Origin: Acidobacteriota bacterium
Lineage (GTDB): Bacteria; Acidobacteriota; Thermoanaerobaculia; Thermoanaerobaculales; Sulfomarinibacteraceae
Length of the DNA: 25,738 bases
NCBI GenBank assembly: GCA_015493585.1
Contig: WGCW01000134.1
Location: forward strand, 1-25,738
Direction of reading: 5' to 3'
Below are positions 1 to 25,738 of the stretch, piece by piece. A model generated the notes under the pieces. The model had not been told where the DNA came from. It ran no database searches and worked only from the letters and a program-made list of their open reading frames with translations. How positions within the stretch are numbered: the first letter of the stretch is position 1; every line of letters starts with the position of its first letter. Position numbers and translations under genes: made by a program.

Positions 1-105
1 AGAGTGACAGCTCTTCCTGTCATCCTGAGCCGCTCAATCCTCTTCCTGTCATCCTGAGCCGAAGGCGAAGGATCTGGGCGGGGGGCTCGGATGACAAGGT
101 GGGGA
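1..105. repeat. Partial copy (right arm only; window starts inside it) of the composite palindromic repeat family. It contains 2x GTCATCCTGAGCCGCTCAATCCTCTTCCT units, then GTCATCCTGAGCCGAAGGCGAAGGATCTGGGCGGGGGG and a trailing CTCGGATGACAAGGTGG unit.
   Basis: The same GTCATCCTGAG(Y)CGCTCAATCCTC block occurs at 25690-25738. The terminal GAAGGCGAAGGATCTGGGCGGGGGG matches the right ends at 2526-2547 and 19384-19407. Confidence 0.8.
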
Positions 106-413
106 TGGCTGCGTCTCTGCGCTTCATTCCTCTTCCGATCGGTTCCGCACAAATCACCCGGCGCCCCGATGGACCGGGGCGGTGGTTCGAGGTATGGTTT
201 GTCCATGAACGATCGTGGCGATGCGCAGGCTGGCCGCCCGGTGCTCTTCGTTGGTGACATCCATCTAGGACGGAGACCTGCGGTCCCCGGTTCGGTCCTC
301 CCGGAAACCGGCATCGTGGCGCACGAGCTTTCAGCGGCCGCCGGCGAAGCTGTGCCATCGGGTTCCATGGTGAAGAGGCGTGACGGAGCGGAGCCTCTCC
401 TGAGGAGGGCGAG

Positions 414-2006
414 ATGAAGCGGTGGATCATGATCGCGGCTGTGGCGGCTACGCTGCCGGTGGTGGCTAGCGCCGGCGAGGGAACGATGCCGCCGCCGGTG
501 TTCAAGGTCAAGGTGACGGCGCGCGCGACCGTCGAGTCGGGCGGGTTTCGGTACACCTACGATGTCGAGAATAGCCCTCAAAGCACATTGGAGCTCACTG
601 GGTTTGATGTCAATGTTGGAGCGGCGTACGCTGATGTTGCTGCTCAGGCTCCTCCAGGTTGGCGACTCTTCGACTTCTTCCCAAATGGCTGCCCGGTCTG
701 CCCTCCCAAGCACCAGTACTCCTTTCTTCCCGCTCGTGATCCCCACCATCCCGATGTCCCAGCGAAGTTTTTGCAACCTGGCGCTGAAGTCACAGGGGCC
801 TACCTGAATTCGAAACATCCGCCTGGCATTGTCCAACTCACCGCAGATCCTTGGATCTATCCGTGGTTTGACGCGTATTACGCCAAGTTTGGCTATTACC
901 CGGACGATCCAGAGCAGGATGAGATCAAGAAGAACGCAACGGCTCACGTGCCGGTCTTGGGTCCGATCGATGTAGCGGGCGGGACGTTTGCGCACTGGGA
1001 CCGGTACCTCGCGGACGTTACGAAGGCGGTGAAGCTCTCATGGATCCCGGATGCGCAGCTCGCTGGCCAGATTCAGGATCTGCTCTCGCAAGCGCGGCAC
1101 GCGGCGGGGCGGGGAGATTCTGCCACGGTGACATCGTTGCTCGACCAGGCGATCGCGGTGGTCAAGGGCGCGGGCGCTGACCAGATCACGGAAGAAGGCA
1201 GAGAGCTCGTGCGTCTCAACGCCCAGTACTTGAAGAACGCGCAGCCAACTCCGTACGAACCGGTGCTCGATCTTGTGCCGGCGACGTCGGCCCATTATGT
1301 GGGCGAGGAGGCGAGCGTAACGGCGCACTACTACAACCGGGCGAATGGAAAGCCGCTGCCCGGCGACGATGGCTCGGCCAAGATGCATTTTGAAATCACC
1401 AGTGGCCCAAATGCAGGGAAGAGCGCCGACGTTGATACCAGTCCGGCAACGGGCACGGCGACATGGTCCTACCGGGGGCTCAAGCTGGGGACCGACCATA
1501 TCTCGGTCGAGATCAATCCAGGGTATGCCCCGCAGAAGCATGCGCCCGGCGGAGCTCCCCCCGAAGCCAAACCGGTGACGGTCCGTTGGATCGGCGGTCC
1601 CGACCTGCGGATCCGGGAGCTGATTCCGCCGCTGACGATCGCCAGTCCCGGGGATCAAGTCAAGATCTTGAAAGCATCGACGGTCAACGCGGGCAATGTG
1701 CCGGCTGGTCCAAGCATCACGCGGTACTACGTTACGCCGGACCCCTCGCTTGACCCGAAGACGTTCGTCGAGCTCGGCGAGCGCCAGGTACCGGCGCTGA
1801 ATCCCGCGCAATCGAGCGATGTCTCCTCGCTCAGCTTCACGCTGCCGGACCTGAAGACGCCGGGCCGGGCGAAGCTCTACCTGGTTGCCTGCGCCGATGC
1901 AACGAACGAGGTCGTCGAAACCGACGAGACAAACAACTGCTCGACGAGCAACATCATTGGATCCATCTCCGTTGGTACCCTCGTGAAAAGGTGGCACAGC
2001 AAGTAA
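414..2006 (+). CDS. Secreted protein, 530 aa, with an N-terminal signal peptide and a C-terminal CARDB-like domain.
   Basis: The N-terminus MKRWIMIAAVAATLPVVASAGEG is a signal peptide. The C-terminal LYLVACADATNEVVETDETNNCSTSNI fits the E-x-N-E-x-NN signature of CARDB domains. RBS GGAGGG lies 4 nt before the ATG at 414. The middle of the protein has no family I recognise. Confidence 0.8.
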   Translation: MKRWIMIAAVAATLPVVASAGEGTMPPPVFKVKVTARATVESGGFRYTYDVENSPQSTLELTGFDVNVGAAYADVAAQAPPGWRLFDFFPNGCPVCPPKHQYSFLPARDPHHPDVPAKFLQPGAEVTGAYLNSKHPPGIVQLTADPWIYPWFDAYYAKFGYYPDDPEQDEIKKNATAHVPVLGPIDVAGGTFAHWDRYLADVTKAVKLSWIPDAQLAGQIQDLLSQARHAAGRGDSATVTSLLDQAIAVVKGAGADQITEEGRELVRLNAQYLKNAQPTPYEPVLDLVPATSAHYVGEEASVTAHYYNRANGKPLPGDDGSAKMHFEITSGPNAGKSADVDTSPATGTATWSYRGLKLGTDHISVEINPGYAPQKHAPGGAPPEAKPVTVRWIGGPDLRIRELIPPLTIASPGDQVKILKASTVNAGNVPAGPSITRYYVTPDPSLDPKTFVELGERQVPALNPAQSSDVSSLSFTLPDLKTPGRAKLYLVACADATNEVVETDETNNCSTSNIIGSISVGTLVKRWHSK

Positions 2007-2176
2007 CCGCGCAGCTGGAGCACGTGAGGCTTGCCGCCTGCTGTATACGCTAGGCCTTTAGTGGGCCTTGGAAAGGTGCCAGGCCCAGTGATGGACGTGT
2101 ACCGGACTTGGCACGTTGATCGACGGCGTTTCGGAGCACTCCCGGTCTGCGGACGGGATGAGCTCGTCCGAGCCTC

Positions 2177-2547
2177 TCTCTGCGAACCTCGCGTTCTCTG
2201 CGGTTGAATTCTCCCTGCGGCCGTTCCCCCGCCCAGATCCTTCGCCTTCGGCTCAGGATGACACGGAAGGTGGAAGGGCTCAGGATGACACGGAAGGTGG
2301 TAGTTGCACCTCCGGCACGCGGCTCAGGATGACACGGAAGGTGGAAGGGCTCAGGATGACACGGAAGGTGGGAGGGCTCAGGATGACACGGAAGGGGGTA
2401 GTTGCACCTCTGGCACGCGACTCAGGATGACAAGATAGGGACGGCTTTGCCTCCTCAGAATGACATTTCCTCCGTCATCCTGAGCCGCCTTACCCCCCAC
2501 ATGTCATCCTGAGCGATGTGCCGCAGGCGAAGGATCTGGGCGGGGGG
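2177..2547. repeat. Complete composite palindromic repeat element. A leader (CTCTGCGAACCTCGCGTTCTCTGCGG...) is followed by the left inverted repeat CCCAGATCCTTCGCCTTCG. Then comes a tandem array of five units GCTCAGGATGAC+ACGGAAGGTGGAAGG (27 nt; two units carry a 17-nt insert GTAGTTGCACCTCCGGCACGCG). A turn-around hairpin CCTCAGAATGACA-TTTCCTCC-GTCATCCTGAGC follows, then the right inverted repeat GTCATCCTGAGCGATGTGCCGCAGGCGAAGGATCTGGGCGGGGGG.
   Basis: Read directly: tandem units start at 2251, 2278, 2322, 2349 and 2376. The 5' CCCAGATCCTTCGCC (2232-2246) and 3' GGCGAAGGATCTGGG (2526-2540) form the terminal inverted repeat. Confidence 0.9.
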
Positions 2548-2697
2548 CCCGGATGCACCGGTCATGCCTTGCGCCTGTCTCAGCCGAAACGTGCTCGCGG
2601 ACCTCGCCAAAGCCCCAGCGTTAGGAACGGCAAAGCAGCGGCGCACAGCGCACCAACCTCGCATTCGAGAGTCACTCATGAATCATGAGGCCTACAC

Positions 2698-2706
2698 GTG
2701 TAAGAT
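2698..2706 (+). promoter_or_regulatory. Candidate -10 element GTGTAAGAT (TAAGAT at 2701-2706) for pilT. The predicted TSS is near 2713, giving a 22-nt leader that carries GGAGG.
   Basis: TAAGAT fits TAnnnT. The same 10-mer TGTGTAAGAT recurs upstream of the radical-SAM gene at 22423-22432. No convincing -35 (TGAATC at 2678-2683 matches 3/6). Confidence 0.3.
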
Positions 2707-2734
2707 ACGTTTTGGTACGATCGAGAGCTGGAGG

Positions 2735-4192
2735 ATGGAGTTGGATCTCAAAGAGCTCCTGATGTTCATGACGAAGAAAGGTGCATCAGACCTGCACCTC
2801 AAACCCACACGTCCACCCCTGTTGAGGATCCAGGGACGTTTGATCCCATTAAAGGCAGCACCTCTCAAGCCCGACGAGGTTGAGAGCATGATCATGGAGA
2901 TCCTAACGCCGGCGCAGCGCGAGAGGCTGCACACACACCAAGCGGTCGATGTCGGCTATGGGCTTGCCGGCGTCGCACGATTCCGGTGCAATTTCTATCA
3001 ACAACGTGGCACGATTGCTGGGGTATTCAGGCGGATTCCTTTTGAGATCAAGCCGGTCGAAGAGCTCAATCTGCCCGACGTTCTCAACACCTTTACCCAT
3101 CTCCCGGCGGGGCTCGTCCTCGTCACAGGTCCTACTGGATCTGGAAAATCGACGACGCTGGCTGCTCTGATCCAACGGATCACCCAGACGCGGCCCTGTC
3201 ACGTCGTGACAATCGAGGATCCAATCGAATTCTTGTTCACCGACGACAAGGCGACAGTGTCCCAGCGGGAGGTTGGTACCGATACGCCGAGCTTTCAGGA
3301 AGCCCTCCGGAACACGATGCGCCAGGATCCGGACGTCATTATGGTTGGCGAGATGCGGGACCTCGACACGGTTTCGACGGTCATCACCGCAGCGGAAACG
3401 GGCCACCTTGTCTTTTCCACCCTGCACACGAACTCGGCGTCGCAGACCATCGACCGGATCATCGATTCATTCTCCTCCGACCAGCAGGCCCAGGTTCGAA
3501 GTCAGCTCGCACTGGTCCTTAAGGCCGTCGTTTCCATGACACTGCTCAAGAGGGCCGATGGGAAGGGTCTGGTTCCTGCTGTTGAGATCCTCATGAACTC
3601 GCCAAAGATCTCAAAGCATATCGAGGATGGTGAAATCAAGGAGATCCACGAGGAAATCGAGAATTCCGTCGCCTATTTCAAGATGCAGACAATGAACCAG
3701 TCGCTGATCGCGCTTCTGGTCAACGGGATCATTTCCTACGAGACCGCCATTGACGCGTCAACTGATCCCTCAGACCTGTCGTTGAAGCTGAGAAAGCTCT
3801 TCCCTTCGATCGAAGAGCAGTTTAGGGAGGGAGCCATGGCCCCGTCGCCAGCAGATTTTTCAGAAATCCTCGAGCTGATCGAGGTCAAACGCCTCTACGA
3901 GGAATCCGAGGAACGGCACAAGGTCGAAATGCAGGCGAAGGATGAGCAGATCGCCGCATTGGAGCAGGAAATCGCAGACCTGCGCCGGATGATGGAAGAA
4001 GATTCAAGTAGCGTCGATGCAATCAAGAAACAGCTCGAGCAGCTGCAAGCCGAAAACCAGCTCCTTCGTGATGAATCAGCGAAGAAGGTCGCCACACTCA
4101 ACGAGAGGATTCGGGACCTCAACCAGCGTCTCCGTGAAGCCGGAGGCGGGCCCAAGACCGCCAAGAACCCTTCCGGCTTCTTCAAGCACTGA
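2735..4192 (+). CDS. pilT: Type IV pilus retraction (twitching motility) ATPase, PilT family, 485 aa, with an atypical C-terminal coiled-coil extension of about 125 aa.
   Basis: MELDLKELLMFMTKKGASDLHL is a PilT-like N-terminus. Walker A is LVLVTGPTGSGKSTT, Walker B is VIMVGEMRDLDT, and GHLVFSTLHTNSA is the His box. The C-terminal tail EEQFREG...LEQEIADLRRMMEE...QLEQLQAENQLLRDE shows heptad periodicity. I chose the ATG at 2735 (RBS GGAGG at 2730-2734) over the ORF-track start at 2516, whose first 73 codons run back into the repeat element. Confidence 0.9.
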   Translation: MELDLKELLMFMTKKGASDLHLKPTRPPLLRIQGRLIPLKAAPLKPDEVESMIMEILTPAQRERLHTHQAVDVGYGLAGVARFRCNFYQQRGTIAGVFRRIPFEIKPVEELNLPDVLNTFTHLPAGLVLVTGPTGSGKSTTLAALIQRITQTRPCHVVTIEDPIEFLFTDDKATVSQREVGTDTPSFQEALRNTMRQDPDVIMVGEMRDLDTVSTVITAAETGHLVFSTLHTNSASQTIDRIIDSFSSDQQAQVRSQLALVLKAVVSMTLLKRADGKGLVPAVEILMNSPKISKHIEDGEIKEIHEEIENSVAYFKMQTMNQSLIALLVNGIISYETAIDASTDPSDLSLKLRKLFPSIEEQFREGAMAPSPADFSEILELIEVKRLYEESEERHKVEMQAKDEQIAALEQEIADLRRMMEEDSSSVDAIKKQLEQLQAENQLLRDESAKKVATLNERIRDLNQRLREAGGGPKTAKNPSGFFKH

Positions 4193-4204
4193 CCCGGATA
4201 GCCG

Positions 4205-5485
4205 TTAATTGGCGGCCTTCGGCCGCGCGAAGAAGTACCCCTGCAGGAGGAAAACACCAAGGTCCTGAAGAACGGTCACCTCTTCCTGGCGTTCAACCCC
4301 CTCGGCGATCACGAGCGATTGGCTGGTGTGCGCAAACCCGATGATTGCCGAAATCAAGTTGCGCTTGATCGGCTCGGACGCGACCCCTTGCACGAGCATG
4401 CCGTCAAGCTTGATGTAGTCCGGCTTGACATCGGTGAGCGTTTGCAGCGAGCTGTAGCCCGTTCCCATGTCGTCGATCGCCACGCGGAATCCCTGGGACC
4501 GGAGCTTCATCACTCTCTTGAGAATCCGCTCGGGATCCTGTGCGTAGGTGTGCTCCGTAATCTCCAGTACGATTTCGCGGGGGGACCATCCTCCTTTCCG
4601 CGCAAGCGGCATCAGCCCACCATGCTCGCCCTCCAGGTACTCCAAGCCCCGGAACGACAGGTTGAGGAACAGTGTTGAACCCAATGGCAAGTGATGTCCG
4701 TTGGAAAGTGCTTTCTCGATACAGAGCTCCTCGAGCTCACCGAGCATCCCGGAACGCTGGGCGAATCCCAAAATCCGTTCAGCCGGTTCGAGGTAGGAGC
4801 CTTCAGGACCCCTGCACAGCGCCTCGTATCCGACGACCGTGCGCTGAGGCACCCGGATGATCGGCTGAAAAAGCGTCCTCACCGAACGGTCTCTGAGGAT
4901 CTGTTGCAGTTCGCGGCGCCGGTTGAGGTCAAGCTCCCGCCTCCGTCTGTTGAAATCCTTCTCCGCCTGTTCAAGGCCAGTGAAAATGCAGCGCTCGATG
5001 CGCTGCGACGGCCGCGGCCGGATGCTGCCCTGCCCCACCCTCAAGCTCAGTGTGAACGCCTCCTCCAGCTCCGGTGCCTCGACGCGGATCGGCTCCGATA
5101 CGAGCTCCAACAGCCTGCCGGTCTGGCGCCGGTCCGGCAGAAAAATGAGAAAGCGATCACCCCGCACACGATCCTGGCATAGCACGCTCCCCGCGCTGCG
5201 GAAGCTCGACAAACTATTCTTGAGATATTCCGCAACCGATCGCAGCAACGCATCGTACCGCTGCCATCCAACGATCAGCTCAAGGCTCTGCTCTTGCTCG
5301 ATCCGGATGATCAGCACCTGGACCGACCGTTGGTCCTCAAGCATCTTCCGGATCTGGTCCATCACCGCCGGGAGGCTCGGCAGGCCGGTTCCCGGGTCGA
5401 ACAGGCTGGCCTGGTACTGCAGCAGCTGCGTCGTCAGCTCGGCTGGATCGGACGGGATGACCGGGCCGGCAATGGGGTCAACCAT
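4205..5485 (-). CDS. Cyclic-di-GMP phosphodiesterase, 426 aa, with a degenerate GGDEF domain followed by an EAL domain.
   Basis: The EAL domain is YEALCRGPEG ... GFRVAIDDMGTGYSSLQTL ... IKLDGMLVQG. The upstream domain aligns to GGDEF, but the signature reads VRGDRFLIFLP where RYGGEEFLILLP is expected, so it is probably an inactive cyclase. The start ATG at 5485 overlaps the receiver stop as ATGGTTGA. A TTG alternative lies at 5512. Confidence 0.88.
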   Translation of the reverse strand: MVDPIAGPVIPSDPAELTTQLLQYQASLFDPGTGLPSLPAVMDQIRKMLEDQRSVQVLIIRIEQEQSLELIVGWQRYDALLRSVAEYLKNSLSSFRSAGSVLCQDRVRGDRFLIFLPDRRQTGRLLELVSEPIRVEAPELEEAFTLSLRVGQGSIRPRPSQRIERCIFTGLEQAEKDFNRRRRELDLNRRRELQQILRDRSVRTLFQPIIRVPQRTVVGYEALCRGPEGSYLEPAERILGFAQRSGMLGELEELCIEKALSNGHHLPLGSTLFLNLSFRGLEYLEGEHGGLMPLARKGGWSPREIVLEITEHTYAQDPERILKRVMKLRSQGFRVAIDDMGTGYSSLQTLTDVKPDYIKLDGMLVQGVASEPIKRNLISAIIGFAHTSQSLVIAEGVERQEEVTVLQDLGVFLLQGYFFARPKAAN

Positions 5486-5867
5486 CACTTGGCTCCGCGT
5501 CCGGACGGCCAATCAGTTGTTCGACTTGAGCGAGAAGATCCCGGTTCGAAAACGGCTTGCAGATGTAGGCGTTCGCGCCGAGCTGAAGGCTCCCAATCTG
5601 GTCAAGCTGGCCGGTCCGTGCCGAAACAATGATCACCGGAACATCAGCCCCCTGGGGCTGTGCCCGGAGCAGCTTCAACAGCTCCATGCCATCGAGGTCC
5701 GGCATCATCAGATCGAGCAGGACCAGATCCGGAGGAGCTTGGAGCATCCGCGCCAGGGCCCGGCGGCCGCTCGTCTCTGTTTCCACCTCGTAGCCCTCCA
5801 ACTCAAGAACCGTCTCGATGAGCTCAACGACGTCCGGTTCATCATCGACAACAAAGACCCGTTTCAT
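5478..5867 (-). CDS. Stand-alone CheY-like response-regulator receiver protein, 129 aa.
   Basis: MKRVFVVDDEPDVVELIETVLELEGYEVE...PDLVLLDLMMPDLDGMELL...VPVIIVSA...ICKPF is a canonical REC fold with an acidic pocket and a phospho-acceptor Asp in LLDLMMP. The ATG at 5867 is preceded by GGGGGA. In another frame, the longer track ORF (to 6161) overlaps the kinase C-terminus by 263 nt (5899-6161). Confidence 0.85.
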   Translation of the reverse strand: MKRVFVVDDEPDVVELIETVLELEGYEVETETSGRRALARMLQAPPDLVLLDLMMPDLDGMELLKLLRAQPQGADVPVIIVSARTGQLDQIGSLQLGANAYICKPFSNRDLLAQVEQLIGRPDAEPSDG

Positions 5868-5898
5868 GATCAATCCCCCGTTCATCTGCTCCGCTGGG

Positions 5899-7476
5899 TC
5901 ATGCGTGATCCATTGTATCAAGGGCCGGATACGCCCCACTCTGGCTCTGCCCGCCGCCTTCGAGGGGAAGCCAAACGAAAAACGTCGAACCTGCGTTGAC
6001 GGCGCTCTCGACCCATACCTTGCCATGATGAAGCTCGACGGCGCGTTTGACCAGGGCAAGGCCAAGCCCCATGCCGCCGAACTTGCGCCGTGATGTTTGG
6101 TCGACCTGGTAAAAACGTCCGAACACATTGTCAAGGTGCTCCTCGGGGATTCCGATTCCACTGTCGGTCACCTGAGCCAAGACCCCTGGAGTGCCGTGCA
6201 GCGCGTTATTCTCCAGCCGGACGCTGATCGCACCTCCGGCCGGTGTGAACTTGATGGCATTATCCAGCAGGTTCATGAACAGCCGCTCGAGCTGCTCCAC
6301 GTTCCCTTCGATGGTACGCAACCCCGTCATGGTGTCCATCGCACAACGGAGTCCCTTTTCTTCGACCCGGGGCCAAAGGGTTTCGAGCACGCTCTGAACG
6401 ATCTGGGAAAGATCAACAGGCTCCAAAGGCATGATGGCGCCGTCGCGATCGAGCCTTGCCAGCTCCACCAGCTCCTCGATCCTCCTGGTCAGACGTTCGG
6501 CGTTCTTTTGACAAACTGCCACAGCCCGGACCGCCTGCGGTGACAGATCCCCAAGCTGTCCGTTCCCCAGCAGCTCAAGGTACCCGCGAAGGGCCGTCAA
6601 TGGCGTCTTGAGCTCGTGGGATACCGTCGCGAGGAGGGTGCGCTTGGCCTGATCAAGCGATTCCATCCGGATATAGGCATCCCGCAACGCCTCGATCGTT
6701 CCTTGGAGCCGGTCCGCCATCGAATTGAACGAATCGGCAAGGTCCTGAATCTCATCCCCCGTCTTGATCGCCACCCGTTCGTCGAAACGTCCCTCCGAAA
6801 TTCGTCTGACGCCGGCGTGGAGCTCGTCGATGTTTTGCGTGATCGTCCGGGCCAGAAGGCGTGAAACGCCCCAGGAAAAGACGAGGCTGGCCAGCAGAAA
6901 CAGCGCCGTAATACCCGCGGTCTTCAGGAGCGCACGGTTGACACGCCGGTAGCTGAAAAACGCAATGACCGTCATGGCGTGTTTGCCCCACGTTTCGACA
7001 GCAGGAGAAATCACGCGATAGAGGCGTTCCTCTCCCGCACCCTGCTTCATGCTCCCAGCAATCAGGCGCAACCCCTGGGCGGCCGCCTTCGACGGCCCTT
7101 CGAGCACCGTCCCACTCCCACCATTCTTCCGGAACACTTTGAGCACCACGTGGCCGCCTTTGATACGCGCGTCAAGCAGGACGCGTCCCGTGACGTCCAC
7201 GACTTGCAGCCGGACGAGATCATTGTTGAGGTGTGCATACCGCGTCACTGTCCGTTCCATCATGCGGCGTCCACCGAGGCCGTACCGTTCCACCATATGC
7301 GCCATGGGAAGGGTTACCAGAGCTCCAAACGTCCTGGCGGACCGTTCCATCGATCCCGTTAGGGACTGGCGTTTCGACAGGACAAACGCCGTTCCACTGA
7401 CGAACAGGCTGGCACCAACGACGAAGAGCACGTAACGTGCCACCCGTTGCTGCAACCTCTGCCTGCGACGTTTCAT
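5899..7476 (-). CDS. Sensor histidine kinase, 525 aa: two transmembrane segments flank a periplasmic domain of about 150 aa, followed by HAMP, HisKA and HATPase_c.
   Basis: TVSHELKTPLTAL is the H-box. NLLDNAIKFT is the N-box, DSGIGIPEEHLDNVFGRFYQ the G1/F region and GGMGLGLALVK the G2 box. HAMP is ITQNIDELHAGVRRISEGRFDERV. Hydrophobic segments are YVLFVVGASLFVSGTAFVL and ITALFLLASLVFSWGV. The start overlaps the yicC stop by 4 nt. Confidence 0.9.
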   Translation of the reverse strand: MKRRRQRLQQRVARYVLFVVGASLFVSGTAFVLSKRQSLTGSMERSARTFGALVTLPMAHMVERYGLGGRRMMERTVTRYAHLNNDLVRLQVVDVTGRVLLDARIKGGHVVLKVFRKNGGSGTVLEGPSKAAAQGLRLIAGSMKQGAGEERLYRVISPAVETWGKHAMTVIAFFSYRRVNRALLKTAGITALFLLASLVFSWGVSRLLARTITQNIDELHAGVRRISEGRFDERVAIKTGDEIQDLADSFNSMADRLQGTIEALRDAYIRMESLDQAKRTLLATVSHELKTPLTALRGYLELLGNGQLGDLSPQAVRAVAVCQKNAERLTRRIEELVELARLDRDGAIMPLEPVDLSQIVQSVLETLWPRVEEKGLRCAMDTMTGLRTIEGNVEQLERLFMNLLDNAIKFTPAGGAISVRLENNALHGTPGVLAQVTDSGIGIPEEHLDNVFGRFYQVDQTSRRKFGGMGLGLALVKRAVELHHGKVWVESAVNAGSTFFVWLPLEGGGQSQSGAYPALDTMDHA

Positions 7477-8369
7477 TCGAGATTCTGCACCTGCTCCCGG
7501 ATTTTCTCAACGGCACCCTTGGCGTCAACGAGCTTCCCGGAGAAACCCGGCTCCCGGAACTTGGAGCCCAGCGTGTTCAACTCACGATTCATCTCCTGAC
7601 ACAGGAAATCGAGGCTCCTCCCGACCTGGCCGCCGGCCTGCAGCCGGTTCCGGAACTGCTCGAGATGCCCCCTCAGCCGAACAACCTCTTCGGAAACGTC
7701 CATCCTGTCCGCTTGCATCCCCGCCTCCATGATCAGCCGCTGCTCATCGACGGGGCCCGCCGGTCCGAGGAGCTCGGTCAGCCGCTGCCTCAGCTTCTCG
7801 ACGAGCTGCCGGCGAACGTCCTCCATCTTCGGCTCGAACCAATCGAGGAAATCCTCGAGGACGCCGAGTTGCTCCGTGATCTGCTGGACCAGACTCCGTC
7901 CCTCGATACGCCTCATCCGGTTGAGCTGTTCGAGCGCCGCTGCAACGAGGGCGCCAAGCGCGTCGAGCTCGTCACGTGTCAACGCCAGCCGTTCCTCTTC
8001 GACGATGATGAGGCCAGGAACGGCCAACACATCGCGTAAGGTGACCGGGGTGACGAGGCCCTCAAACGAGGGGAACGATGCAACCTGCTCCATCAACGCC
8101 TCGATGCCTTTCTCGTTGATGATCACCGTGGACGACGGCGCCTGCGTCCTCTGAAAATTCAGCTCCACCACGACATGCCCCCGCTGGAGCGCGGTCCGCA
8201 CCAGCGTGCGGATCATCGCCTCGATCTCGGGAACCTCCTGGCGAAGCCCGGTGCGCACCTGGAGATCGAGGTAGCGATGGTTGACGGAACGAACCACCAC
8301 GCCCATCTGAAGCCGGTCCGATACCGGACCACCCGACCGGCCGAAGCCAGTCATACTTGCAACCGTCAT
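7473..8369 (-). CDS. yicC: YicC-family protein (YicC N-terminal / DUF1732 type; members of this family have been described as endoribonucleases), 298 aa.
   Basis: MTVASMTGFGRSGG...VRSVNHRYLDLQVR is the characteristic YicC N-terminus. The C-terminal half is helical. RBS GGAGGA lies 6 nt before the ATG at 8369. The start forms a 4-nt ATGA overlap with the ABC gene stop. Confidence 0.85.
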   Translation of the reverse strand: MTVASMTGFGRSGGPVSDRLQMGVVVRSVNHRYLDLQVRTGLRQEVPEIEAMIRTLVRTALQRGHVVVELNFQRTQAPSSTVIINEKGIEALMEQVASFPSFEGLVTPVTLRDVLAVPGLIIVEEERLALTRDELDALGALVAAALEQLNRMRRIEGRSLVQQITEQLGVLEDFLDWFEPKMEDVRRQLVEKLRQRLTELLGPAGPVDEQRLIMEAGMQADRMDVSEEVVRLRGHLEQFRNRLQAGGQVGRSLDFLCQEMNRELNTLGSKFREPGFSGKLVDAKGAVEKIREQVQNLE

Positions 8370-10219
8370 ACGTCATCCTCCAACGCCATCAATTCCTGTG
8401 CCGCGACCATCTCCGAGAAGGCCCCCCCGGCACGCAGGAGCTCCGCGTGAGAACCCCGTTCGATGATTCGGCCGTCACGCAGTACGACGACCAGGTCGGC
8501 GTTGCGTACAGTCGTCAGCCGGTGGGCGATGACCAGGCTCGTTCTCCCACGCATCAGGTTCTCCAGTGCGTGCTGCACGAGCCGTTCTGCCTCGGTGTCG
8601 AGCTGCGATGTCGCCTCATCGAGAATCAGCAGCGGCGGATTCTTGAACAGCGCGCGGGCGACCGCGATCCGCTGCCGTTCTCCACCCGACAGTTTGAGCC
8701 CCGACTCCCCAATGACGGTCTCGTATCCGTTCGGAAGAGCCATGATGAAATCGTGGGCGTAGGCTGCCTTGGCCGCCGCCTCGATCTCATCCTGAGGTGC
8801 ATCCTCCTGACCGAAGGCAATATTCTTCCGGACCGTGTCGTTGAACAGGATCGTTTCCTGAGTCACCAGGCCAATCTGTGCGCGCAGGCTTTTCAAAGTA
8901 ACATCGCGCACATCCTTTCCGCCGAGGCGGATCGCTCCCTTCTGAACATCCCAAAAGCGCGGGATGAGCTGGGCAATCGTGCTCTTGCCCGCACCAGATG
9001 CCCCAACGATGGCGACGGATTGCCCCGCCCGAATGTCCAGATCGATATCCTTGAGCACCCAGCTCTCGTCTTCGTAGGCAAACCAGACGTGATCGAGGTG
9101 GACGCCATCGCCAATCCCGTCAAGTTCCCCGGCTCCAGGTTTGTCCTGAACTTCGACGGGGGCATCGAGCACTTCGTAGACCCGCTCCGAGGCGACGATC
9201 GCTTGCTGCAAGGCCAGATTGAACTTGTTCAGGCGCTTGATCGGGTTATAGGCGCCGTACACACCGAGCAGGAACGCCGAGAAATCCCCCAGCGTCATCG
9301 CGCCCGAGGCGATCTGGTGCGAGGCATACCCGATCAGGGCCAGAGCGCCGAGCGAGCCGATGATCTCCATCACGGGGGCGTTGGCCGCCTGGATCGCCCG
9401 CGCCTTGAGATTCGCCCAGAAGTGACGGTGCGTCGCCGACCGGAACCGCTTCGCCTCGAACTCTTCCATGCCGAAGGCCTGCACGACCCGGATACCCTTG
9501 ATCGTCTCGTCCAGTATGGCGGTCAAGTCTCCCATCCTCTCCTGCGACTGGCGGGACCGCCTCCTCAAATGCCGGGAGAAGTGGATGACCGGCGCTAACA
9601 AAATTGGCGCGAGTACGAGCGTGACGAGCGCCAGGCGGAAGTTCAACGAAAAGACGTAGACCAGCAGCACGACCACCGTCAGGCTGTCCTGCAGCAGATC
9701 GCCCAGCCGTTCCGCCAGCGCCTCGTGAATCACTTTGACATCGTTGACCACTCTGGCGATCAAGACTCCGGAGGGGATCTCGTGGAAAAAACGGGGGCTC
9801 TGGCGCAGGAGCGCATCACCAATGGCGTTGCGGAGATCGCGGATCGTGGCAAGCCCAAGCTGGGCGATCGAATACCTCGCCACAAACGTGAAGACATTCT
9901 TGATCACGATCGCCAAGAAAACCAGGACGAGCACCGTCGCCCTGCTCTTGCCAACGACCTTCCCGAGCCATGCCTCTGCCCGGTGCGAGGCCCGGTCGAG
10001 ATCACCGACGAACCCTTTCTTCGGGATCGGAATCTTCGACGTCTCGTGCACCCGCGTGGTGCTCGTGCCATGAAGGACACTGTCGTAGATCGGCCGGATC
10101 AGGTTGTAGGCGAAGACGGTCGATGATGCGACGAGGATCATACTGACGAACGCCACACCGATCCAGCCTGCATGCCGCTTCGCAACCCCAAGGACCCTGA
10201 GAAAGCTCCGCATGGACAC
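8366..10219 (-). CDS. ABC transporter, fused permease and ATP-binding protein of the MsbA/multidrug-exporter type, 617 aa.
   Basis: The N-terminal half holds a six-helix TMD. The NBD has Walker A GASGAGKST, the signature LSGGERQRIAVARAL, Walker B LLILDEATSQLD and an H-loop. The ORF opens with GTG at 10219. An in-frame ATG at 10213 is an equally plausible start, and there is no clear SD. Confidence 0.9.
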   Translation of the reverse strand: MSMRSFLRVLGVAKRHAGWIGVAFVSMILVASSTVFAYNLIRPIYDSVLHGTSTTRVHETSKIPIPKKGFVGDLDRASHRAEAWLGKVVGKSRATVLVLVFLAIVIKNVFTFVARYSIAQLGLATIRDLRNAIGDALLRQSPRFFHEIPSGVLIARVVNDVKVIHEALAERLGDLLQDSLTVVVLLVYVFSLNFRLALVTLVLAPILLAPVIHFSRHLRRRSRQSQERMGDLTAILDETIKGIRVVQAFGMEEFEAKRFRSATHRHFWANLKARAIQAANAPVMEIIGSLGALALIGYASHQIASGAMTLGDFSAFLLGVYGAYNPIKRLNKFNLALQQAIVASERVYEVLDAPVEVQDKPGAGELDGIGDGVHLDHVWFAYEDESWVLKDIDLDIRAGQSVAIVGASGAGKSTIAQLIPRFWDVQKGAIRLGGKDVRDVTLKSLRAQIGLVTQETILFNDTVRKNIAFGQEDAPQDEIEAAAKAAYAHDFIMALPNGYETVIGESGLKLSGGERQRIAVARALFKNPPLLILDEATSQLDTEAERLVQHALENLMRGRTSLVIAHRLTTVRNADLVVVLRDGRIIERGSHAELLRAGGAFSEMVAAQELMALEDDV

Positions 10220-10394
10220 AGCCTAACACGGGATGACGCGTCACTCTACGGCCACGTGCCATTGCAGATGATCCGAATGTTTTTCGAGGGTGTTGCGCTG
10301 TCGGGAACGGCGAAGAGCATCGGATAGGAAGGCACCAGATTCGGCTTCACCTCAAGAAATGCCCGGAATTACACGTTTGCCCCGGAAAACATGC

Positions 10395-10414
10395 GAAATG
10401 CCGAAACCGCGCGG
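10395..10414. promoter_or_regulatory. Degenerate third copy (GAAATGCCGAAACCGCGCGG) of the GAAGAATGCAARCCG motif, 180 nt upstream of the ABC-yicC-kinase operon.
   Basis: Compared by eye with 15216-15237 and 18897-18914. Confidence 0.25.
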
Positions 10415-10536
10415 AGAAACCCACGTAACAGGCCGGCTGGCAAACCGTCTCTACCCCCTTGTGCCTCTGTTCTCCTCTTCTCTCTGCGCTGCCGCGATCT
10501 CCCAAGTTAGATTCTCCAGATGAATTTTCACGAGAT

Positions 10537-10557
10537 GGGGACAGTGTCGAATATTCG
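10537..10557. promoter_or_regulatory. Conserved 21-mer GGGGACAGTGTCGAATATTCG containing the palindrome CGAATATTCG. It recurs at 18959-18980.
   Basis: The 16-mer GGGGACAGTGTCGAAT is identical at both sites, and both carry a CGAAT(N0-1)ATTCG dyad. Confidence 0.45.
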
Positions 10558-10686
10558 GGACTAGCGTGTCTCTTTCCCCCCTTCCAGAAGAGTTTCTCGC
10601 AGAGAACGCCGCGACCGCGGAGGGGAGGTTCATGCCTGGGCAGTCGTGACGGTCTTGGGTGGCGTCGCGTGCAATCCGTAGCATTG

Positions 10687-10828
10687 CCCCCCCGGCCCAG
10701 ATTCTTCGTCGGCTTCACCTCCTCAGAATGACAGCCGGAGGGAAGGCGACGCCTCCTCAGAATGACACTTCCCCCTGTCATCCTGAGCGGCGTGCCGAAG
10801 GCTCGCCGCGAAGGATCTGGGAGGGGGC
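10687..10828. repeat. Short member (3a) of the repeat family. A variant left inverted repeat CCCAGATTCTTCGTCGGCTTCACCTCCTCAGAATGACA is followed by one unit and the hairpin CTCAGAATGACA-CTTCCCCCT-GTCATCCTGAGC, then the right end GGCGTGCCGAAGGCTCGCCGCGAAGGATCTGGGAGGGGG.
   Basis: Read directly. It is the same architecture as 2177-2547, with AGA in place of AGG in the core. Confidence 0.8.
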
Positions 10829-10844
10829 CAAAGTTGGGGACGGT

Positions 10845-11170
10845 CTTGCACTCATCTCGGCCTTCCTCTGCGAACCTCCGCGTTCTCTGCGGTTAGGTTC
10901 TCCCTGCGGCCGTCCCCCACCCAGATTCTTCGTCGGCTTCGCCTCCTCAGAATGACATTGGGGGGAAGGCTGTGCCTCCTCAGAATGACATTGGGGGGGA
11001 AGGCTGTGCCTCCTCAGAATGACATTGGGGGGAAGGCTGTGCCTCCTCAGAATGACGCCTCCCCCTGTCATCCTGGGCGGCGTGCCGAAGGCTCGCCGCG
11101 AAGGATCTCGCCTCCGCAAAATGACAGGGGGGCTTCGCCTCCGGCTCACGATGACAAGGGAGGGAAGGCC
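10845..11170. repeat. Member 3b of the repeat family. The leader CTCTGCGAACCTCCGCGTTCTCTGCGGTTAGGTTCTCCCTGCGGCCGTCCCCCA and the left inverted repeat CCCAGATTCTTCG precede a tandem array of three 33/34-nt units CCTCCTCAGAATGACATTGGGG(G)GAAGGCTGTG. Then come the hairpin arm CCTCCTCAGAATGACGCCTCCCCCT-GTCATCCTGGGC, the right inverted repeat and two further degenerate units (AAATGACAGGGGGG, CTCACGATGACAAGGGAGG).
   Basis: The leader matches 2177-2232 at about 90%. Units begin at 10950, 10983 and 11017. Confidence 0.85.
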
Positions 11171-11272
11171 CCGCCTGTGCGCTTCATGCCTCTTCCCACC
11201 GGTCTCGCACAGCTGAAGAAGCGACAGGCAGCGCAACAACCTCTCTTCACCTCAGGTTTCACCCGCTTCGGA

Positions 11273-11278
11273 TAAGAT
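11273..11278 (+). promoter_or_regulatory. Candidate -10 hexamer TAAGAT lying 6 nt upstream of the recD2 GTG start, possibly giving a leaderless or very short-leader transcript.
   Basis: The sequence is GATAAGATGTTGAG-GTG. No convincing -35 was found. The same hexamer is used upstream of pilT and the radical-SAM gene. Confidence 0.25.
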
Positions 11279-11284
11279 GTTGAG

Positions 11285-13501
11285 GTGGTACAGCAAGGTG
11301 ATCTGGCCGGGAAAACGTCCGGCGACGCGGTGGCGGTCGTCGAAGGCGCCGTCAGCCGCGTCATTTACGCCAACGACGAGAACGGATGGGCGGTAATCTC
11401 GATTCGTCCAGATGACGGCGAAACGCTCACAGCCGTTGGCTCGCTCCTCGGCGTCCGGGTGGGCGACCGCCTGCGGATGACGGGCTCTTGGCGCCGTCAC
11501 GAGAAGTACGGCCGTCAGCTCGCCGTTGAAAGCTTTGTCCACATCGACCCAACGACGAAATCAGGCATCCGCAAGTATCTCGCCTCTGCCAAGATTCCTG
11601 GCATCGGGCCCGTGACGGCGGAACGTCTTGTCAAACGTTTTGGAACCGGTACGCTGCACGTGCTGGAGCACGAACCGGACCGGCTGACCGAAGTCCCCGG
11701 CATCGGGCCAAAAACCGCCAGAAAGATCCGTGAGGGCTGGAGCAAGGTCCGGGGGCTCCAGGAGATCATGGTGTTCCTTCAAGGGCACGGTGTCTCCCCT
11801 TCCGTGGCGCTCAAGGCGTACAAAAAGTACGGTTCCACCGCTCTCAAGGTGGTCCGGGACAATCCGTACCGCCTCGCCGGGGAGCTGTTTGGCGTCGGCT
11901 TCTTGACCGCGGACCGCATCGGCAGAAACCTCGGCATTCCTGTGGACGCACCGCAGCGGCTGGAGGCGGGTCTGTTGTACGTGCTTGCTGAAGCCGCCGG
12001 AAACGGACATGTTTACCTGCCAGCGAACGTCCTCCGCAAGCGCGCGGCAGAGTTGCTCGAGGTCGAGCCGGATGAGCTCGTGACCGCGCTCAATACATTG
12101 GTGCAGAAGGGTCTCGTCGTCTCCGAGCCCGTCGATGACGGTGAGGGGTTCTGGTTGCCCCGGCTCTACAAAGCAGAACAGCGGACCACCGAGCGGCTGG
12201 CCGAACAGCTGACGTCCGAAACGGCAAAGATCGACATTGACACCGGCCGTGCGATCCCGTGGTACGAGCGCACGAGCGGCATCACGCTCGGCGATGTCCA
12301 GCGCCGCGCCCTCGCCGAGGCCCTGACCGGCAAGCTGCTGATCATCACCGGCGGGCCCGGCACCGGCAAGACGACACTGATTCGCGGGCTCGTACAGATC
12401 CTCTCGCGTAAGGACCAGACGATCCTCCTCGCGGCGCCGACGGGCAGGGCCGCCAAGCGGCTCAGCGAAACGACCGGCCTAGCCGCGAGAACGATCCACC
12501 GCTTGCTCGAGTTCAACCCTGTGACCAGAACCTTTGGGCGGTGCCGGGAGACGCCGCTCGCAGCCGACGTCCTCGTGATCGACGAGGTCTCCATGCTCGA
12601 CATCGAGCTTGCCGCACATCTGCTCGACGCGGTGCCACCGGCGTGCCGAATCGTCTTCGTCGGCGACGCGGATCAGCTCCCCTCCGTGGGGCCGGGCGAT
12701 TTCTTGCGGGACCTGGTCGGCTCGCGGCTCGTGCCCGTAGTCCGCCTCGACACGATCTACCGCCAGTCCGCCGGCAGTCTGATCGTCGTTAACGCGCACC
12801 GGATCAACCGTGGGGAGATGCCGCTATTGCCCGAAAGCGGCCGCCTGACCGACTTTTACGTCATCAACCGGGATGATCCTGAGGCTGCGGCAAAAACGGC
12901 TCTGGATCTCGCCACGCACCGCATTCCGGCGCGCTTCCGGCTCGATCCAGTCGACGACATTCAGGTTCTGGCGCCGATGCACAGGGGCGAGCTCGGCGTC
13001 ATCGAGATGAATGACCGGCTCCGGCGGGCGCTCAACCCCTCCGGGCCCGAGCTCGTCTTCGGCTCCAGGCGGTTCCGCGTGGGCGACAAAGTCATGCAGA
13101 TCCGGAACAACTACGAGCTTGACATCTATAACGGCGATATCGGCCGGGTCAGCACCATCGATCCGGAGAATCTGACAGTCACGGTCGATTTCCAGGGCCA
13201 CGTCGTGCCGCTCGCACGGGAGGACCTCGACGATCTCGTGCTCGCGTACGCCGTGACAATCCACAAGTCACAAGGTTCCGAGTACCCCGCGGTCATCATT
13301 CTGCTCCACCACCAGCACTACGTGATGCCCGAGCGCAATTTGTTGTACACGGCGGTCACCCGCGGAAAACGGCTCGTCATCATCGTTGGGAGCCGGCGGG
13401 CGCTCGTCCGCGCCGTCTCAAACGCAACCCACCGGATCCGCTACACCCGGCTTGCCGCCCGTCTCACCGGGGCGCTCGCTGACCGCTCCCGCTCGACGTA
13501 A
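11285..13501 (+). CDS. recD2: RecD2-like SF1B ATP-dependent DNA helicase (RecD/TraA family), 738 aa.
   Basis: An N-terminal OB-like domain is followed by HhH repeats (GIGPVTAERL, GIGPKTARKI). Walker A is LLIITGGPGTGKTT, Walker B is VLVIDEVSMLD, and the C-terminal motifs are YAVTIHKSQGSEY and LLYTAVTRGKRLVIIVG. The first in-frame start is the GTG at 11285, directly after a TAA, so the exact start is uncertain. Confidence 0.88.
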   Translation: MVQQGDLAGKTSGDAVAVVEGAVSRVIYANDENGWAVISIRPDDGETLTAVGSLLGVRVGDRLRMTGSWRRHEKYGRQLAVESFVHIDPTTKSGIRKYLASAKIPGIGPVTAERLVKRFGTGTLHVLEHEPDRLTEVPGIGPKTARKIREGWSKVRGLQEIMVFLQGHGVSPSVALKAYKKYGSTALKVVRDNPYRLAGELFGVGFLTADRIGRNLGIPVDAPQRLEAGLLYVLAEAAGNGHVYLPANVLRKRAAELLEVEPDELVTALNTLVQKGLVVSEPVDDGEGFWLPRLYKAEQRTTERLAEQLTSETAKIDIDTGRAIPWYERTSGITLGDVQRRALAEALTGKLLIITGGPGTGKTTLIRGLVQILSRKDQTILLAAPTGRAAKRLSETTGLAARTIHRLLEFNPVTRTFGRCRETPLAADVLVIDEVSMLDIELAAHLLDAVPPACRIVFVGDADQLPSVGPGDFLRDLVGSRLVPVVRLDTIYRQSAGSLIVVNAHRINRGEMPLLPESGRLTDFYVINRDDPEAAAKTALDLATHRIPARFRLDPVDDIQVLAPMHRGELGVIEMNDRLRRALNPSGPELVFGSRRFRVGDKVMQIRNNYELDIYNGDIGRVSTIDPENLTVTVDFQGHVVPLAREDLDDLVLAYAVTIHKSQGSEYPAVIILLHHQHYVMPERNLLYTAVTRGKRLVIIVGSRRALVRAVSNATHRIRYTRLAARLTGALADRSRST

Positions 13502-13507
13502 GCTTAC

Positions 13508-14602
13508 TCACGCCCCAAGCTTGGCACCGCAGCTCGGACAAAACTTGGCATCCGGAGGAACCGGTTTACCGCACTTCGGGCAAACGGCAGGACCGAGCTC
13601 ATGCCCACAGTTTGGGCAGAACCGGGCGCCTGGTGGAACCGGTTTGCCACAGGCGGTACAGAACGCGCCACCGGTTGTTACCGGTGCTGCCGCGCCTGCG
13701 GCGGCTCCGGCCGCCGGTTGCCCCTCTGTCTTGCCCGCTTGCCGCATCGCTTCGGAAATCATCCCCGGCATCATGGCGCCGAAACCCGCTCCGAGGCCGA
13801 GACCCATCCCGGCACCGGCGTTGCTGCCCTCACCGCCTCCACCGCCCTGAGCGGCCTCCTCGACCGCCTGAGCGGCCTTGAACTGCATGTACGTCCCCAT
13901 GTCGCCGACCGCACCCATCGCGGCCCGCTCATCGATCTTTGCCTGCACCTCGTCGGGGGGAGTGATCGAGTTGATGTAGAAATCGGTGAGATCGACTCCG
14001 TACTTGGTGAAGTCCTCGGCGATCCTCGCTTTGGCGGCCGCTCCCAGCTCGTCGTAGAGTCTGGCCAGATCGAAGATCGTCTTGAGCGATTCACCGAGGA
14101 GATCGTTGAGGCGTGAGACGATGATATCCCGGTAGAAGTCTTTCAGCCCGCCGGTCTCAAAGAGCCCCTGCGAGCCAACGACCGTGTTGACGAAGAGCTG
14201 GCTGTCCGACACGCGATAGGCGTAGGTCCCGAAGGCCCGCAACCGCACCATGCCAAGCTCGGCATCGCGGAAGACCACCGGTTCCCGCGTTCCCCACTTC
14301 TGGTCGATGAACGTCCGTTTGTTGACCCAAACTACCGCGACACGGAACGGGCTCTTGCCGCCCCACGGCAGCGACAGTGCCTTCGTCACGAGCGGGATGT
14401 TCTGTGTGACCAGCGTGTGACGTCCGGGCCCGAAGACGTCGAGCGCCTTGCCGTCCCGGTAGAGCACCGCCTCTTGGGCCTCGTGGACCACGAGCTGGGC
14501 GCCCATCTTGATCTCGGCGCTCCCTTCGGGCGGGTACCGGTAGACGATCTCCTCACCGCTGGGATCGTAGTGTTCGAGCACCTCAAGCGTCTGTGCCATC
14601 AC
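13508..14602 (-). CDS. SPFH/Band-7 family protein with a Gly/Ala-rich linker and a C-terminal double zinc ribbon, 364 aa.
   Basis: The N-terminal 250 aa resemble the SPFH (Band_7_1) fold found in B. subtilis YdjI-type proteins. The C-terminus is CTACGKPVPPGARFCPNCGHEL...CPKCGKPVPPDAKFCPSCGAKL, two CxxC...CxxC ribbons. The start overlaps the upstream gene stop by 4 nt. Confidence 0.85.
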   Translation of the reverse strand: MMAQTLEVLEHYDPSGEEIVYRYPPEGSAEIKMGAQLVVHEAQEAVLYRDGKALDVFGPGRHTLVTQNIPLVTKALSLPWGGKSPFRVAVVWVNKRTFIDQKWGTREPVVFRDAELGMVRLRAFGTYAYRVSDSQLFVNTVVGSQGLFETGGLKDFYRDIIVSRLNDLLGESLKTIFDLARLYDELGAAAKARIAEDFTKYGVDLTDFYINSITPPDEVQAKIDERAAMGAVGDMGTYMQFKAAQAVEEAAQGGGGGEGSNAGAGMGLGLGAGFGAMMPGMISEAMRQAGKTEGQPAAGAAAGAAAPVTTGGAFCTACGKPVPPGARFCPNCGHELGPAVCPKCGKPVPPDAKFCPSCGAKLGA

Positions 14603-15120
14603 CGGCCTCCCTTCGAGGTCACGTTCTCAAAGACCGTCGCACGTTCGTCAAAACGGCGATCCGCCTCACGAACATCGGCGAGAACGGCCTGAAGCGCAGC
14701 CGCATTCGCCGTGCCCGGCAGGCTCTCGATCCGTGTGACAAGTTTCTCAACCTCCTCGACGAGGCCCAAGTCGTGCTCGTACAGGCGATCGAGCTCATCC
14801 TCGTAGATCTTGACGGCATCGAAGAAACCCGTATACCCGTAGTCCGCATGGCGAACGCGGTTCGCAAACCGGTCGAGCCCCTTGTCGATGCTCGATGCCA
14901 CATCGAGGTTCGCCAGATCTCCCGACCTCGACCATTCCCGGATGCTCTGCTGTACGAGCTCCCGGGCGCGGTCGATCTGCGCCGCAATCCAATCCCGTTC
15001 CATCTTGTCGACCTCACGGCGGGTTTCCCGTTCCAGATACCCCTTCAGCCCGGGAATCTTGGCGGCGAGCCGCTCCAGCGCGTTGCGGCGTTCCCTCGCA
15101 TGCTGTATGCCTTGATCCAT
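14599..15120 (-). CDS. Hypothetical all-helical (coiled-coil) protein, 173 aa, translationally coupled to the SPFH protein.
   Basis: I chose the ATG at 15120 because AAGGAGGG lies 8 nt upstream. The ORF-track start at 15159 would place that SD inside the coding sequence. No known motif; the sequence is rich in E/R/L heptads. Its stop overlaps the SPFH start (14599-14602). Confidence 0.6.
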   Translation of the reverse strand: MDQGIQHARERRNALERLAAKIPGLKGYLERETRREVDKMERDWIAAQIDRARELVQQSIREWSRSGDLANLDVASSIDKGLDRFANRVRHADYGYTGFFDAVKIYEDELDRLYEHDLGLVEEVEKLVTRIESLPGTANAAALQAVLADVREADRRFDERATVFENVTSKGGR

Positions 15121-15215
15121 CAGCCTTCCCTCCTTCTGCCACGGATGACACTTTGACATCCTATCGTGCCATACGTGCGCGGCACAACTTTGATTCCAAA
15201 GGAAGATTCAGGCAC

Positions 15216-15237
15216 GAAGAATGCAAACCGCCCGGTG
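15216..15237. promoter_or_regulatory. Conserved motif GAAGAATGCAAACCGCCCGGTG (on the reverse strand: CACCGG..TTGCATTCTTC), 100 nt upstream of the SPFH operon start.
   Basis: A near-identical block, GAAGAATGCAAGCCGGTG, lies at 18897-18914, 107 nt upstream of the bPH/queA operon start. A degenerate copy is at 10395-10414. Confidence 0.4.
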
Positions 15238-15372
15238 TGATGTTTCCACTGGTTCTGTCTCCCCGCACGTTCGGTGCCGGCGGAAGGCCGGCAGGCCGGT
15301 GGCAGTCCACCTTGTCAGGGCAGCACGCTGCCCCGTCCTTGCTTGCGCTTACCTTAAGAGTTCCTTCCAGTC

Positions 15373-15416
15373 GCCTTCCAAACCCGGCCGCCCGGGATGC
15401 GGGGATCCCGGGCGGC
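15373..15416 (+). terminator. Very stable GC hairpin (14-bp stem 15373-15386 / 15393-15406, loop GCGGGG) followed by CCCGCC-TTTT. Possible intrinsic terminator, RNA 3' end or insulator in the 350-nt divergent intergenic region.
   Basis: GCCGCCCGGGAT-GCGGGG-ATCCCGGGCGGC is a perfect inverted repeat read from the sequence. The T4 tract begins 6 nt after the stem. No annotated forward-strand gene lies upstream of it. Confidence 0.3.
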
Positions 15417-15443
15417 CGCCCGCCTTTTCAGCCGCCGACGCAG

Positions 15444-15449
15444 TAGAAT
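15444..15449 (+). promoter_or_regulatory. Candidate -10 TAGAAT for the small membrane peptide/htpX transcript. The TSS would fall near 15456 at the start of GGGAGGAGG.
   Basis: TAGAAT fits TAnAAT and lies 19 nt upstream of the ATG at 15469. The -35 is weak (TTTTCA at 15425-15430 with a 13-nt spacer). Confidence 0.3.
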
Positions 15450-15468
15450 GCCGGTGGGAGGAGGTCTG

Positions 15469-15615
15469 ATGAGCCACAAGGTACGTCACAAGAGGAGACG
15501 GCCGAAGAAGCGTTACCTGGGCAAATACTCGCTGACTGAGATGATGCTCGCCGGCCTTGGCGCGCTGATCATCCTGATCATCCTCGCCATGATCATCTCC
15601 GCCATCGCCGGGTGA
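15469..15615 (+). CDS. Small membrane protein, 48 aa: a basic N-terminus followed by one transmembrane helix.
   Basis: The sequence is MSHKVRHKRRRPKKRYLGKYSLTEMMLAGLGALIILIILAMIISAIAG. RBS GGGAGGAGG lies 4 nt upstream. It sits 75 nt upstream of htpX on the same strand. Confidence 0.45.
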   Translation: MSHKVRHKRRRPKKRYLGKYSLTEMMLAGLGALIILIILAMIISAIAG

Positions 15616-15690
15616 CCCCGGGAAGATTGCCGGGCGCCATTCCGTTTTTTGTACCAACGGGGGCGTGCCCCTGGATGGAGGTCAAAACCG

Positions 15691-16548
15691 ATGAACATGT
15701 TCAAGACGGCGCTCCTGCTCGGAATCATGACCGCCGTTCTGCTGTGGGCGGGAGATGCGATGGCGGGGCAGACGGGGCTGATCCTGGCGTTGATCTTTGC
15801 CGCGGCTCTCAATTTCTCGAGCTGGTTCTTCTCCGACAAGATTGCGCTCCGCGCTCACAAGGCGCAGCCGGTCACGGAGGCGGAAGCGCCCGAGCTCTAC
15901 GCTGTGCTCCACGAGCTGACCGGACGCGCAGGACTTCCGATGCCACGGGTCTACGTCCTCCCCGAGGATCAGCCGAACGCATTTGCCACCGGACGCAACC
16001 CGCAGCACGCAGCGGTTGCTGTCACCCGTGGTCTGCTCCAGACGATGAACCGCGAGGAGCTCAAGGGGGTGCTCGGCCACGAGCTTGCCCACGTCAAGCA
16101 CCGGGACATCCTGATCATGTCGGTCGCCGCCACCTTAGCCGGCGCGATCATCGTGCTCGCCCGCATGGCGGGGTGGGCGCTCCTCTTCGGAGGGTTCGGA
16201 GGACGGGGCAGCCGGGACCGCGGCGGTGCCCTCGGTGGGCTCCTGTTCTACCTGCTCGCGCCGCTGGCCGCCATGTTGATTCAGATGGCGATCTCACGTT
16301 CGCGCGAGTTCGCCGCCGACGAGGGTGGCGTCCAGTTCGCCGGTGGCCCCCAGGGGCTCGCATCCGCTCTCCGCAAGCTCGGCGCCTTGACCCCCAGGAT
16401 CCCGATGCGGACCGCCAAGCCGGCCACCGCACACATGATGATCGCCAACCCGTTCGGAGGCCAGTCCATGATGCGGCTCTTCTCGACCCATCCACCGATC
16501 GAAGAGCGCATCCGCAGGCTCGAATCGATGGGCGCACACCTCGGATAG
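15691..16548 (+). CDS. htpX: Zinc metalloprotease HtpX (peptidase M48), 285 aa.
   Basis: N-terminal TM helices, the HEXXH motif in GVLGHELAHVKHRD, and a downstream EFAAD glutamate. I chose the ATG at 15691 (RBS GGAGG at 15676-15680) rather than the track start at 15649. Confidence 0.9.
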   Translation: MNMFKTALLLGIMTAVLLWAGDAMAGQTGLILALIFAAALNFSSWFFSDKIALRAHKAQPVTEAEAPELYAVLHELTGRAGLPMPRVYVLPEDQPNAFATGRNPQHAAVAVTRGLLQTMNREELKGVLGHELAHVKHRDILIMSVAATLAGAIIVLARMAGWALLFGGFGGRGSRDRGGALGGLLFYLLAPLAAMLIQMAISRSREFAADEGGVQFAGGPQGLASALRKLGALTPRIPMRTAKPATAHMMIANPFGGQSMMRLFSTHPPIEERIRRLESMGAHLG

Positions 16549-16649
16549 CCTCGCGAACGGCGGCTTTGGACGACGGCGGCTCAGCGTGAAGAGCAGTGCG
16601 CTGGCAGTCGTCTCACCGGTTGGAGGAGATCACGAGTGAGTCGTGCGGG

Positions 16650-17723
16650 CTAGGAGATGAACATCGCATCTCCATAGGAGAAGAACCGGTAGCGCCGAAG
16701 GACGGCCTGGCGGTAGGCTGCCAGCGCATGCTCACGACCGGCAAAGGCGCTAACGAGCATCAGGAGCGTCGACTTCGGCCAGTGGAAGTTCGTCAGCAAC
16801 CCGCCAAGCCCTTGAAAGTGAAAGCCCGGCGTGATGAACAGGCGGCTCCATCCTGATCCCGGGCGCAGCATCCCGCCTCCTGTGATCAGACCAGTCTCGA
16901 GGGTCCGGACCGCCGTCGTACCCACACACACGATCCGCCGCTGGCTGGCGAGGGCGCGGTTGATCGTGCGGCTGGCCCCTTCCGTGATTTCGTACCACTC
17001 CGCGTGCATCGTGTGATCTTCGATCCGCTCGACGGTGACGGGCCGGAAGGTGCCGATCCCGACGTGGAGGGTCACCTGGGCAATCTCGATCCCGCGGGCC
17101 GCGATCTCCTCGAGCATCTCGTGCGTCAGGTGCAGGCCAGCGGTTGGGGCGGCTACGGCTCCAGGCTTATCGGCGAAGACCGTCTGGTACGCTCGCCTGT
17201 CATCCTCCGTGGCGCCGTCCGGCCTGTGGATGTACGGGGGAAGCGGCGGTTGACCCAATGCATCGAGCCGCTCGAGGTCGAGCGCCGGCACGCAGCGGAT
17301 CCGCCAGCGCCCCTCACCAAGCCGTTCCTCGGGCACGAGGGCACCACCGTCTGGAAGGTGGAGCTCTTCCCCGGGCCGGGCCCTCGCTGACGGGCGCAGC
17401 AGCGCTTCCCACCGCTCCTCGTCCAGCGCTTTGAGGAGGAGCACCTCGAACGTCCGGCCCGTCGCGCGCTGGGCGCTCAGACGTGCGGGGAGCACCTTCG
17501 TGTCGTTGAGCACGAGCACATTGCCCGGCACGAGCAGGGTGGGAAAGTCGGCCACGCGCCGGTGCCCAACCGCTCCGGTACGCCGGTCCAGCGTCATCAT
17601 CCTCGCAGTTCCCCGCGGCCGGGGGGCCTGCGCAATCAGCTCGGGAGGCAGCTCGTAGTCAAACTCGCTCGTCCGCACCGGCGCATCATACTCCGGCAAA
17701 GGCCCGGAGAAAGGCGGTGACAC
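16650..17723 (-). CDS. queA: S-adenosylmethionine:tRNA ribosyltransferase-isomerase QueA, 342-357 aa.
   Basis: FDYELPPELIAQAP, VLVLNDTKVLPARL and LHLTHEML...HVGIGTFRPV are hallmark QueA blocks. The ORF begins with GTG at 17723. A second in-frame GTG at 17678 (V16, with GGAG 14 nt upstream) would give the more typical N-terminus VRTSEFDYELP. Confidence 0.88.
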   Translation of the reverse strand: MSPPFSGPLPEYDAPVRTSEFDYELPPELIAQAPRPRGTARMMTLDRRTGAVGHRRVADFPTLLVPGNVLVLNDTKVLPARLSAQRATGRTFEVLLLKALDEERWEALLRPSARARPGEELHLPDGGALVPEERLGEGRWRIRCVPALDLERLDALGQPPLPPYIHRPDGATEDDRRAYQTVFADKPGAVAAPTAGLHLTHEMLEEIAARGIEIAQVTLHVGIGTFRPVTVERIEDHTMHAEWYEITEGASRTINRALASQRRIVCVGTTAVRTLETGLITGGGMLRPGSGWSRLFITPGFHFQGLGGLLTNFHWPKSTLLMLVSAFAGREHALAAYRQAVLRRYRFFSYGDAMFIS

Positions 17724-17737
17724 ACCACAAGCGGCCG

Positions 17738-18319
17738 CTACACGTGGAGCTTGACGCGGATCGGCGTGTCCCAGCCCTCCGGCGACACGACCAGCGTGAC
17801 CGGTTGCCCTTTGGCGAAACCGGCCGGCCTGGGAAAGTACAGAAGATCGATCGTCCAGTAGAACTGCGGAAGTTCGACGCGCTGGATCCGGACGCCCTCA
17901 CTGCCGTTGGCCACGACGGGGAAAAAGTTTGATGGAACCAGATACTCGAGATCCAGCCTCGTCCCGAACGGCATGCCGTACAGGCGAATCATTGTCAGAT
18001 CGAAGCTCTGTTTCGTGTATCGTTTCCTCAGCTCAGGAATCGTTGGCATCTTCAGCGGCACACCACCAGCACCAACGAGCGTGAAACTGTCGTGGTTCAG
18101 GACCACGGAGCTTCGAGACCTGTTGTAGACAGCCACGGCCAGCGGGATGAACGCTTCCTTCGTCCGGTGCAGGGCGATGTCGACGCTGACCCAGACCTGC
18201 CCTTCGTTCGTCTTGGCTGTAAAGATCGTTTTCGTCTTGCTGCCAGCCGTGGCCCCGGTTGCCGTGCCAAGCGTCATCAGGATGACCAGTCCAATCACCA
18301 CGCAGGTTTGCCGTCTCAT
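17738..18319 (-). CDS. Hypothetical secreted or lipoprotein-like protein, 193 aa.
   Basis: The ATG at 18319 with RBS GGAGG (6-nt spacer) gives MRRQTCVVIGLVILMTLGTATGATAGS, a signal peptide. The start forms a 4-nt ATGA overlap with the upstream bPH-like gene stop. No family recognised. Confidence 0.6.
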   Translation of the reverse strand: MRRQTCVVIGLVILMTLGTATGATAGSKTKTIFTAKTNEGQVWVSVDIALHRTKEAFIPLAVAVYNRSRSSVVLNHDSFTLVGAGGVPLKMPTIPELRKRYTKQSFDLTMIRLYGMPFGTRLDLEYLVPSNFFPVVANGSEGVRIQRVELPQFYWTIDLLYFPRPAGFAKGQPVTLVVSPEGWDTPIRVKLHV

Positions 18320-18320
18320 C

Positions 18321-18794
18321 TCACACCTCCGTTCCCATGTTTTCCAGCTGCTGCCGAAGCGCTCCCGGATCCCGCGTTGGGAAGACCAGAATCCGGTCGA
18401 GGGATGGGAGCTTGAGCTCGGCCTCAACCTTGCTGAACAACCGTCTCCAGAACCGTGCCGGCCGGACATGCACACTCTCGAAAGCCTCCAGGCCCAGCCT
18501 GTGCTTGACCGGCCCAATCTGAACCATCAACCAACGCTTCCCAACCAACAGCTCACACCGGTAGAACTTGAGCAGGCCAAAGACGATCAGCGCGCCAGCG
18601 GTCCCGGCAGCCGCCCCGGCGTTTTCGAGCCACGATGCCGCTCCCCCCGCCATCAGCACGACCCCGCCGACGATCCCGGCAATGCCAAGAACCCAACCGG
18701 CAGCCGAGATCAGCGGGCGGAGCACAACGGCCTCGTAGAACTCGGGAAGATCCTCGATCTCCCCCTCGCGAAGCTGCCGCAGGTTTCGTCCCAT
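18321..18794 (-). CDS. Membrane protein with two TM helices followed by a bacterial PH-like (YdbS/YdbT-type) domain, 157 aa.
   Basis: The ATG at 18794 is preceded by AAGGAGGT. AAGWVLGIAGIVGGVVLMAGGAASW and GALIVFGLLKFY are hydrophobic helices. ELLVGKRWLMVQIGPVKHRLGLEAFESVHV resembles bPH_2. The family call is by resemblance only. Confidence 0.55.
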   Translation of the reverse strand: MGRNLRQLREGEIEDLPEFYEAVVLRPLISAAGWVLGIAGIVGGVVLMAGGAASWLENAGAAAGTAGALIVFGLLKFYRCELLVGKRWLMVQIGPVKHRLGLEAFESVHVRPARFWRRLFSKVEAELKLPSLDRILVFPTRDPGALRQQLENMGTEV

Positions 18795-18896
18795 CACACC
18801 TCCTTTTGGCATGTAGCGATGGCGCCTGAGGATGCCACTGCACACGCCCCACCGCTCAAACCCACCTCACCATCCCAAACATGGCGCCGAGGCCGG

Positions 18897-18914
18897 AAGA
18901 ATGCAAGCCGGTGC
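18897..18914. promoter_or_regulatory. Second copy of the GAAGAATGCAAGCCGGTG motif (reverse strand CACCGGCTTGCATTCTTC), 107 nt upstream of the bPH-queA operon.
   Basis: See 15216-15237. Confidence 0.4.
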
Positions 18915-18958
18915 AGGTCTCTAAACACCCGCGCTAAGCTCCGCAACGATCGCAGAGT

Positions 18959-18980
18959 AGGGGACAGTGTCGAATCATTC
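18959..18980. promoter_or_regulatory. Second copy of GGGGACAGTGTCGAAT-C-ATTCG, a dyad with an 11-bp palindrome CGAATCATTCG.
   Basis: See 10537-10557. Confidence 0.45.
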
Positions 18981-19174
18981 GCACATCTCATCCGCCAGAA
19001 TCGCTCACCTTCGGTTTGATTCGGGCATCTTCGTGCTGGGCATGCCGGGATTATAGACAAACGAGCGTTCCCCCCGGCGTTCTTACCGTCCTTTATGCGA
19101 AACCTCTTTGTGGGGAGCAGAATCATCCTCTCGTGTCCTGCCGATTCGAAGGGGCGAGCCTAGTCCACGGGATG

Positions 19175-19407
19175 CCCCCCACCCAGATCCTTCGCCTTCG
19201 GCTCAGGATGACAAGAAAAGTGGAATGGCTCAGGATGACAAGAAAAGTAGAATGGCTCAGGATGACAAGAAAAGTAGAATGGCTCAGGATGACGCGGACG
19301 AGGGATCATTCCGAGGAGGAGAAGTCATCGTTTCCCCTGTCATCCTTGAGGACAAACTATTCTTTCCCCTGTCATCCTGAGCCGAAGGCGAAGGATCCGG
19401 GTGGAGG
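19175..19407. repeat. Repeat-family member 4. The left inverted repeat CCCCCACCCAGATCCTTCGCCTTCG precedes three 27-nt units GCTCAGGATGACAAGAAAAGT(G/A)GAATG and a degenerate unit. Then come the arm TCATTCCGAGGAGGAGAAGTCATCG, 2x CCCCTGTCATCCT(T)GAG, and the right inverted repeat CCGAAGGCGAAGGATCCGGGTGGAGG.
   Basis: Units begin at 19202, 19229 and 19256. The ends are inverted-complementary (19182-19200 vs 19384-19400). Confidence 0.9.
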
Positions 19408-19494
19408 ACCACCCGAAGCTGCCCGCTTCTGCAGTTCTCTGCGAGAGGCCATGGCACTCACGGCTGACCGGTCATTGAACTGGTCTGCACCTCC

Positions 19495-19500
19495 CCCGTG
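19495..19500 (+). promoter_or_regulatory. Candidate -10 TACAAT for the Ser/Thr kinase operon. It is embedded in a near-palindromic AT-rich block TACAATAATTGT (19495-19506).
   Basis: TACAAT lies 67 nt upstream of the ATG at 19567. TTGAAC sits at 19465-19470, but with a 24-nt spacer, too far for a -35. The AT-rich near-dyad is unusual in this GC-rich DNA. Confidence 0.25.
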
Positions 19501-19566
19501 GGGGTACAATAATTGTGGGAACTTTGAGGTTAGATCAAGGAGCGCCTTGCGCGGGAGGTTCGCGAC

Positions 19567-21504
19567 ATGGGTACGATGCCGGAATACATCGGGCACTACC
19601 GCATCATTTCGGAGATCGGCCGGGGTGGGATGGGCGTGGTCTACAAGGCGGAGGAGGAATCGCTCAACCGGTTCGTCGCCGTCAAGGTCCTGGGAGAGCA
19701 CCTCACTCAGGACGCCACTTATGTAACCCGTTTTCAACGTGAAGCTCAGGCTGCCGCGCGGCTCAATCATCCAAACATCGTGCAGATCTACTTCATCGGC
19801 GAGGATAACGGCCGCCACTACTTCGCCATGGAATTCGTCGAGGGTCAGAGCCTTCAGGAGATACTCCGGACCAGGGACCACCTGCCTGCGGACGAAGCGG
19901 CGCGGCTCATGTTGCAGGCGGCCTCCGGGCTCGGCGTTGCCCACGCCGCCGGCATCATCCACCGGGACATCAAGCCGGCGAACCTCATGGTGACGAAGGA
20001 CGGCCAGCTCAAGATCACCGACTTCGGCCTCGCCCGCCCCACGGAGGCGGCCACCCGGCTGACCGCCACCGGGATGCTCATGGGGACACCGGCATATCTG
20101 GCACCGGAGCAGTGCCTCGATCAAACGATCGATCAGCGTGCCGATATTTTCTCCCTCGGCGTGACGTTCTTCGAAATGCTCACCGGCCGCCGGCCGTTCG
20201 AGGCAAATTCCCCGGTCGCACTGCTCAAAGTGATCGCCGACGCAGCGCCACCCGATCTCACGCTCGTCTCACCCAGCCCGGACAATCCACTCCGGCGCAT
20301 CCTCGAGCGCATGCTCGCCAAGGACCCGGCCGCACGCTACCAGAGCTGCTCCCAGCTCATATCAGACCTCTCGCGCTGGCTCGAAACATCGGCACCCGGC
20401 TCAGCGGCGCGCGAGGCGATGATCCCACCCCCGCTCCCGGGGATGCCGGGAAGCGGGATCACCCCCGAGGCACTCGAACAGACCCCGACGATCCACGTCG
20501 ACTCCGCCGCCAGCCAGCAGCCCGTTCCTCCCGTTCCGCCACCGCTCTCGCCGCCGGAACCACAACAACCGGCGCCTGGGCGCAACCACACGGGCGTCTG
20601 GGTTGCCCTTGGCATTGTGCTGCTCATCGCCGTCCTCGCCACGGCGGGGGCCGTCGCCTGGCATGCCGGGATCTTTCAGAGCATGGCAGCTCTGATGCCC
20701 GGCCACGCCCGGCAGGCGGCGGCCGTCACCCAACCACCGGCTGAAAACGAGGCCAACCAGTCACCGGCCGCAACACCGGTGGCGGACCAGGTCACCGCTC
20801 CGGACACCTTCGTCGACACCAGCGGCATCGAGGTCAGGTCCGGCCGGACCAGAACCTCGACTCCAAAAGCAGGCCACGGAGCTGGAACCGGAGCCGTCAG
20901 CGGTCCCCGGGTCACCCGCCGCCAGGAAGGCCGGTCTTCCTCGGAGATCGCGGGGACTGGAGCATCCACAAAGGCCTTGGCCGGATCCGCAGCAGCGACG
21001 GTTCCAGGCGGCAGGCCCGGCCGGACCGGAGCTCCTCCAGCCGAACCTCCGGCGCCGCGCCCAACTGGGATCGCCGTCATCGCCGTTGGTGAACCGGTGA
21101 TCGCAAGCGCGGCCGAACAGTACCTGACGTCGCGGCTGCGCGAGGCGGGCCTGAGGATCCTGACCGGCCGCGATATTCCGGCTCTCGACGGAGTGCTCTC
21201 GAGCTCACAGACCCCCTCGACCGGTGAGATCATCGACCATCTCTCCGGCAATGTCGCGGCCGCCGTCATCGTGCGGGCAACCTACCTCGGCTCACGCCAG
21301 TTGATCTACATGGGTCAGACCGGCCAGGCCTACCAGTCCCGTCTCGATCTCCAGTGCATCGACCTCATCTCCGGCTCCGGGCTCATGCCGGCATGGACGA
21401 AAACCGTCGAGTACACCCGGGTTCGCACCGACCGCACTGCCGCTAAGAACCTCGCTAACGTCGCTGACCGCCTGATCGGCGTGCTCGAGCAACGATCGCG
21501 GTAG
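19567..21504 (+). CDS. Hanks-type Ser/Thr protein kinase, 645 aa. The domains are a kinase domain, a Pro-rich linker, a single TM and an extracytoplasmic C-terminal domain of about 270 aa of unknown family.
   Basis: Motifs are GRGGMGVVYKA (G-loop), VAVKVL (VAIK), HRDIKPANLMV, DFGLAR and GTPAYLAPEQ. The TM segment is VWVALGIVLLIAVLATAGAVAW. RBS GGGAGG lies 8 nt before the ATG. The C-terminal domain (IAVIAVGEPVIASAAEQYLTSRLREAGLRIL...) is not one I can name. Confidence 0.92.
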   Translation: MGTMPEYIGHYRIISEIGRGGMGVVYKAEEESLNRFVAVKVLGEHLTQDATYVTRFQREAQAAARLNHPNIVQIYFIGEDNGRHYFAMEFVEGQSLQEILRTRDHLPADEAARLMLQAASGLGVAHAAGIIHRDIKPANLMVTKDGQLKITDFGLARPTEAATRLTATGMLMGTPAYLAPEQCLDQTIDQRADIFSLGVTFFEMLTGRRPFEANSPVALLKVIADAAPPDLTLVSPSPDNPLRRILERMLAKDPAARYQSCSQLISDLSRWLETSAPGSAAREAMIPPPLPGMPGSGITPEALEQTPTIHVDSAASQQPVPPVPPPLSPPEPQQPAPGRNHTGVWVALGIVLLIAVLATAGAVAWHAGIFQSMAALMPGHARQAAAVTQPPAENEANQSPAATPVADQVTAPDTFVDTSGIEVRSGRTRTSTPKAGHGAGTGAVSGPRVTRRQEGRSSSEIAGTGASTKALAGSAAATVPGGRPGRTGAPPAEPPAPRPTGIAVIAVGEPVIASAAEQYLTSRLREAGLRILTGRDIPALDGVLSSSQTPSTGEIIDHLSGNVAAAVIVRATYLGSRQLIYMGQTGQAYQSRLDLQCIDLISGSGLMPAWTKTVEYTRVRTDRTAAKNLANVADRLIGVLEQRSR

Positions 21505-21553
21505 GCTCGCTGCGGAACACCGGAACGCTTGGGGAGAAGCCGCTCGCAAAGCC

Positions 21554-21562
21554 TGCTATCCT
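21554..21562 (+). promoter_or_regulatory. Candidate extended -10 (TGcTATCCT) ending 8 nt before the ATG at 21571, which would make the nuclease mRNA leaderless.
   Basis: The TGn + TAnnnT geometry is read directly. No SD precedes 21571. Confidence 0.25.
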
Positions 21563-21570
21563 TCCGGGCG

Positions 21571-22407
21571 ATGGGTACGCCTGGATCTCACCCGACCCCG
21601 GTCAACGTCTTTTCCTTCTCCCGGCTCAAGGCGTTTATGCAATGTCCGCTGCGCTACAAACTCCGCTACCTCGACGGGCGTAGGGAGGCGTTCCGGTCGA
21701 TTGAGTCGTACCTCGGCAACGTGGTTCACGAAGTCCTCGAATGGATGTACGCCCGCCGCATGGAGGACCGGACGCCCGCGCTCGACGCGATCCTCGATGA
21801 GTTCGCGCACCGGTGGCAGGCTTCGTGGTCGGAGGAGGTCGCCGTCATCAGGGTCGGCAACGATCCAAAAGACAGCTACCGCGTCGGCCGTGAAATGCTG
21901 ACGACGTTCTACCACCAGGTTTACATCCACGATCTCAGCACGACCGTCGCGCTGGAGCAACGGCTCCATGCGCGTCTCGGCGAAGGCCTCGCATTCACCG
22001 GCTTCGCCGACCGGATCGGCCGGACCGCCCGGGGCCAGCTCTTCGTCGTTGACTACAAAACCTCTTCGCGTGAGGGCAACGGCGACGATTTCTCCGAAGG
22101 GCTGCAAGCGCCGCTCTACGCCGCCAGCGTCCTCGACCGGCACGGAGATGCCTCGTGCCTGGCGGGCTACCACTACCTTCGCTTTGGAACGACAAACTGG
22201 AGCACCGTCACCCGCGAGTCCGGCCGCACACTCCGGGATCGCTTCACCGCCATGGCCCGTCAGGCGCTCCTCGCGACCGATTTCCCGCCACGGCCTGGCG
22301 TGCTCTGCGCCTGGTGCGGCTTCAACCGGATCTGCCCCGCTGCCCAGGTGCCACCACAGCTCTCCGGCGGCCTCAATCCGCCACCCGAAGCCCTGCGGCC
22401 GCTGTAG
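21571..22407 (+). CDS. Cas4-like / RecB-family PD-(D/E)XK nuclease with a 4-Cys cluster, 278 aa from the ATG at 21571 or 292 aa from the TTG at 21529.
   Basis: The N-terminal FSFSRLKAFMQCPLRYKLRYL is the Cys-bearing AddB/Cas4-type motif. VVDYKTS is the D-x-K catalytic block. The C-terminal CAWCGFNRIC supplies three more Cys, giving a C...CxxC...C [4Fe-4S] arrangement as in Cas4/AddB. It is stand-alone, with no helicase fused and no cas neighbours. Confidence 0.8.
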   Translation: MGTPGSHPTPVNVFSFSRLKAFMQCPLRYKLRYLDGRREAFRSIESYLGNVVHEVLEWMYARRMEDRTPALDAILDEFAHRWQASWSEEVAVIRVGNDPKDSYRVGREMLTTFYHQVYIHDLSTTVALEQRLHARLGEGLAFTGFADRIGRTARGQLFVVDYKTSSREGNGDDFSEGLQAPLYAASVLDRHGDASCLAGYHYLRFGTTNWSTVTRESGRTLRDRFTAMARQALLATDFPPRPGVLCAWCGFNRICPAAQVPPQLSGGLNPPPEALRPL

Positions 22408-22422
22408 CCCAGCCCCCCCGTT

Positions 22423-22432
22423 CTGTGTAAGA
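22423..22432 (+). promoter_or_regulatory. Candidate -10 TGTGTAAGAT (TAAGAT at 22427-22432) for the radical-SAM/PTPS pair. A leader of about 46 nt ends in GGGGGATGAAGGGA.
   Basis: The 10-mer is identical to the one upstream of pilT (2697-2706). Confidence 0.3.
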
Positions 22433-22485
22433 TGGCACCCCCGCGCGGTCCCGACGGCCGGACCGGGGGATGAAGGGACACCCAG

Positions 22486-25014
22486 ATGCCAGAGTACACG
22501 CCCCTGCACGGCTCCGTCCGCGCGGCGCTCGACGCGATTCTTCCCCGCGTGATGAAGCCCGCCCGCTATCTCGGGCTGGAGCGGAATCTCGTGCGGAAGG
22601 CGTGGGACAGTGTTGCGATCCACGTCGCGCTGGCGTTCCCCGATACGTACGAGATCGGCATGTCCCATCAGGGTTCCCGGATCCTCTATCACCTGGTCAA
22701 CCGCCGTCCGGACGCCCTGGCCGAGCGGACCTACGCGCCGTGGGTCGACATGGCCGCAATGATGCGGGAGCACCGGGTCCCGCTGTACACGCTGGAATCG
22801 TACCGGCCGGTCCGTGATTTCGACGTCGTCGGGATCACGCTCCAGTCCGAGCTCAACTACATCAACGTGCCGTACCTCCTCGACCTCGGCGGTTTGTCCC
22901 GGCGGGCGGCCGATCGCCGGGAGGATGAGCCGATCGTCGTGGGCGGTGGACCGTGCATGGCCAATCCAGAACCGGTCGCCGCCTTCTTCGATGCGATGCT
23001 GATCGGAGACGCCGAGGCGGCTCTCGATCAGATCCTCGACACCATCCGCTCGGCGCGCGAGGCCGGTAGCTCGCGGCTCGGGCTGTTGCGGCGGCTGGCC
23101 GGCATCCCCGGGGTCTACGTGCCCCGGCTGTACCGCTTCGCTGGGAACGGCGCGGAAGGCGTTGCAACCGCCGCCGGGCCGGACGTGCCATACCCCGTCC
23201 AGCGGGTCTGGACGCCACACCTCGACGCCGCCGATCAGCCGGAAGTGCCGATCGTTCCGTTCGCCGGCGTCATCCAGGATCGCCTCGGCATGGAGATCAT
23301 GCGCGGCTGCACACGCGGCTGCCGCTTCTGCCAGGCGGGCTTCTGGTACCGGCCGGTCCGGGAGCACGACCCGGCCGTCATCGCCGAACGCCTGCAGCGC
23401 CAGGCCAGCGAGACCGGGTTCGAGGAAGTCGGCCTCCTGAGCCTCTCCTCGGCCGACTACTCGCAGATCTCACCGCTGGTAGCCACCCTCGCGGCGCGCT
23501 TTGAGGACCGCCGCGTCTCGGTCAGCCTGCCGAGCCTCAGAGCCGACGCATTTTCCGTCAACCTCGCCGATGCTGTCTCCCGCGTTCGCAAGTCGGGGTT
23601 CACCTTTGCCCCGGAGACCGGCTCGGACCGGCTGCGCCGCGTCATCAACAAGACCTTTACCAACGACGAGGTGATCGAGGCTGCCGGCGCCGCGTTTGCC
23701 AAGGGATGGAACCTCCTCAAGCTGTACGCGATGATCGGCCTGCCCACCGAAACCGGCGAGGACCTCCGCGAGCTGGCTGGCCTTGTCCGGAAGCTCGTCG
23801 CGCTCGGGCAAAGGATTCGTGGCCGGCGGGTCGAGGTTAAGCTCTCGGTTGGCTCCTTCATCCCGAAGCCTTGGACGCCGTTCCAGTGGGAGCCGTTTGG
23901 GCCGGTCGACGCTCTCGAACGCAAGATCGCACTGCTCCGCGACGAGCTCCGGCGCGTACGAGGTGCACGGATGACCTGGAACGATCCACATCAGGCCGCT
24001 CTCGAAGCGCTGCTGTCCCGTGGCAGCCGGGCGTTGACCCCAGCCATCGAGCGCGCGTACGAGCTCGGAGCCGTCTTTGACGGGTGGTCCGATCAGCTCA
24101 ACCTCGATGCCTGGGACCGGGCGTGCGCCGAAACCGGCATCGACCGTGAGGCCGAGCTCGGCCCGCGCAGCCTGACCGCCTCGCTTCCGTGGGACGTCAT
24201 CGCGCCCGGCGTCCGCAAGGGCTACCTCAAGGCCGAACGGCGCCGCGCGTTGAACGAAACCGTCACAGGTGACTGCAAGTGGGGCGCCTGCACCCATTGC
24301 GGCATCCCGGGCGATGGCAACGACATCGACCTCGCTCCGGCGACCCTCGCACCGCCCACTGCCCGCCGCCCGGCAATCCGCACCGGGGAGCGAACAGCGC
24401 CGGCCGCCTCCAGACGCGTCCGGATCACCTTTTCCAAGACCGGCGACGCGCGCTTCCTCTCCCATCGCCAAGTCATGGACGCTCTGGAACGGGTCCTGCG
24501 GGCCGCACAGATTCCGGTCCGGTTCACCGGCGGTTTCAACCCCCACATCCGGCTGTCGATGGGGCCGGCGCTGCCGCTCGGCTATGAGGGGCTGGCCGAA
24601 GCGTTCGACATCGAGTGCACAGCTCCACTGCGTCCCGCGCACCTCGAAAGGATCAACGCCAAGCTGCCAGACGGCCTCCGGCTGACCGGAATGACGAGCC
24701 TCCTTCCGGGCGCTCCATCGCTCGGCAAGCTGGCGGCGGCCGCCCGCTACCGGATCAAGCTGCCGGATGGCGCTCCGCCGCTGCGGCGCGAGGCGATCCC
24801 GGACGAGCTCAGACCCGGCGTACAGCTTTGGAAAGAGCTCGAAGGAGGAGCAATCCGAGTGCAGCTCAACCTCCGGCAGCAGGAGGGACCCGCGCCCACC
24901 GTGAGGACCCTGCTGACGGCGCTGGGCGTCCCGGAAACCGGTCAGGCGGCCGCTCGCATCACGCGGGAGGCCGTGATCCTCAAACCAAGAGCCAGATCGC
25001 GGGAGGCCTCATGA
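22486..25014 (+). CDS. Large radical-SAM protein, 842 aa. It appears to be a single-polypeptide fusion of a B12-binding-domain/radical-SAM enzyme (TIGR03960-like) with a radical-SAM-linked DUF2344 (TIGR03936-like) C-terminal domain.
   Basis: CTRGCRFCQAGFW is the CxxxCxxC radical-SAM cluster motif at about residue 275. The N-terminus (VAIHVALAFPDTYEIGMSHQGSRILY) resembles a cobalamin-binding-like Rossmann module. The C-terminal block RVRITFSKTGDARFLSHRQVMDALERVLRAAQIPVRFTGGFNPHIRLSMGPALPLG matches the DUF2344 profile, which I recall usually being a separate adjacent gene. Confidence 0.88.
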   Translation: MPEYTPLHGSVRAALDAILPRVMKPARYLGLERNLVRKAWDSVAIHVALAFPDTYEIGMSHQGSRILYHLVNRRPDALAERTYAPWVDMAAMMREHRVPLYTLESYRPVRDFDVVGITLQSELNYINVPYLLDLGGLSRRAADRREDEPIVVGGGPCMANPEPVAAFFDAMLIGDAEAALDQILDTIRSAREAGSSRLGLLRRLAGIPGVYVPRLYRFAGNGAEGVATAAGPDVPYPVQRVWTPHLDAADQPEVPIVPFAGVIQDRLGMEIMRGCTRGCRFCQAGFWYRPVREHDPAVIAERLQRQASETGFEEVGLLSLSSADYSQISPLVATLAARFEDRRVSVSLPSLRADAFSVNLADAVSRVRKSGFTFAPETGSDRLRRVINKTFTNDEVIEAAGAAFAKGWNLLKLYAMIGLPTETGEDLRELAGLVRKLVALGQRIRGRRVEVKLSVGSFIPKPWTPFQWEPFGPVDALERKIALLRDELRRVRGARMTWNDPHQAALEALLSRGSRALTPAIERAYELGAVFDGWSDQLNLDAWDRACAETGIDREAELGPRSLTASLPWDVIAPGVRKGYLKAERRRALNETVTGDCKWGACTHCGIPGDGNDIDLAPATLAPPTARRPAIRTGERTAPAASRRVRITFSKTGDARFLSHRQVMDALERVLRAAQIPVRFTGGFNPHIRLSMGPALPLGYEGLAEAFDIECTAPLRPAHLERINAKLPDGLRLTGMTSLLPGAPSLGKLAAAARYRIKLPDGAPPLRREAIPDELRPGVQLWKELEGGAIRVQLNLRQQEGPAPTVRTLLTALGVPETGQAAARITREAVILKPRARSREAS

Positions 25015-25433
25015 GCCGCTGGGTCGTGCACAGCCGAGCTGCATTTCACGCGCGCCACGCGCTCGCCCGGTACCGGGGTGAGCCTGAGCATCCGCACGAG
25101 CACCGGTGGAAGGTCGCCATCGAGGCCGGTTTCGAGAGCCTGACCGACGAAGGGTACGCGGCCGACTTCAGTTCGGTCCATGCCCTGCTTCGCTCGCTCG
25201 TCGCCCCGCTCGACGGAAGCGATCTTAGTCAGCACCCCGAGATCGGCGTCCCCTCCCCGACGGCCGAACGCCTCGCCGAATTTCTCGCATCCCGCCTCGC
25301 CGCCCCGCTCGGCGCCCTCGGCGGGCGCCTCCTGACGATCAGCGTCTGGGAAGGTCCTGACAACCGTGTCGACTACCATCCCGATCCAGGTCCCTCCGCC
25401 GGGCTCGAGAACTCGGAGCAGCGCTCAGGCTGA
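25011..25433 (+). CDS. 6-pyruvoyl-tetrahydropterin synthase / QueD-like (T-fold) protein, 140 aa, that lacks the catalytic Cys.
   Basis: AFHARHAL...EPEHPHEHRWKVAIEAG...ADFSSV...LTISVWEGPDNRVDYHP shows the His/HxH zinc triad and the layout of the PTPS/QueD family. The position of the QueD CxxxHGH cysteine is taken by EPEHPHEH. The start forms a 4-nt ATGA overlap with the radical-SAM stop, and GGGAGG lies 4 nt upstream. Confidence 0.7.
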   Translation: MSRWVVHSRAAFHARHALARYRGEPEHPHEHRWKVAIEAGFESLTDEGYAADFSSVHALLRSLVAPLDGSDLSQHPEIGVPSPTAERLAEFLASRLAAPLGALGGRLLTISVWEGPDNRVDYHPDPGPSAGLENSEQRSG

Positions 25434-25461
25434 CCTGGCCGTGAAGGCCTTGAGATTCCGT

Positions 25462-25738
25462 CCCCCCCGCCCAGATCCTTCGCCTCCGGCTCAGGATGAC
25501 CGGGGGAAGTGGCATGGCTCAGGATGACCTGGGGAAGTGGCATGCCTCAGGATGACCGGGACAGTGGAAGGGCTGAAGATAGCCCTGAAAGGGTTGTGCG
25601 ACTCACGACAACGACTGAGGGCGACATTCCGAGGAGACGAAGCGCGCCCTTTCCCTGTCATTCCGAGGAGGCGAAGCCATTCCTCCCTTGTCATCCTGAG
25701 TCGCTCAATCCTCCTACTGTCATCCTGAGTCGCGTGCC
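25462..25738. repeat. Repeat-family member 5; the window ends inside it. The left inverted repeat CCCCCCCGCCCAGATCCTTCGCCTCCG precedes three 28-nt units GCTCAGGATGACCGGGGGAAGTGGCATG (variants), a unique core, GACATTCCGAGGAG / CCCTGTCATTCCGAGGAGG arms, and 2x GTCATCCTGAGTCGC.
   Basis: Units begin at 25481, 25509 and 25537. The tail matches element 1 at 1-60. Confidence 0.85.

Follow-up and report, generated by a model that had tools for sequence, protein, structure and literature searches.

Each of the five intergenic loci carried by a 25,738-nucleotide stretch of DNA from an Acidobacteriota bacterium (Sulfomarinibacteraceae; contig WGCW01000134.1), referred to here as the window, is probably a cluster of REP-like single-stranded DNA hairpins belonging to the CGTC/TGTC-tagged class, the Ssn-related motifs (SRM). 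Judged by sequence comparison, the hairpin repeat that serves as building block is already known, having been described in other bacteria. Three features are new: a class of hairpin with a GA·AG mismatch that is missed by the published SRM search pattern, tandem arrays made of the 5' half of the hairpin only and always located on the cleavage side, and a concentration of the differences between strains within the elements. The core CTCAGGATGAC underlies the 10 complete hairpins and the roughly 21 half-hairpins that the five loci contain together; every copy in the window is intergenic and the copies occur in opposed pairs.

The core, allowing at most one mismatch, is matched 33 times in the window as compared with 0.67 expected from shuffles, 30 of these matches falling inside the five loci and three elsewhere, and the 31-nt terminal repeat is present in five copies where none is expected. 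The preliminary description of five loci with one architecture, in which outer inverted hairpin-bearing ends enclose internal tandem units, is borne out, as are their BIME-like mosaic character, their placement between genes and their distinction from a CRISPR array. The core, said to be invariant, is nearly but not strictly so, with variants that include CCCAGGATGAC, CTCACGATGAC, and GTCATTCCGA, and the elements, said to fill every major intergenic gap, fill five of six; a gap of about 570 nt (~15120-15690, by gene calls) is without one. The inverted terminal repeats 2226-2263 and 47-84 match at 100%, and 19168-19213 and 19370-19415 at 89%. Tandem Repeats Finder detected an array in four loci: 2321-2395 (and 2250-2432) in locus 2, with a period of 27 (98) and 97% matches; 10941-11056 in locus 3, period 33 and 97%; 19200-19293 in locus 4, period 27 and 98%; and 25488-25560 in locus 5, period 28 and 93%. 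These periods and within-locus match percentages indicate that, as had been claimed, unit tails are uniform inside each locus but vary from one locus to the next. The loci are real where they had been placed, but the elements extend further through shared flank modules: 2163-2231 matches 10851-10918, and 118-150 resembles 11180-11200.

Loci 1 and 5 are truncated where the window ends. Locus 1 (1-105) retains, on the + strand, an orphan 5' half-hairpin (18-28) and a complete hairpin, TGTCATCCTGAGCCGAAGGCGAAGGATCTGGG (47-78), with a degenerate half-site, CTCGGATGACA, at 87-97. The left hairpin of locus 2 is preceded by a conserved flank module on the + strand, CTCTGCGAACCTC..GCGTTCTCTGCGGTT..TTCTCCCTGCGGCCGT (2163-2231), whose second copy is the one at 10851-10918, the repeat families sharing 79-90% identity. 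This left hairpin, a complete one that forms the left terminal repeat (2232-2263, - strand), is 100% complementary to 47-84; it is followed by an array of six orphan 5' half-hairpins (2264-2465, - strand, periods 27 and 44 nt), the unit of which on the - strand is TGTCATCCTGAGCC plus a pyrimidine-rich tail and the last of which is an ATTCT variant (2455-2465). The right part of the locus (2473-2540, + strand) comprises an orphan half-hairpin, CGTCATCCTGA (2473-2483), and then a complete hairpin, the right terminal repeat (2502-2540). Locus 3, which lies in a divergent promoter region, consists of two tandem composites of mixed strands with repeated modules spaced 224 and 290 nt. In the first, 3a (10696-10821), a complete hairpin of the ATTCT/AGAAT variant (10696-10733, -) and an orphan half (10757-10767, -) are followed by a complete hairpin whose inner stem measures 6+3 bp (10776-10821, +); in its tandem copy 3b (10920-11156), three orphan halves form a 33-nt array (10980-11057, -) between two complete hairpins (10920-10957, -, and 11066-11107, +), with degenerate units onward to 11156. 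Locus 4 (19182-19401, mixed strands) is the only complete simple copy, with its left hairpin at 19182-19213 (-), three orphan halves of 27-nt period at 19230-19294 (-), degenerate halves at 19307-19349 (+), and its right hairpin at 19370-19401 (+). In locus 5 (25470-25738), the left hairpin (25470-25501, -) is followed by two orphan halves of 28-nt period (25519-25557, -) and by three half-sites on the + strand at 25656, 25689, and 25718, the right hairpin beginning from 25718 onward.

The repeating unit can be written (T/C)GTC-ATCCT-GA-variable stem-loop-GA-AGGAT-C-TGG. In all ten complete hairpins of the window, the stem is preceded by GTC and followed by C, a feature conserved across phyla; the tag is TGTC in nine of the ten and GGTC in one, while orphan half-sites carry TGTC, CGTC, or GGTC. 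All ten have either ATCCT/AGGAT or ATTCT/AGAAT as their arms, and both stems coexist within locus 3. The outer stem covaries in five Watson-Crick variants, and the hairpin is real: related instances carry ATCCT/AGGAT (384), ATTCT/AGAAT (111), ATCCC/GGGAT (28), ATTCC/GGAAT (24), and ATGCT/AGCAT (23), each mixed combination of arms occurring at most eight times, and AT-initial stems predominate across 1021 related instances. Between the arms lies a spacer of 7 to more than 45 nt that is itself self-complementary, with inner stems of 2 to more than 10 bp whose pairing is kept. In single-stranded DNA, the two 5-nt arms would pair, the GA dinucleotides would face each other, and the inner stem-loop would be free to vary; in the window, the structure consists of 5 bp, the GA·AG mismatch, a 3-bp (up to 6+3-bp) inner stem, and 3-nt loops. 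Under DNA energy models, 19168-19420 folds as a single long hairpin (-62.2 kcal/mol, z = -7.6) and 10770-10822 reaches -16.8 kcal/mol (z = -4.0), and the z-scores of the short hairpins, from -0.3 to -1.7, do not stand out; sheared G·A pairs and GNA loops may be given too little weight in models of this kind. An asymmetry of G·T versus A·C was not found in the outer stem, so that the sequence gives no mark of the folding strand.

The same fold could act as RNA, with a post-transcriptional role as mRNA 3'-end stabilizer, terminator, or protein sponge, a reading that is unlikely. The GA·AG tandem mismatches and GNA/GNRA-like loops would be stable in RNA too, and the elements are intergenic and favour co-directional and convergent gene pairs (77 and 26, as compared with 14 divergent ones). 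CAGGAUG resembles CsrA-binding repeats, but the hairpin is also present in phyla that are not known to have CsrA. The hairpins show no bias for sense or antisense orientation with respect to neighbouring genes (44 versus 33 in genomes, 29 versus 38 in phages), and an Rfam 15 search (4227 models) over the window elements and 18 diverse related loci, a check that had been suggested at the outset, returned no match at gathering threshold and, at permissive thresholds, only chance-level ones, mostly to miRNA models. Published REPs are often transcribed (PMC3733652), whereas Ssn nucleases are described as cutting ssDNA exclusively (PMC11893778). A structured RNA is in any case compatible with a DNA-level role.

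The elements had been held not to belong to a known repeat class, with a match to a described repeat family named as the result that would speak against this view; such a match was found at the level of the building block, the unit having the tag, stem start, and tail that define CGTC-tagged REPs (PMC3733652) as well as the NTS and SRM (PMC11893778). CGTC-tagged REPs carry the tag CGTC, often TGTC (CCTC being allowed), a stem starting with A, T, and a short unpaired tail; they include Neisseria dRS3 and Rickettsia RPE-4/RPE-6, their stems measure 8-9 bp and their loops 4-5 nt, and they are reported in five phyla (Di Nocera et al., BMC Genomics 2013, PMC3733652). The window elements share with them the unpaired tag, the A/T in the first two stem positions, the short unpaired tail, and the arrangement in intergenic, mostly inverted dimers with no associated transposase, which build large mosaic clusters in some species. 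They differ in having 5 bp, the GA·AG mismatch, and a 2-10-bp inner stem with loops of at least 3 nt, which falls outside the 8-9-bp stem and 4-5-nt loop and would count as a 10-position stem with two non-Watson-Crick pairs, and in being found in phages and in no fewer than 12 phyla.

The Neisseria NTS is CGTCATTCCCGCGMAVGCGGGAATCYRG, in which cleavage is governed by the upstream GTC and binding by the C after the palindrome (PMC11893778). It is cut by SsnA, a 94-aa single-domain GIY-YIG nuclease that acts on the NTS and Ssn-related motifs exclusively as ssDNA (PMC11893778, Chenal et al., Nat Commun 2025); the cut lies a few nt 5' of the GTC tag on the single strand, and only for three Neisseria enzymes and one Wolbachia enzyme has it been shown that binding is specific to ssDNA and that the motif is cut on its upstream side (PMC11893778). 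The window hairpin resembles these sites in its 5' (C/T)GTC tag, its AT-initial stem, the C directly 3' of the stem, and the CYRG tail (CTGG here); in one variant, ATTCC/GGAAT, the outer arms are identical. Clustered intergenic copies, probably hundreds of them, are a further likeness. By comparison with the NTS, which has C-G/G-C pairs at the corresponding position, the hairpin has a tandem G·A/A·G mismatch, its inner stem-loop is much more variable, and it is accompanied by 5'-half-only tandem arrays that are absent from the published account as available to us (PMC11893778). The SRM pattern given there, HGTCWYN(0-2)YYVSBRHN(0-5)WNVSBRGN(0-2)RNCYNB (PMC11893778), has no match in the window or in 80 GIY-YIG loci, the NTS matching as positive control; its flanks HGTCWY and RNCYNB fit, but at its centre the GA·AG mismatch prevents a fit.

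By exact-pattern scans, at least 12 phyla, candidate-phyla-radiation bacteria among them, have genomes with the hairpin, which also occurs in phage contigs. Among 120 genome loci ascertained by the hairpin, three carry a gene for a 93-96-aa GIY-YIG protein (PF01541, E ~1e-16 to 1e-18); in L100 and L101 the gene is enclosed by a hairpin and an inverted copy of that hairpin, and in the third (L083) it is preceded by a hairpin doublet and followed by an inverted hairpin. From the protein side, in 80 metagenome loci selected solely because they resemble hairpin-flanked GIY-YIG proteins, a GTC + stem + C hairpin lies within 300 bp of the gene in 60 and on both sides in 36; upstream hairpins are on the + strand in 47 cases versus 17, and downstream hairpins on the - strand in 47 versus 23. 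With these 60 loci, the three genome loci, and a Planktothrix plasmid, a small single-domain GIY-YIG gene, presumably of the cd10448 type, flanked by hairpins is thus observed in other organisms. This parallels the gonococcal 94-aa ORF (SsnA), which is flanked by nine exact NTS copies and aligns full-length to the hairpin-flanked proteins (hhalign 99.7% probability, E = 3e-26), so that the latter are, as judged by alignment, SsnA homologues. An Ssn-like ORF was not found in the window or in the related L001, L322, and L323 (together ~33 kb of the organism), and in many hairpin-bearing phage contigs an ssn gene was not found in the stretch fetched.

In the classical REP/BIME explanation, hairpins are mobilized and processed by a REP-associated tyrosine (Y1/HUH) transposase (RAYT), as in E. 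coli and Pseudomonas. The overall architecture is alike, with tagged imperfect hairpins, inverted doublets, and mosaic clusters (PMC6006769, PMC3733652); alternately oriented hairpins, conserved linkers, a single-stranded DNA substrate, and a small domesticated nuclease whose gene has its own repeats on either side are shared with BIMEs and REPINs, and Y1 proteins are widespread. However, a Y1/HUH ORF was not found by phmmer or motif search in ~2 Mb of hairpin-bearing loci, the gene found between hairpins is GIY-YIG, the tag is (T/C)GTC rather than GT[AG]G, BIMEs repeat whole hairpins and not arrays of halves, and CGTC-tagged repeats are reported never to flank tyrosine transposase genes. This explanation is thus already disfavoured and quite improbable.

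A MITE derived from a DDE insertion sequence, with terminal inverted repeats recognized in trans and an internal minisatellite, is less credible still. BrickBuilt (MITEPgRS) of Porphyromonas gingivalis provides a precedent, being intergenic, with inverted ends enclosing a minisatellite (PMC4596501), and here too a homogenized internal tandem array stands between terminal inverted repeats and strains differ. However, BrickBuilt has IS5-type 12-bp terminal repeats (GAGACCTTTGCA) and some target duplications, and is species-restricted; its units are unrelated to its ends, whereas here they are halves of the terminal hairpin, and its repeat copy number varies between strains (PMC4596501), whereas here substitutions and small indels occur within units. 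The MITE label of the preliminary description fits poorly: target-site duplications were not seen in a non-exhaustive inspection of doublets by eye, a transposase was not found nearby in 2 Mb of related loci, nor a shared transposase or an IS with these ends among 240 loci, the associated gene encodes a GIY-YIG nuclease, the "TIR" is a self-folding hairpin with compensatory changes, and, unlike IS-specific ends, one and the same 25-nt hairpin is conserved in phages and in 12 or more phyla. The observation made in the preliminary description is confirmed and its overall interpretation partly supported. Double-stranded palindromic sites for a dimeric regulator or nucleoid protein, with no need of hairpin formation, are equally hard to credit: symmetric changes in both half-sites would also preserve a palindrome and some loci (locus 3) lie in divergent promoter regions, but five stem variants coexist, often in one element (locus 3), the self-complementary spacer of 7 to more than 45 nt contrasts with a fixed dimer footprint, and orphan half-sites are amplified on one side only.

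In the composite, two hairpins on opposite strands point their tails outward, and tandem copies of only the tag plus 5' arm stand ahead of each hairpin, on its own strand and on the side of cleavage. Of 30 5' halves in the window, 21 are orphan, all of them 5' of a complete same-strand hairpin; orphan 3' halves number 6 of 15 in the window and are at chance level in other loci. The elements had been said to amplify their own internal units, which is fair as a pattern, with amplification limited to the 5' half of the hairpin. The same composite, 5' halves - hairpin - spacer - inverted hairpin - inverted halves, adjoins the ssn-like gene of Planktothrix agardhii plasmid p1. Besides this high-GC window and the cyanobacterial plasmid, 5'-half arrays recur in Chloroflexota and in further contigs from metagenomes or associated with phages. 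Slippage or gene conversion between 14-nt direct repeats is the likeliest way for the arrays to grow and homogenize. The known properties of SsnA do not account for the origin of the half-site arrays. As the arrays stand on the side where SsnA-type enzymes cut, they may, rather speculatively, bear the signature of the nuclease's own function or mechanism. Repeated Ssn cutting followed by repair or template switching could build the arrays, the nuclease amplifying its own sites; alternatively, each orphan 5' arm could pair with the single 3' arm, creating a ladder of alternative cleavage registers.

The same structures are present in three further independent assemblies (L001, L322, L323) and are thus not an assembly artefact. 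At strain level, the elements are unstable. As compared with the 99.89% identical strain L322, 15 of 18 differences fall within elements, which make up 6% of the sequence, and 14 of the 18 within locus 3b (10920-11156); in strain L001, the element at the orthologous locus 1 site is arranged differently. In L322, the right hairpin of locus 5 is completed as TGTCATCCTGAGTCGCGTGCCGAAGGCATGCGGCGAAGGATCTGGG and followed by a tandem duplicate of ~545 bp. Contigs of four assemblies break inside elements, and a spurious 313-aa "gene" is called across one in L322.

In the characterized relatives, the Neisseria NTS and Wolbachia, SsnA binds the folded hairpin, with the C directly 3' of the stem mattering most. 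By analogy, an Ssn homologue encoded elsewhere in this genome may recognize the window sites and cut at them, and the clusters would then serve as sequence-specific ssDNA cutting sites that shape the recombination of incoming or replicating DNA. Ssn nucleases were characterized only in 2025 and their sites catalogued with a narrow pattern; the mismatch hairpin class adjoins homologous GIY-YIG genes yet escapes that pattern, is present in many phyla and in phages, and can form intergenic mosaics that are large, evolve fast, and carry half-site arrays on one side only. In annotation work, such clusters cause breaks in metagenome assemblies and give rise to spurious ORFs; for the study of horizontal transfer, they offer new pairs of enzyme and site for testing. 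If the arrays were indeed a signature of the nuclease, then, together with the GA·AG class, Ssn-type ssDNA restriction would be far wider, extending to phages, and structurally richer than described.

The five palindromic intergenic loci of the preliminary description (loci 1 to 5, near 1-105, 2177-2547, 10687-11170, 19175-19407 and 25462-25738) are confirmed; they lie in a window of 63% G+C among ordinary housekeeping genes, encoding a CARDB-domain protein, a PilT-like ATPase, GGDEF/EAL, a histidine kinase, YicC, an ABC exporter, RecD2, SPFH, QueA, a Ser/Thr kinase, a PD-(D/E)XK nuclease, a radical-SAM protein and PTPS. When at most one mismatch is allowed, there are 33 copies of the core CTCAGGATGAC where 0.67 are expected, nearly all of them inside these loci, and the 31-nt terminal repeat is present in five copies for 0 expected. 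Arrays in loci 2 to 5, delineated with Tandem Repeats Finder, have periods of 27, 33, 27 and 28 nt, 93-98% matches within an array and unit tails that are unlike between arrays; complementarity between the inverted terminal repeats reaches 100%. Three further assemblies, from this organism or one almost identical to it, contain the same structures: L001 (NCBI MAG GCA_027039845.1, 99.3% identity to the window), L322 (an ENA scaffold, 99.89%) and L323 (a Logan contig, 99.98%). This terminal inverted repeat subtype is shared, among all fetched loci, only by L001, which belongs to the same species. The claim that every major gap is filled holds for five of the six large intergenic gaps, the exception being the one at ~15120-15690, where the L322 gene call is a 48-aa ORF only.

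Every locus is built from one unit and fragments of that unit. Read on its own strand, the complete unit is TGTC - ATCCT - GA - inner stem-loop - GA - AGGAT - C - TGG (for example TGTCATCCTGAGCCGAAGGCGAAGGATCTGGG); ten are present in the window, five per strand, and an eleventh is truncated by the window end. About 21 orphans consist of the tag and 5' arm only (TGTCATCCTGAGCC), with a pyrimidine-rich tail following upstream, and each of those in loci 2 to 5, without exception, has a complete unit 3' of it on its own strand. The composite is an assembly of two opposed sets, each a series of 5' halves followed by a complete hairpin, with tails directed outward and tags facing mid-element; the central "hairpin arms" first described result from the tags of the two sets facing each other in the middle. 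Locus 3 contains two composites in tandem, and two more sequence modules recur in the flanks of both locus 2 and locus 3. The outer repeats of a locus are also able to pair with each other, and locus 4 forms one long DNA hairpin (z = -7.6). As the 27-nt period preserves the reading frame, the arrays are spanned by long ORFs of 90-153 aa (2116-2430, 10659-10955, 10778-11239, 10952-11275 and 19108-19380), for which annotation as hypothetical proteins is likely.

Over 16.2 kb shared by the window and L322, 15 of 18 differences fall inside elements, which represent 6% of the length; one dinucleotide change recurs in two adjacent units of locus 3, as homogenisation would predict. Compared with L001, locus 2 is identical and locus 1 has another arrangement and another inner-stem type. 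Past the window's right end, L322 (15900-16950) completes locus 5 and continues into a ~545-bp tandem duplicate (element plus ~250 nt of flank) whose left hairpin has the inner-stem type of locus 1 of L001; the 313-aa L322 "gene" across this duplicate, with no Pfam match, is probably spurious. The window, L001 and L323 all have contig ends that fall inside elements, as commonly happens with dispersed repeats. Between loci 1 and 2, the gene for the CARDB-domain protein (414-2006) has a hypervariable stretch at 550-1000 relative to the 99.3%-identical L001, with 18-43 mismatches per 100 nt against three differences over ~7.5 kb downstream, and an indel near 1250-1300; this variability recalls the higher diversity reported for dRS3/NTS-flanked genes in Neisseria.

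Selection acts on the structure of the hairpin. A tolerant pattern yields 1021 instances, of which 711 were left free by the pattern used to find the loci. The outer arm pairs ATCCT/AGGAT (n = 384), ATTCT/AGAAT (n = 111), ATCCC/GGGAT (n = 28), ATTCC/GGAAT (n = 24) and ATGCT/AGCAT (n = 23) are all Watson-Crick-compensated, and mixed combinations occur at most eight times each. Inner-stem length varies between 2 and over 10 bp, and compensatory changes are seen even among copies of one genome. A strand-specific RNA fits less well than a DNA-level element, since strand asymmetry between G·T and A·C is absent from the outer stem (74 vs 68), with a weak trend only in inner stems, and the hairpins show no preference for the sense or antisense strand of the neighbouring genes.

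The unit is not confined to the window organism. The exact pattern TGTCATCCTGAG N3-30 GAAGGATC, scanned in one genome per species, gives at least 120 matches; among those listed are Chloroflexota, Acidobacteriota, Bacillota, Bacteroidota (including the isolates Hymenobacter profundi and Mucilaginibacter), Planctomycetota, Gemmatimonadota, Verrucomicrobiota, Cyanobacteriota, Ignavibacteriota, Rickettsiales, Coxiellaceae, Micavibrio and candidate-phyla-radiation bacteria. The same pattern gives at least 120 viral loci in IMG/VR (L122-L241), on contigs encoding terminases, capsid and tail proteins; it is common in these genuine phage contigs, often in several copies on a single strand (six in 4.2 kb in L200, for example), and no ssn gene is seen in their fetched stretches. 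A consensus doublet has no BLAST match in GenBank phages or PLSDB plasmids, literature searches by sequence words return primer matches only, and an Rfam search at gathering and permissive thresholds finds nothing relevant, no family covering the unit. Hammerhead, K-turn, oriT-nic (YATCCTG), attC and CsrA-sponge likenesses, compared by eye, are rejected because their core motifs are incomplete or their taxonomic range is unfit, and BrickBuilt because its ends are unrelated. For a Y1/RAYT hypothesis, neither phmmer (IS608 TnpA and YafM queries) nor an HUH...Y motif regex finds anything in ~2 Mb of hairpin loci. The resemblance of GATCCT...GGCTCAGGATGA (window 2250-2263, and all units) to the 5' terminus of bacterial 16S rRNA (GATCCTGGCTCAGGATGAAC) may be coincidence, as may the identity of CAGGATG with the CsrB repeat consensus.

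All-against-all ORF clustering of the 120 genome and 120 viral loci yields as shared neighbours only common housekeeping or phage structural families. An ORF cut-off of 50 aa reveals small GIY-YIG genes that a cut-off of 90-100 aa hides: a gene of this family (PF01541, 93-96 aa) is present in 3 of the 120 hairpin-ascertained genome loci, flanked in L100 and L101 by a hairpin on one side and its inverted copy on the other, and in L083 by an upstream hairpin doublet and a downstream inverted hairpin. When 80 metagenome loci are selected by similarity to these three proteins alone, a generic hairpin (GTC, a 5-nt arm, an inner part, the complementary arm and C) is found within 300 bp of the GIY-YIG gene in 60 and on both sides in 36, with a sharp positional peak and consistent orientation. 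A tblastn search of PLSDB matches two Neisseria gonorrhoeae chromosomes filed as plasmids; the match, a 94-aa ORF with nine exact copies of the NTS around it within 2.6 kb, aligns with the GIY-YIG proteins over its full length (hhalign 99.7%, E = 3e-26). These misfiled 2.17-Mb chromosomes (L324, NZ_CP119140.1, and NZ_CP119142.1) are the source of the SsnA/NTS reference locus. The window organism has no ssn gene within the ~33 kb covered by the window, L001, L322 and L323.

CGTC-tagged REPs, among them Neisseria dRS3, Rickettsia RPE-4/6 and Micavibrio repeats, have an unpaired CGTC (often TGTC) tag, stems starting with A-T and T-A, and a short tail, and are mostly inverted dimers without an associated transposase (Di Nocera et al. 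2013, PMC3733652). The NTS (CGTCATTCCCGCGMAVGCGGGAATCYRG) is a longer form of dRS3, bound and cut solely as single-stranded DNA by SsnA, a single-domain GIY-YIG protein of 94 aa; cleavage is governed by the three nucleotides 5' of the palindrome, no base matters more for binding than the C directly 3' of it, and ssnA genes across bacteria are flanked by NTS-like motifs (Chenal et al. 2025, PMC11893778). The window unit has the same flanks, (T/C)GTC, an AT-initial stem, C and then TGG (which fits YRG), and the natural arm variant ATTCC/GGAAT of its class is identical to the NTS arms. The published pattern for Ssn-related motifs (SRM) recognises the NTS but has 0 matches in the window and 0 in the 80 GIY-YIG loci, because a tandem G·A/A·G mismatch replaces, in the window class, the two Watson-Crick pairs of the NTS. 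Taken with the flanking GIY-YIG genes and the gonococcal SsnA alignment, this result places the window hairpins broadly within the Ssn-related repeat family, as a class outside its current formal definition. The view that the element matches no known repeat class is not supported: the element is real and was well described, but its building block falls in a described superfamily whose enzyme family was characterised in 2025.

The repeat layout of the window has the same design as that of Planktothrix agardhii plasmid p1 (L325, NZ_LR882964.1 17653-20316), where an ssn-like gene is flanked by two to three copies of TGTCATTCTGAG plus tail, a complete hairpin, a spacer, an inverted hairpin and two further half-sites (half'). 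This GIY-YIG gene, whose product is WP_083616022.1, lies between an MmeI-type (type IIL) restriction-modification gene and DISARM drmA, in what looks like a defence-island setting. Elsewhere, ~9% of complete hairpins are preceded by one to three additional 5' halves, spaced at periods of 18-40 nt; orphans make up ~20% of 5' halves there versus 70% in the window, and orphan 3' halves are at chance level. Amplification is confined to the side that SsnA cuts. On the simplest reading, arrays would arise by slippage or gene conversion between 14-nt direct repeats, and the nuclease might, hypothetically, play a part in their amplification. The window elements are best filed as Ssn-related hairpins of a GA·AG-mismatch type that bear half-site minisatellites on one side.

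Follow-up and report, generated by a model that had tools for sequence, protein, structure and literature searches.

A PilT-family ATPase of Thermoanaerobaculia with a conserved C-terminal coiled-coil tail and an internal Shine-Dalgarno motif

The stretch of DNA analysed here (25,738 nt of contig WGCW01000134.1, hereafter the window) carries at positions 2735–4192 a gene that an earlier note described as an orphan PilT, continuing beyond its ATPase core into a coiled-coil extension. The same note left open that an overlooked frameshift might have split pilT from a separate coiled-coil gene. The locus raises the question of whether core and tail belong to a single protein and, if so, what the tail might do for the motor.

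Reading frame, ATPase core and genomic context

The frame is open from position 2516 to the stop codon at 4190–4192, and gives 485 aa when read from the ATG at 2735, from which residues are numbered here; one public gene call starts it at the ATG at 2678 (504 aa). The true start is probably the TTG at 2741 rather than the ATG at 2735, because a Shine-Dalgarno GGAGG (2730–2734, plus strand) lies 6 nt upstream of the TTG, directly abutting the ATG, and because the closest homologues (P0001 and P0234, 483 aa long) start at the equivalent codon. The coding sequence of this long PilT-family ATPase would then span 2741–4192 on the plus strand and encode 483 aa. A locus search built on an alignment of seven closer sequences retrieved 80 loci from species-representative genomes; with a single exception these are titled Acidobacteriota, and most are Thermoanaerobaculia. 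Core and tail lie in one open frame in every one of them (80/80), as they do in six further metagenome loci. Likewise, more than 120 homologue protein clusters of 476–483 aa aligned with 99–100% query coverage, tail included, and the bridge between core and tail (residues 347–367) is conserved as protein. Together, these comparisons show that the ORF at 2735–4192 is intact, and that the fused frame is genuine and conserved in the Thermoanaerobaculia (Acidobacteriota).

Residues 5–346 (2747–3772, plus strand), comprising an N-terminal PAS-like and a RecA-like ATPase domain, match PF00437 and the PilT/PilU family model TIGR01420, the latter with 429.3 bits against a cut-off of 319.1 and over model positions 2–342 of 343. 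The Walker A motif GPTGSGKST (residues 132–140; 3128–3154, plus strand) occupies a column that is invariant in homologue alignments A1 and A4. The Asp box TIEDPIEF, the DVIMVGEMRD stretch of the Walker B motif with the catalytic Glu (DPDVIMVGEMRD, residues 198–209; 3326–3361, plus strand) and the GHLVFSTLHT of the His box TGHLVFSTLHT (residues 222–232; 3398–3430, plus strand) are equally invariant in both alignments, and all four motifs align to Geobacter PilT4. The core is, as these alignments show, a complete PilT/PilU-family ATPase with all its catalytic motifs intact, and the motor is predicted to be a hexameric secretion-type ATPase.

Its closest structural counterparts are the PilT retraction ATPases, with which it has in common the two-domain core and all ATPase motifs: Geobacter PilT4 (5zfq, 6ojx), Aquifex aeolicus PilT (2ewv) and P. 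aeruginosa PilT (3jvv). PilT4 shows 47–48% identity to the core over ~350 residues, in sequence and fold comparisons, and the AlphaFold2 monomer model matched 6ojx and 6ojz in Foldseek with E values of ~1e-43 and TM-scores, normalised to the target, of 0.74–0.84. P. aeruginosa PilU (9n32) belongs to the same TIGR01420 family and has the same fold, but it is a weaker match than PilT (38–39% identity; 265 versus 345 bits) and has no coiled-coil tail. The motor differs from PilT proper in one motif: the AIRNLIRE of PilT was not found, and in the alignment to 5zfq its position is taken by PKISKHIED (residues 290–298; 3602–3628, plus strand), which shares with it only two Ile, the Glu being conservatively replaced by Asp. 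PKISKHIED is conserved as such within the long-PilT family, where P290, K291 and H295 are invariant. PilU also lacks the canonical AIRNLIRE motif.

The gene lies, as had been described, between a repeat element and a convergent EAL gene: a cluster of repeats occupies positions 2226–2546, and Pfam scans identified a weak GGDEF match together with an EAL domain in the convergent gene at 4205–5512. Pfam scans of the long ORFs in the 25.7-kb window yielded no pilus genes, in agreement with the earlier note, and no prepilin signal motif was found in any frame of the window. The term orphan is accurate for this locus but says little, given that none of the relatives examined has the gene linked to pilus genes. 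In Pseudomonas aeruginosa and other well-studied bacteria, too, pilT often lies apart from them. Searches for RNA families and tRNAs found none. We considered and rejected a functional link to mgtE, which lies downstream on the same strand in six metagenome loci (L001–L006, representing five close homologues): there is no mgtE match within 6 kb in 80 other loci, and the window contains no mgtE. We also rejected a link to the EAL, response regulator or histidine kinase genes, since synteny extends only within the same subclade.

This context bears on what the motor drives. It might not be a pilus motor at all, but a PilT-like ATPase recruited by another secretion or uptake system, or by a cytoskeleton-like scaffold, with the tail as the link. 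Such a role would fit the lack of pilus genes in the window and within 5–10 kb in all the relatives examined, the family-specific PKISKHIED in place of AIRNLIRE, and the nature of the conserved neighbours among relatives, a histidine kinase and a PolyA_pol/CCA-type enzyme. However, bona fide PilT retraction ATPases are the nearest match to the core, which exceeds the family cut-off by a wide margin, and unlinked pilT genes are common; we consider a role outside pili unlikely, if still a serious contender. This alternative concerns the target of the motor only, and is compatible with the two-isoform mechanism proposed below.

Architecture of the tail

The core ends slightly before residue 360, where the earlier note had placed its limit, because TIGR01420 ends at residue 346 and the alignments of solved PilT structures to the motor protein stop at residues 352–354. 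The extension that follows, put at about 125 aa, exists as described, and measures 139 aa from the HMM boundary or 118 aa from Met368 in the hinge. Solved PilTs end at the equivalent of residue ~352, and have neither the hinge, nor the 98-residue helix, nor the FFK tip of the motor described here. The extension is also specific to this lineage.

The post-core segment and hinge (residues 347–367, DLSLKLRKLFPSIEEQFREGA; 3773–3835, plus strand) are conserved, and would form two short helices followed by a flexible hinge, with AlphaFold2 placing helices over residues 345–364 and pLDDT falling below 50 at residues 366–368. Beyond the hinge, AlphaFold2 models a single helix over residues 372–469, and the heptad analysis agrees in predicting a coiled-coil stalk there (3848–4141, plus strand), formed by one long alpha-helix of ~98 residues that would measure ~14 nm if fully extended. 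The strong heptad periodicity seen previously is real and is conserved in 49 dereplicated homologues, in which, between about residues 390 and 468, positions a and d are hydrophobic at frequencies of 0.5–0.7 and the other positions at less than 0.1; the heptad register can be followed from about residue 376, and shifts once near residues 425–435. Near its start the stalk contains the conserved N-terminal motif of the module (DFSEILELIEVKRLYEESEER, residues 374–394; 3854–3916, plus strand), and towards its end it contains a second conserved block, LNERIRDLNQRL (residues 455–466; 4097–4132, plus strand), with the consensus LNERIRxLNQ.

Residues 470–485 are disordered in the AlphaFold2 model. They consist of a Gly-, Ala-, Pro- and Lys-rich flexible linker (residues 470–480; 4142–4174, plus strand), which is variable in the alignments and has pLDDT below 50, and of a C-terminal tip, GFFKH (4175–4189, plus strand), which in most relatives reads GFFKR. 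Within the tip, alignments A1 and A4 show no variation at F482, F483 or K484, and even the distant members of alignment A2 retain the tip. The sequence thus ends in ...KTAKNPSGFFKH, a basic tail as had been noted. Comparison of the tail with Pfam, NCBIfam and PDB sequences retrieved no family that covers it, only sub-threshold matches to generic coiled coils. By its pattern of conservation, the tail is more than a coiled coil: it combines an invariant N-terminal motif with the conserved LNERIRxLNQ block and, at the C-terminus, an invariant GFFK[RH]. The protein as a whole is best described as a PilT-type ATPase with a lineage-specific, predicted coiled-coil extension at its C-terminus that has a basic end.

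Short conserved C-terminal peptides that attach proteins, through flexible linkers, to membranes or partners are known from the membrane-targeting sequence of MinD (KGFLKRLF) and from the C-terminal peptide of FtsZ. The tail resembles them in its variable flexible linker followed by a short invariant end, aromatic and basic (GFFKR), that would be present in many copies per assembly. However, the five residues of GFFKR are too few for an amphipathic helix, and we take the likeness as a lead and not as a classification.

The internal Shine-Dalgarno motif and ATG at the hinge

The boundary at which core and coiled coil were suspected to be split (3821–3838) contains no stop codon. In its place, our comparisons identify a conserved Shine-Dalgarno motif and an ATG, which the earlier note overlooked. 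The Shine-Dalgarno-like motif AGGGAGGGAG (3824–3833, plus strand) has its core GGAGG at 3826–3830, 5 nt before the in-frame ATG of Met368 (3836–3838, plus strand), a candidate internal start. The ATG is found in 49/49 dereplicated homologues, and is preceded at 4–5 nt by GGAGG in 41 of them and by a 4-mer core in seven more. The same geometry, GGAGG N4-5 ATG, also occurs at real gene starts in the window, at 414 and 25011. From this ATG a nested in-frame ORF of 118 aa, comprising stalk and tip, extends to 4192 (3836–4192, plus strand), and is the proposed short isoform, as deduced from the Shine-Dalgarno motif and the ATG; read from Met368, its sequence begins (M)APSPADFSEILELIEVK. Its start coincides with the hinge of the AlphaFold2 model and with the start of database fragments of ~115 aa, and the residue following Met368 is Ala or Ser in 45/49.

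Several observations indicate that the motif is kept as nucleotides. It survives changes of both amino acids and codon register, being written as cGG GAG GGn where the hinge reads REG and as CGA GGA GGn where it reads RGG, with further variants such as RQGGD and REGEE, or QGDG and EEGDT in distant members. Arg364 is encoded by CGA in 31/49 sequences, compared with 5% gene-wide, and in 28 of these 31 the next Gly is GGA, compared with 17% gene-wide; among 199 columns compared with the gene-wide synonymous codon usage, these two deviate most, and Gly and Arg control columns show mixed codons across the same sequences. Mean pairwise identity is 1.0, 0.96 and 0.88 at positions -9, -6 and -5, versus 0.47 at control four-fold sites. 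Pairing with the anti-Shine-Dalgarno has its strongest mean in the gene at this site (-10.2 kcal/mol versus a gene mean of -1.35, sd 2.0). Other Shine-Dalgarno-like strings, arising from Lys-Glu and Glu-Glu codons, occur in each gene, and in 23/49 the hinge site is surpassed in pairing strength by one of these. In all, these comparative data show that the Shine-Dalgarno motif and ATG in the hinge are held by selection on the nucleotides, beyond that on the protein. The search for an internal promoter or terminator gave nothing above chance. We also rejected programmed frameshifting through the Shine-Dalgarno-like motif, because no slippery heptamer adjoins it in any of the sequence variants.

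The reading that we favour, to which we give an even chance, is that the gene yields by internal initiation both the full motor and the nested 118-aa stalk-and-tip protein, and that stalk and tip tether or pair the motor. Selection on nucleotides would nevertheless fit any function at the RNA level, and only the full-length protein might be made: GGAGG could act in elongation, for instance by an anti-Shine-Dalgarno pause that lets the ATPase domains fold or assemble into the hexamer before the stalk emerges, with Met368 kept for structural reasons. The position of the motif exactly at the domain boundary is in line with such a pause, as is an mRNA that is not notably open at the site. A pause, however, needs neither an in-frame ATG at a fixed 4–5 nt in every sequence nor a small second residue, and Met368 falls within a hinge that is predicted to be poorly ordered; moreover, Shine-Dalgarno-induced pausing in vivo is disputed. 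We thus regard an exclusive role in elongation as rather unlikely.

It is quite improbable that the motif is merely left over, without function, from an ancient fusion of pilT with a small coiled-coil gene downstream, even if the module starts exactly at the ATG and carries a conserved N-terminal motif, as expected of an independent protein. Such a relic would have decayed amid the randomised synonymous sites of the same sequences (third-position identity of 0.47 at conserved four-fold sites), and the motif has instead been rebuilt in different codon registers. Nor did we find any extant unfused arrangement, since the apparently standalone proteins examined were fragments at contig edges or came from a frameshifted contig.

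These short entries are numerous. A tail-only search returned ~50 representatives of 110–122 aa that begin exactly at Met368, and a profile search added more than 100 short entries of the same kind; where named, they are annotated as nuclease, SMC-like or similar. We nevertheless rejected them as evidence for a free-standing small gene in other lineages, because each short entry examined was a fragment of the long gene: L087, L088, L090 and L091 lie on sub-kilobase contigs or where a contig ends, and their frame continues open up to that edge, whereas L089 lies on a long-read contig with the PilT core in another frame. In contig-cut copies of the gene, gene callers pick the ATG of Met368 as the start. 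More than 100 public proteins of 113–122 aa that start at Met368 should therefore be read with caution, as the ones examined are cut pieces of the motor gene. Finally, a frameshift or sequencing error near 3800–3850 that joined pilT to a separate coiled-coil gene, which the resemblance of 3824–3838 to a gene start and the many ~115-aa proteins beginning at Met368 might evoke, is almost certainly not the origin of the long ORF, because the continuous frame is conserved in the 80 independent genome loci and the six from metagenomes, residues 347–367 joining both parts are kept as protein, and the short entries examined are located where contigs stop, their frame still open at that point.

A proposed two-product model and its implications

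In the two-product model, a single mRNA would direct the synthesis of two in-frame products, a motor of ~483 aa and the 118-aa stalk and tip alone, the latter from ribosomes initiating at Met368. A coiled coil requires partner helices, and for this reason we propose that the free stalks would pair with those of the hexamer, or the stalks among themselves. Through the flexible FFK tip, the assembly could then dock onto the membrane or a fixed partner, and this docking would localise or regulate a PilT-type motor presumably serving a type IV filament machine that is encoded elsewhere. The tail may tether, oligomerise or couple the motor, as the earlier note suggested.

Four observations count against the two-product model. 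One is the stronger pairing, noted above, of another Shine-Dalgarno-like string in 23/49. The mRNA around the internal start shows no clear reduction in structure relative to the remainder of the gene, with an average mean MFE (-9.4 versus -9.0) that is low only at codons 373–376; the spacing of 4–5 nt falls towards the lower limit of functional Shine-Dalgarno spacings; and we found no lineage with the tail module as a truly separate gene, which would show an independent function.

In-frame internal initiation that gives a C-terminal isoform, which then joins the full-length protein, is known for the type III secretion protein SctQ (YscQ, SpaO, Spa33), for the long and short forms of CheA, for ClpB and for IF2. 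To our knowledge, none of these is an ATPase of the PilT/GspE superfamily. In-frame internal initiation has been surveyed genome-wide in E. coli (bioRxiv 10.1101/520783). As in the four cases above, the motor gene has a Shine-Dalgarno motif and an ATG inside the ORF, at a domain boundary, and its short product would be the C-terminal module. They differ in that those isoforms have been shown experimentally, whereas the one proposed here is deduced from comparative sequence only, and in that their short product is a folded domain, whereas here it is predicted to be a coiled-coil stalk. A more specific version of the model, in which the free 118-aa protein co-assembles with the six stalks of the hexamer and anchors or gates the motor through the FFK tip, would make this the first two-isoform system of the PilT/GspE superfamily and a counterpart of SctQ/SctQ-C; we advance it tentatively, as its chances seem to us slightly below even.

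Our literature search found no PilT with a coiled-coil tail, no internal initiation in PilT and nothing relevant on the pili of Thermoanaerobaculia. The pilus machinery can be positioned or regulated by coiled-coil proteins, as illustrated by FrzS, a separate coiled-coil regulator of type IV pili in Myxococcus (PMC3158785, PMC11580455). FrzS has no detectable sequence relation to the tail and is a protein of its own, whereas the coil described here is part of the ATPase polypeptide.

PilT motors have been studied as bare hexamers, and separate partner proteins are mostly credited with positioning and switching them. Across an entire bacterial class, the motor described here has itself acquired a long stalk and a putative docking tip, and the same reading frame also seems to give the stalk separately. 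If true, this would provide a simple, testable model of a secretion-type ATPase that is tethered or regulated by its own isoform, and it would add one more deeply conserved case of internal initiation in bacteria, found by sequence comparison.

A PilT-type ATPase with a fused heptad helix and a fixed tip

The frame holding the PilT gene (2735-4192, forward strand) stays open between 2516 and its stop codon at 4190-4192, and encodes 485 aa from the ATG at 2735. The gene probably starts at TTG 2741 and not at ATG 2735: a GGAGG (2730-2734) directly abuts the ATG and lies 6 nt upstream of the TTG, and the closest homologues, of 483 aa, start at the codon equivalent to TTG 2741. One public gene call for an identical sequence starts at ATG 2678 (504 aa).

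Residues 5-346 of the product match TIGR01420, the PilT/PilU family, with 429 bits (cut-off 319), and the protein also matches PF00437. We built an AlphaFold2 model from an input alignment of 63 sequences (mean pLDDT 75.5), the core of which has Geobacter PilT4 as its best structural match (E ~1e-43, 47-48% identity). Score, motifs and fold all place the core in the PilT/PilU family, with the PilT-type ATPase intact. It lacks the PilT motif AIRNLIRE, replaced in that position by PKISKHIED, which is conserved in the long PilT family; we therefore class it as a divergent PilT-family paralogue, not as PilT proper. Solved PilT proteins align only up to residues 352-354 of the window protein, and therefore 130-140 residues are absent from every characterised PilT.

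Protein alignments of the long PilT family (A1, A2 and A4) divide the tail into six parts. Behind the core comes a conserved segment (DLSLKLRKxFPxIEE), and then a short hinge (R-(E/G)-G-x-M). The third part, DFSxIxELxEIKxLYEExEE, is nearly invariant and leads into heptads of variable sequence; the fifth, LNERIRxLNQ, is again conserved. Last comes a variable linker rich in Gly, Ala and Pro, with an invariant G-F-F-K-R at the C-terminus, where the window and the relatives closest to it have H for the final R. Across a conservation set of 49 sequences, dereplicated below 90% nucleotide identity and with a mean amino-acid identity of 0.66, heptad positions a/d are 0.5-0.7 hydrophobic and the others <0.1 over residues ~390-468; the register holds from about residue 376, with a single shift near 425-435. 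After the core, the AlphaFold2 model predicts two short helices (345-364), a hinge (366-368, pLDDT <50), one continuous helix (372-469) and a disordered end (470-485). The coiled-coil periodicity that the earlier note read in the extension is thus borne out. No solved structure covers the tail, Pfam and NCBIfam hold no family above noise for it, and we found neither a curated family or structure nor a description of it in the literature.

A search of 5.8 billion proteins retrieved more than 120 clusters of homologues with 68-94% identity, nearly all of 476-483 aa and with 99-100% query coverage, which, where named, come from Acidobacteria or Thermoanaerobaculales MAGs. Scanning one genome per species yielded 271 relatives of the tail, of which we fetched 80 loci; these are titled Acidobacteriota, Thermoanaerobaculia or Holophagales, except for one MAG titled Acidithiobacillales. 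Tail and PilT core share one open frame in all 80 and in six further metagenome loci, and the bridging residues 347-367 are conserved at the protein level; therefore, a frameshift or sequencing error, which the earlier note had proposed near 3800-3850 as a possible refutation, is ruled out as the source of the long ORF. The note's description of a PilT core with a C-terminal coiled-coil extension holds lineage-wide: the ATPase is fused to a long helix with heptads and to a fixed tip. Two contigs of a single MAG (MFD05942.bin.1.319; loci L069 and L073) carry one copy of the gene each, being either two paralogues or the product of a mixed bin.

Gene neighbourhood and repeats

We found no pilus genes or prepilin motif in the window, and the earlier description of the gene as an orphan is accurate for the locus. 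The most conserved neighbours among relatives lie directly upstream, in the order histidine kinase, PolyA_pol/CCA-adding-type enzyme and long PilT gene (30/49 loci, and L004, L005 and L089); the median gap is 47 nt. In place of this block, the window has a CARDB-domain protein (414-2006) and, just upstream of the PilT gene, a repeat cluster (2226-2546). In the window's own subclade (six loci, five close homologues), mgtE (MgtE_N + CBS + MgtE) lies 3' of the PilT gene in the same orientation; in two of these loci, mgtE (11873-13231 in L005 and 11833-13188 in L006) is followed by convergent genes that the window shares: EAL, response regulator, histidine kinase and YicC. The equivalent window region (4192-4205) is without mgtE, the stops of the PilT gene (4192) and the EAL gene (4205) being 12 nt apart. 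No neighbour link holds family-wide, so the neighbours say little on function.

The convergent neighbour (4205-5512, reverse strand) has an EAL domain (E 6e-52) and a weak GGDEF match (E 6e-06, 26.5 bits, cut-off 23.8), which may be a degenerate domain. The short dispersed repeat GCTCAGGATGAC (complement GTCATCCTGAGC), often in tandem 27-nt units and inverted pairs, forms five clusters in the window (19-48, 2226-2546, 10777-11144, 19201-19371 and 25423-25719); it looks like a REP/MITE-type intergenic element, without matches in Rfam. The window also contains queA (16650-17723) and a PTPS (QueD-type) gene. The listed PTPS ORF (24615-25433) begins at GTG 24615 and its Pfam domain only at residue 140; the start is most likely ATG 25011, which has a GGAGG 4 nt upstream and overlaps the stop of the radical-SAM gene (ATGA; site 25002-25014).

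A Shine-Dalgarno motif and ATG at the core/tail boundary

The most interesting feature of the gene, missed by the earlier note, is a candidate internal start signal kept by selection. The window site reads AGGGAGGGAGCC ATG, with GGAGG at 3826-3830, 5 nt and the ATG of Met368 at 3836, and coincides with the hinge predicted by AlphaFold2. The same geometry (GGAGG N4-5 ATG) occurs at real gene starts of the window (414, CARDB protein; 25011, PTPS gene), and other window genes have GGAGG 3-8 nt from the start. The ATG is present in 49/49 sequences, and a perfect GGAGG precedes it by 4-5 nt in 41, with the 4-mer core in seven more; Ala or Ser follows Met368 in 45/49.

The motif is kept despite changes of peptide and codon register, as in cGG GAG GGn (R-E-G), CGA GGA GGn (R-G-G), CAG GGA GGA GAC (Q-G-G-D) and GAA GGA GAA GAA (E-G-E-E) or, in distant members, caAGGAGacggc (Q-G-D-G) and GAGGAGGgcgatacg (E-E-G-D-T). 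Arg364 is encoded by CGA, which makes up 5% of Arg codons in these genes, in 31/49 sequences, and the next Gly by GGA in 28/31 (17% gene-wide); other columns with invariant Gly or Arg have mixed codons, mainly GGC and CGC. These two columns are the largest departures from gene-wide synonymous usage among 199 testable ones. Pairwise identity at -9, -6 and -5 before the ATG is 1.0, 0.96 and 0.88; the third positions of 59 conserved four-fold columns average only 0.47, which rules out shared ancestry as the explanation. Codon choice at the motif shows selection on nucleotides, which keeps the Shine-Dalgarno motif and ATG at the boundary.

Mean anti-SD pairing at the hinge site is the strongest in the gene (-10.2 kcal/mol; gene mean -1.35, sd 2.0). 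Counting against an internal start, each gene also has SD-like strings elsewhere, arising from preferred Lys-Glu and Glu-Glu codons, one of which pairs more strongly than the hinge site in 23/49 sequences. The mRNA around the hinge is also folded about as strongly as the gene elsewhere (mean MFE -9.4 against -9.0), with less structure only at codons 373-376.

One subclade (L052, L054, L077, L078, L085, L070, L055 and others) has a perfect TATAAT 7-9 nt before a TTG/GTG start (~15 nt upstream of the PilT start), without a Shine-Dalgarno motif; there, the mRNA may be leaderless for the main PilT ORF while the internal site retains a strong motif.

Searching 1.84 billion representatives with the tail alone produced 111 matches, about 50 of them 'proteins' of 110-122 aa beginning exactly at Met368. 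Every one traced was a truncation: four come from tiny contigs or from the ends of contigs, where the frame runs open to the edge, and one from a long-read contig with the PilT core in a different frame. Gene callers choose Met368 on cut genes because a strong Shine-Dalgarno motif precedes it. Likewise, more than 100 public entries of 106-200 aa resemble truncated C-terminal pieces of the gene (P0244, P0258, P0262, P0190, P0310, P0323 and others), named, if at all, 'predicted nuclease with TOPRIM domain', 'chromosome segregation ATPase', 'EnvC' or 'CwlO-like'; those traced come from short contigs or contig ends.

Possible internal initiation and its rivals

Bacteria are known to initiate translation in frame within genes, as in SctQ, CheA, ClpB and IF2; to our knowledge, this is undescribed in the PilT/GspE ATPase superfamily. 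Such initiation has been surveyed in E. coli (bioRxiv 10.1101/520783). The main rival accepts selection on the motif but reads it as an elongation signal, which leaves the ever-present ATG at a fixed distance unexplained. The randomisation of synonymous sites contradicts another rival, in which motif and ATG are the decaying remains of an old fusion, and programmed frameshifting was dropped, as no variant has a slippery site.

We favour internal initiation, and propose four points in decreasing order of confidence. Ribosomes would initiate at Met368, giving a 118-aa stalk-and-tip protein alongside the full-length motor. Because a coiled coil needs partner helices, free stalks would pair with the hexamer's stalks, or stalks with one another. 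Through its flexible linker and aromatic-basic FFK end, the assembly could dock to the membrane or a partner and, lastly, the motor may work for a type IV filament machine encoded elsewhere.

Follow-up and report, generated by a model that had tools for sequence, protein, structure and literature searches.

The block studied here occupies positions 19567-25433 of contig WGCW01000134.1, of which positions 1-25,738 were analysed and are referred to as the window. It holds four open reading frames, all of which were confirmed on the plus strand with the domains that the original prediction had assigned to them. The features of the block and of its immediate flanks are as follows.

19168-19418, no strand: composite repeat with 46-nt inverted termini and four 27-nt tandem units starting GGCTCAGGATGAC
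19567-21504, plus strand: Hanks-type Ser/Thr protein kinase of 645 aa (Pkinase, 191.9 bits, residues 11-262)
21529-22407, plus strand: stand-alone RecB/AddB/Cas4-type PD-(D/E)XK nuclease (PF12705 PD-(D/E)XK_1, 119.7 bits)
22486-25014, plus strand: TIGR03960 radical-SAM protein fused to TIGR03936/DUF2344, 842 aa (Pfam and NCBIfam)
25001-25014, plus strand: translational coupling signal, with GGGAGG at 25001-25006 and the ATG at 25011-25013 overlapping the TGA at 25012-25014
25011-25433, plus strand: PTPS-family T-fold protein of 140 aa (PF01242 PTPS, 77.9 bits)
25457-25738, no strand: further copy of the composite repeat, reaching the end of the window (repeat search)

The kinase was described as a transmembrane Ser/Thr kinase, and this agrees with its full, Hanks-type Pkinase domain and the single hydrophobic or transmembrane segment near residues 343-365; its C-terminal part is a domain without an assigned function. 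The nuclease is 292 aa long, or 278 aa if translation starts at the ATG at 21571, which is the start chosen by the gene callers. An alignment of 15 orthologs showed that C39, C260, C263, C269, D161, D175-Y-K177 and Q193...Y197 are invariant, and since both the catalytic motifs (D, D-x-K and QxxxY) and the four cysteines are preserved next to the PF12705 match, a Cas4/AddB-like Fe-S nuclease is a fair label for this protein. The gap between the kinase and the nuclease is 24-66 nt, depending on the nuclease start, and the nuclease is separated from the radical-SAM gene by 78 nt.

The arms of the upstream repeat (19168-19213 and 19370-19415) are 89% complementary. The same composite repeat recurs at 1-91, 2215-2553 and 10690-11176, giving at least five intergenic sites in the window, and the window contains 33 copies of its core motif CTCAGGATGAC, where 0.67 are expected. 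The block had been proposed to be bounded by repeats, and repeats do indeed lie at both of its flanks; however, because the element is dispersed across the window, it does not mark the edges of an island. A scan of the window at the Rfam gathering thresholds returned no family for the repeats or for anything else, no tRNA was found in the window, and a literature search with the repeat core sequence retrieved unrelated primers only.

Conservation of the gene neighborhood

The original prediction had considered the four genes as one undescribed system, which would be refuted if they were never syntenic outside this genome. We examined 63 related genome loci that carry the radical-SAM and PTPS-like genes, nearly all from the Thermoanaerobaculia (Acidobacteriota), and none had a match to the kinase or the nuclease in tblastn searches at E<=1e-5, with enough flanking sequence for the nuclease in 50 of the loci and for the kinase in 43. 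In the closest genome, where the radical-SAM protein is 81% identical (locus L001), the upstream open reading frame is response-regulator-like. The proposal of a four-gene unit thus fails on the very test that was set for it, because there is no synteny in the related loci.

The nuclease is found in other surroundings. Seven orthologs with 58-81% identity (tblastn) have no radical-SAM or PTPS gene nearby, and their neighbors include NIF3, UvrC and SAM_HAT. Two metagenome-assembled genomes carry the nuclease and the radical-SAM/PTPS pair on separate contigs (L148 versus L005 and L151 versus L035). A homolog of the kinase C-terminal domain is located directly upstream of the nuclease ortholog in two loci, L147 (72% identity over 53 aa) and L148 (51% over 133 aa), and is absent near the nuclease in five loci with more distant orthologs; the pairing of the kinase with the nuclease is confined to the nearest relatives. 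The nuclease had also been taken as a hint of a nucleic-acid-directed function, but it adds no evidence about the radical-SAM/PTPS pair.

One could still imagine a repeat-bounded island of four genes acting as a single nucleic-acid-directed or defense-type system. The common strand, the short gaps of 24-78 nt, the plus strand on which no terminator-like site was found and the repeats at both flanks would fit such an island, as would the matches of the PADLOC kinase models PD-T4-6 and mad6 to the kinase and the weak matches of Cas4 models to the nuclease. Yet the synteny is absent in the 63 genome loci, the nuclease orthologs are located elsewhere and the flanking repeat is also present at other intergenic sites of the window. 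The PADLOC kinase matches fall mainly on the generic kinase domain, most models aligning with residues 7-280; PADLOC has no match for the radical-SAM or the PTPS-like protein, and we did not count the kinase and Cas4 matches as evidence for defense. The window showed no sign of an integrase, a transposase, a cas gene or a CRISPR array. A mobile or defense island would be expected to have terminal repeats specific to the unit, a conserved gene content and mobility or defense genes, none of which was found here. We therefore regard such an island as extremely improbable. In our view, the proposed four-gene system does not exist and is not worth pursuing as a defense or modification island.

The radical-SAM fusion

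The only widely conserved unit of the block is the radical-SAM enzyme, tightly coupled to the PTPS-like gene. The enzyme exceeds the curated NCBIfam cut-offs for both TIGR03960 (654.4 bits, cut-off 462.3) and TIGR03936 (130.2 bits, cut-off 71.9), has the CxxxCxxC motif, and matches Radical_SAM_N2 (191.6 bits), Radical_SAM (80.5 bits) and DUF2344 (115.4 bits) in Pfam. The description of a fused B12/radical-SAM and DUF2344 enzyme is accurate for the last two parts; the Pfam B12-binding match is below the threshold (20.2 versus 32.1 bits), and the B12 label for this reason derives mainly from the name of the NCBIfam family. Three features within the fusion are of interest here.

23308-23331, plus strand: radical-SAM cluster motif C275-x3-C279-x2-C282 (MRGCTRGCRFCQAG), from the translation
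24274-24300, plus strand: second cysteine triad C597-x4-C602-x2-C605, nearly invariant (>=90%) in the family alignment
24391-25011, plus strand: DUF2344 domain of residues 636-842, modeled as a TruA-like pseudouridine-synthase fold and lacking a conserved Asp

The cysteines C275, C279 and C282 are invariant in an alignment of 33 diverse family members, and the second triad may serve as an auxiliary site for a metal or a cluster. The DUF2344 domain is modeled as a TruA-like pseudouridine-synthase fold. Because the family alignment has no conserved Asp anywhere in the domain, it probably serves to bind RNA and not to make pseudouridine.

The fusion had been called giant, but it is typical of its family, a very large one with 3284 cluster representatives at E<=1e-30. 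Among the best 150 of these, nearly all are 800-1000 aa long with 38-63% identity, and the matches extend from the N-terminus into DUF2344. In other phyla the gene is usually followed by the gene for RNase E/G and then by rplU, rpmA and obg; among the loci from other lineages with at least 1.5 kb of downstream sequence, 37 of 54 encode RNase E/G next in the same orientation, as opposed to none of the 66 loci of the Thermoanaerobaculia type. Literature searches for DUF2344, TIGR03960 and TIGR03936 yielded no functional study, only a remark on the Pfam clan, and one combining radical-SAM proteins with RNase G, rplU and obg gave no relevant result.

The modeled fold of DUF2344 and the gene neighbors point to an RNA target of the TIGR03960 proteins. 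A radical-SAM enzyme with a nucleic-acid substrate, RNA in this case, is plausible, and to this extent the suggestion of a nucleic-acid-directed function survives, although it draws no support from the nuclease. One hypothesis is that the fusion is an RNA-modifying enzyme, in which the pseudouridine-synthase-like domain would bind the RNA and position a nucleotide for the 5'-deoxyadenosyl radical generated at the [4Fe-4S] cluster to act on. TIGR03960 combined with DUF2344 is among the larger radical-SAM families without a known function, and both the fold and the RNase E/G-ribosomal neighborhood would direct the search for its substrate toward RNA.

The PTPS-like protein and its coupling to the radical-SAM gene

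The small protein encoded by the last gene had been described as a PTPS/QueD-like protein without cysteine, and it does match PF01242 and contain no Cys at all. Its zinc ligands are H16, H29 and H31, a Glu (E26) is located at the site of the catalytic Cys, and E114 is the conserved Glu of the C-terminal part; H16, E26, H29, H31, D52 and E114 are invariant in the family, and D71 and H75 are near-invariant and specific to this subfamily. The closest solved structure is PH0634 from Pyrococcus horikoshii (2dj6), with an E-value of 1.1e-9 and a Foldseek TM score of 0.89. The T-fold and the three zinc-binding His of the PTPS-III enzymes are thus present, and since PTPS-III-type enzymes look like this, the absence of Cys is no oddity. 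The strict PTPS-III signature is ExxHGH (PMC5041015), and the motif reads E-D-V-H-G-H in PH0634, E-H-P-H-E-H in the window protein and a canonical E-P-L-H-G-H in the copy at locus L071; the Glu and both His are invariant across the family and the Gly position is variable, so the protein does not carry the signature in its strict form. Furthermore, the Asp-His dyad is missing, with LDG aligned to the LDH of PH0634. Judged by these residues, the protein is PTPS-III-like but unclassified, and because the Asp-His dyad is absent its chemistry may differ from that of PTPS-III. A putative PTPS-III relative from the Rickettsiales (L063) was set aside since its motif, C-R-T-M-H-G-H, is that of QueD, and it is uninformative on this subfamily.

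The translational coupling noted in the original prediction, with its ATGA overlap at 25011-25014, is both present and widely conserved. We counted neighborhoods by distance and mapped the junctions directly from the stop and start codons. In all 60 informative loci the PTPS-like gene immediately follows the radical-SAM gene, with overlapping stop and start codons in 51 of them (by 4 nt in 43 and by 1 nt in 8), a 1-nt gap in 7, a 47-nt gap in one and an unplaced start in one (L054). Pair 2 is a translationally coupled two-gene operon across the Thermoanaerobaculia. The surrounding genes vary, the commonest upstream being fmt (30 loci) and rsmB (27 loci) among the 43 loci with more than 6 kb of upstream sequence. 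The stop/start overlap is far better conserved than any other adjacency at these loci. A search with the PTPS HMM across 80 diverse metagenome radical-SAM loci gave matches in L067 and L071 only, the orthologous fusions of other phyla had no PTPS neighbor in any of the 54 loci offering 1.5 kb or more of downstream sequence, and none of 267 representatives was a fusion of the radical-SAM and PTPS proteins.

We think it likely that the block is made up of two gene pairs, independent of each other and side by side in this population alone, in a genome dotted with a dispersed intergenic repeat, and that the enzymes of pair 2 are co-expressed and have different substrates. Pair 1 would then comprise the kinase and the nuclease, and pair 2, formed by the radical-SAM fusion and the PTPS-like gene, would most likely represent two co-transcribed housekeeping enzymes that act on separate substrates. 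If the coupling is not functional, the PTPS-like gene probably just fills the place of FolB in the folate pathway of these Acidobacteriota; the Acidobacteria are among the phyla listed as being without folB, with PTPS-III as the substitute (PMC4674097). Alternatively, the gene might encode the QueD (6-carboxytetrahydropterin synthase) of queuosine biosynthesis, in association with the QueA gene 7 kb upstream (16650-17723, minus strand), which would be in line with the QueD model matching weakly (E 1e-12) and with the structural closeness of E. coli QueD (TM 0.84). But the Cys of the CxxxHGH motif is missing, the family keeping a Glu one position later, the score of 48.3 bits is well short of the cut-off of 89.25, and QueA is on the opposite strand with several genes in between and is not conserved near the pair. 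A QueD function is therefore very improbable.

What speaks against independent functions within pair 2 is that the conservation of the overlap exceeds what the mere co-transcription of unrelated genes would need. A direct functional link between the two proteins is possible, and we have considered that they might cooperate, perhaps as a complex, in a pathway specific to the Thermoanaerobaculia and a sister lineage. It is conceivable that the DUF2344 domain holds an RNA on which the T-fold protein binds a group resembling guanine, a pterin or 7-deazaguanine, or else that the T-fold protein makes a substrate or cofactor, derived from a pterin, that the radical-SAM reaction uses. Some T-fold enzymes do use RNA-bound bases as substrates, an example being the archaeosine synthase QueF-like. 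In addition to the adjacency in all 60 loci and the 51 overlaps, cooperation is favored by the persistence of the link in L071, a locus with a radical-SAM protein of only 51% identity and a PTPS copy of the canonical motif, and by the remodeled PTPS active site, which has neither the Cys nor the Asp-His dyad and has acquired the near-invariant D71 and H75. On the other hand, the fusions of other phyla are linked to RNase E/G with a PTPS neighbor in 0 of 54 loci, the nearest relatives (L068 and L069, 55-57% identity) are without one as well, and none of the 267 representatives has the two proteins fused. Overlapping stop and start codons are hard to lose once formed, and their persistence may be a matter of inertia. 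On balance we find cooperation unlikely, and are equally doubtful that the divergent T-fold protein is an obligate TIGR03960 partner in an undescribed RNA-directed or pterin/deazapurine-type modification in the Thermoanaerobaculia and at least one sister lineage. If it were true, the pair would offer a first lead to what this very large orphan radical-SAM family acts on, and the coupling, if functional, is a testable clue to the chemistry of TIGR03960. The suggestion that the locus encodes an uncharacterized chemistry stands in the sense that neither of the two genes has a known function. All in all, the coupled radical-SAM/PTPS-like unit is mildly interesting, and the four genes are found side by side in one bacterial lineage only.

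Comparison with known enzymes

The nuclease shares PF12705, the D...D-x-K and QxxxY motifs and the C...CxxC...C pattern with the nuclease domains of AddB/AdnAB and Cas4. In contrast to these, it is a stand-alone protein of about 280 aa with a helicase neither fused nor adjacent. It does not qualify as a CRISPR-associated Cas4, because the TIGR00372 Cas4 model gave 24.9 bits against a cut-off of 65, the window has no CRISPR-like array and no cas family is among the Pfam matches of its open reading frames.

The radical-SAM fusion has the three-part architecture, the CxxxCxxC motif, the second cysteine triad and the full-length match of the TIGR03960/TIGR03936 family, whose two parts are either fused or neighbors, with 38-46% full-length identity to members from the Thermodesulfobacteriota, Latescibacteria and others. 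It differs in its context; the genes of the Thermoanaerobaculia precede a coupled PTPS-like gene, whereas those elsewhere precede RNase E/G-rplU-rpmA-obg. Its DUF2344 domain departs from the TruA-family pseudouridine synthases in the conserved Asp.

The PTPS-like protein resembles QueD and PTPS-I (CxxxHGH) in the fold and the zinc site and is distinguished from them by the lack of the catalytic Cys and a score under the curated cut-off. PTPS-III is the COG0720 subfamily that takes over from the dihydroneopterin aldolase FolB in folate synthesis, forming 6-hydroxymethyl-dihydropterin from dihydroneopterin triphosphate. The likeness to PTPS-III, as represented by PH0634 and the Plasmodium PTPS, goes further; in the Plasmodium enzyme a Glu is the catalytic residue, as the titles of the PDB entries for the E37A and E37C mutants state. 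The likeness includes the T-fold and the three zinc-binding His, the Glu three residues ahead of the first His of H-x-H in place of the Cys of QueD and PTPS, the C-terminal WEG...N.V motif of PH0634 and an origin in a phylum reported to lack folB (PMC4674097). The differences are that the Gly of HGH is not conserved (H-E-H in the window), that the LDH dyad is replaced by LDG or variable residues while D71 and H75 are near-invariant and new, and that the gene is always coupled to a radical-SAM gene, a coupling that is not reported for PTPS-III in PMC5041015 and PMC5445326.

Two gene pairs among copies of a dispersed repeat

The original prediction described a repeat-flanked system of four genes sharing a strand, and its observation of the open reading frames was accurate, as confirmed by ORF and domain matches.

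Genes of the block and copies of the composite repeat
19567-21504, +, Ser/Thr kinase, 645 aa, one hydrophobic segment; Pkinase 191.9 bits
21529-22407 (gene-caller start 21571), +, PD-(D/E)XK nuclease; PF12705 119.7 bits
22486-25014, +, radical-SAM fusion, 842 aa; Radical_SAM_N2 191.6, Radical_SAM 80.5, DUF2344 115.4 bits; NCBIfam TIGR03960 654.4 bits (cut-off 462.3), TIGR03936 130.2 bits (cut-off 71.9)
25011-25433, +, PTPS-like protein, 140 aa, without Cys; PF01242 77.9 bits
1-91, 2215-2553, 10690-11176, 19168-19418, 25457-25738, intergenic, composite repeat

The Pfam B12-binding match in the radical-SAM fusion was sub-threshold (20.2 vs 32.1 bits). The ATGA overlap predicted between the last two genes was recovered, with GGGAGG at 25001-25006 and an ATG at 25011 that overlaps the TGA at 25012-25014. 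The remaining intergenic gaps in the block measure 24-66 nt and 78 nt, and no terminator-like site was found on its + strand.

Repeat elements do lie on both sides of the block (19168-19418 and 25457-25738), but they are not its borders, as the same element is present at 1-91, 2215-2553 and 10690-11176. The composite repeat has inverted termini of ~40 nt (CCCCCGCCCAGATCCTTCGCCTTCGGCTCAGGATGACA and its complement), found in each flanking element together with internal tandem units of 27-28 nt (27-33 nt across copies) beginning GGCTCAGGATGAC. The window holds 33 copies of the core motif, where 0.67 would be expected; the repeat had no Rfam match, and outside the source contigs its motif was seen among related loci only in L039. 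It is a dispersed, genome-wide intergenic repeat, and resembles a MITE or REP element.

The nuclease has a conserved set of orthologues of its own among these bacteria (55-82% identity); in 15 of them C39, C260, C263, C269, D161, D175-Y-K177 and Q193...Y197 are invariant. It is an AddB/Cas4-type enzyme with an iron-sulfur-type Cys motif; its match to the Cas4 model was under the cut-off (24.9 vs 65 bits). Among solved structures, it comes closest to the nuclease domains of a mycobacterial helicase-nuclease of UvrD/REP type, which we take to be AdnAB. A RecD2-type helicase is encoded 8 kb upstream (11285-13501, +), not adjacent to this stand-alone nuclease.

Neither a radical-SAM nor a PTPS gene was located near the nuclease orthologue in any of seven loci, where the neighbours include NIF3, UvrC, SAM_HAT and TauE. 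Two metagenome-assembled genomes (MAGs), CAZXXL01 (L148 and L005) and CAZKGM01 (L151 and L035), each carry the nuclease on one contig and the radical-SAM/PTPS pair on another. Partial genes directly 5' of the nuclease are homologous to the kinase C-terminal domain in the two closest orthologue loci (L147 2-175, 72% over 53 aa; L148 1-693, 51% over 133 aa), not in the five more distant ones. Kinase and nuclease therefore constitute another unit, of shallow conservation, and the window holds two gene pairs side by side.

Conservation of the radical-SAM/PTPS operon

A PTPS-like protein identical to that of the window is encoded in GCA_027039845.1 (JALUMN010000452) and in a further two assemblies from the same population, and almost all its relatives come from Thermoanaerobaculia or Holophagae MAGs of the Acidobacteriota. 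Taking one genome per species, we collected 63 PTPS-side loci and searched them by tblastn with all window proteins. The radical-SAM fusion was directly 5' of the PTPS-like gene in 60 of these, and the three exceptions are uninformative: contigs end in L013 and L062, and L063 was rejected as a family member, being an unrelated QueD with CxxxHGH. The stop and start codons overlap by 4 nt (43 loci) or 1 nt (8), or are separated by 1 nt (7) or 47 nt (1); the start in L054 was not placed. The predicted coupling is thus a real, conserved operon. The four-gene system, however, was refuted by the very neighbourhood analysis proposed for it, since neither kinase nor nuclease gave a match at E<=1e-5 in the 63 loci (50 with room for the nuclease, 43 for the kinase).

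In L001, the genome most similar to this one (81% identity in the radical-SAM protein, 74% in PTPS), a response-regulator-like ORF is found upstream instead. The genes around the pair vary between loci; divergently upstream are fmt (30/43) and rsmB (27/43) in loci with >6 kb upstream, and downstream are an Fe-S/CCG membrane protein (36 loci) and MutY (28). The product of fmt, Met-tRNA formyltransferase, is a folate-dependent enzyme. Four loci labelled Methylomirabilota, Chloroflexia, Chondromyces and Deltaproteobacteria (L010, L020, L043, L046) carry a Thermoanaerobaculia-type pair with 57-67% PTPS identity, and probably represent mis-binned contigs rather than gene transfer.

In the source contig reaching past the window end (L064), gene callers predicted a 313-aa protein without Pfam match (8861-9802), which starts ~110 nt past the PTPS stop, within the repeat element, and is probably spurious. 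Further downstream (10466-12700, -) is a 744-aa fusion of aminotransferase class V (NifS/selenocysteine-lyase-like) and AIRS/AIRS_C (SelD-like).

The radical-SAM enzyme with and without a PTPS neighbour

From 1.84 billion cluster representatives, 3284 radical-SAM family members were recovered at E<=1e-30. The best 150 of these are nearly all 800-1000 aa and match from the N-terminus into DUF2344 (38-63% identity); named members, from Thermodesulfobacteriota, Latescibacteria and others, are annotated solely as "TIGR03960 family". No fusion to PTPS was seen in 267 representatives. A metagenome scan with a diverse radical-SAM alignment gave 80 loci, two of which were matched by the PTPS-family HMM: L067, a Thermoanaerobaculia-like locus with 64% identity in the radical-SAM protein, and L071 (51%), where a PTPS copy with canonical E-P-L-H-G-H begins 14 nt past the stop. 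The same HMM found no PTPS at the nearest relatives, L068 and L069 (55-57% identity). In other lineages the conserved downstream neighbour is RNase E/G (PF10150): of the 54 loci that extend 1.5 kb or more past the radical-SAM gene, 37 encode it in the same orientation. After it come rplU, rpmA and obg, and rodA and PBP2 lie upstream; RNase E/G was present in none of the Thermoanaerobaculia-type loci.

The most economical explanation of the operon is co-transcription, in the Thermoanaerobaculia, of two enzymes with housekeeping roles: a radical-SAM enzyme that would modify RNA and a PTPS-III-like enzyme that would act in the folate pathway. This rests mainly on the orthologous radical-SAM enzyme, which in most phyla works without a PTPS neighbour. 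The same fact speaks against a direct functional link between the two proteins, which we consider rather unlikely; in favour of such a link are the near-universal stop/start overlap, the pairing in a second lineage (L071) and the remodelled PTPS active site.

Predicted chemistry of the two enzymes

Our literature search found no published function for the radical-SAM family. C275, C279 and C282 are invariant in the family alignment. A second set of three Cys (C597/C602/C605, C-x4-C-x2-C, 24274-24300), nearly invariant, is found between the radical-SAM core and DUF2344 and may bind zinc or an auxiliary cluster. Modelling of the DUF2344 domain (residues 636-842) reached a pLDDT of 92.4. Because the family alignment holds no conserved Asp in it, the domain more probably serves to bind RNA than to catalyse pseudouridine formation. 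This reading and the RNase E/G-ribosomal neighbourhood make RNA the best inference for the substrate.

The PTPS-like family (24 members) has invariant H16, E26, H29, H31, D52 and E114 and nearly invariant D71 and H75. The queuosine-synthesis enzyme QueA, a tRNA ribosyltransferase-isomerase, is encoded 7 kb away on the opposite strand (16650-17723, -; Pfam Queuosine_synth 400.9 bits), and its presence near the pair is not conserved in other genomes. Of solved structures, PH0634 (2dj6; profile E 1.1e-9, Foldseek TM 0.89) comes closest; its sequence has W-E-D-V-H-G-H and the same WEG.DN.V motif at the C-terminus. The known motifs are ExxHGH in PTPS-III and CxxxHGH in QueD (PMC5041015); the E26-x-x-H29-x-H31 of our protein has Glu at the PTPS-III position and lacks the Cys of QueD. 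Glu37 is given as catalytic in the titles of PDB entries for mutants of Plasmodium vivax PTPS. PTPS-III takes the place of FolB, and the phyla listed as lacking folB include the Acidobacteria (PMC4674097). However, the Gly of HGH is variable in the family, and at the position of the Asp-His dyad (LDH in PH0634) the family has LDG or varies. Because of these differences we do not assign the protein to PTPS-III; it represents an unclassified, PTPS-III-like subfamily.

What the first reader, a model, noticed from the sequence alone, without database searches (positions are those of the whole stretch)
25011..25433. PTPS/QueD-like T-fold protein without the catalytic cysteine, translationally coupled to the radical-SAM fusion
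The zinc-binding H...HxH pattern is present (FHARHAL; HPHEH) but the CxxxHGH cysteine of QueD/PTPS is replaced (EPEHPHEH). Cys-less PTPS paralogues generally have altered or non-catalytic roles. Its tight coupling to a radical-SAM enzyme echoes QueD-QueE logic, yet the radical-SAM enzyme here is not QueE-like, and the real queA sits 8 kb away, unlinked.
Basis: partly seen in the sequence, partly recalled or inferred. Interest (0 to 1): 0.5.

Follow-up and report, generated by a model that had tools for sequence, protein, structure and literature searches.

The report
Glutamate-type PTPS enzyme coupled to radical-SAM gene
This small gene encodes a zinc-binding pterin enzyme that uses a glutamate where QueD uses a cysteine, as in the folate-pathway PTPS-III type, and in one group of Acidobacteria it always sits directly behind a widespread radical-SAM gene of unknown function, for reasons not yet known.

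Summary
Window 25011-25433 (+) encodes a 140-aa PF01242/PTPS T-fold protein. It has the three zinc histidines (H16, H29, H31) and no cysteine at all. Its start overlaps the stop of a TIGR03960+TIGR03936 radical-SAM fusion by 4 nt (ATGA).

The reading "Cys-less, so possibly non-catalytic" is not supported. An invariant Glu26 aligns with the catalytic Glu38 of Plasmodium PTPS, the PTPS-III "ExxHGH" position. The pterin-anchoring Glu114 and all zinc ligands are invariant in 178 family members, and dN/dS is about 0.2. Among 139 superfamily representatives, Cys, the Asp-His dyad and the Gly of HGH are kept or lost together, so a missing dyad is normal for Glu-type enzymes.

It is not the clade's only QueD: two related genomes carry a canonical queE-queD pair 5.5 kb away.

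The link to the radical-SAM gene is real. It holds in all 57 genome loci with enough upstream sequence, almost always with overlapping or abutting codons, while the flanking genes vary. It also holds for a sister PTPS type only 38% identical. It is absent from the 61 distant homologues of the radical-SAM gene, many of which sit next to RNase E/G, L21 and Obg.

Best reading: an active Glu-type PTPS, probably a FolB bypass. A joint role with the radical-SAM enzyme is the main rival.

The parts
25011..25433 (+). Gene for a 140-aa Glu-type PTPS-family T-fold protein (stop codon included)
   Evidence: Pfam PF01242 E=8e-22. AF2 model pLDDT 87, best structural matches PH0634 (TM 0.89) and E. coli QueD (0.85). 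178 close homologues. dN/dS median 0.20.
25056..25103 (+). Active-site segment H16...G23-E-P-E26-H-P-H29-E-H31. It holds the zinc ligands H16, H29 and H31 and the putative general base E26. Pro25 stands where QueD has Cys27.
   Evidence: H16, E26, H29 and H31 are 178/178 conserved. E26 aligns with Glu38 of P. falciparum PTPS and with the Glu of PH0634 ExxHGH. Cys27 corresponds to Pro25 in the alignment.
25209..25238 (+). L67-D-G-S-D71-L-S-Q-H75-P76: the segment that holds the Asp-His dyad (LDHxxLN) in QueD and PTPS. The dyad is absent here. D71 and H75-P76 are conserved instead.
   Evidence: Position 68 is D/R/E/A and position 69 is G/D/R/N. D71 is conserved in 163/178 and H75 in 170/178. Comparison with QueD and PH0634.
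25347..25373 (+). W113-E114-G-P-D-N118-R119-V-D121: E114 is the pterin-anchoring glutamate of the T-fold. 'WEGPxNR' is the signature of the PTPS types linked to the radical-SAM gene.
   Evidence: E114 is 177/178 conserved and invariant across 51 Glu-type sequences. N-R at 118-119 is found outside the family in only 2 of 133 representatives, one of them the sister type P0198.
22486..25014 (+). Upstream gene: 842-aa fusion of a TIGR03960 radical-SAM protein (B12-like N-domain plus a CxxxCxxC core) with the TIGR03936/DUF2344 domain
   Evidence: Motif MEIMRGCTRGCRFCQAG. Directly upstream of the PTPS gene in all 57 genome loci with enough sequence.
25001..25014 (+). Coupling junction: Shine-Dalgarno-like GGGAGG (25001-25006), then the ATGA start/stop overlap (25011-25014)
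   Evidence: Sequence. Across 58 loci the junction is a 4-nt overlap in 41, a 1-nt overlap in 5 and a 1-nt gap in 7.
25424..25738 (.). Array of 27-28-nt repeats (core CTCAGGATGAC / GTCATCCTGAG). It starts inside the last codons of the gene, contains the stop codon, and marks the end of the gene block.
   Evidence: The disordered C-terminal tail (residues 128-140, pLDDT<50) is absent from most relatives, which are 124-133 aa.

Best explanation
The gene encodes a catalytically competent, Glu-type member of the PTPS/COG0720 T-fold family, closest in kind to PTPS-III.

Inferred mechanism:
- The protein assembles like other PTPS enzymes into a T-fold oligomer.
- H16, H29 and H31 hold a Zn2+ that binds the side-chain oxygens of a 7,8-dihydroneopterin-type pterin, most likely 7,8-dihydroneopterin triphosphate, the product of GTP cyclohydrolase I.
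- E114 anchors the 2-amino-4-oxo edge of the pterin ring.
- E26 acts as the general base in place of the Cys-His-Asp triad of QueD and PTPS-II.
- The most likely product is 6-hydroxymethyl-7,8-dihydropterin for folate synthesis, that is, a FolB bypass as described for PTPS-III in Acidobacteria, Planctomycetes and Plasmodium.

The gene is co-transcribed with the TIGR03960/TIGR03936 radical-SAM fusion and translationally coupled to it. This arrangement is ancient and strictly maintained in this acidobacterial lineage, so the two proteins are made together.

Shown here: family membership, fold, conserved residues, purifying selection, the conserved coupling, and co-existence with a canonical QueD. 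Inferred: the substrate, the product and the catalytic role of E26. Whether the two enzymes also work on a common substrate is not established.
For: Family and fold: PF01242 E=8e-22. AF2 pLDDT 87.4, with Foldseek best hits PH0634 (a pterin-binding PTPS; TM 0.89, rmsd 1.9) and E. coli QueD.

Catalytic Glu: a profile of the family aligns E26 with Glu38 of P. falciparum PTPS (FRETLHGH against the family's GxPExxHxH) and with the Glu of PH0634. Glu38 is required for 6-hydroxymethyl-dihydropterin formation (PMC2229834). PDB entries 3m0n and 3lze call the P. vivax equivalent the 'catalytic residue'. ExxHGH is the published PTPS-III signature (PMC5041015).

Conservation: H16, E26, H29, H31 and E86 are conserved in 178/178 and E114 in 177/178. 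F12, H16, E26, H29, H31, L44, E86 and E114 are invariant across 51 diverse Glu-type sequences. dN/dS median is 0.20.

The missing Asp-His dyad is normal for Glu-type enzymes. Of 53 representatives with Cys, 52 have HGH plus DH. Of 86 with Glu only, 79 lack DH and 60 have a non-Gly residue in HxH.

A triad-less Glu-type relative (P0138, HSH) overlaps the GTP cyclohydrolase I gene, next to folD and gcvTHP. This suggests such enzymes use the FolE product.

Not QueD: the score is below the TIGR03367 cut-off (48 against 89), there is no Cys, and a canonical queE-queD pair lies on the same contig in L050 and L058.

From my own knowledge, not held in the library: Pribat et al. 2009 (J Bacteriol 191:4158) reported that folB-less Acidobacteria and Planctomycetes carry Glu-type PTPS paralogues that complement an E. 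coli folB mutant.
Against: The strict PTPS-III motif is ExxHGH, whereas the family has ExxH[S/E/R/D...]H, apparently without Gly (S, E, R and D are the commonest residues there). The structurally characterised Glu-type enzymes (Plasmodium PTPS, PH0634) keep the Asp-His dyad that is missing here.

No folate gene (folK, folP, folE, folC) lies near the gene in the window or in the 59 genome loci. No THF or other riboswitch was found. I could not test whether these genomes lack folB.

The family is a tight, long-branch cluster: only 3 representatives score below 1e-30, and the next relative is far lower at 101 bits. It has its own invariant residues (R3, W4, H7, D71, H75, N118, R119, D121), which could mean a changed substrate.

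The strict, ancient coupling to one particular radical-SAM enzyme is not explained by a simple folate role.
Confidence: 0.5

Rival explanations
1. The T-fold protein is a dedicated partner of the TIGR03960/TIGR03936 radical-SAM enzyme. The two would act in sequence, or as a complex, on one GTP-derived pterin- or purine-like substrate, much as QueD-QueE or MoaA-MoaC do, or as the B12-type radical-SAM pterin methylase does in methanopterin synthesis. The product would be a lineage-specific cofactor or modified base.
For: The radical-SAM gene lies directly upstream in 57/57 genome loci. Start and stop overlap or abut in 53 of 58. The flanking genes differ: fmt/rsmB are present in only 37/60 loci, and the window has a kinase and a PDDEXK gene instead.

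The same pairing occurs with a sister PTPS type only 38% identical, beside radical-SAM genes about 50% identical. A rough radical-SAM tree suggests that the pairing predates that split. It even survives the insertion of a toxin-antitoxin pair in L088.

The two linked PTPS types share the combination H75-P76 plus N118-R119, which is not seen together in the other representatives. The family has its own invariant residues.
Against: None of the 61 distant radical-SAM homologues has a PTPS gene within up to 10 kb (about 47 have at least 500 bp downstream). 34 of the 61 are followed by RNase E/G, and smaller numbers sit in a mreB-mreC-pbp2-rodA ... L21 ... Obg setting. The core function of the radical-SAM enzyme therefore cannot depend on a PTPS.

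Several close radical-SAM lineages lack the PTPS gene (L078, L081, L083, L087, L091). Long-lived operons of unrelated housekeeping genes are common. There is no domain fusion between a PTPS and a radical-SAM or DUF2344 domain.
Confidence: 0.3
2. It is the organism's QueD, making 6-carboxy-tetrahydropterin for queuosine by a Cys-independent mechanism.
For: TIGR03367 QueD is the best NCBIfam hit. queA is in the window. NCBI labels some relatives as QueD. One Cys-less relative (P0140) sits next to queC.
Against: The score is far below the QueD cut-off (48.3 against 89.25). The catalytic Cys is required for QueD and QueD2 activity (PMC9894224), and the window protein has no Cys at all. P0140 differs in having a Cys at another position ('SGC'), which this family lacks. 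A canonical queE-queD pair (CxxxHGH plus LDH) lies 5.5 kb from the pair in L050 and L058, with more than 900 close homologues, some labelled Holophagae or Acidobacteria by NCBI.
Confidence: 0.05
3. It is a non-catalytic T-fold protein (a pseudoenzyme, scaffold or ligand-binding subunit) that has lost PTPS chemistry.
For: It has lost Cys, the Asp-His dyad and the Gly of HGH.
Against: All three Zn ligands, the candidate base Glu26 and the pterin-anchoring Glu114 are invariant over 178 sequences. The same loss pattern is the rule in a very large Glu-type group. Purifying selection is strong.
Confidence: 0.07

Closest known systems
PTPS-III (Glu-type PTPS that makes 6-hydroxymethyl-7,8-dihydropterin and bypasses FolB; e.g. 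Plasmodium falciparum PTPS, PDB 1Y13)
   Same: T-fold PF01242 domain and three His zinc ligands. A Glu three residues before the first His of the HxH pair replaces the catalytic Cys. The pterin-anchoring Glu is kept. From my own knowledge (Pribat et al. 2009, not held in the library), PTPS-III occurs in Acidobacteria.
   Different: The middle residue of HxH is apparently not Gly (S, E, R and D are commonest). The Asp-His dyad kept by the Plasmodium enzyme is absent. The family has its own invariant residues (R3, W4, H7, D71, H75, N118, R119, D121). It is always coupled to a radical-SAM gene, and no folate genes are nearby. Activity is untested.
PH0634 of Pyrococcus horikoshii (PDB 2DJ6/2DTT), an archaeal Glu-type PTPS crystallised with biopterin
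   Same: Best sequence match (E=3.4e-9 with the family profile) and best structural match (TM 0.89, rmsd 1.9). Cys-less with ExxHGH. The 'WEG' motif follows the pterin-binding Glu.
   Different: PH0634 keeps HGH and the LDH dyad. It is only 21-24% identical and has no radical-SAM partner.
QueD / PTPS-I (6-carboxy-5,6,7,8-tetrahydropterin synthase; E. coli QueD, PDB 4NTK)
   Same: Same fold and size, the same zinc ligands and the same pterin-anchoring Glu. Automated pipelines give relatives this name.
   Different: No CxxxHGH cysteine and no Asp-His dyad. Below the TIGR03367 cut-off. Not linked to queC/E/F. A canonical QueD co-exists in related genomes.
TIGR03960 / TIGR03936 (DUF2344) radical-SAM pair, function unknown
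   Same: The upstream gene is a clear member of both families, in the fused form.
   Different: In most lineages the two parts are separate genes followed by RNase E/G, with no PTPS gene. Here they are fused and followed by the PTPS-like gene.

Membership tests
PTPS / COG0720 / PF01242 T-fold superfamily | Pfam PF01242 score above the gathering threshold | tested here: met
   77.9 bits against 22.4, E=8.2e-22, profile positions 4-119 of 121
PTPS / COG0720 / PF01242 T-fold superfamily | T-fold (beta-beta-alpha-alpha-beta-beta) structure like solved PTPS and QueD | tested here: met
   AF2 pLDDT 87.4 with elements E4-16, E29-41, H53-67, H85-102, E105-114, E118-122. Foldseek TM 0.83-0.90 to 2dj6, 4ntk and 2oba.
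PTPS / COG0720 / PF01242 T-fold superfamily | Three His zinc ligands (H...HxH) and a pterin-anchoring Glu near the C-terminus | tested here: met
   H16, H29 and H31 conserved in 178/178; E114 in 177/178. Zinc binding itself was not tested.
QueD / PTPS-I | CxxxHGH (or Cx4HGH in QueD2) catalytic cysteine | tested here: not met
   Pro25 stands at the Cys27 position. The protein has zero Cys and the family has no conserved Cys column.
QueD / PTPS-I | Asp-His dyad (LDHxxLN) that completes the catalytic triad | tested here: not met
   L67-D68-G69-S70-D71-L72; positions 68 and 69 vary across the family
QueD / PTPS-I | NCBIfam TIGR03367 equivalog score above the cut-off | tested here: not met
   48.3 bits against a cut-off of 89.25
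QueD / PTPS-I | It is the genome's QueD (no canonical QueD elsewhere; clustered with queC/queE/queF) | tested here: not met
   No que gene is adjacent in 59 loci. A canonical queE-queD pair lies on the same contig in L050 and L058. The window's own genome could not be searched in full.
PTPS-II (biopterin) | CxxxxxHGH motif | tested here: not met
   No Cys in the protein
PTPS-III (folate, FolB bypass) | An active-site Glu that replaces or accompanies the Cys: Glu three residues before the first His of the zinc pair | tested here: met
   E26 is conserved in 178/178. It aligns with Glu38 of PfPTPS and with the Glu of PH0634. Motif definition from PMC5041015; role of Glu38 from PMC2229834.
PTPS-III (folate, FolB bypass) | Literal signature ExxHGH (Gly between the two His) | tested here: not met
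   The window has HEH. In the family the position is S/E/R/D and others. 60 of 86 Glu-only representatives also lack the Gly.
PTPS-III (folate, FolB bypass) | Converts dihydroneopterin triphosphate to 6-hydroxymethyl-dihydropterin and complements folB | not testable with these tools
   Needs an enzyme assay or complementation.
PTPS-III (folate, FolB bypass) | The host genome lacks folB but has the rest of the folate pathway | not tested
   Whole genomes could not be searched. Only stretches of up to about 20 kb per genome were available.
PTPS-IV | FGPAQ signature (PMC5445326) | tested here: not met
   The sequence contains no FGPAQ.
TIGR03112 (6-pyruvoyl-tetrahydropterin-synthase-related domain) | Score above the NCBIfam cut-off | tested here: not met
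   22.7 bits against 69.35
TIGR03960 + TIGR03936 radical-SAM fusion (upstream gene) | Scores above both NCBIfam cut-offs, and a CxxxCxxC cluster motif | tested here: met
   654.4 against 462.3 and 130.2 against 71.9. Motif GCTRGCRFC.

The most novel reading that the evidence does not exclude
The Glu-type T-fold enzyme and the TIGR03960/TIGR03936 radical-SAM fusion form a two-enzyme module acting on one GTP-derived pterin- or purine-like molecule. For example, the T-fold enzyme could make or trim a pterin that the B12-domain radical-SAM enzyme then alkylates or rearranges. If so, this acidobacterial operon would give the first biochemical handle on the substrate class of a very widespread radical-SAM family that has no known function.
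Probability: 0.2. Interest if true: 0.75.

Novelty: new variant of a known kind. Interest (0 to 1): 0.42.

Why it matters
Three points follow from this work.

First, it corrects a likely misannotation. Pipelines call these proteins QueD or PTPS, but they cannot be canonical QueD.

Second, it shows a simple rule for the superfamily: Cys, the Asp-His dyad and the Gly of HGH are kept or lost as one unit. A missing triad therefore marks the Glu-type chemistry and does not mean a dead enzyme.

Third, the strict and old coupling to the TIGR03960/TIGR03936 radical-SAM enzyme is a testable lead. That enzyme family is found across many bacterial phyla, many of its genes sit next to RNase E/G and ribosomal genes, and I found no published function for it. 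If the coupling is biochemical, it narrows the search for that enzyme's substrate. If it is only an operon habit, the gene is most likely an ordinary FolB-bypass enzyme of the folate pathway.

Tried and rejected
- The key COG0720 papers are not in the library (Phillips 2012 PMC3262898, Pribat 2009 PMC2698474, de Crecy-Lagard 2012 PMC3500442, Hyde 2008 PMC2720532). The signatures of PTPS-V and PTPS-VI could not be checked, so I cannot say whether this group already carries one of those labels.
- Literature searches for TIGR03960, TIGR03936, DUF2344, PF19864 and PF10105 found nothing relevant.
- Gene contexts of other Glu-type relatives were mostly uninformative (P0127, P0370, P0353, P0198). P0324 has folC 5 kb away, which is weak evidence.
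- A domain-fusion ('Rosetta stone') search among longer PTPS proteins gave only an RNase H fusion and a triple-PTPS protein, with nothing related to radical SAM.
- DUF2344 has no PDB sequence relative. A single-sequence AF2 model of it was too poor to use (pLDDT 61), so no fold search was run on it.
- The Rfam scan of the window found nothing, so there is no THF or preQ1 riboswitch. No sigma-70-like promoter or intrinsic terminator was found around the operon.
- Rejected: 'a Cys is supplied from another segment' (zero Cys), 'it is the only QueD' (a canonical queE-queD pair co-exists in relatives), 'pseudoenzyme' (catalytic residues are invariant), and membership of PTPS-II, PTPS-IV or TIGR03112 (motifs and scores not met).
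Full report
**1. What is there**

The ORF at 25011-25433 (+) starts with ATG and ends with TGA at 25431-25433. It encodes 140 aa.
- It matches Pfam PF01242 (PTPS) at E=8.2e-22 over nearly the whole profile.
- It stays far below the NCBIfam QueD equivalog cut-off: TIGR03367 gives 48.3 bits against 89.25.
- An AlphaFold2 model built on 18 homologues is confident (pLDDT 87.4) and has the T-fold element order.
- Foldseek places it with PH0634 of Pyrococcus horikoshii (TM 0.89, rmsd 1.9), E. coli QueD (0.85) and other PTPS structures.
- The last 13 residues are disordered and are missing from most relatives. They come from a repeat array that starts inside the 3' end of the gene.

The gene upstream (22486-25014) is an 842-aa fusion.
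- It combines a TIGR03960 B12-domain radical-SAM protein (654 bits, cut-off 462; motif GCTRGCRFC) with the TIGR03936/DUF2344 'radical-SAM-associated' protein (130 bits, cut-off 72).
- Its TGA overlaps the ATG of the T-fold gene (ATGA at 25011-25014), and a GGGAGG lies 4 nt upstream.
- The window belongs to an Acidobacteriota MAG, GCA_027039845.1. Its close relatives are labelled Thermoanaerobaculia, Holophagae or Sulfomarinibacteraceae.

**2. The active site: a swapped cysteine, not a dead enzyme**

- The position of E. coli QueD Cys27 is Pro25.
- The window protein contains no cysteine. 123 of 178 family members contain none, and no alignment column has a conserved Cys. A Cys contributed from another segment is therefore excluded.
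- The Asp-His dyad that completes the catalytic triad in QueD and PTPS-II (LDHxxLN) is also absent: the window has L-D-G-S-D-L, and both dyad positions vary in the family.

Other catalytic residues are fully conserved.
- Glu26, three residues before the first His of the zinc pair, is conserved in 178/178 sequences.
- So are H16, H29 and H31. The pterin-anchoring Glu114 is conserved in 177/178.
- A profile of the family aligns Glu26 with Glu38 of Plasmodium falciparum PTPS (FRETLHGH) and with the Glu of PH0634.
- Glu38 is the residue that replaces the catalytic Cys in the malarial enzyme, and it is required for making 6-hydroxymethyl-7,8-dihydropterin (PMC2229834).
- PDB entries 3m0n and 3lze name the P. 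vivax equivalent the catalytic residue.
- 'ExxHGH' is the published signature of PTPS-III, the FolB-bypass enzymes (PMC5041015).

The gene is under purifying selection: median pairwise dN/dS is 0.20 over 88 pairs.

**3. A superfamily rule that explains the 'missing' residues**

A profile search of 1.84 billion cluster representatives found 3,644 PTPS relatives. I classified 139 full-length ones among the best 150.

| Class | Number | Pattern |
|---|---|---|
| Cys at the QueD position | 53 | All have HGH; 52 have the Asp-His dyad |
| Glu only | 86 | 79 lack the dyad; 60 have a non-Gly residue between the two His |

Cys, Asp-His and that Gly are therefore kept or lost as one unit. This fits the dyad's accepted role of activating the Cys. 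The window protein is a normal member of this large, diverse Glu-type group. Across 51 of its members the invariant residues are F12, H16, E26, H29, H31, L44, E86 and E114.

One triad-less member (P0138, with HSH) overlaps the GTP cyclohydrolase I gene, next to folD and the glycine-cleavage genes. This suggests that such enzymes still take the FolE product.

**4. It is not the clade's QueD**

Two related genomes (L050 and L058; their T-fold proteins are 54-56% identical to the window protein) carry a second PTPS-family gene 5.5 kb downstream of the pair, on the same contig.
- That gene encodes 156 aa with a canonical CxxxHGH motif (HPEKCRFPHGH) and LDH.
- It sits directly behind a 225-aa radical-SAM/Fer4_12 protein whose best NCBIfam hits are all QueE models.
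- This QueD type has more than 900 close homologues, some labelled Holophagae or Acidobacteria by NCBI.
- The window's own genome could not be searched in full, so this point rests on relatives.
- queA at 16650-17723 is confirmed but is unlinked.

**5. The coupling to the radical-SAM gene is real and old, but lineage-limited**

A scan of one genome per GTDB species found 59 loci. All lie in MAGs whose titles mostly name Acidobacteriota lineages (Thermoanaerobaculia, Holophagae, Sulfomarinibacteraceae).
- In all 57 loci with enough upstream sequence, the radical-SAM fusion lies directly upstream.
- The junction is a 4-nt overlap in 41, a 1-nt overlap in 5 and a 1-nt gap in 7 of 58.
- The flanking genes are not fixed. 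fmt/rsmB lie upstream in 37 of 60 loci, and a CCG-domain protein, mutY and sigma/NrsF lie downstream in about half. The window has a Ser/Thr kinase and a PDDEXK protein instead.
- The family itself is one tight cluster: 3 representatives score below 1e-30, and the next relative scores 101 bits.

I then approached the question from the radical-SAM side with a metagenome scan using its conserved core.
- PTPS genes were found next to it only in the close group. One locus is of the same family (L075). Four are of a sister type (L079, L082, L086, L088: GGPEPLHGHSY ... LDYxYINEHP ... WEGPENRAT), which is 38% identical to the window protein. One is a third variant (L085).
- In L088 a PIN toxin-antitoxin pair has been inserted between the two genes without breaking the arrangement.
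- A rough NJ tree of the radical-SAM cores puts the two PTPS-bearing clades together. It includes PTPS-less sublineages (L078, L081, L083, L091, L087). This suggests one early acquisition followed by later losses.
- The two linked PTPS types share the combination H75-P76 plus N118-R119, which no other representative shows together.

None of the 61 distant radical-SAM homologues has a PTPS-family ORF anywhere in its locus; about 47 of them have at least 500 bp downstream.
- There the radical-SAM protein (about 638 aa) and DUF2344 (about 235 aa; 36 loci) are separate genes.
- RNase E/G follows in 34 loci. L21 (14 loci) and Obg (12 loci) lie further downstream.
- MreB (12 loci), MreC (13), PBP2 (16) and RodA (15) lie upstream.
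- The core role of the radical-SAM enzyme is therefore independent of any PTPS.

**6. Interpretation**

The best-supported reading (about 0.5) is an active Glu-type PTPS of the PTPS-III kind.
- Zinc on H16, H29 and H31 binds the side chain of 7,8-dihydroneopterin triphosphate.
- E114 holds the pterin ring.
- E26 is the base.
- The probable product is 6-hydroxymethyl-7,8-dihydropterin for folate synthesis.
- From my own knowledge, and not checkable here, Pribat et al. 2009 reported exactly such Glu-type paralogues in folB-less Acidobacteria and Planctomycetes.

Against a plain folate role:
- The literal ExxHGH signature is not met.
- The solved Glu-type enzymes keep the Asp-His dyad.
- No folate gene or riboswitch is nearby.
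- The family has its own invariant residues.
- The strict coupling to one radical-SAM enzyme is left unexplained.

The main rival (about 0.3) is that the two enzymes share a pathway. Known examples of a radical-SAM enzyme paired with an enzyme acting on a GTP-derived substrate are QueD-QueE, MoaA-MoaC and the methanopterin pterin methylase (from my own knowledge). That would be the first clue to the function of a very widespread orphan radical-SAM family. The QueD reading and the pseudoenzyme reading are each unlikely (0.07 or less).

**7. Novelty and limits**

The protein is a new variant within a known kind: a Glu-type PTPS without Gly in HxH and without the dyad, always coupled to a radical-SAM gene. 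I found no publication on the TIGR03960/DUF2344 family or on this pairing. The key COG0720 papers were not readable, so the group may already carry a PTPS-V or PTPS-VI label.

Three things were not done: a whole-genome check for folB, any oligomer or complex modelling, and any biochemistry.

Noticed in passing
window 19-58, 2252-2513, 10722-11155, 19202-19381, 25424-25729: Intergenic arrays of a 27-28-nt repeat with core CTCAGGATGAC / GTCATCCTGAG: 33 hits against 0.67 expected by chance. Each array has forward copies followed by reverse copies. Two arrays bracket the four-gene block kinase-PDDEXK-radical-SAM-PTPS. The last array supplies the stop codon and the disordered C-terminal tail of the PTPS-like protein. 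No Rfam family matches.
   Followed up: partly
representatives P0121-P0270: Across the PTPS superfamily, the catalytic Cys, the Asp-His dyad and the Gly of HGH are kept or lost together. 52 of 53 Cys-type sequences have all three. 79 of 86 Glu-only sequences lack the dyad, and 60 of them also lack the Gly.
   Followed up: partly
L094-L154, e.g. L109:9912-11471, L153:11052-11759, L145:14695-15045, L133:14534-15811: In distant lineages the TIGR03960 radical-SAM gene and a separate DUF2344 gene (36 of 61 loci) sit in a recurring setting. RNase E/G follows in 34 loci, with L21 (14) and Obg (12) further downstream, and MreB, MreC, PBP2 and RodA upstream in 12-16 loci. This hints at a housekeeping, possibly RNA- or ribosome-related, role for this orphan enzyme.
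   Followed up: partly
L050:15263-15733 (-) and L058:15748-16902 (-): A canonical uvrC-queE-queD block lies only about 5.5 kb downstream of the radical-SAM/PTPS pair in two Holophagae-labelled MAGs.
   Followed up: yes
L067:969-1340 and L068:95-1546: A Cys-less ExxHSH PTPS (P0140) that carries a Cys at a different position ('SGCAVDF') sits in recJ-PTPS-queC-DUF366. It may be a QueD with a relocated cysteine, and DUF366 may be a new queuosine-pathway neighbour.
   Followed up: no
L072:6456-7384: A triad-less Glu-type PTPS (P0138, HSH) overlaps the 3' end of the GTP cyclohydrolase I gene and lies beside folD and gcvT/H/P.
   Followed up: no
L066:10004-11284; L073:7001-9220; L074:7001-9271: The nearest stand-alone relatives (PExxHGH type) show a conserved trio of PTPS, alpha/beta-hydrolase and short-chain dehydrogenase in L073 and L074; L066 shows only the first two. 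A pteridine- or sepiapterin-reductase-like partner would suggest a separate pterin pathway in these Acidobacteria.
   Followed up: no
L088:4207-4990: A PIN-domain toxin gene and a small antitoxin-like gene are inserted between the radical-SAM gene and its PTPS partner. An MFS transporter gene follows the sister-type PTPS here and in L161.
   Followed up: no
P0133 (421 aa): A single protein with three tandem PTPS domains (Pfam 307 bits, 3 stretches), that is, a covalently linked T-fold trimer.
   Followed up: no
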